Position numbers and translations under genes: made by a program. Below are positions 1 to 64,000 of a stretch of DNA of 64,000 bases, piece after piece; the stretch's first letter is position 1, and each line of letters begins with the position of its first letter. This stretch comes from Carpediemonas membranifera BICM (lineage: Eukaryota > Protista > Fornicata). The stretch lies in NCBI GenBank assembly GCA_019828565.1, contig JAHDYR010000038.1, positions 1,128,552 through 1,192,551 of the forward strand, given 5' to 3'. The notes under the pieces were generated by a model, which was not told where the DNA came from, ran no database searches, and saw nothing but the letters and a program-made list of their open reading frames with translations.

Positions 1-2921
1 TCTCCAGGGGGCAGAACGGGCAGAACCGCATGTCCAGAGCACGCTGGACGGCTCTCGAGCAGGTCTTTGCGGCTCACCCGAGAACCGGCCGACGTATGCG
101 TTCCCGCAAGGCCTGAAGTCGTTCGCACCCAGGTTCGTGGCATTCATCCGCGAGGGACTTGGATTGCCACCTGACCCGGCCATCCCCGCGGTTCCAGGAC
201 AGTCGTCGAGTCGACCCACTGCCCGTCGTGCGCCGTTGGTCCCGGCTCGGCCCCAGGCACAGCCGCACGCAACCTCCTCCCAGCAGCTGCCGGAGGAGCT
301 CCGATTCCTGCCCTCGCCGACTGAGGCAGGAAGGATTGGGAAGGCCAAGCCGTCAAAGAAGGGCGCACTGCCGTTCGTGAAGGGCCTGATCAACCGCTTC
401 GTAGCTCTCAACGAGGCTCCCGCCTCGCGGAAGCGAGCTGCCCTCATTGCTGTCCTACAGCATCCGCGCACGGTGTACAGGCCCTCAAAGGAGCCGGTCG
501 GGCTCAGAAGCCGGACACCTGAGTTTGCGGCGTATACCAAAGCAGCGGCCGGCTACTATTCGAGTGCGTTGAAGGTGCTCCTTGCGGAAGACCCTCACAC
601 TGGCCCCGGCTGAAGTTGACGAGCAGTTGGAGGCGCTGCAGGAGGAGCCGGTGCTCAACCCGACCCTGTTCCACCCACCCAGGATGCCGGGTGCGCTTGA
701 GTCGTTTGAGCTGACAGAGGAGGTCGTCACGCATGTCCTCGATCGACTGAAGACTGACTCGGCACCTGGGCCATCGGGCCTCAGTTTTCTACATCTGAAG
801 CTGGCCTATAGACTGCGGAAAGGCCAGTTCGTCAGGGCAATAACGCCGCTTTTGCTCGACATCATCAGTGGCGAAAGGTACACTGAGATCCTCTCCCATG
901 CCCGGCTAGTTGCGCTACCGAAGGGGCGGGCAACGTGCGCCCCATCGCCATGGGCGAGTGTCTACGCCGCGTGGCCGGGAAGGCTTTGGCCCGCGTGGTT
1001 GGCCTGCGCCTTGCCGCGGACGGGGTCTGCTCTGGCCAGTATGGACTGGGCGAGCCCTGTGGTCTTGACTGTATGGCTGACCTTCTGGCAGAGAGGTATG
1101 CAGCAGGCGACCAGGTATGTGCCGTCGACATGACTAACGCATATGGAACGGTGTCCAGGCAGCACCTCCGGGACGTCGCAGAGGCCTGGGTTCCCGCCCT
1201 GCTGCCGTACCTTGAGGTCATGTACCGTCAGGGTCGTCTGATCACCCCTACAGGACTCGTCATTCCGTCCAGGGAAGGGGGTACAGCAGGGGGATCCCAT
1301 CTCTCCTGTCCTCTTCTCCCTGGCCATGAAACCTGTGCTAGACCAGCTGCGGTCTGAATTCCCGGACTGCGACCTGGTTGCATACCAGGATGATGCATAC
1401 CTTGTCGCCCCCCGCGACACACCAAGCACACGTATTGATGCCTTCTTTGCTCGATGCGCCGCACTGGCGAACGGCGTGGGTATGAAGGTCAACGCGGCCA
1501 AGTGTGTTGTCATCTCGAAGTTCGGGGTTTCGGGGAACATCCGGCGCGCTGTGTGCGGAAAGGCGGTCGGTGTCCCCATTGGGGATGCTGATGGCGAGGC
1601 TGCGGTAGTCGATGAAGTGTTCTGTGGCATGGAAGCGGCCATCGAAAGAATCGTTGCGATGGTGGAAGCAGTTGGTCCTGTTTCGGCCGGTGTTGCCATC
1701 AATATGCTGAGATCGTGTGTTTTGGCAATGCCTTCGGCAATCTATCGGTCTGTCTCTCCAGTTCCCCACCAATCCAGGACAATTCAGCTGGAAAGGAAAA
1801 TCCTTCGAGCGATTGGCGACATCCTGCAGAAAATGGGCAGATTGCAAGTTCCTACGCAGCGTATTGCGCTTGATTACGATGATTTCGGTCTTCGTATGCC
1901 TTTGCCATCGCTCGTGTGGAAGTGTGCATTTTTGGGCACAACACACCAACTGCACACACTACGCCCCAACAGGACCGTCCCTCACCTTGACGAGTCGCTT
2001 TTCAAGCTCGATGGCAGCGCTGTATGGCCTGAAAGTGTCGAGGCTCTCTATGAGATCGAGGCCATGAAGCCTCAGAAGAAGCTAACCAAATTCCATAGAG
2101 ATGCATGGGTGCTTGAGTTCCGCCCCAATCAGCCTGCTGACTTCGAGTTATGCCCAGATGCCGCCGTTCAGGCTCTACCGGAGTCAGCTGGCCGCCCCGC
2201 CCCCGCTGCCGGAGCACTCCGCAAGGAGGCCTCCCTCACGCCCTTGGAGCTCGATCCGGCTCCACTGGGGTCCCTCTTTGTTCCCATTGTGCGGGCGCAC
2301 CTCGACACGGCCCCATTCGAGGAGCTGCCTGAGGTCTGCCCGCTGTGCAACGCGCAAGCCATCACGTGGAAGCACGCCCTCTCGTGCCCCAACCAGACCG
2401 GAGGTGCCGACGATGCCCGCCATGACCACATTCGGGACGTTGTACAGGCCGTTGTCAGTGACGATGACATATCTGGCCGTCCAATGGCTGACGTGAAGCC
2501 CGAGCGCTGGCTCACCCGGGCCCACCCCAGGTTCCGGCAGGTGTCTGCCAGAGCGCCCACCCGCAAGAGGGCCGACCTCAAGGTCTCTGGTGAGCGTGAC
2601 GTGGTTGGCAACGTGGTCCATGACGACGTCTATGTCGATTTTTACTGTGGAGTCAACCCGCGCGCGGCTGAGCTGGAGAAGGCCAGGGAGTACCAGAACT
2701 GGGCTATTACATTTATCCCAGCCGCCACCACCGTCCTGGGTGAGACTGAGTCCCGCATCACCGAGTGCTGGGCCGTGAAGCTCTGTGAGGCGATCGCCCG
2801 CCCCCACCTGGTCCCCAGGGTCAAGCACCGCACCTTCCTCTCGGTCTGGGCAGACAACATCCGCGTCTGGTCGGACTATGTCTCCCAGTGCAAGGCCCGT
2901 TGGGCCGAGCACCACCAATAA
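1..2921 (+). pseudogene. RT + zinc knuckle + RLE polyprotein of copy 1, split by about 3-4 frameshifts
   Basis: ORF pieces 137-613, 582-1133, 935-1357 and 1326-2921 are colinear with the 4035-7556 protein. Confidence 0.85.
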
Positions 2922-3113
2922 TCTGCCCTCCCCACAAAATGCCGGAGTCGCGACTCGGCTGACTCGGCCACTCTAGGCTGCGTCGTCCCCGAGCCCCCCT
3001 GCGCCTCCCGCCCCATCGCCGCATCGCATAACGCATCCCCTGCCCCTGCGCGAGAGTAGTTGCTCGAAATTCCGCGGAGTCGCGTGTCGTTCGGACAACC
3101 TGGGAAAGTAAAT
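1..3113 (+). mobile_element. CRE/SLACS-clade RLE non-LTR retrotransposon, copy 1 (5' end outside window; divergent subfamily)
   Basis: RT motifs DSAPGPSG, RPIAMGE.LRR, QYGLG, DMTNAYGTVSR, YQDD; C-terminal CPLC-x7-H-x3-C, RHD, RADL..DVYVD..EK..EY (PD-D/ExK). Its 3' block is shared with copies 2 and 3; the exact 3' end versus TSD is not resolvable. Confidence 0.9.
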
Positions 3114-3126
3114 TCGGCCATGGTAT
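3114..3126 (+). repeat. Duplicated 5' 13 nt of tRNA-Glu (target-site duplication part)
   Basis: TCGGCCATGGTAT is identical to 12150-12162 but is followed by element sequence CCAGAGG instead of tRNA AGCTGG. Confidence 0.9.
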
Positions 3127-6100
3127 CCAGAGGAAAGTTGCTCGATTCGCCGCCGCAAGGCGACGAATCCTGCCATACATCCGATGAAGGACCTGGTACG
3201 TCTATTGACAAGCGATTAGCGCTATTCGCTGCTCTTCTGCGGTGGATTAACGATTTCCATCCATCCAGCTCGAAGAACTCTTGGCCGAAGGATACTGAGG
3301 CCTTTATTGAGATCTGCATGAACAAAGAACGTCTATTGAGCCTTATTTCGGATTACAAGCGTTTCTTCACGGTGAGCAACTTGGTTTGGATAACCAACTA
3401 CGTTCACGCGGCGACAAATCGCTTCGGCCCCGGCCACAAGGTGAAAGCTTCCCGCCGCGACGATCACGTCGCAAATGCTGTCGCCATTCTGCACGCTGCA
3501 GCCACTGATCAGGCGTTCACATCAACGCTCACCATCGAACGTGCGAACGAGGCTCTTGAGCGTATGATCGAGCACGCCATCGACCCAGTGAAAGCGAGAA
3601 GGATGAACCTCCTTCAGACTGTCCGAGGCCCTCAGAGGACGACGTCTGTAACCGCCTTGGTGAAGCGGGTCCAGCATGCGCCCCGCCCAGCCAGCCCACC
3701 GAATGCGGGCATCGCCCGCGAGTATGCGAGGGCCGATGCCTTCGCCCGACGCCAGGGAGACCGGCCCCCGAGCCCCACCCCTGCCGATACTGCCCCCACC
3801 GACTCCGCTGCCGCCCTAACTGGGCCGCAGCCCGCAGCCGCCCCGCAGGGTGACAGGCCCCCGAGCCCCACCCCTGCCGATGCTGCCCCCACCGACTCCG
3901 CTGCCGCCCTAACTGGGCCGCAGCCCGCAGCCGCCCCGCAGGGTGACCGGCCCCGAGCCCCACCCCCGCCGATGCTGCCCCCACCGACTCCGCTGCCGCC
4001 CTAACTGGGCCGCAGCCCGCAGCCGCCCCGCAGGGTGACGGCCCCGAGCCCCACCCCCGCCGATGCTGCCCCCACCGACTCCGCTGTCGCCCTAACTGGG
4101 CCGCAGCCCGCAGCCGCCCCGCAGGGTGACCGGCCCCCGAGCCCCACCCCCGCCGATGCTGCCCCCACCGACTCCGCTGCCGCCCTAACTGGGCCGCAGC
4201 CCGCAGCCGCCCCGCAGGGTGACAGGCCCACGCGCCAGACCCCCGCCCAGGTTGCCCCCACCCAGCCAGAGGAGAGGAACATCGACGACACCGCAGTGTC
4301 CGAGTTCCTCTCCCTGGCGGGCGTCGAAGGCGGGGAAGGGGAGAGAGCTGAGCCAGAGACCGGGCACGAAGCCCGTGGTGACTCAGCCAACCCTCCCCTT
4401 CGCCCGCCGCCGCAGGCAAGCCAAGGCCCTGAACCACGTACATTTGTGTACACAGGCCCTCCTGGCGCTCTTAACCAGATCACGGAGGCGCACCCTGGGC
4501 CAGCATCATCCACGCCTACCCAGGGGTGGCTGAGCCTTGCCAAGCTGGATCGACTCCGGCATAGGTTCACCGCAAACATCCCGACCCACCTGGTCGAGTC
4601 TCATTGGGGCTCGGCCGAGCAGGTAAGGTCCACACTCACGACAGCAGTCCGGGTCGGAGAAGTGTCCGGCGGGCAGAATGGCGTCCACAGGATGTCACGT
4701 GAACGCTGGACACAGCTTCTCGAGGGCCTCTTCGCGGACGAGCCGGACAGGCGGCCACCCTACAGCTTCCCCAAAGGGTTCAGGCAGTTCACGCCGAGGT
4801 TTGTGTTCTTCATGAGAGAGGCATGCGGTCTTCCGCCGGACCCTAGTGCTGAGGCCCCGCCCCATGCCGGGCCCAGCCAGCCCCCACGGAGACCGAGAGC
4901 AGCGCTCCTGCCCCTGCCGCCGGCCGACCCTCTCGCGGGCGACCTGCCGATCGAGCTGTCATATCTGCCTCACCCCGCGGAAGCCGGACGCATCGGCCGG
5001 GCGAAGCCCTCACGGAAGGCTGCCGCGGGATTCGTGAACGGGCTGATCCGGCTGCTCGTGACCCTGGCGAACGCGCCGCAGAACCGGAAGCGGGAGGCTC
5101 TGGCAGCCGTTCTCCGGCACGCGCGGACAGTATATCGCCCTGGGAAGAAGGGGATCTCCCTCCGCACCCGCTCCCCAGAGCGAGCTGCATACTCGAAGGC
5201 CGCCGCCGGGTATTACTCCAGCGCCATGAAGGTCCTGCTCTCTGAGGAGATGACACTCACGCCGGGTCAGATCGACCAGAAGCTGGAGGAGATGCAGGCC
5301 GCCCCGCTGAGAGATCCCCAGACGCCGGCTCTCACACGCCGCGCCGACGCGCTCACGTCCTTTGAGGTCACCTTCGAGGCCGTAGACGAGGCGCTGGGGA
5401 AGATGAGAGCGGACTCGGCCCCCGGCCCATCCGGGCTGAGCTTCTTGCATCTGAAACTCGCTCATCGACTCCGGAAGGGCCAGTTGGTGCAGGCACTCCT
5501 GCCCCTTGTGCGCGACATCATTGCCGGCGAGGAGTACACGGGTATCCTCGCTCACGCACGGCTCATCGCACTGCCGAAGGGCGAAGATCGGGTCAGACCC
5601 ATCGCCATGGGCGAGGCGCTCCGGCGCCTGGCCGCGAAGGTCCTCGCCTCGGCCGTCTCGTCGCGTCTCCGTAATGACGGCGTCTGCCCTGAGCAGTACG
5701 GGCTCGGCGAGAGCTGCGGCCTGGACGTTATGACCGCGAAAATTGCGGAAGCGTACGACGAAGGGCTCAAGGTCTGTGCTGTTGACATGACTAACGCCTA
5801 CGGAACCGTGTCCCGCGCCCACCTCCGTGTGGTGCTCGAGGCGCACGCCCCAGCCGCCCTCCCCTATTTCTCCACCATGTATGGCGAGGGCAAGCTGCTG
5901 ACCCCGACCGGGCACGTCATAGCCAGCCGAGAGGGCATCCACCAGGGGGACCCCCTGTCCCCAGCCCTCTTCACGCTGGCTATGACGCCCCTCCTCGGCA
6001 GCCTCCGGTCGCAACTTCCCAGTACGACCATCCTCGGCTACCAGGACGACGTGTACGGGCTGCTGCCCCGGCAGGCAGACCAGCGGACGATCGATACATT

Positions 6101-7556
6101 CTACGCGCGTGTGGAGGCGGCGTGTGGAGCCGTCGGTATGCGGGTGAACCGACTGAAGTGCCTCGTCCTGGCGAAGACGGGGACACTGGGCCAAAAAAGC
6201 GGACGGGTGCTCGGTATCCCCGTAGGCGACGACGCGGGCGTTGCCAACGCTGTGGACGCGGCCTTCTCGCGCATGGAGGACGCGCTCGTGCGGGTGGCCG
6301 AGATGACCGAGGCAGTGGGGCCGAAAGCGGCCTCGGTGGCGGTCAATCTGATCAGGTCTTGCGTTCTTCCGATGCCTTCGGCAATCTTTCGCAACGTGAG
6401 CCCGATTGGCCACGAATGCCGCACAAAAAGCCTGGAGCGGAAGCTGAGAGCTGCCATCGCACGCATCCTTCAGGTATCCGACGTCACAAAGATACCCGAA
6501 GAGCGTCTAGCGCTCGATTTCGCCGACTACGGGCTCCGTATCCCTCTTCCGTCGCTCATCTGGAAGTGTGCATTTTTGGGCGCAGCCCACCAGCTGCACG
6601 CCCTAGGCATCACCCGGGACATGGAGGCGGCGCTGTTCTCTCCAGAAGAGTGCCAGGAGTGGCCCAAAACCATCCAGGAACTGTTTAGCATCGAGGCTGA
6701 AAAGCCGCAGAAGACACTCACTACGATGCTTGCAAAAGCCTGGACGGCCAAGTACCGCCCCAAGACACCCGCCGACTTCGGCCTAGACCCCGAGGAGGTC
6801 TCCCAGGGCCTCTCTGACTGCAGCTCCCTCGAGGCCCCCGCCGCCGGACTCCTCCGCAAAGAAGCCGCGCTGAGCCCCCTCGACCTCGAGCAGACCTCCT
6901 GCGACAGCGTGTTCGTCCCCGTCACCCGGGCGCACCTCAACATCGCCCCATTCCGCGAGATGCCGGTCACCTGCCCCCTCTGTGGCCAGCAGGACATCAC
7001 GTGGCGCCACGCCCTCGGCTGCTCCTACCTGAAGGATGGCGCGACCAACGCACGCCACGACAGCATCAAGATGGCTGTGCACGATCTCGTGACCCAGGAC
7101 GACCTCCGCGGGCGCCCCATCCCCCACTGCAAGCCCGAGTTCGATCTGCTCGACACCCACCCTAGGTTCCGCGTCACGAGCGCCGACGCCCCCACACACA
7201 AGCGGGCTGACCTCAAGGTCTGGGGCGAGCGCGACGTGGTCGGAAACGTCGTCCACGACGACGTCTACGTCGACTTCTACTGCGGTCTTCACCCCCGCGA
7301 CGCCGAGACCGAGAAGACCCGGGAGTACGCCAACTGGGACGTCACCTTCCTGGTCGCCGCCACCACCGTCGGCGGCGCCACGGAGTCCCGCCTGACCGCG
7401 GACTGGGCGGTGCAGTTTTGCGACGCCATTGCACGGCCGCACCTGGCGGGAACCATGCGCGACACGGCCTTCCTGAAGGCCTGGGAGGGCAACCTCAGCA
7501 TCTGGAGTGACTATGTCAGCCAGTGCAAGGCCCGCTGGGCCGAGCTCAACCTATAA
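3120..7556 (+). CDS. Single RT-RLE polyprotein, about 1480 aa (two compensating indels in the repeat region)
   Basis: ORFs 3060-4004 and 4035-7556 are in the same frame. A -1 and a -2 indel in C runs of the 93-bp repeats (about 3955 and 4040) separate them. The first in-frame ATG is at 3120. Confidence 0.8.
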
Positions 7557-7748
7557 CCAGGTCCCTGCACAGAAATCTGGAGTCGCGACTCGGCTGACTT
7601 GGCCACTCTAGGCTGCGTCGTCCCCGAGCCCCCCTGCGCCTCCCGCCCCATCGCCGCATCGCATAACGCATCCCCTGCCCCTGCGCGAGAGTAGTTGCTC
7701 GAAATTCCGCGGAGTCGCGTGTCGTTCGGACAACCTGGGAAAGTAAAT
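3127..7748 (+). mobile_element. CRE/SLACS-clade RLE non-LTR retrotransposon, copy 2 (full length)
   Basis: Bounded by tRNA-derived junctions at 3126 and 7749; encodes RT (GIHQGDPLSP, GYQDD), CCHC and RLE. Confidence 0.93.
3753..4214 (+). repeat. Coding minisatellite, 5 x 93 bp (QGDRPPSPTPADAAPTDSAAALTGPQPAAAP)
   Basis: Units start at about 3753, 3846, 3939, 4031 and 4122. Confidence 0.92.
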
Positions 7749-7761
7749 TCGGCCATGGTAT
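7749..7761 (+). repeat. Duplicated 5' 13 nt of tRNA-Glu (target-site duplication part)
   Basis: TCGGCCATGGTAT followed by CCAGAGG, the same junction as 3114-3133. Confidence 0.9.
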
Positions 7762-10700
7762 CCAGAGGAAAGTTGCTCGATTCGCCGCCGCAAGGCGACG
7801 AATCCTGCCATACATCCGATGACGGACCAGGTGACACGAATTACCTGAAACTAGCGCTGTTCGCTGCGCTCCTGCGCGTAATGGACGAAATTCGTCAGCA
7901 CTGCCCGAAAGGCTCGTGGCCGAAGAACGCTGAGGCCTTCATCGAGGTTTGTATGAACAAGGATCGTTTATTGCGCCTTGTGACGGACAACAAACGCTTC
8001 TTCACGATCAACAACCTTTCTTTGATCACGGACTACGTTCATGCGGCCACAAACCGCTTCGGGCCAGGCCATAAGCCGAAGGCATCCCGCCGTGATGACC
8101 ACATCGCCAATGCCACTTCACTTCTTCACGCCGCAGCCACCAACCAGGTGTTCACTGCTACGATCTCGATTGATCGTGCCAACGAGGCCCTCGAGCGCGT
8201 GATACGGGGCAGAAGGACCGATGAGCAGCTCATGAGGGAGCACCCTCGTCCGCTCCGCCCGTCCGAGATCGCCGCTCGCCGCGCCAAGACCGGGCGTCAG
8301 TCATACGCCCAACTGATCAGCCGTGTCGAGGAGGCCCGCCCGGCAAGCCCTGCGCGAGACCGCACTGCCTTCCTCGAGGCAGAAGCATACGCGTGTCGCG
8401 TAGCTGCTGGCCGCGCAGACCGTCAACAGCAGGGTGATAGGCCCCCGAGCCCCACCCCTGCCGATGCTGCCCCCACCGACTCCGCTGCCGCCCTAACTGG
8501 GCCGCAGCCCGCAGCCGCCCAGCGGGATGACCGGTCTACCGACACCACCCCTGCCCAGGCTGCCCCCACCGACTCCGCTGCCGCCCTAACTGGGCCGCAG
8601 CCCGCAACCGCCCCGCAGGGTGACAGGCCCACGCGCCAGACCCCCGCCCAGGTTGCCCCCACCCAGCCAGAGGAGAGGAACATCGACGACACCGCAGTGT
8701 CCGAGTTCCTCTCCCTGGCGGGCGTCGAAGACGGGGAAGGGGAGAGAGCTGAGTCAGAGACCGGGCACGGAGCCCGTGGTGACTCAGCCAACCCTCCCCT
8801 TCGCCCGCCGCCGCAGGCAAGCCAAGGCCCTGAACCACGTACATTTGTGTACACAGGACCTCCTGGCGCTCTCAACCAGATCACGGAGGCGCACCCTGGG
8901 CCAGCATCATCCACGCCTACCCAGGGGTGGCTGAGCCTGCCAAGCTGGATCGACTCCGGCATAGGTTCACCGCAAACATCCCGACCCACCTGGTCGAGTC
9001 TCATTGGGGCTCGGCCGAGCAGGTAAGGTCCACACTCACGACAGCAGTCCGGGTCGGAGAAGTGTCCGGCGGGCAGAATGGCGTCCACAGGATGTCACGC
9101 GAACGCTGGACACAGCTTCTGGAAGGCATTTTCGCTGACGAGCCGGACAGGCGGCCACCCTACAGCTTCCCCGAAAGGGTTCCGCGAGTTCACACCAAGG
9201 TTGGTCTACTTCATGAGGGAGGCCTGCGGACTCCGGCAGGACCCCACAACCGGTGGTCCACCGCACACCAGACCCAGTCTGACCCAGCGGAGACCGAGAG
9301 CCGCACTCCTCCCCATGCCACCAACTGACCCCATCGCAGGCGACCTGCCCCTCGAACTGGCGTTCCTTCCCCATCCAGCTGAAGCCGGCCGTATCGGCCG
9401 ATCAAAGCCCTCGCGAAAGGCGGCAGCCAGGTTTGTGAACGGGCTGATCCAGCTGCTCGTGGCCCTTGCCAACGCCCCGGAGAGTCGGAAGCGAGAGGCG
9501 CTAGCCGCCGTCCTTCGGCACGCGCGGACCGTATACCGCCCTGGGAAGAAGGGCGTTTTCTCTCCGGGCCCGCTCTCCGGAGCGAGCTGCATACTCGAAG
9601 GCCGCCGCAGGGTACTATTCAAGCGCCATGAAGGTCCTGCTTTCGGCGGAAATGACACTGACACCGGGAGAGATCGACCAGAAGCTGGAGGAAATGCAGG
9701 CCACCCCACTTCACGATCCCCAGACACCGGCACTCACACCCCACACCGACGCACTGACGTCCTTTGAGATCACGTTCGAGGCGGTTGACGAAGCCCTAGG
9801 AAGGATGAGGGCGGACTCGGCACCGGGCCCATCCGGGCTGAGCTTCTTGCATCTCAAACTGGCCCACAGACTGCGGAAAGGCAAGCTTGTCCAGGCGCTG
9901 CTACCTCTCGTGAGAGATATCATCGCAGGAGAGGAGTACACAAGCATCCTCGCGCACGCACGGCTCATCGCGCTACCAAAGGGCCAAGATCGCGTCAGAC
10001 CCATCGCTATGGGCGAGTCTCTCCGACGCCTTGCCGCGAAGGTCCTTGCCTCAGCCGTCTCGGCCCGCCTCCGGGACGATGGGGTCTGCCCAGAGCAGTA
10101 TGGGCTGGGTGAGAGCTGCGGCCTGGACATCATGACCAACAAGATCGCCGAGGCCTACGAGTCGGGCCACAAGGTCTGTGCTGTGGACATGTCCAATGCG
10201 TATGGCACAGTGTCCCGGGCTCACCTTCATGCAGTACTGCAGGCCTATGCCCCAGCCGCACTCCCATACTTCACTACGATGTACAGGGAGGGCAAGCTGC
10301 TTACGCCGACTGGCAAGGTCATTGACAGCCGCGAGGGCATCCACCAGGGTGACCCGCTCTCGCCCGCACTCTTCACGCTGGCAATGATGCCCATCCTGAA
10401 GAGCCTCCGGTCTCAGCTCCCGAGCGCCACCATTCTCGGGTACCAAGATGACTTGTACGGTCTCTTGCCCGCCCACGCGGACCAACGCTCGATAGAGACG
10501 TTCTACGTGCGAGTGGAAGCAGCATGCAAGGCCGTTGGTATGCGCGTCAACAGGCAGAAGTGCCTCATCCTGACGAAGGCCGGATCACTTGGCAGACGGA
10601 GCGGACGCGCGTTGGGAATCCCCGTAGGAGACGACGCCGGCATCTCCCAGGCAGTGGATGATATCTTCACGCGCATGGAGGAGGCGCTCGAACGCGTCGC

Positions 10701-11958
10701 AGAAATGACGGAGACCGTGGGGCCAAAAGCAGCCGCCGTAGCGATCAACATGATCAGGTCATGCGTTCTACCGATGGCTTCAGCAGTATTTCGCAACGTG
10801 AGCCCGATCGGGCACGAATGCCGAACCAAAAGGCTCGAACACACGCTGAGAACCGTTATCGGCCGCATACTTCAAGAAACGGACGTTTCAAATATCCCAA
10901 AAGAGCGCCTTGCACTTGATTATGATGACTACGGGCTTCGGATTCCACTTCCCTCTCTCATTTGGCAATGTGCGTTTTTAGGAGCAGCGCACCAGCTGCA
11001 CGCCCTAGGCATCACAAGGGCCATGGAGGAGGAGCTATTCGCTCCCAATGGGTGCCAGAGGTGGCCCAAGACCACCCAGGACCTGTTCGACATCGAGGCT
11101 GAAAAGCCACAGAAGAACCTCACAACGATGTTGGCAGAGACCTGGACGGCCAATTACCGCCCCAAGACACCCCACGACTTCAGTCTAGACCCCGAGGAGG
11201 TCTCCCAGGGCCTCACCGACTGCAGCTCCCTCACCGCACCCGCCGCCGGAATCCTCAGGAAGGAGGCCAGCCTGAGCCCCCTGGACCTCGAGCACGTCTC
11301 ATGCGACAGCGCGTTCGTCCCAATCGCCCGGGCACACCTCAATGTCGCCCCATTCCGCGAAATGCCGGTCACATGTCCCCTTTGTGGCCAGCAGGATGTC
11401 ACGTGGCGCCACGCCTTAGGGTGCGCCCACCTCAAGGAAGGCGCCATTACCGCACGCCACGACCACGTTAAGATGGCTGTGCACGACCTGGTAGCCCAGG
11501 ACGACCTACGCGGGCGGCCCATTCCCCGTTGCCGTCCAGAGGTCGACCTCCGCGACACACACCCACAGTTCCGTGTCACCAACGCCGCAGCGCCCACACA
11601 CAAGCGGGCCGACCTCAAGGTCTGGGGCGAGCGCGACGTGGTCGGAAACGCGGTACACGATGATGTATACGTGGACTTCTACTGCGGGCTGCACCCCCGC
11701 GACGCCGAGCTCGAGAAGACCAAGGAGTACGCCAACTGGGACGTCACCTTCCTGGTCGCCGCCACCACCGTCGGCGGCGCCACGGAGTCCCGCCTGACCG
11801 CGGACTGGGCGGTGCAGTTTTGCGACGCCATCGCACGGCCGCACCTGGCGGGAACCATGCGCGACCTGGTCTTCCTCAAGACTTGGGAGGGCAACATGAC
11901 CGTCTGGAGCGACTACGTCACTCAGTGCAAGGCCCGCTGGGCCGAACTTCGCCCCTAA
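7755..11958 (+). pseudogene. RT-RLE polyprotein of copy 3 with about 3 frameshifts (possibly consensus errors)
   Basis: ORF pieces 7695-9026, 8927-9328, 9078-9767 and 9628-11958 are colinear with the copy 2 protein. Confidence 0.82.
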
Positions 11959-12149
11959 TCGCCTCACCAGAAATGTGCCGGAGTCGCGACTCGGCTGACT
12001 TGGCCACTCTAGGCTGCGTCGTCCCCGAGCCCCCCTGCGCCTCCCACCCCTTCGCCGCATCGCATAACGCATCCCCTGCCCCTGCGCGAGAGTGGTTACC
12101 CTAAGTTCCGCGGAGTCGCGTGTCGTTCGGACAACCTGGGAAAGTAAAT
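7762..12149 (+). mobile_element. CRE/SLACS-clade RLE non-LTR retrotransposon, copy 3 (full length)
   Basis: Same 5' leader and 3' block as copy 2; RT-CCHC-RLE in 9628-11958; abuts the intact tRNA. Confidence 0.93.
8430..8615 (+). repeat. Two units of the 93-bp coding minisatellite
   Basis: Same unit as 3753-4214; the second unit is diverged. Confidence 0.85.
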
Positions 12150-12222
12150 TCGGCCATGGTATAGCTGGTTAGAACATAAGACTCTCACTCTTAAGACCCG
12201 GGTTCGAGTCCCGGTGGCCGAG
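12150..12222 (+). tRNA. tRNA-Glu (anticodon CTC)
   Basis: Acceptor stem TCGGCCA/TGGCCGA, D-loop AGCTGGTTAG, anticodon stem TAAGA/TCTTA with loop CTCTCAC, T arm CCGGG-TTCGAGT-CCCGG. No encoded CCA (eukaryotic type). Confidence 0.95.
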
Positions 12223-12224
12223 AA

Positions 12225-12228
12225 TTTT
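12225..12228 (+). terminator. Pol III terminator (TTTT)
   Basis: T4 run 2 nt after the tRNA discriminator base. Confidence 0.6.
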
Positions 12229-12523
12229 GTATTCGTGGTGATTTGCGCGGCTAGACTAGGCTTCCGACACCTGCCGATGCGTTTCGAAGTGTGACCTAAA
12301 GTGCACATTGATCGGCGCGCGCAGGTGCCAGTGATGGTCCTGTGACAGGAAGCCACCTAACTCATACTCCCAAAGGGGAACACCGTCCGCAGATCTGAGG
12401 TAAGTAGAGTAATTACAGTGGAGTATGGCGGCTCCATGCCTGCCTCAAGTGCCAGCAGCTCCTTGCTGCTTTCGGCTGGACCGGGCGTCTCCTTGACGGC
12501 CTCCGGTGCGATGGTTTATGGTG

Positions 12524-14101
12524 TTAGAATGGGAACAGGGTGTTTGCAGTTTGTCGGGTTTGACGAGGGTGGTTGCGGATAGCCTCCCCGATGTAAGGCC
12601 GGAGAGAGTTGCCGTTAGCCCAGGTTCCGAGTTGGAGTAAGGTCTCTATCGGTGTGCCTGCTAGTGCCAGTTCGGAAGCCGCTCCCTTGCGGAAGCTGTG
12701 TAGGCCAATCCTGTTGTCGTGGAAGACTGTGCGTAGCTCCTCTCGCATACGTCGCATTGTGCACGGGGTCTTACGGCTGACTTTCGATGAGGATGTGATC
12801 GCGCGCCAGATGCAGGCGTCCGGTGGAAGGTTCAAGCCTCGTACCCATCTCTTCAGGGCCAGCGCTGGGTTGAATGGGCCTAGTAGGGTGTTGGGTAGTG
12901 ACTTAGTGACCTTTGCAAGCGTCTTTGTGCGACCAAGGAGCAGCTGGGCGTCCCCGTTTGTCTTGAACACGATGTCAGCGCTCGTCAGGTTGAAGATTTC
13001 AGCTCCGCGGCTCACGGTCAGGTAAGCAATCGCGGCGAATAGTGTCGCTTGGTACGTCGCGATGTCGCTGTTCCTGGACTTGATGGCCCTGATCATGTCC
13101 TCCCTTGTGACTGGGGCTGACCCGCCTGTCATGCCGGTGGTGTTGGCGTTGTCTGCTATGCCTCTTCTGATTTGTGGACAGTAGGTGCTGGGGGTCCAGT
13201 CGGAAAAGAGTGGGGCGGCCTTCTCGATCCAGTATCCCTTTCGATCGACCGTGGCTGGTGCATTATACTCGGCCTCGTCCTCCAGGAAGGCTCGGTACTC
13301 ATCGGTGTCGTCCTCGTGTGGGTCGCGGTACTCAAGGAATGCTGTAATCCATCCGGCTACTGAGCGCTTGGACTCGTCTCGGCGCATGTGAGACAGTATT
13401 GGGTGCTGCAGGATTCTGGAGAACGTGTCCTGAAGGCGAGAGCTATGAAGCGGATGGTCCCGTTTGGCCTGGAGAGACGGTCTAGGAGTTGTTGGTCCTC
13501 TGATGCGAAGTCGTCTTTCGGTACTGAGAAGGGAATCTTGCATGTCGCGTGCGCCTTGAGTTGTTGGAGTTCGGGGCTCGTAATGTCTGGCACGACGAGG
13601 AAGCATGCTGAGGTCCACGAGTTCGGAGGGGATGTAGTCGGGGTCGTTAAGATCGGTAGGAGGGTCTGCCATGTCCGTCCCAAGGTCATCGGGGACGGGT
13701 GTGGCGCGGCATAAACGCGGTGTCCGCGCCAGTCCCTGAACAGGCCGTCCGGCCAGTGTTCGATGGTAAACCCTGGGAGGCGTAGAGTGCGGTCTGGGTG
13801 TGCTGTAGCGTCCACGTCGACGGGGCCCCAAGTCTCGAGAATTGTCTCCAGCACGTGGGGTGGGGTGGACAACCCGCGTGACAGTCGGTCTGCGGCGAGA
13901 TTGAGGTGGCCTGGGGTGTGTCGAGCGTGTATGAGGAGCTTCTTGCGTTCCATCTCCTTGTAGAGTATCCTGAGTGTCTGTAGCGCCATCGGGGGGCCTT
14001 TGAGCTGCCCTCCTTGTTGATCCAGGCGACGCACGAGCTGTTGTCTGAGAAGACCGTGAGATTGCGCTCTGAGTCCTGTGCTGGTATGATGCGTGAGCCA
14101 A
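12524..14101 (-). CDS. Tyrosine recombinase of the DIRS-like element (true start probably internal)
   Basis: Catalytic residues: SRGAEI (R), RTKT (K), HSFRKG (HxxR), LGTW (W), RPY (Y). Confidence 0.9.
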   Translation of the reverse strand: MAHASYQHRTQSAISRSSQTTARASPGSTRRAAQRPPDGATDTQDTLQGDGTQEAPHTRSTHPRPPQSRRRPTVTRVVHPTPRAGDNSRDLGPRRRGRYSTPRPHSTPPRVYHRTLAGRPVQGLARTPRLCRATPVPDDLGTDMADPPTDLNDPDYIPSELVDLSMLPRRARHYEPRTPTTQGARDMQDSLLSTERRLRIRGPTTPRPSLQAKRDHPLHSSRLQDTFSRILQHPILSHMRRDESKRSVAGWITAFLEYRDPHEDDTDEYRAFLEDEAEYNAPATVDRKGYWIEKAAPLFSDWTPSTYCPQIRRGIADNANTTGMTGGSAPVTREDMIRAIKSRNSDIATYQATLFAAIAYLTVSRGAEIFNLTSADIVFKTNGDAQLLLGRTKTLAKVTKSLPNTLLGPFNPALALKRWVRGLNLPPDACIWRAITSSSKVSRKTPCTMRRMREELRTVFHDNRIGLHSFRKGAASELALAGTPIETLLQLGTWANGNSLRPYIGEAIRNHPRQTRQTANTLFPF

Positions 14102-14530
14102 AGAGGACTGCGGCGAGCTCCTTCACGTTGATAGATTGTTCCGCCAGTGCGCCCTTGAAAGAACCGTGGGAGTTCGCGGACGTGTTGGTCCACTGGGCTC
14201 CCCAGCCTGTGCCCGACGCATCTGTGGAAATAATCAGCTCTAGTTGCTGGTCCTGAGACCATAGGTTCTTCAACTCGGCGAAGGAGCGGGTTGGTCGGAC
14301 GGCCAGGAGCTGCAGCCACTCCTTGAGGTCTGCTGTGTAGGGGTGGATGTCGACCCAGTTCTCCGTGGCAGAGGGGAGCGTGCGGAGCTTCAGGGTAGCC
14401 CGTCTTGCAGAGGTGGCGAAGAAGGAGAGCTTGCCTACGATCTTCGCCCAGTCTCTCGCGCGGATGCGCTTCTTGACGAGTGCTTCTGATAGGGCCTCTG
14501 CGTACCTCTTGGCCTTGTCGGCGGGGTGTT
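13357..14530 (-). CDS. RNase H plus DIRS-type adenine-methyltransferase-like domain (frameshift at the G6 run near 13991)
   Basis: ISTDASGTGWGA, INVKELAAV, FSDN, HTPGHLNLAADRLSR, then WGPVDVDATA...FRDWRGHRVYAAP, resembling the DIRS1 MT domain; overlaps the YR frame. Confidence 0.75.
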
Positions 14531-15247
14531 GGACGTGGTGTGCAGGAGCAGGCCAAGGAATTCTATGCACTGGCACGGTGTTAAGATGCACTTCTCCAGC
14601 GACGGGATGAGGCCCAGTGCCTCCATCGTCTTGATGATCTTGGGTATTTCCTTGCTGAGGTGGTCTCTGCTGTCGGCTGACAGTAAGAAGTCGTCGAGGT
14701 AGACGTTGACGATTACCTTGTGGCGGAGGGCGATGACCTTTGCTACCTGGACCATAGCGGACTGGAAGAAATAAGGCGCGGCGGTCCAACCGAAGCCTAG
14801 CGTGCGGTATTGGAACGCCCGACCGTCGGGCAGAGCGATGCCCAGGAGCGGTTTGTCCGAGTCTCTGATGGCCAGCTGTGAGTAGCCGGATCTTAGGTCT
14901 ATCTTGGCCATCCAGGCCTGGCTGGAGAGTGTGTTGATGGCACGACGTATGCCGAACAGACGGAAGGAGCGGCGTTCGCGTGTGACCGTGTTCAGCCGCC
15001 TCAGGTCGTGGATCACTCTTATGTCTTCCCCCTTGGGGACAGCAAACAGCGGGGCGCTGTGCTTGAGCTGACTGAGGGGCGTCGGCTCGATGATTCCTTG
15101 TTGTGTCATTGATTCGAGCTTCGGAAGTATCCTCGGGTCGATGGTCCTCTGTGGGGCTGCCGGTGGTGGAGGCGCTGTGATCTCGACGGGGATTCCGTCT
15201 CGTACCCACGCTACTACTGCTGGAGATACCCTGAATTGTTCCCACAC
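14435..15247 (-). CDS. DIRS-type reverse transcriptase (last of six copies)
   Basis: PLFAVPK, RVIHDLR, KIDLRSGY, LGFGWTAAP, YLDD, EFLG. Confidence 0.9.
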   Translation of the reverse strand: MWEQFRVSPAVVAWVRDGIPVEITAPPPPAAPQRTIDPRILPKLESMTQQGIIEPTPLSQLKHSAPLFAVPKGEDIRVIHDLRRLNTVTRERRSFRLFGIRRAINTLSSQAWMAKIDLRSGYSQLAIRDSDKPLLGIALPDGRAFQYRTLGFGWTAAPYFFQSAMVQVAKVIALRHKVIVNVYLDDFLLSADSRDHLSKEIPKIIKTMEALGLIPSLEKCILTPCQCIEFLGLLLHTTSNTPPTRPRGTQRPYQKHSSRSASARETGRRS

Positions 15248-18200
15248 CCGCCATCGCGAACGGGTTGATGGGAATATTAGGAGCGGGCCCGGCGGCCGAC
15301 GCTGCTGGAGCCCTGCTCCTGAAAATTCCGACGCTTACGCTTGCCCTTAGTCTTGGCCTTAGCGAGGATCGTCTCGATCTCCATCTCAGACTTCGGGGGC
15401 GTGGCTCGCAGGGCTGCAGTGGCGTAGTCACAGACGTTGTCGTCGTAGTCGTCCTTGAGGAGAAGGACCTTGAACCGGCTCAGGAGACGGAGCAGTAGAT
15501 CGTTCACGTCGAGTGAGTGCGGGTCCGCGGTCGTCAGGAGACGCATGATCTCGCGTAGGAACTTGGCTTCGTCGCGGGGCCCGTACCTCTTGGGGAGCTC
15601 CAAATCGAACAAGAAGGACGGAAAGCCTTGGAAGGTTCCCTGGGTTGCTTGCTCATCGGTTTCTAGCTCGTACTCTTCTTGTTCTACCTCCCTCTGGATG
15701 GATCTTTCCTCGATGTTCTCCATCTTCGTTTTCATGAACTCCAATGTGGCAGTTACGTTGTTGGTAAACTTTCGGAACTCTTCCTGGGATACAGGAGGTT
15801 CTGCGGACGTGCCCGATGTGCCTTCGGGCATTCGAAATTCTGATGCCATAAACTGCACGTTTCCGTGCGCCCTCTCGGGCGTCTCAGCACCCCGGGTGCC
15901 AATGGGCTCGAGTGGTGCTCGTGTTAAGATGCACTTCTCCAGCGACGGGATGAGGCCCAGTGCCTCCATCGTCTTGATGATCTTGGGTATTTCCTTGCTG
16001 AGGTGGTCTCTGCTGTCGGCTGACAGTAAGAAGTCGTCGAGGTAGACGTTGACGATTACCTTGTGGCGGAGGGCGATGACCTTTGCTACCTGGACCATAG
16101 CGGACTGGAAGAAATAAGGCGCGGCGGTCCAACCGAAGCCTAGCGTGCGGTATTGGAACGCCCGACCGTCGGGCAGAGCGATGCCCAGGAGCGGTTTGTC
16201 CGAGTCTCTGATGGCCAGCTGTGAGTAGCCGGATCTTAGGTCTATCTTGGCCATCCAGGCCTGGCTGGAGAGTGTGTTGATGGCACGACGTATGCCGAAC
16301 AGACGGAAGGAGCGGCGTTCGCGTGTGACCGTGTTCAGCCGCCTCAGGTCGTGGATCACTCTTATGTCTTCCCCCTTGGGGACAGCAAACAGCGGGGCGC
16401 TGTGCTTGAGCTGACTGAGGGGCGTCGGCTCGATGATTCCTTGTTGTGTCATTGATTCGAGCTTCGGAAGTATCCTCGGGTCGATGGTCCTCTGTGGGGC
16501 TGCCGGTGGTGGAGGCGCTGTGATCTCGACGGGGATTCCGTCTCGTACCCACGCTACTACTGCTGGAGATACCCTGAATTGTTCCCACACCCGCCATCGC
16601 GAACGGGTTGATGGGAATATTAGGAGCGGGCCCGGCGGCCGACGCTGCTGGAGCCCTGCTCCTGAAAATTCCGACGCTTACGCTTGCCCTTAGTCTTGGC
16701 CTTAGCGAGGATCGTCTCGATCTCCATCTCAGACTTCGGGGGCGTGGCTCGCAGGGCTGCAGTGGCGTAGTCACAGACGTTGTCGTCGTAGTCGTCCTTG
16801 AGGAGAAGGACCTTGAACCGGCTCAGGAGACGGAGCAGTAGATCGTTCACGTCGAGTGAGTGCGGGTCCGCGGTCGTCAGGAGACGCATGATCTCGCGTA
16901 GGAACTTGGCTTCGTCGCGGGGCCCGTACCTCTTGGGGAGCTCCAAATCGAACAAGAAGGACGGAAAGCCTTGGAAGGTTCCCTGGGTTGCTTGCTCATC
17001 GGTTTCTAGCTCGTACTCTTCTTGTTCTACCTCCCTCTGGATGGATCTTTCCTCGATGTTCTCCATCTTCGTTTTCATGAACTCCAATGTGGCAGTTACG
17101 TTGTTGGTAAACTTTCGGAACTCTTCCTGGGATACAGGAGGTTCTGCGGACGTGCCCGATGTGCCTTCGGGCATTCGAAATTCTGATGCCATAAACTGCA
17201 CGTTTCCGTGCGCCCTCTCGGGCGTCTCAGCACCCCGGGTGCCAATGGGCTCGAGTGGTGCTCGTGTTAAGATGCACTTCTCCAGCGACGGGATGAGGCC
17301 CAGTGCCTCCATCGTCTTGATGATCTTGGGTATTTCCTTGCTGAGGTGGTCTCTGCTGTCGGCTGACAGTAAGAAGTCGTCGAGGTAGACGTTGACGATT
17401 ACCTTGTGGCGGAGGGCGATGACCTTTGCTACCTGGACCATAGCGGACTGGAAGAAATAAGGCGCGGCGGTCCAACCGAAGCCTAGCGTGCGGTATTGGA
17501 ACGCCCGACCGTCGGGCAGAGCGATGCCCAGGAGCGGTTTGTCCGAGTCTCTGATGGCCAGCTGTGAGTAGCCGGATCTTAGGTCTATCTTGGCCATCCA
17601 GGCCTGGCTGGAGAGTGTGTTGATGGCACGACGTATGCCGAACAGACGGAAGGAGCGGCGTTCGCGTGTGACCGTGTTCAGCCGCCTCAGGTCGTGGATC
17701 ACTCTTATGTCTTCCCCCTTGGGGACAGCAAACAGCGGGGCGCTGTGCTTGAGCTGACTGAGGGGCGTCGGCTCGATGATTCCTTGTTGTGTCATTGATT
17801 CGAGCTTCGGAAGTATCCTCGGGTCGATGGTCCTCTGTGGGGCTGCCGGTGGTGGAGGCGCTGTGATCTCGACGGGGATTCCGTCTCGTACCCACGCTAC
17901 TACTGCTGGAGATACCCTGAATTGTTCCCACACCCGCCATCGCGAACGGGTTGATGGGAATATTAGGAGCGGGCCCGGCGGCCGACGCTGCTGGAGCCCT
18001 GCTCCTGAAAATTCCGACGCTTACGCTTGCCCTTAGTCTTGGCCTTAGCGAGGATCGTCTCGATCTCCATCTCAGACTTCGGGGGCGTGGCTCGCAGGGC
18101 TGCAGTGGCGTAGTCACAGACGTTGTCGTCGTAGTCGTCCTTGAGGAGAAGGACCTTGAACCGGCTCAGGAGACGGAGCAGTAGATCGTTCACGTCGAGT

Positions 18201-19470
18201 GAGTGCGGGTCCGCGGTCGTCAGGAGACGCATGATCTCGCGTAGGAACTTGGCTTCGTCGCGGGGCTCGTACCTCTTGGGGAGCTCCAAATCGAACAAGA
18301 AGGACGGAAAGCCTTGGAAGGTTCCCTGGGTTGCTTGCTCATCGGTTTCTAGCTCGTACTCTTCTTGTTCTACCTCCCTCTGGATGGATCTTTCCTCGAT
18401 GTTCTCCATCTTCGTTTTCATGAACTCCAATGTGGCAGTTACGTTGTTGGTAAACTTTCGGAACTCTTCCTGGGATACAGGAGGTTCTGCGGACGTGCCC
18501 GATGTGCCTTCGGGCATTCGAAATTCTGATGCCATAAACTGCACGTTTCCGTGCGCCCTCTCGGGCGTCTCAGCACCCCGGGTGCCAATGGGCTCGAGTG
18601 GTACTCGCTTGCTGGCCGCTAGGCTGCCCTCCTTGTTGATCCAGGCGACGCACGAGCTGTTGTCTGAGAAGACCGTGAGATTGCGCTCTGAGTCCTGTGC
18701 TGGTATGATGCGTGAGCCAAAGAGGACTGCGGCGAGCTCCTTCACGTTGATAGATTGTTCCGCCAGTGCGCCCTTGAAAGAACCGTGGGAGTTCGCGGAC
18801 GTGTTGGTCCACTGGGCTCCCCAGCCTGTGCCCGACGCATCTGTGGAAATAATCAGCTCTAGTTGCTGGTCCTGAGACCATAGGTTCTTCAACTCGGCGA
18901 AGGAGCGGGTTGGTCGGACGGCCAGGAGCTGCAGCCACTCCTTGAGGTCTGCTGTGTAGGGGTGGATGTCGACCCAGTTCTCCGTGGCAGAGGGGAGCGT
19001 GCGGAGCTTCAGGGTAGCCCGTCTTGCAGAGGTGGCGAAGAAGGAGAGCTTGCCTACGATCTTCGCCCAGTCTCTCGCGCGGATGCGCTTCTTGACGAGT
19101 GCTTCTGATAGGGCCTCTGCGTACCTCTTGGCCTTGTCGGCGGGGTGTTGGACGTGGTGTGCAGGAGCAGGCCAAGGAATTCTATGCACTGGCACGGTGT
19201 TAAGATGCACTTCTCCAGCGACGGGATGAGGCCCAGTGCCTCCATCGTCTTGATGATCTTGGGTATTTCCTTGCTGAGGTGGTCTCTGCTGTCGGCTGAC
19301 AGTAAGAAGTCGTCGAGGTAGACGTTGACGATTACCTTGTGGCGGAGGGCGATGACCTTTGCTACCTGGACCATAGCGGACTGGAAGAAATAAGGCGCGG
19401 CGGTCCAACCGAAGCCTAGCGTGCGGTATTGGAACGCCCGACCGTCGGGCAGAGCGATGCCCAGGAGCGG

Positions 19471-19524
19471 GCAAGCTCAGTCCGGGGCCTGACACCAGGC
19501 AAATGTAAATTTCTTTCTTTCTTT
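19471..19524 (+). mobile_element. 54-bp 5'-truncated retroposon remnant with (TTTC)n tail and 16-bp TSD
   Basis: CGATGCCCAGGAGCGG is duplicated at 19455-19470 and 19525-19540. The insert is absent from the five sister RT copies. Confidence 0.85.
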
Positions 19525-22500
19525 CGATGCCCAGGAGCGGTTTGTCCGAGTCTCTGATGGCCAGCTGTGAGTAGCCGGATCTTAGGTCTATCTTGGCCAT
19601 CCAGGCCTGGCTGGAGAGTGTGTTGATGGCACGACGTATGCCGAACAGACGGAAGGAGCGGCGTTCGCGTGTGACCGTGTTCAGCCGCCTCAGGTCGTGG
19701 ATCACTCTTATGTCTTCCCCCTTGGGGACAGCAAACAGCGGGGCGCTGTGCTTGAGCTGACTGAGGGGCGTCGGCTCGATGATTCCTTGTTGTGTCATTG
19801 ATTCGAGCTTCGGAAGTATCCTCGGGTCGATGGTCCTCTGTGGGGCTGCCGGTGGTGGAGGCGCTGTGATCTCGACGGGGATTCCGTCTCGTACCCACGC
19901 TACTACTGCTGGAGATACCCTGAATTGTTCCCACACCCGCCATCGCGAACGGGTTGATGGGAATATTAGGAGCGGGCCCGGCGGCCGACGCTGCTGGAGC
20001 CCTGCTCCTGAAAATTCCGACGCTTACGCTTGCCCTTAGTCTTGGCCTTAGCGAGGATCGTCTCGATCTCCATCTCAGACTTCGGGGGCGTGGCTCGCAG
20101 GGCTGCAGTGGCGTAGTCACAGACGTTGTCGTCGTAGTCGTCCTTGAGGAGAAGGACCTTGAACCGGCTCAGGAGACGGAGCAGTAGATCGTTCACGTCG
20201 AGTGAGTGCGGGTCCGCGGTCGTCAGGAGACGCATGATCTCGCGTAGGAACTTGGCTTCGTCGCGGGGCCCGTACCTCTTGGGGAGCTCCAAATCGAACA
20301 AGAAGGACGGAAAGCCTTGGAAGGTTCCCTGGGTTGCTTGCTCATCGGTTTCTAGCTCGTACTCTTCTTGTTCTACCTCCCTCTGGATGGATCTTTCCTC
20401 GATGTTCTCCATCTTCGTTTTCATGAACTCCAATGTGGCAGTTACGTTGTTGGTAAACTTTCGGAACTCTTCCTGGGATACAGGAGGTTCTGCGGACGTG
20501 CCCGATGTGCCTTCGGGCATTCGAAATTCTGATGCCATAAACTGCACGTTTCCGTGCGCCCTCTCGGGCGTCTCAGCACCCCGGGTGCCAATGGGCTCGA
20601 GTGGTACTCGCTTGCTGGCCGCTAGGCTGCCCTCCTTGTTGATCCAGGCGACGCACGAGCTGTTGTCTGAGAAGACCGTGAGATTGCGCTCTGAGTCCTG
20701 TGCTGGTATGATGCGTGAGCCAAAGAGGACTGCGGCGAGCTCCTTCACGTTGATAGATTGTTCCGCCAGTGCGCCCTTGAAAGAACCGTGGGAGTTCGCG
20801 GACGTGTTGGTTCACTGGGCTCCCCAGCCTGTGCCCGACGCATCTGTGGAAATAATCAGCTCTAGTTGCTGGTCCTGAGACCATAGGTTCTTCAACTCGG
20901 CGAAGGAGCGGGTTGGTCGGACGGCCAGGAGCTGCAGCCACTCCTTGAGGTCTGCTGTGTAGGGGTGGATGTCGACCCAGTTCTCCGTGGCAGAGGGGAG
21001 CGTGCGGAGCTTCAGGGTAGCCCGTCTTGCAGAGGTGGCGAAGAAGGAGAGCTTGCCTACGATCTTCGCCCAGTCTCTCGCGCGGATGCGCTCCTTGACG
21101 AGTGCTTCTGATAGGGCCTCTGCGTACCTCTTGGCCTTGTCGGCGGGGTGTTGGACGTGGTGTGCAGGAGCAGGCCAAGGAATTCTATGCACTGGCACGG
21201 TGTTAAGATGCACTTCTCCAGCGACGGGATGAGGCCCAGTGCCTCCATCGTCTTGATGATCTTGGGTATTTCCTTGCTGAGGTGGTCTCTGCTGTCGGCT
21301 GACAGTAAGAAGTCGTCGAGGTAGACGTTGACGATTACCTTGTGGCGGAGGGCGATGACCTTTGCTACCTGGACCATAGCGGACTGGAAGAAATAAGGCG
21401 CGGCGGTCCAACCGAAGCCTAGCGTGCGGTATTGGAACGCCCGACCGTCGGGCAGAGCGATGCCCAGGAGCGGTTTGTCCGAGTCTCTGATGGCCAGCTG
21501 TGAGTAGCCGGATCTTAGGTCTATCTTGGCCATCCAGGCCTGGCTGGAGAGTGTGTTGATGGCACGACGTATGCCGAACAGACGGAAGGAGCGGCGTTCG
21601 CGTGTGACCGTGTTCAGCCGCCTCAGGTCGTGGATCACTCTTATGTCTTCCCCCTTGGGGACAGCAAACAGCGGGGCGCTGTGCTTGAGCTGACTGAGGG
21701 GCGTCGGCTCGATGATTCCTTGTTGTGTCATTGATTCGAGCTTCGGAAGTATCCTCGGGTCGATGGTCCTCTGTGGGGCTGCCGGTGGTGGAGGCGCTGT
21801 GATCTCGACGGGGATTCCGTCTCGTACCCACGCTACTACTGCTGGAGATACCCTGAATTGTTCCCACACCCGCCATCGCGAACGGGTTGATGGGAATATT
21901 AGGAGCGGGCCCGGCGGCCGACGCTGCTGGAGCCCTGCTCCTGAAAAATTCCGACGCTTACGCTTGCCCTTAGTCTTGGCCTTAGCGAGGATCGTCTCGA
22001 TCTCCATCTCAGACTTCGGGGGCGTGGCTCGCAGGGCTGCAGTGGCGTAGTCACAGACGTTGTCGTCGTAGTCGTCCTTGAGGAGAAGGACCTTGAACCG
22101 GCTCAGGAGACGGAGCAGTAGATCGTTCACGTCGAGTGAGTGCGGGTCCGCGGTCGTCAGGAGACGCATGATCTCGCGTAGGAACTTGGCTTCGTCGCGG
22201 GGCTCGTACCTCTTGGGGAGCTCCAAATCGAACAAGAAGGACGGAAAGCCTTGGAAGGTTCCCTGGGTTGCTTGCTCATCGGTTTCTAGCTCGTACTCTT
22301 CTTGTTCTACCTCCCTCTGGATGGATCTTTCCTCGATGTTCTCCATCTTCGTTTTCATGAACTCCAATGTGGCAGTTACGTTGTTGGTAAACTTTCGGAA
22401 CTCTTCCTGGGATACAGGAGGTTCTGCGGACGTGCCCGATGTGCCTTCGGGCATTCGAAATTCTGATGCCATAAACTGCACGTTTCCGTGCGCCCTCTCG

Positions 22501-23832
22501 GGCGTCTCAGCACCCCGGGTGCCAATGGGCTCGAGTGGTACTCGCTTGCTGGCCGCTAGGCTGCCCTCCTTGTTGATCCAGGCGACGCACGAGCTGTTGT
22601 CTGAGAAGACCGTGAGATTGCGCTCTGAGTCCTGTGCTGGTATGATGCGTGAGCCAAAGAGGACTGCGGCGAGCTCCTTCACGTTGATAGATTGTTCCGC
22701 CAGTGCGCCCTTGAAAGAACCGTGGGAGTTCGCGGACGTGTTGGTCCACTGGGCTCCCCAGCCTGTGCCCGACGCATCTGTGGAAATAATCAGCTCTAGT
22801 TGCTGGTCCTGAGACCATAGGTTCTTCAACTCGGCGAAGGAGCGGGTTGGTCGGACGGCCAGGAGCTGCAGCCACTCCTTGAGGTCTGCTGTGTAGGGGT
22901 GGATGTCGACCCAGTTCTCCGTGGCAGAGGGGAGCGTGCGGAGCTTCAGGGTAGCCCGTCTTGCAGAGGTGGCGAAGAAGGAGAGCTTGCCTACGATCTT
23001 CGCCCAGTCTCTCGCGCGGATGCGCTTCTTGACGAGTGCTTCTGATAGGGCCTCTGCGTACCTCTTGGCCTTGTCGGCGGGGTGTTGGACGTGGTGTTCA
23101 GGAGCAGGCCAAGGAATTCTATGCACTGGCACGGTGTTAAGATGCACTTCTCCAGCGACGGGATGAGGCCCAGTGCCTCCATCGTCTTGATGATCTTGGG
23201 TATTTCCTTGCTGAGGTGGTCTCTGCTGTCGGCTGACAGTAAGAAGTCGTCGAGGTAGACGTTGACGATTACCTTGTGGCGGAGGGCGATGACCTTTGCT
23301 ACCTGGACCATAGCGGACTGGAAGAAATAAGGCGCGGCGGTCCAACCGAAGCCTAGCGTGCGGTATTGGAACGCCCGACCGTCGGGCAGAGCGATGCCCA
23401 GGAGCGGTTTGTCCGAGTCTCTGATGGCCAGCTGTGAGTAGCCGGATCTTAGGTCTATCTTGGCCATCCAGGCCTGGCTGGAGAGTGTGTTGATGGCACG
23501 ACGTATGCCGAACAGACGGAAGGAGCGGCGTTCGCGTGTGACCGTGTTCAGCCGCCTCAGGTCGTGGATCACTCTTATGTCTTCCCCCTTGGGGACAGCA
23601 AACAGCGGGGCGCTGTGCTTGAGCTGACTGAGGGGCGTCGGCTCGATGATTCCTTGTTGTGTCATTGATTCGAGCTTCGGAAGTATCCTCGGGTCGATGG
23701 TCCTCTGTGGGGCTGCCGGTGGTGGAGGCGCTGTGATCTCGACGGGGATTCCGTCTCGTACCCACGCTACTACTGCTGGAGATACCCTGAATTGTTCCCA
23801 CACCCGCCATCGCGAACGGGTTGATGGGAATA

Positions 23833-24414
23833 TTAGGAGCGGGCCCGGCGGCCGACGCTGCTGGAGCCCTGCTCCTGAAAATTCCGACGCTTACGCTTGC
23901 CCTTAGTCTTGGCCTTAGCGAGGATCGTCTCGATCTCCATCTCAGACTTCGGGGGCGTGGCTCGCAGGGCTGCAGTGGCGTAGTCACAGACGTTGTCGTC
24001 GTAGTCGTCCTTGAGGAGAAGGACCTTGAACCGGCTCAGGAGACGGAGCAGTAGATCGTTCACGTCGAGTGAGTGCGGGTCCGCGGTCGTCAGGAGACGC
24101 ATGATCTCGCGTAGGAACTTGGCTTCGTCGCGGGGCCCGTACCTCTTGGGGAGCTCCAAATCGAACAAGAAGGACGGAAAGCCTTGGAAGGTTCCCTGGG
24201 TTGCTTGCTCATCGGTTTCTAGCTCGTACTCTTCTTGTTCTACCTCCCTCTGGATGGATCTTTCCTCGATGTTCTCCATCTTCGTTTTCATGAACTCCAA
24301 TGTGGCAGTTACGTTGTTGGTAAACTTTCGGAACTCTTCCTGGGATACAGGAGGTTCTGCGGACGTGCCCGATGTGCCTTCGGGCATTCGAAATTCTGAT
24401 GCCATAAACTGCAC
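23833..24414 (-). CDS. Putative gag/ORF1 of the DIRS-like element (first of six copies)
   Basis: First ORF, upstream of RT; coiled-coil/acidic segment and basic C-terminus; likely start MASEFR. Confidence 0.65.
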   Translation of the reverse strand: MQFMASEFRMPEGTSGTSAEPPVSQEEFRKFTNNVTATLEFMKTKMENIEERSIQREVEQEEYELETDEQATQGTFQGFPSFLFDLELPKRYGPRDEAKFLREIMRLLTTADPHSLDVNDLLLRLLSRFKVLLLKDDYDDNVCDYATAALRATPPKSEMEIETILAKAKTKGKRKRRNFQEQGSSSVGRRARS

Positions 24415-24530
24415 GTTTCCGTGCGCCCTCTCGGGCGTCTCAGCACCCCGGGTGCCAATGGGCTCGAGTGGTACTCAGTATCCTAGCATCCTAACTGCCA
24501 GGCTTGCTGGCTAGATAACACAATCATTCG

Positions 24531-24590
24531 GAAAGAAAGAAAAGAAAGAAATAAGATTGCTTGGTATCTGGCCCCGGACCCGACTTTGCC
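24531..24590 (-). mobile_element. Second, diverged copy of the (TTTC)n-tailed retroposon 3' end
   Basis: Minus strand GGCAAAGTCGGGTCCGGGGCCAGATACCAAGCAATCTTATTTCTTTC... aligns with GCAAGCTCAGTCCGGGGCCTGACACCAGGCAAATGTAAATTTCTTTC at 19471. Confidence 0.7.
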
Positions 24591-24592
24591 TT

Positions 24593-26116
24593 CCCAACCT
24601 GGAACACATGTCTATCATGACTTGGACGTATTTCTAGCCGTCACGCTCCGGGAGCGGACCTAGAGTATCGATTGCCACCCGCTGGAACGGTGCATCCACA
24701 GCCGTGTGTAGACCGTCTGTTTTCTCAACAGGCGGTCTCTCCAAGACCTGGCAGACAGGGCACTTGGCGACGTAGTCGTAGACGTCACGGCGAGTAACTG
24801 AGACACCGGCTTCCCGCAAACGTTCCATGGTTAACCGTCCGGAGAGGTGGGCGTTACCGAACAGGTGGGCCTTGCTGATCTCATCAACTGACGCTAGCGA
24901 GAATACGCGCGACAGACCGTCGGCTCCCCCGTTGTCTAGACCGGCAACGTGCTTCAATTCGAAATCTAGGTCTGCAATAGAATCGGCCCATCTACGCACC
25001 TTAGCGTTACTCGACCTATACATGTACAAGAGGTTGCGATGGTCGGTCAGGAGCTCGAATCTCTCCCAGGAAGAACTTCCTCCACTTCTGAAGGGCTGAC
25101 GCAATCGCAAAGGCTTCCTTCTCGCCAACACTCCATCTGGATTGGACGTCTGTGAAGGCTTTGGACATATAACACACGGGGCGACCCTCCTGCAGGAGGA
25201 CAGCCCCGTACCCCACGTCGGATTCGTCAGTCATCACGACATGTGGTTTGGTCGCGTCGAACATCGCCAAAGAATCTGCCGAGCACAAAGCTTCTTTGAT
25301 ATCCGCTGGGGCAGCCTCTAGCTCCTTCTCTGGCACGGCCGTGCGGTTAGTCGTTGCAGATACGAGTGGCTTGGCGCGGGTCGCGTAGTTCGGTACGAAG
25401 TCGCGGAAGTAGTTAAAGAACCCGACTAGGCCTTGCATCCCCTTGACGGACGGTGATAGTTTCATGTCTTGGATGTCATTGACTCTCTCGGGTGAGATCC
25501 GGACTGACCCCTCGGAAATGATCCAACCGAGGAACTCCACCTCGGCCCGACCGAACTGGCACTTGTCCCTACCGAGCTGCAGCTTGTACTCACGGGCGCG
25601 TTGGAGGACCTTCCTCAGGTTATCGATGTATTCCTCTGGCGTGGCACCCATGACGATCACATCGTCGATGTAAATGATGCACGCGGTCCCAAGTAGCCCC
25701 CTGAACGCGTTTTCCATAGCTCTCTGAAAGAATGCACCGGCATTGCGAAGACCAAAGGGCATTCGTGTATATTGGAACTGGCAAAAAGTAGTCCTGAACG
25801 CGGTATACTTCCGGCAACGCTCGGTTAAGGCAATCTGATGGTAGCCGGCAGTCAGATCGAGCGTCGCAAACACCCGCTTACCCGAGAGCTGCGTGATGAC
25901 CTCGTCAATTCGAGGAATTGGGTAATCGAATGGCTCTGTCATGGTGTTGACTTCCCGAAAGTCGACGACAAAGCGAGTCTTGCCACCCTTCTTGGGAACG
26001 ATAATAGTTGGACTAGAGTAGGCTGACTGACACGCTTGGATATACTTTTTGGCCAACAGGGTATCGATGTGTTCCTTGACCACCGGGACCTTTGGGGGCG
26101 GAACATACTAGGGGCG
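24593..26116 (-). pseudogene. Element Z pol: RT, RNase H, integrase start (frameshift and TAG stops)
   Basis: LDLTAGYHQ, MPFGLRNA, YIDD, TDHRNL, ADGLSR, H..H..CPVC, IDTLGPLP. Confidence 0.9.
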
Positions 26117-26219
26117 TGTAGTGGTCACCTGACCCGTACATATTTAGGCCATATTTACCACTAGGGTTCGACCCTATTTAAACACTTCGCATTGATTGTT
26201 GTTGTTCTGTGCCCACCAC

Positions 26220-26231
26220 AGTAATATTACT
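26220..26231 (+). other. Palindrome at the PBS position, family A (AGTAATATTACT)
   Basis: Perfect 12-bp palindrome starting on the last base of the 5' LTR. Confidence 0.9.
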
Positions 26232-26237
26232 ATCTAG

Positions 26238-29200
26238 ATGAACGTAGAACAACTATCAACTTTCCTGGCACCCTATCTCACTAGTACGAAGCCTAAGGCA
26301 TGGTATTCATTCCGGGAAGCCTTCATTGCCCATTACGCACGAAACGCCGCTTCCAAGCCTCTGATCTTCGATTACGTCGCAGCGACGGTTTTGAAGATCA
26401 TGTTCCTCGAATGCCCGGACCTCGAAGACCTTATTACTCGTGCCCGTGAGGTCACACAGCAACCCCGCGCTGCGCCTAGGGACCCCCTTCTGTTCCTCGC
26501 GCCCCCTGAGTCTGACACTGATGACGACACCGAGTCTGACACTGATAGTTCGGTCTCCGACGAGTCCGAGCATCTACCCGTTCACACACCCGAGACCCCT
26601 AACGACTTCAACAAAAGATTTATCTCAATGGTGAACGACATCTTCGGACCCCTCGACCGTCAGGACGCGCTCGACCGATTTGACTCGATTACCTTTGACA
26701 CCGCCAGCAAGAACGTTTATGAGTCCATGCTCTACTACACGTTAATCTACCAGCGGACACTCGAAAACTGCGCCTCTGTACCCCCGAAGCAGTCGAGCCT
26801 CGTAGCCAAATTCCTGAAGGGCATCCGCAATGATCGCTTACGTGAACGCTGTAAGACCTTTGAGGATAAGTCCTCCATCGCCAACACCATGCGCGCCGCT
26901 CTCTCCCAAGCCAAGAAGATGCAGCAAGCCGAGAAGGAATCCCACAAGTCGCGGAAGAAGGACGTAAATGATAGGTCCTACGCGCACGATTTCCTCGCTG
27001 CTACGGTTGAAGAGTACTTAGACGCAATGTCAGCCGAAACGCCTGAAGACGATCAAGCAGAACACCGCCCAGTCTTCAAAGTCAGACTGCACGGATCCTC
27101 CGTGCGCGCCCTCTACGACACAGGTGCCACCGCCAACTTCCTCCATGAGGCGAAAGCGAAGTCCCTGGGCCTCATCCCCATTCCTGAGTGCCACAGGGTT
27201 CGCCTCATGTCAGGCCAACTAATCAACACCTCCCACGTGGCCTACGATACTGTCCTGTACCCTTCTGTGACAGGTAGACCCCTCTCTGTACGCACAAAGT
27301 TTATCCTCATCTCACTCGACCATTACGATGCGATCATCGGGTTCCCACTCCTGCGCAGCGCGGGACTGATCAAGATACCCTCGCCTGACCCGACTCCGTC
27401 AAACCAGAACGACGACGACGAGATGTTCGAAAACGAGGTCGAGAGAACAGTCCCAGAATATGTGCAGTTTGCAGAAGCCAGCCAAAGGATTGTTGAAAAG
27501 TTCCCAGGCCTATTCGGGGACATTTCCAGCCCGTCCAAGCTCCCAGCATTCTCCCTGAAGACCAAGAATGGCCAGGTCATCAACTGCTTCCCATATCGTC
27601 ACGGCAAGCAGGTGGAAGATGAGGTTAATCGCCAGGTTAAGGAGCTGCTTGCTCTGGACGTCATCGAGCCTTCGGAATCAGCCTTCAATAACCCCATCGT
27701 CATGGCAAAGAAGAGAGGCAACAAGCTTCGCCTCTGCCTCGACTTTAGACGGCTGAACCTTATCACCCAGGCCGAGGAGCATCCCCTACCCCTCATCGAC
27801 GACTTGATTGATCACCTACAAGGCCAACAGTTTTACGCCACGCTGGACCTATCCAAAGCGTTCCACCAGATCATAATCAACCAGGACTCGCGCAAGTATA
27901 CCGCTTTTGTGGCTGGTGGGAAGAAATACCAGTATAAGCGGATGCCCTTTGGGCTTCGTAATGCTCCCATCCACTGCCAGAAAGCCATGGAACACATTCT
28001 GGGTCAATCCCTTTATACTCAGTGTCTCGCTTACATAGATGACATTGTCGTCTTTGGAGCGAACCGTGACGAGTTCCTGAAGAATCTGGAGGACGTGTTA
28101 GCTCGCATCCACGCGGCCGGTCTGAAGCTTAATCCTTCCAAGACGGTCATTGGAGCGACTTCCATCGACTATTTGGGCTGGCGAGTAGACAAGGACGGTA
28201 AGCGGATCTTCCCCGACCGTCTGGAGGCCATCCATGATCTCAAGGAGCCGACTAGTCTGACGGACGCCCGAGCCTTGCTCGGGTTCGCGAACTACTTTCG
28301 AGCACTCATTGAGCGTTACGTCGATATGACTGAACCCATCACCGAGCTCACCCGAGCCGCCGAAAAGTTCGTTTGGGGCGACCGACAACATGACGCGTTT
28401 GAGCAGATTAAGCGAGAGCTTCTACTGCAGCGCACGCTGGTCCACCCCTGTCCCGACGAACATCTCCACATTTTTACGGACGCATCAGACTACGGCATTG
28501 GTGGCGTGCTGATGAACGCGGAGTTTAAGCCCATCGCGTTCTTCGCCAAGACGCTCACGCCCCAACAGCGCCGTTGGTCTACGATAGAGAAAGAGTGCTA
28601 CGCTCTGTACTTCGGTACTACCAAGTTCAGACGCTATCTCGCTGGACGAGACTTCACAGCTCATCTAGATCACCGTAACTTGGTCTACATGGACCGTTCC
28701 TTGAATTCCAAGGTGATTAGGTGGAGCCTCGCGCTGTCTGAGTACTCATTCGACATCGTACACGTTCCAGGTTCCGACAACTCTGTTGCGGACACCCTGT
28801 CCCGCCTCGTTCACCTGGACGAGACCTCCGTCGAACCTTCCCCTCCACCCGAGGCGCATCGGGAATCCTTCCAAGAAGCACATGGCGGAGATGCTGGTCA
28901 CCTTGGCCGTGATGCCACCTGCAAACGCATCATAGCCGCCGACAAGGGCTGGCCTGGCATGCGCCGGGACGTTACTGCCTGGATAAGACAGTGCCCTGTT
29001 TGCCAGTTGACACGCCTCAAGCTTTCACCGTTTCCCCAAGCGACCCATCCCATGACCGGCAGCCGACCCTTCGAAGTAGTGGAGGCCGACACCATTGGTC
29101 CCCTCTCACTGCCCGGGCAACACACCGCTACGCGGTTGTGATTATCGACACGTTTACTAGACTCACCCAAGCCTACCCCCACGAAGAGCACGGACGCTGT

Positions 29201-30095
29201 ATCTGCACGTTCGGCTTTATCGACATGGATGAAACACTATGGCTCCCCGACATGTTTGATTACCGATGGTGGCTCACAGTACCATAACAGAACCATCAGA
29301 GAATTTTGCCAAGACCACGGTATAAGACACGAGATCGGTACGCCTTATCATCCTGCGGGACAGGGTGCTGTTGAAAGAGCGAACAAAGAGGTGAAGAGAC
29401 ACCTACGCGCCTGGATTCTCGAACATGACGACGACTGGGAGGACGCCTTACCACGAATCACGAATATAATCAACAACGCACCTCTAACCGCCTCCAACCT
29501 GTCGCCGTACGAAGTCCTATACGCCAGGGACGTCCACGAACCGACTAGACAACCTTCCCTCACCGTCGACCACTTCCGTACCACCCTACGCTGTTTACAG
29601 AGCAGACAACGCGCTGTCGGTGGCCAAACTCCAGCGCAGAGCCATCCAGCGAGTCATCTCCTTGGATCCGCCGCCATGATCCAGCGCAAAACTGCCATAG
29701 GCATCGTACCCCGGGGCCCGGTCCGGGTCATCTCCACCAATCCCGACCGCCCCAACACCTACGTCGTTCAAGACCTCACCACTGACCACCGCCTGACAGT
29801 ACATGCCTCTGAGCTTTACCAGTTCGAGGGCAGCTACACTGACGCTGAGCTCAAACACTGGGCAGCCCGCAACGAAGGAGAGTACGTGGTTAGGAAGGTT
29901 GCTGACCATCGCCGACAAGCGGGCAACCTTCAGTTCCTCCTCTTGTGGGAGGGCTACGATGACGACGAAGGCACATGGACCGATTACAGCCGCGAAATCG
30001 ATGGATTAGCTGCCCTGGACGCATACATTAATGAGCATCCGAGATTGAAGCTTCCATCGCTCAGGAAGGGACGCCACGCCGGTAAATCCCCCTGA
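26238..30095 (+). CDS. Family A gag-pol (PR, RT, RH, IN, chromodomain); frameshifts near 29130-29190
   Basis: YDTGA, YIDD, TDAS, TDGGSQ, GAVER, EYVVRKVADHR..QFLLLWEGY..TW. Confidence 0.9.
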
Positions 30096-30718
30096 GACGT
30101 GTGCTGTTGATGTTGTTTGATGAAGAAAGAAGAGAAGAAGAGGAAAAGTGATTGCAATCACGAGGATAATGATAATGAACGCAAATGATCACCTAAGAGA
30201 GAGAGAGAGAGCGTGAACTCGCCGAAACGAACTAATGAGAAGCGATGAAACTGAAGAAGCGAGACAGAAGCGCGAAAGAGACAGAAATGGAGAAGAATGA
30301 AGTATAGAGCGTGAAGAAGATCATAGTTACGTACCAATCCGTCGTCACTGGCAACTTAGACGCAATGACTCATTTTGTGCCAAATCTGACAAAAAGGACC
30401 AAATTTCCGAAGATCGCAAAAGGAATTTAGATTAGGTCTGGGGACGACAAGATCTTTTATATTTGATCGATATCTTTCAATTTGATGACAATCCACAATG
30501 TTATGGTGGAAGTCATGGGGGCAGTGTAGTGGTCACCTGACCCGTACATATTTAGGCCATATTTACCACTAGGGTTCGACCCTATTTAAACACTTCGCAT
30601 TGATTGTTGTTGTTCTGTGCCCACCACAGGGCGTACATGAACTACACGGTCGCACTTGAGGCATAGTGACGCATCACCTGATTAAAACGAATTCTCGAAT
30701 ACCCGTCGTTTACGCCAC

Positions 30719-30732
30719 AGTGATTAATCACT
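30719..30732 (+). other. Palindrome at the PBS position, family B (AGTGATTAATCACT)
   Basis: Perfect 14-bp palindrome starting on the last LTR base. Confidence 0.9.
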
Positions 30733-30736
30733 CCCT

Positions 30737-32323
30737 ATGGCTACGAAATTCGACGTAAGTTCCCTTCCACTGCTCAACTCCGCCGCGAAGGAATACAAGC
30801 GGGAACTTCCTCATGCAAGATTTCCTACATCGTTCCTCAGATGCCTAAGCATCAGCTCGCAGGAGTTCTTACGGGCCAATTGGAGACCCACCTCTGATTA
30901 TAAGACCTTCGAGGACCTAGAAGACGATGTATGTCCCGATGCGGTAATCCGCAGCGCCATTAGGCGCGAGATGAAGCTCTCACTTCCCATCACGCCCCCA
31001 AGCACCTCCACGCCACCCCCCAAGCAGGCAGTAGCCCGTCTAACCGCCGCTCTCGAAGAAGACCTGTTTATGCTCGCTGAAGCGGCGGCCGCGGCCTTTC
31101 CTGAAGGCCCGATGGCCGCGGCTGCACAGCGCCGCGCAGAAGCCGTATTCACGGCTGCAGTAGCCGAGATTGACCACAACGCCCCGGTTTATGTGCCCCT
31201 CATCAACAAGTTCAACCCAGATGTCCCCCTCCGCGACGACGAGTACGTCGCCGAGGTCAACGCAGCCCTGGCCCCACCCAAGCCGGCCGATGACGAGGCT
31301 GCCGCCACCAACAACTCCGACACGTCCAGTGACGAGTCCGACTGGGACGACGTCACCGACATTCGCGCCTACCTCCATGACGAGGCCGACGACATCGTAG
31401 CCGCCTGCTCCGTCACACTCATGCCGTCCCTGGACGTCGGCGCGCGCATCAAGTCCATCAACCTTCCCGGTGCACTCTATGGCAAAGCATCCAAACATCG
31501 CTCAACTATTGCCGCTTTGCGCGAGTTCATCGATCTCGTGAACACTGATGCTTCTGCTCCTGCACTGCAAGCCAGAAGGTTCTCGCCGCAAGAGTCAGAG
31601 AGCTTGCACTTAAGGGATTCTCCGCCGAAGCAAAGGACTATTTCGACTCCTACATCATAGATGATGCAGAGGACATCGATGACGTCCTTGATAACCTTAG
31701 GGACCTCAAAGAGGACCACGACGGTTACATCGTCGTTCCTTGGAGAGCATTCCGCACCGGCCAGCCCCCGCAACCCCACGGTGAGCAAGCGACAGGCGGA
31801 TCCCGCACACGCAAACCCATAGCCCGCAAGATCAGCGGCCCAGACCCGTATGTCCAGCTGAAAGACAAGGCGAACTACTACATCAACCCCACCTTCCGCC
31901 ACTTCTGCGACTACCACGGATACAACTCGTCCCACGTCACTCAGGCGTGCCCTCATCTGAAGACACAGCGCAGTGCCGCCCCCCAACCATCGCGTCCTAT
32001 TCAACCAGCTGTTGTGGGTGCCAAGCCCAAGAAGGCCCCTGGCCACCACAACAACCCTGACCGACCTGCAACAATGACCACCCAAGCGCCCAAACGCAAC
32101 GCGAGAGCCCCTAACCCAGCGGCAGGCTGGACGCGAAACAAGGAGACGAACCGGCTCGAGCGCCTCAGTCAATCCATCAACGAGGTCGACATAGACGCCG
32201 AGTCCGACACCGATGAGTCAATCGACGAAGTCGACACGTCAGCGCAGCGCGAAAACATCGGTAAGCCGATCTACCACGACATCCTCGTCAACGGCACGAG
32301 ACTGCGGGCGAAGCTCGACCCGG
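30737..32323 (+). pseudogene. Family B gag and protease N-terminus (frameshifted; cut by C1)
   Basis: ATG 4 nt after the palindrome; knuckle-like CDYHGYNSSHVTQAC; ILVNGTRLRAKLD at the break. Confidence 0.75.
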
Positions 32324-32383
32324 TGTCATAAGGCATCCACGTCCGCAGTTTATGTAAATGTTCCAATCTCTTCGCCCCGGCAC

Positions 32384-32393
32384 AGTGATCACT
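32384..32393 (+). other. Palindrome at the PBS position, family C (AGTGATCACT)
   Basis: Perfect 10-bp palindrome starting on the last LTR base; also at 55200-55209 in copy 2. Confidence 0.9.
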
Positions 32394-32400
32394 TTCCGAA

Positions 32401-35400
32401 ATGAATAATTGGATTCCGCCATCACTATCGGACTTCTCTAGAGAGTCCGTTCGCGCGTTCAAACGCGCCCTCACGTTCGCGCAGAAGCATGCTCCTACCA
32501 CAACCGTCATAACGGCTTACGAGTGCCTCACCGAGGATCAAGTCAGTCATGTCCGATTTGTCCGCAACGTCGACGTCGAAGCACTCAACGACGCAGAACT
32601 TCTCGCCGAAATCACCGCTCTTTCTTTCCCGAGAACCCTTGAGAAAACCATCCAAGAAATCCGGGCCCTCACGCAGGACCGAACCAAGTCCACGATCGAG
32701 GCCGTATCTCGTCTCATGGCTGAGACCGAGGGAGCTGCGCTCCCACGCCCATGCCCTTCTCAACGCCGAGCTCGGCGCCAAGCCAGAGCCCGAGCCCGCC
32801 GAGGTGGATGAAGACGAGGCCGCCCTCAGCAAGGTCATCACCCAGAAGCCAGACAGCACGCCGAGTGAGCAGGACACCCCGAGAAAAGCCAGCCCCACCC
32901 GCGGACTCGATAAGATCATCGCCAAAGCTTTTATCGCCGCCCTTCGCCCGGTCTCACTTGCCAACCGTATTCAGCAAAAGTGGGACCTCTCTGGCGCCCG
33001 GGACATCGATAGCTTATTTGTGCACACGCGCGAGCTCATACTGCACGCCATTGACGCCCGTGAAGTCCTCGGAAGCGTGATTCAAGACATATCCATCACA
33101 TCCTCCAGCACGAGCTCCATCACGAGCTCCAGCACTGGCCCGAAACATAGCCAGAACGCCAACACCAGATCCCGCCGCGAGCGCCGGCGCCCTCCTCCAT
33201 ACGCGTGCTCCTGTGGAGGCATGCACTGGAAGGCTGATTGCCCGCACCGCGGCATCACGCCCGGACAGCCCCAGGCTACCAAAGGCCACCCCGCCGCGGC
33301 CCGCGACGCCAGACCGGCACCTCAGCCGCAACGCCAGCCCCAAGCGGCCAACAAACCGGCTCAGCCACAGCCGGCACCAGCTGCTCAGAAGCAGCAGCAA
33401 CAGTCATCCCAGCAGCCACAGCCTCGCCCCCGACGAGAGACGCGCTGGGAACATGGTGCTCCGGGACAGATCCAAGCTGATCAACTCTCGTCCAGGAGTC
33501 CACGAAGTCGAAGTCGCACACAATGCTTGTGATGATGCCTTTATCGAAGAAGTTGCCGCTTCAACTGCATTCTCAGTTAAGGGAGCTGTGAATGACCAAG
33601 AACAGGTGATATTGATCGATAGCGGCTCCGCAATCACGATCATCTCCACAACCTCCGTTAAGACGCTCCAACTCGTCACACATGAGCTTGAAAAGCCATT
33701 TACTGTTCAGTCCGTTACCAATGAGCCCATCCTCATCACTCACTACGTCCAAGCGCGGATCACGTTGCCCAGCACATCTGGAAACGTCATCGTCGATCTC
33801 ATCCTCTACATCATGACACGCGCCACTGAACGTGTGCTCATTGGATGCGACGTGCTTCGCGCGCTCGGTTATCTCTCCGAGAGTGGCCTCCACATCCCAC
33901 TTCTTCCGGATTCACGCCCGGAGGACGCCACCGATGGCCTCCCACTCCACAAGTACCTCGACGCCCCCGTCGAGGCCGTCTCCTCAAGCGAGTTTCACAC
34001 CGACGCGTGTGAGATACACGAGCTCTCCACCAAGGCCCAGACCGACGAGCTACATTCGATCCTCCGTCGGTTCGATCACCTATTCGACCCCGTCATAAGC
34101 AAACAGCCGTGCTCGTTTGCCCCTATGCGCATCCCGCTTTACGACAACGCCCCTCCGATCCGTCTTCGCCCGCGCAACCTACACCCGAAGAAGCTGGAGT
34201 GGCTGTTGCCATACGTCGAGCGCCTGCGCCAGGACGAGATCACACAGCCCTCTGAGGGGCCTTACGCAAGCCCCATCGTCCTGGTCGCAAAGGGCGACGC
34301 CTACCGTCTCTGTATCGACTACGGCCGCCTCAACTCTTGGACAGTACCCGACCGGCACCCGATCCCCAACATGCGAGAACTCCTCAACCTCGCGTCGGGC
34401 TGCACACGCTTTGCGACGCTAGACCTGACGTCGGGCTACTGGCAGGTGGCCATGCACCCAGACGACGTGCCTAAGACGGCCTTCACCGCCCCGGGCGTCT
34501 ACGAGGAATTCCTCAGGATGCCGTTCGGCCTTTGCAACGCGCCTTCTCACTTCCAGCGGGAGATCGAAGGCATGCTCGCCCCACTGTTGTACAAGGGCGC
34601 CAACCCCTACATCGACGACATATTCATCTACGCCCGTGACGATGACTCCTTCCTACGCATTCTCCGCGACCTGCTCACACGCGCGGACGCTGCAGGCGTT
34701 CAGTTCAGCGCCAAGAAGGGAGTCTTCGGCACCACCAGCGCCAAGATTGTCGGCTTTACGGTCGACCAGGCCGGAGTACACGTCGACCCAGCCAGGACCC
34801 AAGCCCTACGCAATCTACCTGCACCCACCAACGTCCACGAGCTTCGCGTAGTCCTCGGACAGTTCCAGTACCTCGCATCATTCGTTCCCCATACACGACA
34901 CGAGTACATGAGACCTCTCAACGATCTTCTGCAAAAGGACCGTCTGTGGGAATGGACAGCGGAGCACGACGCCGCTTTCGACGGCCTGAAGACCCTGTTC
35001 ACTGACGATCTCTTTATCGCACATCCGGACGCCGACGCCGACTGGACGCTCGAGACAGACGCTAGCAACATCGGAGCAGGCGGCGTACTATGGCAGACAA
35101 AGGACGACAAGACACAGGTCCTCGCCTACTTCTCTCACACATTCACGTCAACCCAGTCGCGCTGGGCCACGTGTGAGCAGGAGCTATTTGCCATTGTCTT
35201 TTGCCTTACACACCCGACCCTGTCACCCCTCCTACGCCTGAAGAGGTTCCTCCTACGGACCGACCACCGTAATCTTATTTACATGATCGCCAAGTCATCC
35301 GAGAACGACAAGATCAACCGGTGGAGACTGACATTAGCAGACTACAAGTTCGATGTCGAGCACGTTCCCGGCCTACAGAACGCAGTCGCAGACGCGCTGA

Positions 35401-36853
35401 GCCGCTGCGGTCACTCGACCTCGCCCACTGTCGCAGCCATCACGACTGACTCCCGCTACCATGACACACTCATCAAACACCAGACAGACGACTCTACCGT
35501 CTCCAAGCTGACCGTAGACAGCGACGGTCTTCGCCGCAAGGACGGCCTCGTCGTCATCCCTACTTCAACCGTGTGCAGACCCCTCCGAAAGGAGCTGATA
35601 CAGATCGCCCACAGAGGACACCACGGCGCCAAGGCTACCATCGAACGCCTGAGAGCAGACGGCTATACCTGGACAGGCTGCACAGCAGATGTCGAGGAGT
35701 TCATCGCCTCATGTGACGAGTGCCAGAAAGCTCGCCTACGCAACTTCGCCGAGGCAGAGCTCCGCACAACAGCAGTGTACAAACCGTTCCACACTGTCGC
35801 AGTGGATACTATTGGTCCAATCCCGGCAGACGCAGTCGGCTCCAGATACATCACAGTTATGGTCGATATGTTTACTCGCTACACTGAGTTGGCCGCGACG
35901 GACGAGAACACAGCTGATGCAGCGTCAGAGGCCCTCTGGCGCCAGGTGATTACCCGTCATGGGACTCCCCTGTTCATCAAGTCCGACAACGGGCCTGAGT
36001 TCACCGGCAACGTCGTCAAGGCCCTGCTCGAAAGCGCGGACATCACCCAGCAATTCACCCTCCCCTACCACCCTCAGTCGAATGGGCTGGTAGAGCGTCG
36101 TAACGCGGAGGTCATGAAGCATCTTCGCTGTTTGATCCTCCATTCGACAAGTTCTCCCGTTGGAGCGACCTCCTTCCGGTAGTTCAGCTGCTGCTGAACA
36201 CAACCACCTGCAGCGCCACTGGGGTCACACCCCACGCCATGCTGTATGGAGACCAACTCGACCCCAGCTCCACAGTCGCTAGAATCCTCCGACCGAGCGA
36301 CAATGACTCGCCCCTTGCCTCAGCCTCAGCCTACATCACTTTACTTCGAGCCCACCTCTCCAAGTTGACCTCTAGGGCGGCCGAGAAGCAGCGCGAGACT
36401 GTAGACAAGCGCCTCGCCAAGGCCAACGCCGACCGCCAGCCGACTAGCTTCAAGGAAGGCGACCTCGTCCTGCTCAACCGGACGAAGACCCCAAAGCTGC
36501 ATGGCTTCGCCGGCCCGTTCAAGATTCTCGCCATCAAGGACAACAACACCCTTCAGCTGGTCGACCTTTTCGAGAGCGCCCCCTTCATGGCTCACGTAGA
36601 CCAGGTCCTTCCTTTCAACACCAAGTCGGGGCTCAGCCGCCTGAAGAACCTCGCCGCCTCCGACGAGCAGACGTACGTCGTGCAAGGCATCGAGAAGCAC
36701 CGTCGCCGCAACGGCACACTGCAGCTCCTCGTCTGCTGGGAGGGCGACTACGATCCCACATGGGAACCCGCTGACGGGCTCCGCCACGTCACTGCGGCAC
36801 GTGACTACCTCAAGTCCCACAAGCTCAAGCTTAAGGGGGGTAGGATGTCATAA
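32401..36853 (+). CDS. Family C gag-pol (knuckle, PR, RT, RH, IN, chromodomain) with single-base indels
   Basis: CSCGGMHWKADC, IDSGS, YIDD, TDAS, SDNGPEF, NGLVER, YVVQGIEKHR..LLVCWEG..TWEP. Confidence 0.9.
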
Positions 36854-36906
36854 GGCATCCACGTCCGCAGTTTATGTAAATGTTCCAATCTCTTCGCCCC
36901 GGCACA

Positions 36907-39900
36907 CCGGCAGCCGCCAAGACCTGTATCTCGGAGGCCACGTTCGCCACGCTGAAGGAGGCCGGCCCGGTAATGATCACAAATCATGCTTACACGCTGA
37001 AGATGGCCGACCAGCGACCTTGCGAGGACACCACCGCCGTCATAGCCGAGCTCGTTATCGACGGCATCGTACCAAACGCTGTCGAGCTGACGTGGACCGT
37101 ACCAGTCATCTCCGGGGAGGCCCACAAGTTCCTGTTCGGGGCAGACCTCCTCCGGCACCTAGGCCTCATGTCGGACACGGGCATCAACATTCAGCTACCA
37201 CCGTCAGCGGAGGACCCCGCCGACGATGTCACACCGGCCCAGAATCAATACATCGACGAGGTTGACTCGGAGACTGACGACCTGCCGGACGACGTCTCGT
37301 CCTTCGCCACGCCAACCTTCGACATTGACCCCTCGTTCCCTCTACACGACGAGCTACTCGCTGTGCTCCAGGCCAACGCCGACGTCTTCGACCCCAAGCT
37401 GCCTCTCGGCGGCGCCGACATCGCGGAAGCCACCATTGACCTGAAGCCGGACGCCATTCTGCCACAAGCCAACCCACGCGGCATCCGCGCCGACTGGCTT
37501 CCCGAGATCAAGCGACAGCTCCATGAAATGTACGAAGCCCAGCTCATCCGCGACGCACACGGCCCAGTCTCTAGCCCGGCTGTGATTGTCCAGAAGAAGC
37601 CCGACGCGGACGGACGCCGCCCACTACGACTTTGCGCAGACTACAGGGCCCTCAACGAGGCAACTGTGACTGACGCTTTCCCCATGACAGATGCCCGCAC
37701 GCTCATCCAGGACCTCGTCGGCAGCAAGTACTTCTTCGGTCTAGACCTTCGCCAAGGGTTTCACCAGATGCCATTGAAGGATGCCCACCGTTACCTGTCC
37801 GCGGTGCGGGTCCCGGGCGAGTTTTTCGAATATATGGTCGCCCCGTTTGGCCTAAAGAACCTCCCCGCACAATTCCAGCGGGCCATCGCCAACGTCCTGC
37901 GCCCGGTATACTCAGAGGGCGTCAGGAACTACATAGACGACATCTTTGCTGGCGCGCCATCGCCCGAGGTACTCGTCATGCGCACCCAGCGCACGCTCGC
38001 TCTACTCAGTGACAAGAACATCAGGCTGCGCGCCGAGAAGTGTCATTTTGGCTACCAGACTCTCGACTGTCTCGGCGAGATCGTCTCCGAACACGGTCGT
38101 CGCCCTCAGCCCTCACGCATTGACACGATCAAGAGCCTCCCACGCCCGACGACCACGCACGAGGTACGTCAGATCCTCGGCCACATCAACTACGTGGCAG
38201 ATTTTATCCCTGACTGCCAGCGCATCCTAGCGCCCATCAATGGCCTCCTCCGCAAGGACGCCAAGGTCGTGTGGACTTCAGCACACCAAGAGGCTATCGC
38301 GGCTGTTCTGACACAGCTCGCCTCTGAGGAGTCACTCGCCATACCAGACCTCTCCAAACCCTGGCGCCTCGAGACGGACGCTAGTCTCCTCGGCCTAGGC
38401 GGCATACTGCTACAACAGCAAACGCCCACAGACTGGAGAGTCGTCGCCTACTTCTCCAAGGCGTTCTCGGACGTTCAACAAAGATGGAGCACCTACGACC
38501 AGGAGATGTATGCTCTGATATACTGTCTGACACGTCCTGACATGTACTCTCTCTTCCTGGGCCACCCCGATCTGACCGTGTTCACCGACCACAAGAATCT
38601 GATGGCACTCCACCGCATGGCCGCTCACAATCGGAAGCATCGCCGATGGCTACTGTCGTTCTTGGAGTTCAGACTCAAGATCCACCACGTCCCGGGCGAG
38701 TCCAACGTCACGGCCGACTTCTTAAGCCGTTTCCCTTTCCAGACCCGCCCCGCAGAGATCGCCGAGGTCACGGCTAACACGCTAGAGTCGAGAGTGCTCG
38801 CCTCTCAGAAGGAGCACGCTGACGAGAGACCCTCCAAGCACACCATCGTCAACGGTGTCGTCAAGTATCACGGTCGCACATTCGTACCCGCCGACGCGCG
38901 TCGCGACGTCCTAGCCGAGGCCCACCGGCTGCACTTGGGCGTCAAGAAGACCGCTCAGGCCGTGCGTGACTTGGGTTACGACTGGCCACAGCTCGAACAC
39001 ACCGTATCCGACCTGATCAACGCCTGTTTGATCTGTCAGAAGACCCGTCTGGCGAACTTCATCAAGCTGAAGATGGGCGCGACCCCGAGCAGCACACCAT
39101 TCGAACGCGTAGCCGTCGACACGCTCGGCCCCATCTCAGAGGACTCGGCCGGCAACCGGTATGTCGTCGTGATTACTGACACATTCACGCACTTTACTGA
39201 GCTCGTGCCAGCCCCCTCGAACAATGCAGACGCGGCTGCCGCCGCTATCTGGGCGTCTATCTGCCGCCACGGCATCCCGGCCATCCTGCACACAGACGGA
39301 GGCCCGGAATACGCCAACCGTATCATCACCGCTCTAACCGAGCGCTTATCGGTCACACACCACCGGACCACGCCTTTCCATCCGCAGTCGAACGGTCACG
39401 TCGAACGCGTCAATCGCGAAATCAAGCGCCACCTACGTACCCTAGCGCTGGCATTTAACTCCTTCGACGCATGGTCCACGACCCTACTGCCATATGTCGC
39501 GTGGATAATCAACAGCACGGTTCACAGCGCGACGGGGTTCACCCCGTTCGAGCTACTCTACGGCACACACGCTGCCGACCGGCAGATACCCCAGCCAGAC
39601 AACAACGCCGAGGACGAGACCCCGCTTACCTCTGTCGCCGAATACCTCACCGTCATGGACGCGCTCCTGGCCAAGCTCTGCCGCAAGGCTCACAAACGCC
39701 AGTCCAAGACTCGTGAGGGGGAGGGCAGAGACGCAGTCGGTTCCAGTCAAGCCCGGTGATTACGTCTTGCGCAAGAACCACGCTGAAAGCAAGCTCCACG
39801 GCCACACCGGACCGTTCAAGGTCATTGAGGTCAACCCGTTCACGGCAGTCGTCGTACCGCTCCTCGCCAACGAACCGCGACGCACAGTCCACCTGTCCCA

Positions 39901-40147
39901 CCTCATTCCGCTCAAGTCCGACCTCTCTGAGGGCGAGCTCGCCTACTTCGCCGCTACAGACCAAGAGGAATGGTACGTTGAACGGATCGTCAAGTCCAAG
40001 CCCGGCTTCCTGCGCGTCAAGTGGCTCGGTAGCTCCGAGCTGTCCTGGGAGCCCATCGACGCCGTCCGCCACACTCCCGCCGCCAAGAAGTTCTTAGCCG
40101 CTCACCCCGAGCTGCTCAGGGAGGGCAGTGACGCATCACCTGATTAA
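36907..40147 (+). CDS. Family B pol (rest of PR, RT, RH, IN, chromodomain); frameshift near 39720
   Basis: LDLRQGFHQ, YIDD, TDAS, TDGGPEY, NGHVER, EWYVERIV..RVKWLG..SWEP. Confidence 0.9.
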
Positions 40148-40181
40148 AACGAATTCTCGAATACCCGTCGTTTACGCCACA

Positions 40182-41080
40182 ATAGATCATAAGGCTCGAG
40201 TTTGCTTGGTTCTGTACGGTCGCAAAAGAGGTCTTCGTACTCTTTGAGCAGCTTGATTTGCTGGCTCGCGATATCATCAGGTAGGGTAAGAGCCTTGGCT
40301 TCGAACTTGCTCGGGACGGGTGGATCGTCGGTGGCTTCACTCTCTGGGTCGCTGGGCTGCGCCATCGAGGGTAGCAATCCAATCTCGACCATTTGTCCGT
40401 GCCAAAACTGACATCGTACGCAGTTTTGAGGACGAATGCGCGGATCTTCAGGGCGCAGCCACGTGGCGTGAAGGGAGATGGCCTCAACGTGATCTGTACC
40501 GATACGGTGCCTTCAGCTTCTCGGATTCCACCTGCCGTCTGGATGCGTACAGTATCGTGGTTGATCCAGATCACGGCCGGCGAGGAGCACTGGTTGGGAG
40601 ATATCGTGGCGCAATCAGCGCCAGAGTCAAGTAATACCTTCACTTCTGCCTTATCGATAGCTCCATCGACAACTGGCAACGACCCACCACCTGACGCAGC
40701 AGAAAATAAACACTTCGCCCTGTTTACTGGGGACTTAAAGCGGCAGAACTTCTCGAGGTGGCCCTGCTTCTTGCACACCGGGCATGTGGAACGATCTCGC
40801 GGACACTTGAAGGATGGATGTCCAGTTTCGCCACAGTTGTAGCATACCAGCTCGCGCTTGCCCTCTCCTCGCTGGTTCGAGGGCTTAGAGGCTGGCTTGT
40901 CATGATGATGAGGCTTGATGATGGGTTTGGGGGAGGGGTGACTGGGTTCGTGGTGATGACCGCGATGGGGCTTGCCCGCCTTAGCCTTAGTTGACGACAG
41001 CTTGTCGGTCATCCCGACGGAACGAAGCATGGCGCGCGACTCCTCGATGTCGCGGGCTATATCAATCACACGCGGCATAG
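40182..41080 (-). pseudogene. Element Z gag C-terminus (two CCHC knuckles) and aspartic protease
   Basis: CYNCGETGHPSFKC, CPVCKKQGHLEKFC, LLDSGA. Confidence 0.88.
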
Positions 41081-41172
41081 TGTCAGTGCCTCAGTTATTA
41101 TTATTGCTATTTATAACTACGGGCACACTCACCCCTGCTTCGCAGGTTATGTGTAAATACTGTTGTCGCCAC

Positions 41173-41184
41173 AGAATCGATTCT
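41173..41184 (+). other. Palindrome at the PBS position, family D (AGAATCGATTCT)
   Basis: Perfect 12-bp palindrome starting on the last LTR base. Confidence 0.9.
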
Positions 41185-41195
41185 AGTACAGACTC

Positions 41196-44100
41196 ATGTT
41201 TGCCAAAACCCAAATGACAATTCCAGAGCTCGACGCTATTAACCTCGACCGCGAGAGCGTCCGCTCCTTCAAGAGGCAAGTCCAACGCCTCAAGGTGTTC
41301 GCACCTGACGCGAAAGCCTCCCTTTTCCTCACCGACGCCTTGTCGGATCTCATTCAGCGACAGTTCGACCTCAACGCTGAAACCATCACCGAAGAGGAGC
41401 TCTTCAAGCACCTCGACAAGCTCGTCGGCCCTCAAACATCCCGCCAATGGCTCGCCGAGCTGAGCAAGGTCCGCTGTGAATCCACTATCACCGACCTCAA
41501 CACCCGCACCGTCCTTGTGCGCAAGTACATCAACGCATTCCAGGACATCTCCAGCTCTACACAAAGGGCACATTCTCCGAAGAGGAGAACCTCTCCCGCG
41601 ACGACGATACCGTCATCGAAAAAGCCACCAAGCTGTGCCTCTCCCATCTGGCACCTGACGCTTTCCAACGTGTCGTCCGCACGGAGTATGACCTCCGAAA
41701 TCCAACCAAGCTCGAGGACGTGTACAAACTCATCACCGAGGCCGCCCGGGTTGAAGACCAGCTTCGCCTGGACATGACGCGCTACGGCTACGATCTAGTG
41801 CGCACCAAGAAGGCCAGAACCAAGGCTAACAGCGACCCCGACACTGACGAATCCTCCAGCACCAAGCAGGCCCTCCCCATCAAGGCCAAGGAAGCGGCTC
41901 CCACCTCCAAGCCGCGTCCGAACGACATCCATCCGACCAACAGGCCCCCGAAGACCCCTTGCCCCATCTGCCAGGGCAATCACTGGCGGAACGAGTGTCC
42001 CCGTTCAGAGAAGACACGCTCCAGGGGAGTCGGGCGGCGGCCTCAGAGCCAAATCTGAGCTCAAGGCCAAGACCCCGTTCGAGGCCATGATCCTTGACGA
42101 TGCCGAGATCGACACCGAGGACGACGTGCTCAAGACTACGGGCCATATAAATGGCCAAGAGTACGTGTTCCACATTGATTCATGCGCCAGACGTTCAGGA
42201 GTTTCGGAGGGACTAGCAAAGGATCTCGCCCTACCCCATTCAACGGGCCCTACGCGGCATTATTTACTGGCAGACCAGTCAGTGGCCACCGCTAATGGCC
42301 GGACCTCCGCGGACCTCCGAGTGGCCCTAGCTGGCCACGAGACCCGCTTCACTGCCAACCTCGACATCATACCAGGGAAAAACCCCCTGATCCTCATAGG
42401 CTGCGATATTCTGAGAAGCCTCGGATGCCTCACTTCCGATGGCCTTTTTGTTAAGCTCGTGAAAGAAACCGCAGCAGACGAAGGGGACGATATTCCTTTC
42501 AGACCAGCAGAAGAATTACTGCTGGCCGACGACGTACAGCCCAACATTGAGATCGAGGAGCTTAAGCAACCGATCACAGCGATATTGGTGCAGCACCCTC
42601 ACGTTTTTGACGGCCTGGCGCCCGGAGGAGCCAAGGTGCCCGCCATGCGCATCCCGCTAGTGGACGAACAGCACCTCGTGCAAGCCAAGCCCCGCCGCCT
42701 CAATCCCAGACGCCGTGAGCAAGTCAGAGAAGAGCTGCAGCGCCTGCGATCGGCAGGTATCACACGGGCCTCACAGGGACCGTTTGCCTCTCCCCATTGT
42801 CGTCGTAGACAAGGCATCCGGCGCCATCAGACTGTGTATTGACTATACAGCTCTCAATAGGATCACAGTCAAGGACCACTTCCCCCTCCCCCGACTTGAA
42901 GTCGTTTGTACGGGAAGCATCCGGCTCACGCTTCTTCGCGGCGCTGGACCTCACGTCCGGGTATCATCAAGTCCCAGTCCACCCGGACGACGTCCGCAAG
43001 ACGGCTATGATCACCCCAGACGCGTATGACGAGTTCGTGCGGGTGCCATTCGGCCTAGCAAATGCGCCGTCTCACTTCCAAAGAGTCATGCAAGGAGTCC
43101 TCGCACCCGTGCTTCACAAGGGTGTTATGGTCTACATTGATGACATCCTCATCCACGCAAAGACACAGGAGGAATTCCTCCAGACGCTAGAGCACACCTT
43201 AGTGCTACTCGATCGCCATGACTTGAGACTTAACCTCGCGAAGTGCAAGTTCGCCTCCCGTAAGGTCAAGGTCGTCGGCTTCGACATCTCGGAGCAAGGT
43301 CGCAGCGTGGACCCCGAGAGAGCCAAGGCCCTCAACGACATCACATCTCCCACCTCTGTCAAGGACATGCGACGCATCGCTGGCATGTTCAATTACATCG
43401 CTGAGCACCTTCCGCGCGCACAGGAGCTTCTTGGCCCGCTCTATGACGCAATCAAGGCCGAGGAGTGGGGTGATCCACAAGAACAGGCCCTCCAGAGCCT
43501 CAAGGAGGCCACAGCGGAGGCCATCACCCTCACCCAGCCGGACCCGGGTCTACCCTGGCATCTCTATACAGACGCGTCCGACAACGCGGTCGGCGGTATT
43601 CTATATCAGATCGCTGCGGACGGCCAACATCAGCCCGTCACGTTATTCTCCAAGAGACTAACTGATGTGCAACGCCGCTGGTGCACCTATGATAAGGAAC
43701 TGTATGGTATCCTTAGTGCACTCACCAGATCAGACATGCAGCCCCTGTTCACCATGGCCACGGACCTACACGTCCACACGGACCATCGCAATATCGTCTA
43801 CCTCATGAAGCGCTCGGACTGCTCACCGAAGGTAATGCGCTGGAGGATCACCCTCCAGCAGTTCCCCGCGGAGATATCACATGTGGCAGGGGAGGACAAC
43901 GCTGTAGCAGACGCTCTTAGTCGCTGCTGCTTCCTGACCACTGACGACATACCAGAAGACGCCCGCGCCATCCTCCGGACCCTTCATGGAGGATCCGCCG
44001 GCCACCCATCAGCCAGAATCATCCGCAGGCTGGCAACGCCAGCTCAACGCGAGACCATTGACCCCTACATCGACGCCTTCGTTCGGACCTGTCCGGCATG

Positions 44101-44965
44101 TCTGAAGACTCGACAGATCCAAGCGCGCCAGACCGCGTGGCATAGCACGCAGAGGGTAGAGCCGTTCGAGACAGTCCAGCTGGACACGATCGGGCCCCTG
44201 CCCGAATCCACTCGGGGCAATCGATATATCATCACCATCATTGACTCCTTTACCAAGTACGTCGACCTAGTTCCAGTCCGGGACACGTCGGCAGACTCAG
44301 CCGCACAGGCCCTACTCGCATTCGCTGGCCGCTTCGGCATTCCTCAGGAGATCCACACCGATGGAGGATCCCAGTACCGCAACAAGCTTATGGAGAAGCT
44401 TACGAGTGAATTGACCCTCAAGCACCACATTGCTACAGCCTACCATCCACAGAGCTCGGGTATAGTTGAGCGAGCGAATGGCACGGCCGTGCGCGCTCTA
44501 CGCAAACTCATGATGGAAGCAGAGTCCAACGAATGGCAACGATGGCTTTATATGGCCCAATTCCTCGTCAACTCCGCTCCACATCGCACTCTTGGGGGAA
44601 TATCACCCCTCGAGGCCTTACTGGGCATCAGCCCTCGACACTTGAAGACCCCACGCAGCTACACCGACCCCGAGCGCGCATCTACAGCTCTCGCCAGTCA
44701 CATCGAGGCCCTCGGCCGCATCCGCGCACTGAGCAAGCATGCTGTGGAGGAGTACAACGCGGCTAAGCGCCGGGGAGATCACTTCAAGACCACCCACAGG
44801 TGGAAGCCGCACGAGTTTGCGTTTATCATCCCGAGCAGGAAGCCCCAGAAGCTCTCACCCTTCCTCCGGGGACCACTTAAGGTCCTGGGTCGTGGCGAAG
44901 ACCCCAACGTCTACCGACTGAAGGACCTCATTACGAAGAAGGTGGTCCACATCCACGGGGAGCGC
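41196..44965 (+). CDS. Family D gag-pol (knuckle, PR, RT, RH, IN), several frameshifts; continues at 49803
   Basis: CPICQGNHWRNEC, HIDSCA, YIDD, TDAS, TDGGSQY, SGIVER. Confidence 0.88.
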
Positions 44966-45094
44966 TGTCAGCGCGGCACTTCAATCAAATATTTATTTGA
45001 TTGATGATCCGATCCGATCCCCGGGCAGGGTCCCGAATCGTCTTTTTGTTTTGCTTGTAAAGCTTCACCCCCCCGTTTCGTCTGCGAAACGAAC

Positions 45095-45106
45095 AGTATT
45101 AATACT
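45095..45106 (+). other. Palindrome at the PBS position, family E (AGTATTAATACT)
   Basis: Perfect 12-bp palindrome starting on the last LTR base. Confidence 0.9.
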
Positions 45107-45112
45107 AGTTTG

Positions 45113-48100
45113 ATGCAGAACGTTCCTGTGCCGGTTCCTAAACTAGCACTACAAGAATTGAGCCCAAAGACCTGGGCCAACTTCAAGAGAACGATGATCC
45201 AGTTCAAAATCTTCTACCCCGCAGCCACATACGCTGCCTTCCTAGACGCTGAACTCCAAGGTGCCCTAGAGGTCCAGCACAACGTTTCGCTGGCCTCCCA
45301 GTCCGACGACGACGTAATCCGCTGGGTTAACCAGCTCTTGGCGCCCCGAGACCCTCAAGACCTCCGCCTCCGTCTGGAGGCCGTGAAGTGCCAGGTGGAT
45401 GCGAACCACGCCGTGTCGCGCCAACCTTATCCGAGCTTATGCTCGTGCGTTTACAGATGTCCTGGGCTCTGCGGAGTTCATGGCCACCCCGCCAGCTACC
45501 CCTGAGGCGGACGAATCCATCCTCGCCGGGAACACTGACGGCACCGAACCAGAGCCCCCGGCCGATACCACCGTTCCGGCCGCCAGCGAGACCACGTCGG
45601 CCTCTCGGGCTCATCAGCGCATCTTTGCGCAGGGCTTGAGGCCCGCCGCCTTCAGAGATGCCGTTGACTATGCCCAACGTGTAGAACGTCCGTCCTCTCT
45701 GCAGGACCTCATCCAGCTAACTCTCAAGATCGCGGACGAAGATGACGAGGCCCGCGAGAAGGCCCAGCGCTTCGGATACTACGCGGGTCGGGGCCATGCC
45801 CCCACTGGGCCGCAGCGTCAGGGCCCCATAACCCCCTATCGTCCCAAGCCGCTGACCGGACCCAACCCGGGCCGCCAGGATCAGCCGCGGAATAATCCCG
45901 ACCAGAGACGCCAGACCTTCGCCCAGCCACGCGAATCCCCTGGAAATTTCAGGGCTCCCGATTATCGCGCAGGCCGCAGAGCATGGAACCGAGAGAATGG
46001 ATCCCTTCGCCCCGCCAGAGGCAACACCGCTCGCCAAAGTGCCCCTCGCGTGGTGAACACCCTCGATAATGGAGAACAGGTCGAAGATCATGAGGTTTTC
46101 CTCTTAGACGGTGATACCTCCGCGTCCACGGGACCTCTTACCGTGGAAGCCGCGATCGGTGACATTTCTATGCGCGCCATCATCGATACCGGTGCTTCCG
46201 TCACGTGTATCACCAAGCCTCTCGCGCACATGCTTCTTGAGGCCAAGAGCGCCAAACTCGTCGCCCGAGAGCCCATCACGGCCACCCCGGCCTTCGGCAG
46301 TACCCTATCTGTGGATGAGTTCATCGAGACCTCCCTCACTGCCACCCTAGTCGGTAGCCCGGTCCACACCACGATCATCGCCGCCGTCATTCCCGGACAA
46401 TCTCAGAAGGTTCTGATTGGGACCGACACGCTACGGAGCCTGGGAGTCCTGTGTAAGGACGAGCTATTCCTGAAGCTCAGCGCCCAGCCCGACAACCCCA
46501 AGGATGACGATATCCCGCTACCTGTGTTCTCCATCGCTCCAGCCACCGAGGACCCGCTATCGCTCATTCAGATCCCGAACGACGACCTCCGCCCGGAGAT
46601 AGTTGAGCTCGTGAATCAATACGCCGAGCTCTTCAGCGATATTCCCCCAGAGGGCGCCAATGTGCCGCCGATGCACATCCCCATCGCGGAAGATGCCCCT
46701 CTAGTCCAGTCTGCACCGCGCCGTCTTGCCCCGCAGGCCAGAGACGCAGTCGATGCTGAATGCGAGCGCCTCCTTCAGGCCGGCATCATCGAGCCGAGCC
46801 AAGGCCCTTGGGCCAGCCCCATTGTTGTGGTCGGAAAGAAGGACGGACGCATGAGACTGTGCGTTGATTACACGCAGATCAACCGCCTGACGCCGCCAGA
46901 CAACTTCCCGCTACCTAACATCCGGGAGTTCCTTCGCGCAGCCGCAGGCTGCACGGTGTTTGCCTCGCTAGACCTCAAGCAAGGCTATCACCAGGCCCCA
47001 CTTCGAGAGGAAGACCGTCCGCTGTCAGCCTTTGTCACACCCGACGGATACTTCCAGTACCGCCGGGTCCCCTTCGGCCTCACCCGTGCCCCGTCCTATT
47101 TCCAACGCATCATGCAAACAGTACTAGCACCCGTGCTCCACCGTGGCGTGGAAGTATACCTAGACGATGTCCTCATCTATGCTAGGTCTCCCAAGGAATT
47201 CATGACGATCCTTGGCTGCGTCTTCGAGCTCCTCCGGAAGGCCCGCCTCCGCCTCGGAGCCGCCAAATGCACGCTCGGTGCCTCAGAGATCACTTCTGTT
47301 GGGTTCATCATGGACAAACAGGGCATCAGAGTGACCGAAGACCGCATCAAGGCTCTCACGGAGCTCCGTAGCCCTTGCAACCTGAAGGAGCTGCGCATGG
47401 TGCTGGGTAAGTTCAACTATGTGGCCCGACACCTCCCCCAAGCTCAGAAACACCTCGCGACGCTGTCGGAGCTCTTGGCTGGCGTCCCCGCAAAGGCAGG
47501 CTCCAAGAACCGCAGCAAGACGGTCACCATCACCTGGGAGGCTCGCCACGAGCATGCCCTCACCTGCCTTAAAGAGCAGGTCCGCTCCCGGGTCACCCTG
47601 GCCTATCCCGACCTGTCGAAGGAGTGGCATCTGTTCACCGACGCCTCAACGCAGGGGAGTAGGCGGTGTACTTATCCAAGGCCGACCCGACGCGCCGGAC
47701 GCTGAAGTAGTGGCATTCTTCGCCAAGAGCTTCACGACCACACAGAAGGCATGGTCCACATATGAGCAGGAGTTATATGGAATCCTACACGCCCTCTCCT
47801 CCTCCGAGTTGACGCCGCTCCTGAAGTGCCATCCCAAGCTCCACGTCCACACCGATCACCGTAACCTGGTATTTATCCGGAAGAAGTACCCTCAGAACGC
47901 GAAGATCGCTCGCTGGCGCATTACGATGAACGAATTCACGTTTACTCTCGAACATGTCGCTGGCGAGGCTAACACGGTAGCAGACGCCCTATCTCGTGTC
48001 CTCCCCGACCTCAACGTCGACACTGTCTACGCTGTGCACGTGAACGGGAGAGGCGAGGACTTCGTCATGATCGACCCACAAGCTGAGCTCACCAAGGTGC

Positions 48101-49305
48101 ACAACACCGCGGTTGGTCATGTGGGCCCCCCCGAGATGATACGCCGTCTGCGAAAGGCGGGCGTCCAGTGGCCCGGCATGTGGGAGGATGCCCGAGCTTT
48201 CTTCACAACGTGCACCGAGTGCCAGCGTGTCCGCCCAGGCCAGCGCTTGCCGGTCCCCCAACACCCAGACCTGCGGACAATACCCTTCCAGTCCGTCCAG
48301 GTCGACACCCTGGGCCCGTTTGCCCAGGACGAACACGGCCAGAAGTACGTCGTCGTGATCGTAGACGCGTTCTCTCGACACGTTTCTCTATTCCCGACGC
48401 ACACTACGTCAGCAAAAGACGCCGCCGACGCAATCTACAAGTTCTGCGCCGCGTTCGGCGTGCCGGAGTTCATACAGACGGACCAAGGCTCGCAGTACAA
48501 GAACAGTTTAATCGAAGAGCTCACAAGAAGCCTCACGATCGAACACCGCTTCTCTACGCCGTACCACCCCCAAGCAAACGGAAAGGTCGAACGCATGAAT
48601 GCTGAGATCGCCCGTCACATGAGGACGCTCGTAGATGAACACGAAGCCGCTTGGAGCGACATGCTCCCGCAAGTGGCCCTCATACTCAACTCGCGAGTAC
48701 ACCCCGTGACCCATCAGTCCCCGTTGACCCTCCTCTTTGGTCACGACGGCTTCCACAAGGATACTCAGAGTCGGGAGGAGCGCTACACACGAGCCAGGAA
48801 CTCTGTCTCCCGCGACCATGCCAAGAAGCTCGGCCGTGTTGCGTCCACGACCTACCGAGCTTATACCAGCGGGAGCCTCGTACTGCTGGCCCCCATCAAG
48901 CCGATGAAGCTGGCCATGAAGTGGCGCGGCCCGTTCCGCGTCATACAGGAGGGGAAGGTCAAGGGATCGGTCATCATTCAGTCCCTCACCGACGACGCCG
49001 ACCAGTTCACCGTCGCGTCAGAGCGCCTCCGGCCTTTCCACCGCCGCCGAGGCCAGTCACTCGCAGAACTTCGGGCACTCGTAGCCCGCCAAGACCGTGA
49101 GTTCGAGGTCGAGTCCGTCAAGGACCTCGACATGAAGGGTCGCCGTCTCCGTGTCCGCTGGAAGGGTTATGAGCCCGAGGAGGACTCCTGGATCCCGCTA
49201 AACCAGGAGAACTACCGCCTGCAAGCCCTGGACGCCTATCTACTGGATCACCCGACGGCTGTGGCACCCCTCGAGGCGCTGGCTCGTCGTCGCCGCTGGC
49301 GATGA
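45113..49305 (+). CDS. Family E gag-pol (PR, RT, RH, IN, chromodomain); frameshifts near 45415 and 47655
   Basis: IIDTGA, YLDD, TDAS, TDQGSQY, NGKVER, EFEVESV..RVRWKGY..DSWIP. Confidence 0.9.
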
Positions 49306-49802
49306 TGATCCCCATCTGATCGGGACCTTAGCACGTCCTAAACTATAAACTGCTGTCTGAGAAGCTTGATGTTGCTTAATTGAGACTAATGGACCGCTTG
49401 CGAGGAAGAATCCCGTCGAAGATCCGAAGCTTTCGTGAAAGTTCTTGTATCTCGCCAACGAGGGCAACGAGGGCCTATTGAGGCCAATGGAGGTCATTTT
49501 CAGCACCTAGGAGCTCTTTAGCTCAATAACCTCCTTCAATGGAGTTGTTCGTCTTCACGCTCAACTATCTAATCAAACCATCGCATTTGATGGGTTTCGG
49601 ATGAAATATCATAGACCAGTCCTCGCCGCCGCGCCCGTTACTCGTGGTCGTTACCACTGGGAGGGAAGTGTCAGCGCGGCACTTCAATCAAATATTTATT
49701 TGATTGATGATCCGATCCGATCCCCGGGCAGGGTCCCGAATCGTCTTTTTGTTTTGCTTGTAAAGCTTCACCCCCCCGTTTCGTCTGCGAAACGAACAGC
49801 GC

Positions 49803-50060
49803 ATGATCGCAGCGCCCGTCAGCCCAGAGGCGGCCCTCAAAATGGCGGCCCTGGATCACGACGAACTTGTCGTCGAAGCCATCCTGGATCACGACCTGAG
49901 GAAGGAACCAGGCCTGATCAAGATTCTCTGGGCAGGATTCGAACGCTCAGAGGCTACGTGGGAACCTCTAGATGCAGAGAACCGCCAGCTCGTCGCATTA
50001 GACAGTTACTTGTTGACGCTACCGCCCGACGAGCGCTCAAAGCTGGAAAAGCGACTATAG
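49803..50060 (+). CDS. Family D integrase C-terminal chromodomain, separated from its pol by element E
   Basis: ELVVEAILDH..IKILWAGF..ATWEP; continues ...IHGER across the GCGC TSD. Confidence 0.85.
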   Translation: MIAAPVSPEAALKMAALDHDELVVEAILDHDLRKEPGLIKILWAGFERSEATWEPLDAENRQLVALDSYLLTLPPDERSKLEKRL

Positions 50061-50685
50061 AACATCAGCCCATCCTAATCTCATGTTGATGTTGCTTATT
50101 GTACAAACATTCATCCGAACGAACGCAGTTCGAACAGGAACATCATGCATTCCCTCATCGAGAACCGATAGCAGGAAAAGGGGGGAAAGAAGGACTTTCT
50201 AACAAGTATCCTTCGCGTTTCGAACACACCAGGCTCATTCTGGACATCATACCGTCATCACGAACAACTCGCTCATCAATTGATCCGCTGTTCGACAAAA
50301 GTGACCATCCCGGGACTCGAACCCAGACTCCTGGCGAATATCGTGGAGAATATCCTCGAGATCTGACCGAAAGATTTGATGACATCAAAACATATCTTCG
50401 GCACCATCATTCATACGCCCCACTTACAGCTCGAGGGGGGTAGTGTCAGTGCCTCAGTTATTATTATTGCTATTTATAACTACGGGCACACTCACCCCTG
50501 CTTCGCAGGTTATGTGTAAATACTGTTGTCGCCACAATAGCCTGTTCGAGGGAGAAGCCTTCGGTGAGATCCTTAACCTTGTACTGGATGCGTGAGTTAT
50601 CGGGCAGCTTAAAGCAACGCGTGTATGTGTCGCAGAGGACCTCAGAGTCTAGCCCCTGGAAGGGAGATGAGGGTTCTGAACCGTC

Positions 50686-53600
50686 TGTGCCGGGGCGAAG
50701 AGATTGGAACATTTACATAAACTGCGGACGTGGATGCCTTATGACATCCTACCCCCCTTAAGCTTGAGCTTGTGGGACTTGAGGTAGTCACGTGCCGCAG
50801 TGACGTGGCGGAGCCCGTCAGCGGGTTCCCATGTGGGATCGTAGTCGCCCTCCCAGCAGACGAGGAGCTGCAGTGTGCCGTTGCGGCGACGGTGCTTCTC
50901 GATGCCTTGCACGACGTACGTCTGCTCGTCGGAGGCGGCGAGGTTCTTCAGGCGGCTGAGCCCCGACTTGGTGTTGAAAGGAAGGACCTGGTCTACGTGA
51001 GCCATGAAGGGGGCGCTCTCGAAAAGGTCGACCAGCTGAAGGGTGTTGTTGTCCTTGATGGCGAGAATCTTGAACGGGCCGGCGAAGCCATGCAGCTTTG
51101 GGGTCTTCGTCCGGTTGAGCAGGACGAGGTCGCCTTCCTTGAAGCTAGTCGGCTGGCGGTCGGCGTTGGCCTTGGCGAGGCGCTTGTCTACAGTCTCGCG
51201 CTGCTTCTCGGCCGCCCTAGAGGTCAACTTGGAGAGGTGGGCTCGAAGTAAAGTGATGTAGGCTGAGGCTGAGGCAAGGGGCGAGTCATTGTCGCTCGGT
51301 CGGAGGATTCTAGCGACTGTGGAGCTGGGGTCGAGTTGGTCTCCATACAGCATGGCGTGGGGTGTGACCCCAGTGGCGCTGCAGGTGGTTGTGTTCAGCA
51401 GCAGCTGAACTACCGGAAGGAGGTCGCTCCAACGGGAGAACTTGTCGAATTGGAGGATCAAACAGCGAAGATGCTTCATGACCTCCGCGTTACGACGCTC
51501 TACCAGCCCATTCGACTGAGGGTGGTAGGGGAGGGTGAATTGCTGGGTGATGTCCGCGCTTTCGAGCAGGGCCTTGACGACGTTGCCGGTGAACTCAGGC
51601 CCGTTGTCGGACTTGATGAACAGGGGAGTCCCATGACGGGTAATCACCTGGCGCCAGAGGGCCTCTGACGCTGCATCAGCTGTGTTCTCGTCCGTCGCGG
51701 CCAACTCAGTGTAGCGAGTAAACATATCGACCATAACTGTGATGTATCTGGAGCCGACTGCGTCTGCCGGGATTGGACCAATAGTATCCACTGCGACAGT
51801 GTGGAACGGTTTGTACACTGCTGTTGTGCGGAGCTCTGCCTCGGCGAAGTTGCGTAGGCGAGCTTTCTGGCACTCGTCACATGAGGCGATGAACTCCTCG
51901 ACATCTGCTGTGCAGCCTGTCCAGGTATAGCCGTCTGCTCTCAGGCGTTCGATGGTAGCCTTGGCGCCGTGGTGTCCTCTGTGGGCGATCTGTATCAGCT
52001 CCTTTCGGAGGGGTCTGCACACGGTTGAAGTAGGGATGACGACGAGGCCGTCCTTGCGGCGAAGACCGTCGCTGTCTACGGTCAGCTTGGAGACGGTAGA
52101 GTCGTCTGTCTGGTGTTTGATGAGTGTGTCATGGTAGCGGGAGTCAGTCGTGATGGCTGCGACAGTGGGCGAGGTCGAGTGACCGCAGCGGCTCAGCGCG
52201 TCTGCGACTGCGTTCTGTAGGCCGGGAACGTGCTCGACATCGAACTTGTAGTCTGCTAATGTCAGTCTCCACCGGTTGATCTTGTCGTTCTCGGATGACT
52301 TGGCGATCATGTAAATAAGATTACGGTGGTCGGTCCGTAGGAGGAACCTCTTCAGGCGTAGGAGGGGTGACAGGGTCGGGTGTGTAAGGCAAAAGACAAT
52401 GGCAAATAGCTCCTGCTCACACGTGGCCCAGCGCGACTGGGTTGACGTGAATGTGTGAGAGAAGTAGGCGAGGACCTGTGTCTTATCGTCCTTTGTCTGC
52501 CATAGTACGCCGCCTGCTCCGATGTTGCTAGCGTCTGTCTCGAGCGTCCAGTCGGCGTCGGCGTCCGGATGTGCGATAAAGAGATCGTCAGTGAACAGGG
52601 TCTTCAGGCCGTCGAAAGCGGCGTCGTGCTCCGCTGTCCATTCCCACAGACGGTCCTTTTTGCAGAAGATCGTTGAGAGGTCTCATGTACTCGTGTCGTG
52701 TATGGGGAACGAATGATGCGAGGTACTGGAACTGTCCGAGGACTACGCGAAGCTCGTGGACGTTGGTGGGTGCAGGTAGATCGCGTAGGGCTTGGGTCCT
52801 GGCTGGGTCGACGTGTACTCCGGCCTGGTCGACCGTAAAGCCGACAATCTTGGCGCTGGTGGTGCCGAAGACTCCCTTCTTGGCGCTGAACTGAACGCCT
52901 GCAGCGTCCGCGCGTGTGAGCAGGTCGCGGAGAATGCGTAGGAAGGAGTCATCGTCACGGGCGTAGATGAATATGTCGTCGATGTAGGGGTTGGCGCCCT
53001 TGTACAACAGTGGGGCGAGCATGCCTTCGATCTCCCGCTGGAAGTGAGAAGGCGCGTTGCAAAGGCCGAACGGCATCCTGAGGAATTCCTCGTAGACGCC
53101 CGGGGCGGTGAAGGCCGTCTTAGGCACGTCGTCTGGGTGCATGGCCACCTGCCAGTAGCCCGACGTCAGGTCTAGCGTCGCAAAGCGTGTGCAGCCCGAC
53201 GCGAGGTTGAGGAGTTCTCGCATGTTGGGGATCGGGTGCCGGTCGGGTACTGTCCAAGAGTTGAGGCGGCCGTAGTCGATACAGAGACGGTAGGCGTCGC
53301 CCTTTGCGACCAGGACGATGGGGCTTGCGTAAGGCCCCTCAGAGGGCTGTGTGATCTCGTCCTGGCGCAGGCGCTCGACGTATGGCAACAGCCACTCCAG
53401 CTTCTTCGGGTGTAGGTTGCGCGGGCGAAGACGGATCGGAGGGGCGTTGTCGTAAAGCGGGATGCGCATAGGGGCAAACGAGCACGGCTGTTTGCTTATG
53501 ACGGGGTCGAATAGGTGATCGAACCGACGGAGGATCGAATGTAGCTCGTCGGTCTGGGCCTTGGTGGAGAGCTCGTGTATCTCACACGCGTCGGTGTGAA

Positions 53601-55269
53601 ACTCGCTTGAGGAGACGGCCTCGACGGGGGCGTCGAGGTACTTGTGGAGTGGGGAGGCCATCGGTGGCGTCCTCCGGGCGTGAATCCGGAAGAAGTGGGA
53701 TGTGGAGGCCACTCTCAGAGAGATAACCGAGCGCGCGAAGCACGTCGCATCCAATGAGCACACGTTCAGTGGCGCGCGTCATGATGTAGAGGATGAGATC
53801 GACGATGACGTTTCCAGATGTGCTGGGCAACGTGATCCGCGCTTGGACGTAGTGAGTGATGAGGATGGGCTCATTGGTAACGGACTGAACAGTAAATGGC
53901 TTTTCAAGCTCATGTGTGACGAGTTGGAGCGTCTTAACGGAGGTTGTGGAGATGATCGTGATTGCGGAGCCGCTATCGATCAATATCACCTGTTCTTGGT
54001 CATTCACAGCTCCCTTAACTGAGAATGCAGTTGAAGCGGCAACTTCTTCGATAAAGGCATCATCACAAGCATTGTGTGCGACTTCGACTTCGTGGACTCC
54101 TGGACGAGAGTTGATCAGCTTGGATCTGTCCCGGAGCACCATGTTCCCAGCGCGTCTCTCGTCGGGGCGAGGCTGTGGCTGCTGGGATGACTGTTGCTGC
54201 TGCTTCTGAGCAGCTGGTGCCGGCTGTGGCTGAGCCGGTTTGTTGGCCGCTTGGGGCTGGCGTTGCGGCTGAGGTGCCGGTCTGGCGTCGCGGGCCGCGG
54301 CGGGGTGGCCTTTGGTAGCCTGGGGCTGTCCGGGCGTGCTGCCGCGGTGCGGGCAATCAGCCTTCCAGTGCATGCCTCCACAGGAGCACGCGTATGGAGG
54401 AGGGCGCCGGCGCTCGCGGCGGGATCTGGTGTTGGCGTTCTGGCTATGTTTCGGGCCAGTGCTGGAGCTCGTGATGGAGCTCGTGCTGGAGGATGTGATG
54501 GATATGTCTTGAATCACGCTTCCGAGGACTTCACGGGCGTCAATGGCGTGCAGTATGAGCTCGCGCGTGTGCACAAATAAGCTATCGATGTCCCGGGCGC
54601 CAGAGAGGTCCCACTTTTGCTGAATACGGTTGGCAAGTGAGACCGGGCGAAGGGCGGCGATAAAAGCTTTGGCGATGATCTTATCGAGTCCGCGGGTGGG
54701 GCTGGCTTTTCTCGGGGTGTCCTGCTCACTCGGCGTGCTGTCTGGCTTCTGGGTGATGACCTTGCTGAGGGCGGCCTCGTCTTCATCCACCTCGGCGGGC
54801 TCGGGCTCTGGCTTGGCGCCGAGCTCGGCGTTGAGAAGGGCATGGGCGTGGGAGCGCAGCTCCTCGGTCTCAGCCATGAGACGAGATACGGCCTCGATCG
54901 TGGACTTGGTTCGGTCCTGCGTGAGGGCCCGGATTTCTTGGATGGTTTTCTCAAGGGTTCTCGGGAAAGAAAGAGCGGTGATTTCGGCGAGAAGTTCTGC
55001 GTCGTTGAGTGCTTCGACGTCGACGTTGCGGACAAATCGGACATGACTGACTTGATCCTCGGTGAGGCACTCGTAAGCCGTTATGACGGTTGTGGTAGGA
55101 GCATGCTTCTGCGCGAACGTGAGGGCGCGTTTGAACGCGCGAACGGACTCTCTAGAGAAGTCCGATAGTGATGGCGGAATCCAATTATTCATTTCGGAAA
55201 GTGATCACTGTGCCGGGGCGAAGAGATTGGAACATTTACATAAACTGCGGACGTGGATGCCTTATGACA
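50686..55269 (-). mobile_element. Chromodomain Ty3/gypsy element, family C copy 2 (inverted relative to copy 1)
   Basis: Identical 61-bp LTRs (50686-50746, 55209-55269), its own TSD CGTC, near-identical to 32324-36906. Confidence 0.95.
50739..55192 (-). CDS. Family C gag-pol, copy 2 (indels near 53650 and 52657)
   Basis: ORFs 53582-55192, 52588-53763 and 50739-52310 match copy 1. Confidence 0.9.
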
Positions 55270-55751
55270 CGTCGGTTCACTCGAACCACCTCCTGCGGGG
55301 TGAAGGACGAAATGGAGAGTCGGAACAAGTCGAGGCGGGCAGAGAAACGGGATGGCTGCAGGGCTCTACCCAGCCGCTTGAGGACGCGGTCGTCTTTCGC
55401 GAGACGCTTGGCCTTGCGCTTGCGCTTGTGCGTCTTGCGGACGGTAGCGGTAAGGATGAGGGACTGATGGGGGAGTTGCTCGTCATTCTTGGGTGTTCCG
55501 GCTACTGGAGAACCTGGCGAACCTTCAGCGTTCATTGGAACCGCGACCTCGGCCAAGGGTGTGGCTTCAGAGGTCTTGGCGAAGAGATTATAACCGAGGG
55601 CGTCTGCGTATCTTTGTACTTCGGTGTCAAACATGTCGGCAACGTTGCCATCGCCGCCTCTGGCCCGGTACTCGGACAAGTCCTCCGCGAACCGGACCAA
55701 CGACTCAATGGTCGTTTTCTTTAGCATGGGCATACTGTTGCAGGACGTCAT
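55270..55751 (-). pseudogene. Element Z gag N-terminus
   Basis: ATG 10 nt after the palindrome; MLKKTTIESLVRFAEDLSEY resembles the gag starts of C (LSDFSRESVRAFKR) and D (LDRESVRSFKR); cut by C2. Confidence 0.65.
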
Positions 55752-55761
55752 CAAAACGTTG

Positions 55762-55820
55762 AATACTAGTATTGTGGTTCGTTTGACGAAACCTTTATAT
55801 CGAGGAGAAGAATCGACACA
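55762..55820 (-). repeat. Probable 5' LTR of element Z (about 46-48 bp; outer edge unverified) plus palindrome AATACTAGTATT (55762-55773)
   Basis: Minus strand TGT(GT)CGATTC...GATATAAAG...GAACCACA, then the palindrome and the gag ATG. No partner LTR in the window. Confidence 0.6.
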
Positions 55821-56209
55821 ATGGTGTCGAGTAGAAACTCCTTGACTATCCAATATCAACATATAAACGTATAAACTGTGTAACTCTGGGTGAGACCCAT
55901 GACAGCCCTCCACTCCGGGCCCGTTACCCGAGGTAACCTTCCTGACGATGTCGCGCCATGTCGAGCTGCTATCAAGGCTTCTTGAAACTGAGCTGATTCG
56001 ATTCGGACTGTGATGTCGAACCATTGAGCCAAAAGGGACCCGGTATTCCACAGGATTTGATTCTGCCCGGGACTCCTAGGGACTGATCCACTCAAATTAA
56101 AAAACCCAACACGCCAGGGTGTTACGAGTCCCTGTAGCTAGCGCCGCACAAAAAAGTAGCTGAATTCGTAGGGACTGATGGCGTCAATAATGCTGCCGAC
56201 AATTTTGAT

Positions 56210-59203
56210 TTACCCCCAAGGGCCGACCTGAGCAGTCGAGGAGAGCGACGACGACCGTTTCTTATCAAGCTGCCGCTGGATGATGCTCCAGCCCTTGCTC
56301 CGCTGCGCCCCCCCGCGTGGGCTGGACGCTGTGCTGCCCCCCTCAGCAGTGGGCGACTGGGCGGGGCTCTTGATCTCGGCCAACTTCTGCTTGATCTCAC
56401 GATCCTCGGCCTCGTGGGCGATCGATTGCTTCGTGCTCTCGGCTCGGATGGTGTTCAGCGAGGCCCTGGCAATTTCCAGGTCGCTCTCGAGGGTCTTGAT
56501 CGTGGTTCTGAGGGTCGACACGAGCAGCCTCTGCTCCTTCACCTCCTGCTGCAGCGACTCTATCGCCCCGCTACTATCCGCGACCGGGCCCGTGGACCCC
56601 AGCGTCGCCGTCCGTACCGCTTTCATCGTCTCCTCGAGATCGCCCCTGAGCTCACTCGCCCGGGCATCCCACCCGGCCTGTGTCACTCGGGCCCTGTCCT
56701 GGATGGCGGTGAGTGTGTCCTTGAAGGTGTCGTACTCTGCGCCGACTCTCGACAGGGTGGACTTCATGTGGGCCACGGAGTCCGTCAGCCCGTCCAGCTC
56801 GGCAAAGGCCTCATCGGGGCCCCGGGGCCGCTCCATGTCCGCCATCTCGGCCTCCAGCCGCGCGATGGCGGCCTCGTGCTCGCTGATCTCGACCTGCTGA
56901 GCTTCAACCGTCCTGTTTGCAACCTTCTCGCGCTCCTCCGCCGCCTTCAGCATCGCATCCTTCTCCCGCAGCCGCTGGTCCTGGCCCCGGTCGGCGGCAT
57001 CCAGCTCCTCCGCCTGCCGCCGGTTCTCGTCGTATGCGTCGTCGAGGTCGTCCCGCAGCGTCGAGATCGATTCCTTCAGCCCGTCCAGCTCGGCCTCCAG
57101 CTCAGCAATGTGGACGTTGTGCGCGTTAGTGAACCGCTCTATGGCGTCTGATGCCAGCGCATGCTCATCGGGCCGGGCCGGGTCCGACAGGAGGTCGAGC
57201 TGGGTGTCCACCAGGGCAGGGTCAATTTCTACCACCGCCACTACGCGGTCCCTCAGCACCCGCACGGCATTCTCCAGGCAGTCGCCCCGCTCCTGGGCGC
57301 GGTCAAGTTCATCTGTGGCCGTAGTGAGCCTGTGGGAGAGGTCCTCGATAGCATCGTCCTTCCGGTCGACGATGGAACCGAGCCCCATCTTCTCCTCCTC
57401 TAGCGCCGCTATCCGCTGCTCTCTGGCCTTGACCTCGGCGTTCAGGTCATCGATTGCCGAGTCCCGCACGGCTATGCGGTCGGCGAGGTCCGCCACGTGG
57501 TCGGAGGCGGCACAGACTAGCGCGGCCATCTTGTCGACAAGGGCACGGCGCTCGAGATCCATGTCTGCCACGAGGCCGTCGATGTAGGCCCTGACTGCCT
57601 CGGCATCAGGTAGTGGTATTGCGTGCAAGGCGGTGGATATGCGGTCGACGGTCACGCTGGCTGCAGTCATGTCCATCAGTGCGCCCCCAGCGTCCGTCGC
57701 CGCAACAACGGTCCCGCGGGCCTGACGAGCGACGCCCTCGAGCTTCTCCCGAACCGCCCTGAGCTCTATGGGACCGATATCGATGGCCGGACCGATGTGT
57801 CGCGCCGTGTCGACCAGTCCCTCGACGGCCGCGCCGTAGTTGTGGACGGTATCCCGGAGGTCGGCGACGAGCCCGTGGAGCCGTCGGTTTGTCTGCTCCT
57901 CGCCCGTAAGCGTGGCCGAGATTGTGGCGACGTAGCCGTCCTCGTCGGTCAGCACCGCCAGCTGCCGGCCCAGCTCGACCCTGACTGCCTCCACCGCCAG
58001 CCACTCCCCCACTAGGGCCGGCACCGGGGCGGGCGGCAGCGGGGCCCCGGCGGGCGGTGGGCTCAGGGCTTGCACGGCTGAGCATGCGTCCGCGACCCTC
58101 GCCGCGTCCCCAGAGATCCCGACCAGCCCGCCGCTGAGCCCCTCGATGTGGACAAGAGCTCGATCCAGCTCGGCTGCGGCGACCTCGGACAGGGCCCCGA
58201 TGGCGAGGTCGGCCGCGGCAAGCCGGGACACCAACGTGGCATTGGAGGCCTCCAGCTCGGCAATCCGCTCAGCTTGGCCCCGGGCGGTTGCAGCGAGCTC
58301 CCCGAAGTCACTCGATAGCGTGGCCTCGACGGCGGCCGTCTCCGTCTGCAGCTCAGCATGCTGCTGCATCAGTTCTGCATGCTCTCGGTGCAGTTTAGCG
58401 TATTCCGCCACCATGCGCCCGAACACAGCCCCTACCCGGCTCCGATCAACATCCGGGCCCGCTGGAGCCGGGGGCATCAGAAGCACTGGACGATCTCGGG
58501 CTGAAAGAGCAATAGAGGCGGTAATAGATGTAACTGTATCCAACCGCGCCTGAGCACCGTCCACGACAGACGCCAGCTCCCTGGCCGTCTCCTCGACCCG
58601 GGCCTGCTCCGCCTCGAGAGCACTGGTCGCCCTCGCCTCCCGCACGGCTGTCTCGGCCATGAGCGCGTCCACAGCCATGTGGCCGGACTCCTTGCCGTCC
58701 GGCCCTAGTCCGAGCCGGTCGCGCCAGCTGGCCACGGCGCGCGCAAGACACTCATGCGCCCTATCGCGTTCCGCAACATCCGCACGAAGCGTCATAAGGT
58801 CAGTTTGTAGCTCTTCTAGCGTGCTTCTCGTTTCCTCGAGCACCTGCTCAGTCTTGTGGAGAGTCAGCGTCGTCTGCTCGTGCCCCGCGGCCTCCTCCTG
58901 CACCTGCGCCTCGAGGACCACCATGCGGTCACTGTTGCCGCACTCCGCATCGCACAGTGCAGCTCTTATGCGGCATGCGAGGGCCCAAAGCTTCGCCCGC
59001 ACCGCCGCCAGCTCGGCATCGTGTTCGAGCTGCATTCTCTTGGCAAACTCACGCAGCTCCCCACTCTTCTCGCCATGGGCATCGACCGCGTCACTGATCC
59101 TATCCATGGCATGTACCATGCAGTCCGTCGTGCCCCACACAGAGTCCCACGTCGCTCCAAAGCCGCCAGTGAGCGATCCAGCAACGTCAAAAAGAGCGTT
59201 CAC
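56210..59203 (-). CDS. Large coiled-coil host protein of unknown function (5' end probably extends to about 59410 through an intron or frameshift)
   Basis: 997-aa ORF rich in A/E/L/R heptads. The frame stays open upstream of the GTG to about 59355, and an ATG in another frame lies near 59411. Confidence 0.8.
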   Translation of the reverse strand: MNALFDVAGSLTGGFGATWDSVWGTTDCMVHAMDRISDAVDAHGEKSGELREFAKRMQLEHDAELAAVRAKLWALACRIRAALCDAECGNSDRMVVLEAQVQEEAAGHEQTTLTLHKTEQVLEETRSTLEELQTDLMTLRADVAERDRAHECLARAVASWRDRLGLGPDGKESGHMAVDALMAETAVREARATSALEAEQARVEETARELASVVDGAQARLDTVTSITASIALSARDRPVLLMPPAPAGPDVDRSRVGAVFGRMVAEYAKLHREHAELMQQHAELQTETAAVEATLSSDFGELAATARGQAERIAELEASNATLVSRLAAADLAIGALSEVAAAELDRALVHIEGLSGGLVGISGDAARVADACSAVQALSPPPAGAPLPPAPVPALVGEWLAVEAVRVELGRQLAVLTDEDGYVATISATLTGEEQTNRRLHGLVADLRDTVHNYGAAVEGLVDTARHIGPAIDIGPIELRAVREKLEGVARQARGTVVAATDAGGALMDMTAASVTVDRISTALHAIPLPDAEAVRAYIDGLVADMDLERRALVDKMAALVCAASDHVADLADRIAVRDSAIDDLNAEVKAREQRIAALEEEKMGLGSIVDRKDDAIEDLSHRLTTATDELDRAQERGDCLENAVRVLRDRVVAVVEIDPALVDTQLDLLSDPARPDEHALASDAIERFTNAHNVHIAELEAELDGLKESISTLRDDLDDAYDENRRQAEELDAADRGQDQRLREKDAMLKAAEEREKVANRTVEAQQVEISEHEAAIARLEAEMADMERPRGPDEAFAELDGLTDSVAHMKSTLSRVGAEYDTFKDTLTAIQDRARVTQAGWDARASELRGDLEETMKAVRTATLGSTGPVADSSGAIESLQQEVKEQRLLVSTLRTTIKTLESDLEIARASLNTIRAESTKQSIAHEAEDREIKQKLAEIKSPAQSPTAEGGSTASSPRGGAQRSKGWSIIQRQLDKKRSSSLSSTAQVGPWG

Positions 59204-60636
59204 GGTCTGTTGGGAATCAAGAAGCGCACTTTCTTGCGTTTCATGCGTTTTGTATGCATCTCGAAGCTTAGCATCCGTTATTTCGACGGTAGAGGCCAGA
59301 TCGTCTCTGTCGCTCGGAATAAAATGTGGTATGGGCGGAACAAACGATAAGCTTTGCTACTGTGGCTCTCATTACTGTGTTATCATTCAATAGTGCATTG
59401 CTAAAGTCCATATCGTCTCTTTCTTGCAGTCTTCGTTCCTGACAAAAGCTGCACAAGGCTGCGGCACATGAGAACACCAGAGCTGATGCACCCACCCAGC
59501 TCCATGAACAGGCCTCACATCATCCAGTACCGACTGGGGGAGTCAATGCGCGGGCACGCATCATTGCCCGTGCGGCATTAGATTTCACATGCTACTCGGG
59601 CAGACTGCGTTTGAACGATATATTACTATTGTTCGACTCACATAAAGGGCAAGGGGTGATCACGGGGGGGGCTTAGTCGACGGCGGAGTAGATCTTTCTA
59701 CTGCAGAAAGAGATGTCCTGGTGGGTCGTGTGGTTGCAGGCGTGAATGGAGCGGACCATATCCTGGAGGAAGGGCTCAGCAATGGCGGATGGCGTTGAAT
59801 TACTCATACTTGGAAAAGATTCTCTCGATTTCATCAGAAGGCATGCCCAACGGGGAATTGCAACAGCTCAGTTGCACGGAAAGCGATTCATCCGTTTCCA
59901 TCTCATCAAAAGCTTCAACTGTTGCGCCAGATAATGAAACTGAGCTGCCACAGTCAAATGAAGTTTGCAAGGCACGAAGCCTTATCAGCGCCTTCGTTTG
60001 TCCAGAAACCACGTGTTTATGTAGATTGACAGTGCGCTGTCGAACCATCGTTCAGGACCTGAAACCTGTGACGGGTTCGATTCGGCCCCAGAGGCCACAG
60101 AGGTCATCCGCTCCCGGGCCCCGGGGAGCAACCGCCCCGCCCGCAAACGTCCTGCCATGTCTGTCAGCCCGGGCCAGCCCATTCGGAAGGCGCGGTGGCT
60201 GAAGCCCGCCGACACCATTGACCGCGGCTGTTCGTCCCCCCCTGCTTCATCATCTCACTCAGTCCGGGCAATGAAACTCAGGCGACTCTCCGACAAGCGA
60301 GAAGTATACGCGATGGAGGAAGGGGCGTTGCTCAGCCTGGAGACCATCGATCTCTAGCCTATCTCCGTCCCCACCACAGAATTTCTCCCGAATTTTCCTG
60401 TCTTCCGAATTAAAAGCTCGCTCACCCATGATACTGGTGAGCGCACTGGTGGCCTCCTCCGCAGCGCCAACATATGGATGCATCAGCTGTGCTCGCCCCC
60501 TGCTTGTGTTCGACTCAGCCGAGAAACCCTTCAGCATCGGGTCCTAGCAGCGCCACTGTGCTGAACTGCACCTGTACCCCGCCTCTTTCTCACCTGTGAG
60601 GTGGAGTCAAGCTCGGTCGATTGGCCGCCTTCCGTG

Positions 60637-61803
60637 ATGGCAAGAAAGACATCATTGCTGCTGCTTGCCCTGGCATGCTGCATTATTGCGTCAAATGGGA
60701 AACTGCAGCTCATGGATGAGATCACGTTGCCGGATGGCCACATCGGTGACCAATTCGGCAGTTCTATCGTTATTCGCCGAAACGTCGCCTACATCGGTGC
60801 CCCCGGAATGATAGACGACAGCGGAGCAGTCTTTATACTTGAACGAGTAGGTCCTATGTGGGATATTGCTTCCACAATCGTCCCGGCCCAGTCCGAGCTT
60901 GGCGGCTACTTTGGCCACGGGATCGCTGCCACTGACGACTGGCTCGCCATCGGTCAGCCCAACGCCGACTACTACACGGGAGTGGTGGACATGTTTGCGC
61001 TGACCCGCGGTGGGCTGACGTGGGCGCAGGCGGGGACGCTGGCACCCTCCCTGCCGCGCCATTCCTTCTTCGGGTACGACGTCGACCTCAGTGGAAACAC
61101 TCTCGTCGTCGGGGCGTACGGGTACAACTCCTCTCGTGGCGTGGCGATGGTCTACGACTGGGCCGGGACCTGGACCGAGACGGCCGTCCTCGCCGACAGC
61201 TGGTCGGGACCGGGCGACCACTTCGGGTTCTCCGTGGCCGTGGAGGGCGACGTGGCCGTCGTTGGGTCCTGGTGTACCGCCCACTACGGCCTCCTCTGCA
61301 GCGGGTCGGCCAAGGTCTTCGAGCGGCACGCCGGGTGCTGGGGCATGCGGCAGGTGCTGACGCCTGGAGTCCCGGCGACAGGGGGGAGATTCGGGTACGC
61401 TGTCGACATGGTCGGGGCAACGATCGTCGTCTCGATGCCCGGCAGCGTCACGACGGCACGGGGCTCGGTCACCGTCTTCACTCTCGCCGGGACGCGGTGG
61501 GAGCAAGCGCAGCTGCTTACAGGCGCGGCAGAGGGGACCGACCCAGACGCCTTCGGGTTCTCGATCGCGGTTTCCCGCAGCAGCGTCGTGGTTGGTGCCC
61601 CGACGGAGGGCGGCATGGCCGGAGCGCTGTACCTCTTCACCGGCCAGCCCGGGGCATATCGCATGGACGACAAGGCACGGGGGCCAACGAGCGAGCACCG
61701 TGCGATGTTCGGCTCTTCCGTGGCAGCGGACGGGGACCACGTGGCGGCCTGGAGCAAGAGCGCGGTGGAGCCCGCGTCAGTATTCACATATATCAGAAAA
61801 TAA
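60637..61803 (+). CDS. Secreted FG-GAP repeat (integrin-alpha-type beta-propeller) protein
   Basis: Signal-like MARKTSLLLLALACC; about 7 repeats of FG.S(V/I)A...(V)GAP....G.V.(I/V)F; no C-terminal TM segment. Confidence 0.88.
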   Translation: MARKTSLLLLALACCIIASNGKLQLMDEITLPDGHIGDQFGSSIVIRRNVAYIGAPGMIDDSGAVFILERVGPMWDIASTIVPAQSELGGYFGHGIAATDDWLAIGQPNADYYTGVVDMFALTRGGLTWAQAGTLAPSLPRHSFFGYDVDLSGNTLVVGAYGYNSSRGVAMVYDWAGTWTETAVLADSWSGPGDHFGFSVAVEGDVAVVGSWCTAHYGLLCSGSAKVFERHAGCWGMRQVLTPGVPATGGRFGYAVDMVGATIVVSMPGSVTTARGSVTVFTLAGTRWEQAQLLTGAAEGTDPDAFGFSIAVSRSSVVVGAPTEGGMAGALYLFTGQPGAYRMDDKARGPTSEHRAMFGSSVAADGDHVAAWSKSAVEPASVFTYIRK

Positions 61804-61847
61804 TATCTTCCTAAGTGGTTTTATGCCCTGTCTAAATGCTAATCTAC

Positions 61848-63677
61848 TTACGGTGTCGCAGCGACTCGGCCGACGCTCAGACGCCGTGTGTGAGCGGTCC
61901 GCTGCCGCTGGATGTTGGCATTGAGCCGGTCGAGGACGGACTGGGACACGACGCCCATGTCCCGCAGCTCGACATACAGCCCCCGCACGAAGTCCACCAT
62001 GAAGCTCAGCGTCAGCTTGCGGCACTGGGCGATGTCCTTCAGCCCGGCCTCGGCGGCGATCATGCCGGACCAGTAGCTCGCCACATGCCCCGCCCGCACG
62101 CTGTTCGAGATGTCCGCGGCCTTGAGGATGAGCACGAGCAGCAGCAGCCTGTCCTCGGGGTAGTCGAGGCTCCATGCGGGCCACACGGTGTCGCTGTCGG
62201 CGTCCGAGAGGGCCAGGTCCGTCGGGCCGTCGAACTCCACGTCCGAGCCCTCGTCCGTGCGGGAGTCCAGTGATATGACACTCATGCGGCGCTCGGCCGA
62301 GGACGCGTCGTCGTCGAGGGACCCCACCGATAGGGGGCCGTGGACGGCGTCCTCGTTCGACGCCCCGCTGCCGGACGTCTGCTCAGACCCCCGCCGGATA
62401 GACGACGGCCGGGGCGTCGTGGCGGACTTGACGCGGTACCTGTGGGTTCGGAACGCCGGGATGAGGGCGATGGCCTCCGAGGGGGCGACCCGACCCGCTA
62501 CCCGGTCCCGGGCGGTCTGCAGGATGGTGCCGTGGTACGCCATGTCCGTGCACAGGATGAGGGATACGATGCGGCGGAGGATGTCGCACTTTAACTCGTG
62601 CGGGAGATGGTGGAAGAGCGCGTAGGCGTTGTTGTTCTGGATGCGCATGAAGTACGAGCAGTGGAAGGACTCCAGCACACTGGACGAGTAGATCATCGCT
62701 AGGATGTTGCCGCTCGCCGTCAGCTGGACGTTGGTCTGCCCGACGTGCCCGACGTCGTGGCTGAGAGCCGCCACGAACAGCACGAGCATGTCAGTACGGG
62801 TGAACATGCCCGGGGGGACGGCTGGGTCGGTCACGAAGGCGTAGCACGCCTGCATGACATCGACGGCGTGGCGGAAGTTGTGGTAGTGGTTCCGGCGGTA
62901 GCCCTGGGTCTCCAGCAGCCGGACCATGCGGTAGAAGGCTCGGCGGGGCACGAAGATGTCCTGGGAGTGGTCGAACAGCCCTGTCTCGACCATGATACAG
63001 ACCGGGATGGCCGCGAGGTCCCTGCTGGCCACCGAGGTGATGTCAAAGTCCCACCGAGACAGCTGGGAGTGGGCACCACTGCCAAACAGCAGCTGGCCGC
63101 GCGTCACAGTGTCGTTGAATGCTGCGAGTGGCTCCTCGATCTCCGGGGGCCGCAGCAGTTCGATCATCTCGAGCCTGTCCATGAGCTTTGCAACCAGCGA
63201 GGACTTCTGGGACTGCACTGGCTGGTAGTGCTCGCTGAGATAGTGCCGGGCCTCCCAGATGGTCGACTTGATGGCGGAGGAGACGATCTGGCGCTTGAGG
63301 AGGAAGGCGTGCGAGTGGATGTGGACCCTGTCCGCGGACATCGCCACGACGAACGTGTTCGGGACATCCTCGCGCATGAGGCGAAGGAAGCGGCGGGCGT
63401 CGAAAATGGGCATTTGGACGTCGAGGAAGATGCACACGCGGAGATGGCCGCCGATAGCCTTCACAATCTCGGCAGCAACAAGCCCATCGTCCACATCGAG
63501 TATTGCATCGGTTTCCTGCTTGAACTTGTTGACAAGGAAGCGCATTCTTCTGCGAACGACAGGGTCATCGTCCACGATGAGGAAAAGCACGCTCGTCGTG
63601 GGATCGAAGGACGGGTGAAACGTTTGAAATGGCAATGACGTGTCTTGCGTCTTTGTAGACGTGTCGGAAGTCGACAT
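61848..63677 (-). CDS. Response-regulator receiver domain fused to a class I cyclic-nucleotide phosphodiesterase (RegA-like architecture)
   Basis: Receiver: LIVDDD, FLDVQMP, AMSA, LLK. PDE: YHNFRHAVDV, HDVGHVG..N, LESFH, TDM, ADISN. Confidence 0.9.
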   Translation of the reverse strand: MSTSDTSTKTQDTSLPFQTFHPSFDPTTSVLFLIVDDDPVVRRRMRFLVNKFKQETDAILDVDDGLVAAEIVKAIGGHLRVCIFLDVQMPIFDARRFLRLMREDVPNTFVVAMSADRVHIHSHAFLLKRQIVSSAIKSTIWEARHYLSEHYQPVQSQKSSLVAKLMDRLEMIELLRPPEIEEPLAAFNDTVTRGQLLFGSGAHSQLSRWDFDITSVASRDLAAIPVCIMVETGLFDHSQDIFVPRRAFYRMVRLLETQGYRRNHYHNFRHAVDVMQACYAFVTDPAVPPGMFTRTDMLVLFVAALSHDVGHVGQTNVQLTASGNILAMIYSSSVLESFHCSYFMRIQNNNAYALFHHLPHELKCDILRRIVSLILCTDMAYHGTILQTARDRVAGRVAPSEAIALIPAFRTHRYRVKSATTPRPSSIRRGSEQTSGSGASNEDAVHGPLSVGSLDDDASSAERRMSVISLDSRTDEGSDVEFDGPTDLALSDADSDTVWPAWSLDYPEDRLLLLVLILKAADISNSVRAGHVASYWSGMIAAEAGLKDIAQCRKLTLSFMVDFVRGLYVELRDMGVVSQSVLDRLNANIQRQRTAHTRRLSVGRVAATP

Positions 63678-64000
63678 TGCTCATACCATTGCCGAGTTCG
63701 CACGAAAGATCGCAAGAACGAAAGTGCCTTAACGTGCGGAAAACTCCTTGTTCAATTAACAGAGCCCGCGGCGGTGACTGCTGTTCCTCTGGAACTGCGG
63801 CACTACCGGACAATGATCTTGAGGTTGGGTGGCGTGCGACCTTGTCATGCCGCCACAAAACCAGGAACGGGGCGAGAGAAGCGAAGTCGGGCCTTGCTAA
63901 CTACCACTGGTATCGCTTTTTAAGCGAGTATGAAGGCGGAGTCATGCTGAGAAAACTCGGGCACAGTTGGCGATAGCACGAGCCGAAACCACGCATATGC

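Follow-up and report, generated by a model that had tools for sequence, protein, structure and literature searches.

The start of minus-strand synthesis in LTR elements is textbook matter: the primer is a host tRNA or, in the case of Tf1, the element's own 5' end. By the account in PMC4600332 and the papers cited there, the Tf1 group primes from its own RNA, which pairs with a site by the 5' LTR and is freed when RNase H cuts the RNA duplex, a way of making a self-primer that is established for Tf1 (Levin 1996, cited in PMC4600332); Tf1 also requires a U5 stem near the site. Half-tRNA priming, known from copia, Ty5 and the plant Osser and Bianca lineages, does without a TGG adjoining the LTR and relies on sites matching a single tRNA in its anticodon stem-loop region (PMC6317226). 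The dictyostelid Skipper elements are chromoviruses that have lost the TGG site, have no LTR complement and use a degenerate pyrimidine run (polypyrimidine tract) as their site, with no palindrome (PMC5006619). Short palindromes in a hairpin loop near the RNA 5' end are found in HIV-1 (DIS) and Ty3 (PAL6; PMC11381356); they measure 6 nt, are separate from the tRNA primer site and are not tied to the LTR end.

Here we describe retroelements of the protist Carpediemonas membranifera that share features with each of these systems. Those first considered lie in a 64,000-nucleotide stretch of contig JAHDYR010000038.1, which we call the window. Like Tf1, Tf2, Tj1 and the Tf1/sushi elements, they combine a chromodomain integrase with the absence of a tRNA site; unlike Tf1, whose site pairs in cis with the 11 nt that begin the transcript within the LTR, they have no complement in the LTR. 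They share the missing TGG with the half-tRNA elements and both absences with Skipper, but their sites match tRNAs no better than chance and vary in sequence between families, and the pyrimidine run that lies directly 3' of the 5' LTR in Skipper is absent from them. What they have is a palindrome that, like DIS and PAL6, is short and predicted to lie in a hairpin loop near the RNA 5' end, but that measures 10-14 nt, overlaps the last base of the LTR and is accompanied by no other primer site that we could find.

Results

Elements of the window

The elements show the domain order PR-RT-RNaseH-IN, with Pfam matches in all six families, A to E and Z, and a C-terminal chromodomain in A (Table 1). 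The LTR pairs of A to E, including both copies of C, are 100% identical; they run from TG to CA, are flanked by target duplications of 4-5 bp and have a purine tract ahead of the 3' LTR, in keeping with the TG..CA LTRs, 4-6 bp target duplication and purine tract before the 3' LTR by which Ty3/gypsy elements are recognised. The domains bear out the gypsy identity proposed in an earlier, sequence-only reading of this DNA, and an assignment of the window's elements to the Ty3/gypsy chromoviruses is supported. No Rfam family is present between 24000 and 56500.

Z is a host element on the minus strand that insertions of A, B, D and the second copy of C have broken up, and it has no 3' LTR within the window. 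Its LTR had been considered less certain than the others. The LTR end does lie at the A originally proposed, given that 3'-LTR-type matches among related genome copies stop at query position 58-59, which is the first A of the palindrome. The LTR start, however, lies further upstream than had been assumed: these matches include the 10 nt upstream of 55820.

Table 1. Positions of LTRs, palindromes and coding regions in the window.
Feature	Position	Strand	Details
A 5' LTR (104 bp, TGTAG..CCACA)	26117-26220	+	identical to 30525-30628; 5-bp target duplication GGGCG
A palindrome (putative primer site) AGTAATATTACT, from the LTR's terminal A	26220-26231	+	sequence reading
A predicted U5-leader stem, 26193-26218 with 26236-26265; encloses palindrome, touches gag AUG	26193-26265	+	-13.4 kcal/mol, 19 bp
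A gag-PR-RT-RNaseH-IN(-chromo) coding region; ORFs 26238-29141 and 29229-30095	26238-30095	+	Pfam
A 3' LTR; purine tract before it ends GGGGGCAG; no palindrome downstream	30525-30628	+	LTR comparison
B 5' LTR (53 bp)	30667-30719	+	identical to 40129-40181; target duplication ATAG
B palindrome (putative primer site) AGTGATTAATCACT, 14 nt; gag ATG at 30737	30719-30732	+	sequence reading
B 3' LTR	40129-40181	+	LTR pair
B pol ORF, on far side of nested C insertion	36880-39759	+	Pfam
C 5' LTR (61 bp); C nested in B	32324-32384	+	identical to 36846-36906; target duplication CCGG
C palindrome (putative primer site) AGTGATCACT, 10 nt	32384-32393	+	sequence reading
C 3' LTR	36846-36906	+	LTR pair
D 5' LTR (93 bp)	41081-41173	+	identical to 50444-50536; target duplication ATAG
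D palindrome (putative primer site) AGAATCGATTCT	41173-41184	+	sequence reading
D 3' LTR	50444-50536	+	LTR pair
E 5' LTR (130 bp); E nested in D	44966-45095	+	identical to 49669-49798; target duplication GCGC
E palindrome (putative primer site) AGTATTAATACT	45095-45106	+	sequence reading
E 3' LTR	49669-49798	+	LTR pair
Second C copy, 5' LTR	55209-55269	-	target duplication GACG; 3' LTR at 50686-50746
Second C copy, palindrome (putative primer site) AGTGATCACT	55200-55209	-	sequence reading
Z 5' LTR, 3' part; ends ..CCACA at 55773, start beyond 55830	55773-55830	-	3'-LTR-type genome matches
Z palindrome (putative primer site) AATACTAGTATT	55762-55773	-	sequence reading and genome copies
Z RT-RNaseH piece	25016-26083	-	Pfam
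Z CCHC gag piece	40116-41078	-	Pfam

A palindrome at the end of the 5' LTR

When the sequence is read directly, a perfect palindrome of 10-14 nt starts on the terminal A of ..CA at each of the window's seven 5' LTRs (one each in families A, B, D, E and Z and two in C). In 262 kb of the C. membranifera genome, the fraction of positions at which a perfect palindrome of at least 10 nt begins is 0.00225, so that seven out of seven at one fixed register lies far beyond chance. The pattern continues outside the window. Our genome survey, which took in 20 further RT-centred loci and 50 tRNA loci and covered those 262 kb, yielded eleven additional palindrome sequences, for a total of 17 distinct ones, and palindromes are also present in four relatives from outside the C. 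membranifera genome. At every 5' LTR end that can be defined (14 elements from 12 families, with LTR pairs 100% identical) the palindrome sits on the terminal A, whereas none follows a 3' LTR, either in the window or in those 14 elements. The gag ATG lies 4-14 nt downstream of the palindrome.

The sequence-only reading had described the window in much these terms, with a palindrome on the terminal A of each 5' LTR, none after a 3' LTR and a gag ATG only 4-11 nt beyond, and for the window this description is accurate throughout. Its further statement that no palindrome extends to the C of CA is true of the window but fails genome-wide: in L059, L065 and the second element in L051 the palindrome reaches C..G and hence includes that C. 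In L052 it possibly starts one base later than usual.

With 23% GC, compared with 59% for the genome, the palindromes are rich in AT. Among the 13 that are twelve nt long, two to four different base pairs occur at five of the six pair positions, and all pairs are perfect, the two central ones included; between close relatives, differences in the palindrome fall at symmetric positions. Family comparison and covariation thus agree with the initial impression that symmetry and register are constant while sequence and length vary between families, so that the conserved property is the base pairing of the site with itself. Since minus-strand synthesis necessarily begins where the LTR ends, the palindrome occupies the initiation site, and the 3' end of the primer must sit on its first bases.

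Tests for tRNA and Tf1-type priming

The TGG needed for pairing with a tRNA 3' end does not adjoin the LTR end in any palindrome family. When the sites were compared with 24 distinct host tRNAs (a partial set, drawn from 63 scored of 497 candidates), the best complement measured 6-8 nt, never fell at a tRNA 3' end and equalled that of random 25-mers. A Tf1-type complement is likewise missing: the mean match within a family's own LTR is 4.4 nt compared with 4.6 nt in the LTRs of other families, the positive control, outgroup element L155, giving 11 nt. Both absences, of a TGG-type tRNA site and of an exact complement inside the LTRs, had been reported from the sequence and both stand, the former now with the host tRNAs themselves as reference. 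As no copia-type RT is detectable in the C. membranifera genome, metagenome relatives served as controls with a normal tRNA site, and the outgroup relatives L083, L116, L120 and L154 do have a TGG-type site. No separate primer-binding site was found elsewhere in the leader, where there is neither tRNA nor LTR complement.

Distribution of the palindromic site

The palindromic site is restricted to one clade. In the RT-RNase H tree, a branch with SH-aLRT support of 99% separates the 15 palindrome-bearing rows, without exception, from three TGG-type elements and L155, the one Tf1-type relative found. Note that the tree is a quick IQ-TREE run with SH-aLRT support only, whose non-genome rows are all environmental relatives.

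Several further candidates were not counted as members. L096 carries ATTTTAAAAT before its ATG but, since it sits well inside the other clade and its DNA is AT-rich, was treated as a chance occurrence. In L088 and L089 a GC-rich palindrome of 10 nt comes immediately after ..GACA; no LTR pair was found for them, and they were left untyped. In L108 the palindrome lies within a repeat and not at the repeat end.

Predicted RNA structure

Folding predicts a stem between U5 and the leader, usually across the gag AUG, that tends to put the palindrome in a loop. Across 22 families this stem has a mean z of -0.95 (Wilcoxon p = 0.001), compared with -0.11 at random positions, and the change from cognate to non-cognate flanks weakens it from -12.2 to -9.7 kcal/mol (permutation p = 0.0003). 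A position of the palindrome in the apical loop of the predicted 5' hairpin is a tendency, seen in 17 of the 22 families. In dimer folding the palindrome contributes -11 to -17 kcal/mol; in most monomers RNAfold draws a 4-bp hairpin inside it. The RNA data comprise a single 414-nt contig inside gag of A (26315-26728), from one small run of uncertain kind, and exact-protein look-ups returned no transcript contig matching the A polyprotein or the gag-PR ORF of the second C copy.

Discussion

We propose that the palindrome may be the primer-binding site of a compact chromodomain Ty3/gypsy lineage and that the primer may be the element's own RNA, a proposal whose chances we regard as evenly balanced. 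Its more specific form, which we hold tentatively and place just short of an even chance, is that the co-packaged sister RNA primes reverse transcription, so that one self-complementary sequence of 10-14 nt would combine the roles of dimerisation site, primer and primer-binding site. Imagine that the stem of U5 with the leader around the gag AUG displayed the palindrome in its loop. Two RNA copies of the same family could then pair via the palindrome to form a duplex of 10-14 bp, the RNase H of RT would cut one strand at the 3' edge of this RNA duplex, as in Tf1, and the new 3'-OH, on the last U paired with the terminal A of U5, would be extended into the U5 and R of the partner RNA, which would have to retain an uncut site for the second strand transfer.

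Because a palindromic site pairs only with itself, this scheme needs a second RNA copy, unlike that of Tf1, and because primer and primer site would be one sequence, a base change in one arm would call for the complementary change in the other. That complementarity continues through the dyad argues for an RNA-RNA duplex over a hairpin. Several points speak against the scheme. A cut 3' of the site separates the leader from the coding body, so that cleavage would have to be asymmetric; a long RNA primer could be copied past the palindrome during plus-strand synthesis; and a palindrome displayed in a 5' hairpin loop is also how a pure dimerisation site would look.

The palindrome might indeed be only a dimerisation or packaging signal, a kissing loop like HIV-1 DIS or Ty3 PAL6. 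Priming at the same bases would then be left to a small RNA that the tRNA set lacks, to a protein or to de novo initiation. We consider this unlikely, though it is the alternative that survives best. In HIV-1, a U5:AUG helix favours exposure of the DIS palindrome. The predicted 5' hairpin, with the palindrome in its loop and its stem often over the gag AUG, resembles both this retroviral arrangement and the apical-loop PAL6 of Ty3 (PMC11381356), and the tRNA set is incomplete. However, the known dimerisation palindromes are 6 nt long and lie apart from the primer site, whereas here the palindrome is locked to the last base of the LTR in every family; a distance of 4-14 nt to the ATG leaves no room for a separate site, none was found, and a TGG is missing for any mature tRNA.

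Distinctly improbable, in our view, is an element acting at the level of DNA or translation, whether a site bound by a protein dimer, a core promoter or initiator, or a hairpin just ahead of gag that controls translation. Related metamonads do have short AT-rich initiators near start codons, and the AT-richness of the palindromes and their closeness to the ATG would suit such a role. Yet length (10, 12 or 14 nt) and sequence differ among close relatives while symmetry is kept, which fits base pairing and not the sequence preference of a protein. Moreover, a promoter at this position would yield a transcript without R and U5, and none of these roles gives a reason for the fixed register on the LTR's last base.

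Intramolecular fold-back, in which the palindrome of one RNA, after a cut at its 3' edge, would form a hairpin and act as primer in cis, had been offered in the sequence-only reading as one variant of self-priming, and the hairpin that RNAfold places in most monomers speaks in its favour. We regard it as very improbable. If a hairpin were the functional form, its loop would need at least 3 unpaired nt, leaving nothing to constrain the central bases; complementarity nevertheless extends to both central pairs in all families, and no family with a non-self-complementary central 4 nt was seen. The AT-rich stem of 3-5 bp that is left over would be weak, and the folded 3' end would face the palindrome's own 5' half instead of the last base of the LTR. 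Conventional priming by the 3' end or an internal fragment of a host tRNA, although the default for Ty3/gypsy and conceivable with short matches (the Ty3 5' site has only 8 nt; PMC11381356), is close to refuted, as a TGG is nowhere within reach of an LTR end, the best matches to the 24 tRNAs compared, 6-8 nt at internal positions, equal those of random sequence, and about twenty different primers would be required, all of them palindromic by coincidence.

Our literature search found no published description of a palindromic primer site. If priming by the sister RNA is real, it would constitute a third route to the start of the minus strand in LTR elements, beside tRNA priming and Tf1-type self-priming in cis, and one in which initiation is coupled directly to genome dimerisation. 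These elements, with LTRs of 53-130 bp, will escape annotation tools that require a tRNA site or an LTR longer than 100 bp. For the elements themselves, priming would need no host RNA and would be particular to each family: by replacing the site with a self-complementary sequence, a whole lineage would have found a way to do without host tRNAs, and the coexistence of many families in one small genome without cross-priming on each other's RNA would be explained.

Nested elements in the window

Between 25,000 and 55,830 the window consists of nested Ty3/gypsy elements. Self-comparison of the window yielded six pairs of short direct repeats, each 100% identical, with TG..CA ends and target duplications of 4-5 bp. 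A purine tract lies immediately 5' of the 3' LTR in all six paired elements, and the open reading frames of the nest encode protease, reverse transcriptase (RT), RNase H and integrase, along with a chromodomain in A. The A polyprotein has NCBI relatives filed under Carpediemonas membranifera. A seventh element, Z, is host to the insertions of A, B, D and the second C copy: over 24500-55830 it is a single gypsy element hit by four separate recent insertions, with a second round of one insertion each into B (by C) and D (by E). The target site of both B and D is GGCATAG, with ATAG as the target duplication.

Two further observations concern the window. A 414-nt contig from a small 2017 public run of uncertain kind (possibly RNA) is identical to the gag region of A (26315-26728), which would be consistent with expression of A, not proof of it. 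In 1-24500, tandem non-LTR elements adjoin a tRNA gene (12150-12222), and 13995-24177 holds a six-fold internal amplification with units of 1343-2003 bp.

Coordinates of LTR pairs, parts of Z and examples of the TAAA-type LTR motif
Element	Feature	Position	Length	Remark
A	LTR pair	26117-26220 + 30525-30628	104 bp	
B	LTR pair	30667-30719 + 40129-40181	53 bp	
C	LTR pair	32324-32384 + 36846-36906	61 bp	inserted within B
D	LTR pair	41081-41173 + 50444-50536	93 bp	
E	LTR pair	44966-45095 + 49669-49798	130 bp	inserted within D
C, second copy	LTR pair	55209-55269 + 50686-50746		minus strand
Z	gag start	55,7xx		minus strand
Z	CCHC piece	40116-41078		minus strand
Z	RT-RNase H	25016-26083		minus strand
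	TAAA-type motif	26176-26184		
	TAAA-type motif	30681-30688		
	TAAA-type motif	32349-32358		

A palindrome in fixed register at 5' LTR ends

Each 5' LTR end (7/7) carries a perfect palindrome, 10, 12 or 14 nt long, that begins on the terminal A of ..CA, just where the sequence-only reading had placed it; as that reading also held, nothing similar follows the 3' LTRs and the gag ATG comes 4-11 nt after the palindrome. Z has no second LTR within the window. We searched the genome with the sequence of its LTR end. Sixteen places match through palindrome and leader (5' ends) and 12, typically ~5.9 kb away, only to query position 58-59 (3' ends), which is exactly the A on which the Z palindrome starts. 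By this search the LTR of Z, previously called less certain, does end on the palindrome's A, and its start lies further upstream than 55820. Over 262 kb of this genome, perfect palindromes of at least 10 nt start at a fraction of only 0.00225 of all positions, which excludes chance as an explanation of the pattern.

That 262-kb sample includes 20 loci centred on RT and taken from other parts of the genome; wherever an LTR pair could be defined in them, the element carries a palindrome of 12 nt that starts on the terminal A. With those added by a scan for a palindrome, an ATG and a long open reading frame, the sample contains 17 distinct palindromes. The earlier statement that none reaches the C of CA is true of the window and fails beyond it, where three of the genome's palindromes extend to the C; one other possibly starts one base later than usual. 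Two pairs of unrelated families have a palindrome in common. Across the 24-Mb genome there are 1519 first-look candidates for gypsy-type RT, and copia-type RT (PF07727) was not detected.

Comparison with known primer types

Mature tRNAs carry a 3'-terminal CCA, and their primer sites accordingly must start with TGG beside the LTR. TGG is absent there in every family. We compared the 25 nt at each LTR end with a partial set of host tRNAs (24 distinct sequences from 56 genes): the best complements are 6-8 nt long, fall inside the tRNA in every case, and are distributed as for random 25-mers. On both counts the palindrome is no tRNA site, in agreement with the earlier claim that a tRNA site is absent. 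Nor is it a Tf1-type site, in which a stretch of the element's own LTR is complementary to the site after the LTR: the longest such complement averages 4.4 nt, versus 4.6 nt for other families' LTRs, bearing out the earlier remark that no exact complement is seen in these LTRs. The same test is positive in L155 (ENA metagenome contig, 3016-3190), a distant relative at 25% identity and a clear Tf1-type element, where 11 nt at LTR position 93 are complementary to sequence beginning 2 nt past the LTR. No Rfam family matches.

A search of full-text papers, subscription journals and Repbase reports excepted, turned up no account of LTR elements whose primer site is palindromic or self-complementary. 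The nearest cases are self-priming in Tf1/Tj1 (PMC4600332), predicted self-priming in the plant Tcn1 and TAR lineages (PMC6317226), the pyrimidine tract of Skipper, whose mechanism is unexplained (PMC5006619), and the dimerisation palindrome of Ty3 (PMC11381356), which is 6 nt long as opposed to 10-14 nt in Carpediemonas.

Relatives outside the genome

Four members come from outside this genome: two metagenome contigs (L073, L084); L151, from NCBI assembly GCA_002919055.1, a contig of 4.2 kb that is sister to family A and has a 75-bp LTR; and L153, a public-run contig with its palindrome 30 nt from the 5' end, which looks like a full-length transcript because it ends in a poly(A) tail. A quick RT-RNase H tree of 80 rows has a branch with 99% SH-aLRT support that keeps 15/15 rows typed as palindromic to one side; among the other 62 rows are three TGG-site elements and one of Tf1 type (a fourth TGG-type element, L120, is off the tree). 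Since most rows on that other side are not typable, a single origin of the palindromic site is compatible with the data, yet unproven. Separately, an element of the other clade (L156, ENA metagenome contig, 2430-2445) has ATTAGATCTAAT after a C between two long open reading frames. One of the Carpediemonas families has this very sequence as its primer-site palindrome; its occurrence in L156 may be chance or a two-element junction.

Conserved symmetry and a possible mechanism

In a comparison of 13 different palindromes of 12 nt, two to four alternative base pairs occur at five of the six pair positions, and all sites are perfect. Close relatives (RT distances 0.1-0.3) vary at symmetric positions, for example ATTAGTACTAAT, ATTAGATCTAAT, ATTAACGTTAAT and ATTTCTAGAAAT, and length varies too (10, 12 or 14 nt). 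Varying sequence with kept symmetry points to selection for self base pairing, not for a protein recognition sequence. Complementarity extends through the two central pairs in every case, which a hairpin loop does not need; this argues against the fold-back variant proposed earlier and makes a second molecule the most likely partner. The outermost A-T pair is invariant and its A is the last LTR base, so the duplex would extend to the very end of U5. In two-strand folding the palindromes form predicted duplexes of 10-14 bp, gaining 11-17 kcal/mol.

For most families, pairing is predicted between the final 10-25 nt of U5 and the 20-30 nt directly behind the palindrome; the stem usually takes in the gag AUG and leaves the palindrome in the apical loop. 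Cognate flanks fold at -12.2 kcal/mol versus -9.7 for family-swapped flanks (21 families; permutation p = 0.0003); against dinucleotide shuffles the mean z is -0.95 (negative in 17/22 families, Wilcoxon p = 0.001), versus -0.11 at random genome positions. The predicted stem is a tendency, no rule. U5 stems flank primer sites in retroviruses and Tf1, and HIV-1 has a U5:AUG/DIS arrangement; the stem recalls both and therefore fits a role in either priming or dimerisation. By eye, each LTR has a TAAA-type motif (TATTTAAA, GATTAAAA, TATGTAAA, TATAAAA..) roughly 20-45 nt before its end, and the poly(A) tail of L153 begins 16 nt past a TTAAAT. The motif may be a poly(A) signal, in which case U5 would be only ~10-30 nt.

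The main rival explanation is that the palindrome serves dimerisation only. We consider it unlikely: the register is fixed on the LTR's last base, and there is neither room nor evidence for another primer site. Minus-strand synthesis leaves its starting point on record as the 3' edge of the LTR, so the 3' end of the primer must lie on the palindrome's first bases. We give about an even chance to self-priming in trans between two RNA copies of one family, whose weak points are the asymmetry of the cut and what becomes of a long RNA primer during plus-strand synthesis. Two such RNAs would join via their exposed palindromes, and RNase H would cut one of the paired strands where the RNA duplex ends on its 3' side, as papers cited in PMC4600332 have shown for Tf1. 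The cut would have to be one-sided, the partner retaining its own site, because the partner needs that site for plus-strand transfer. The R-U5-palindrome leader fragment would then prime on the partner RNA and copy the partner's U5 and R.
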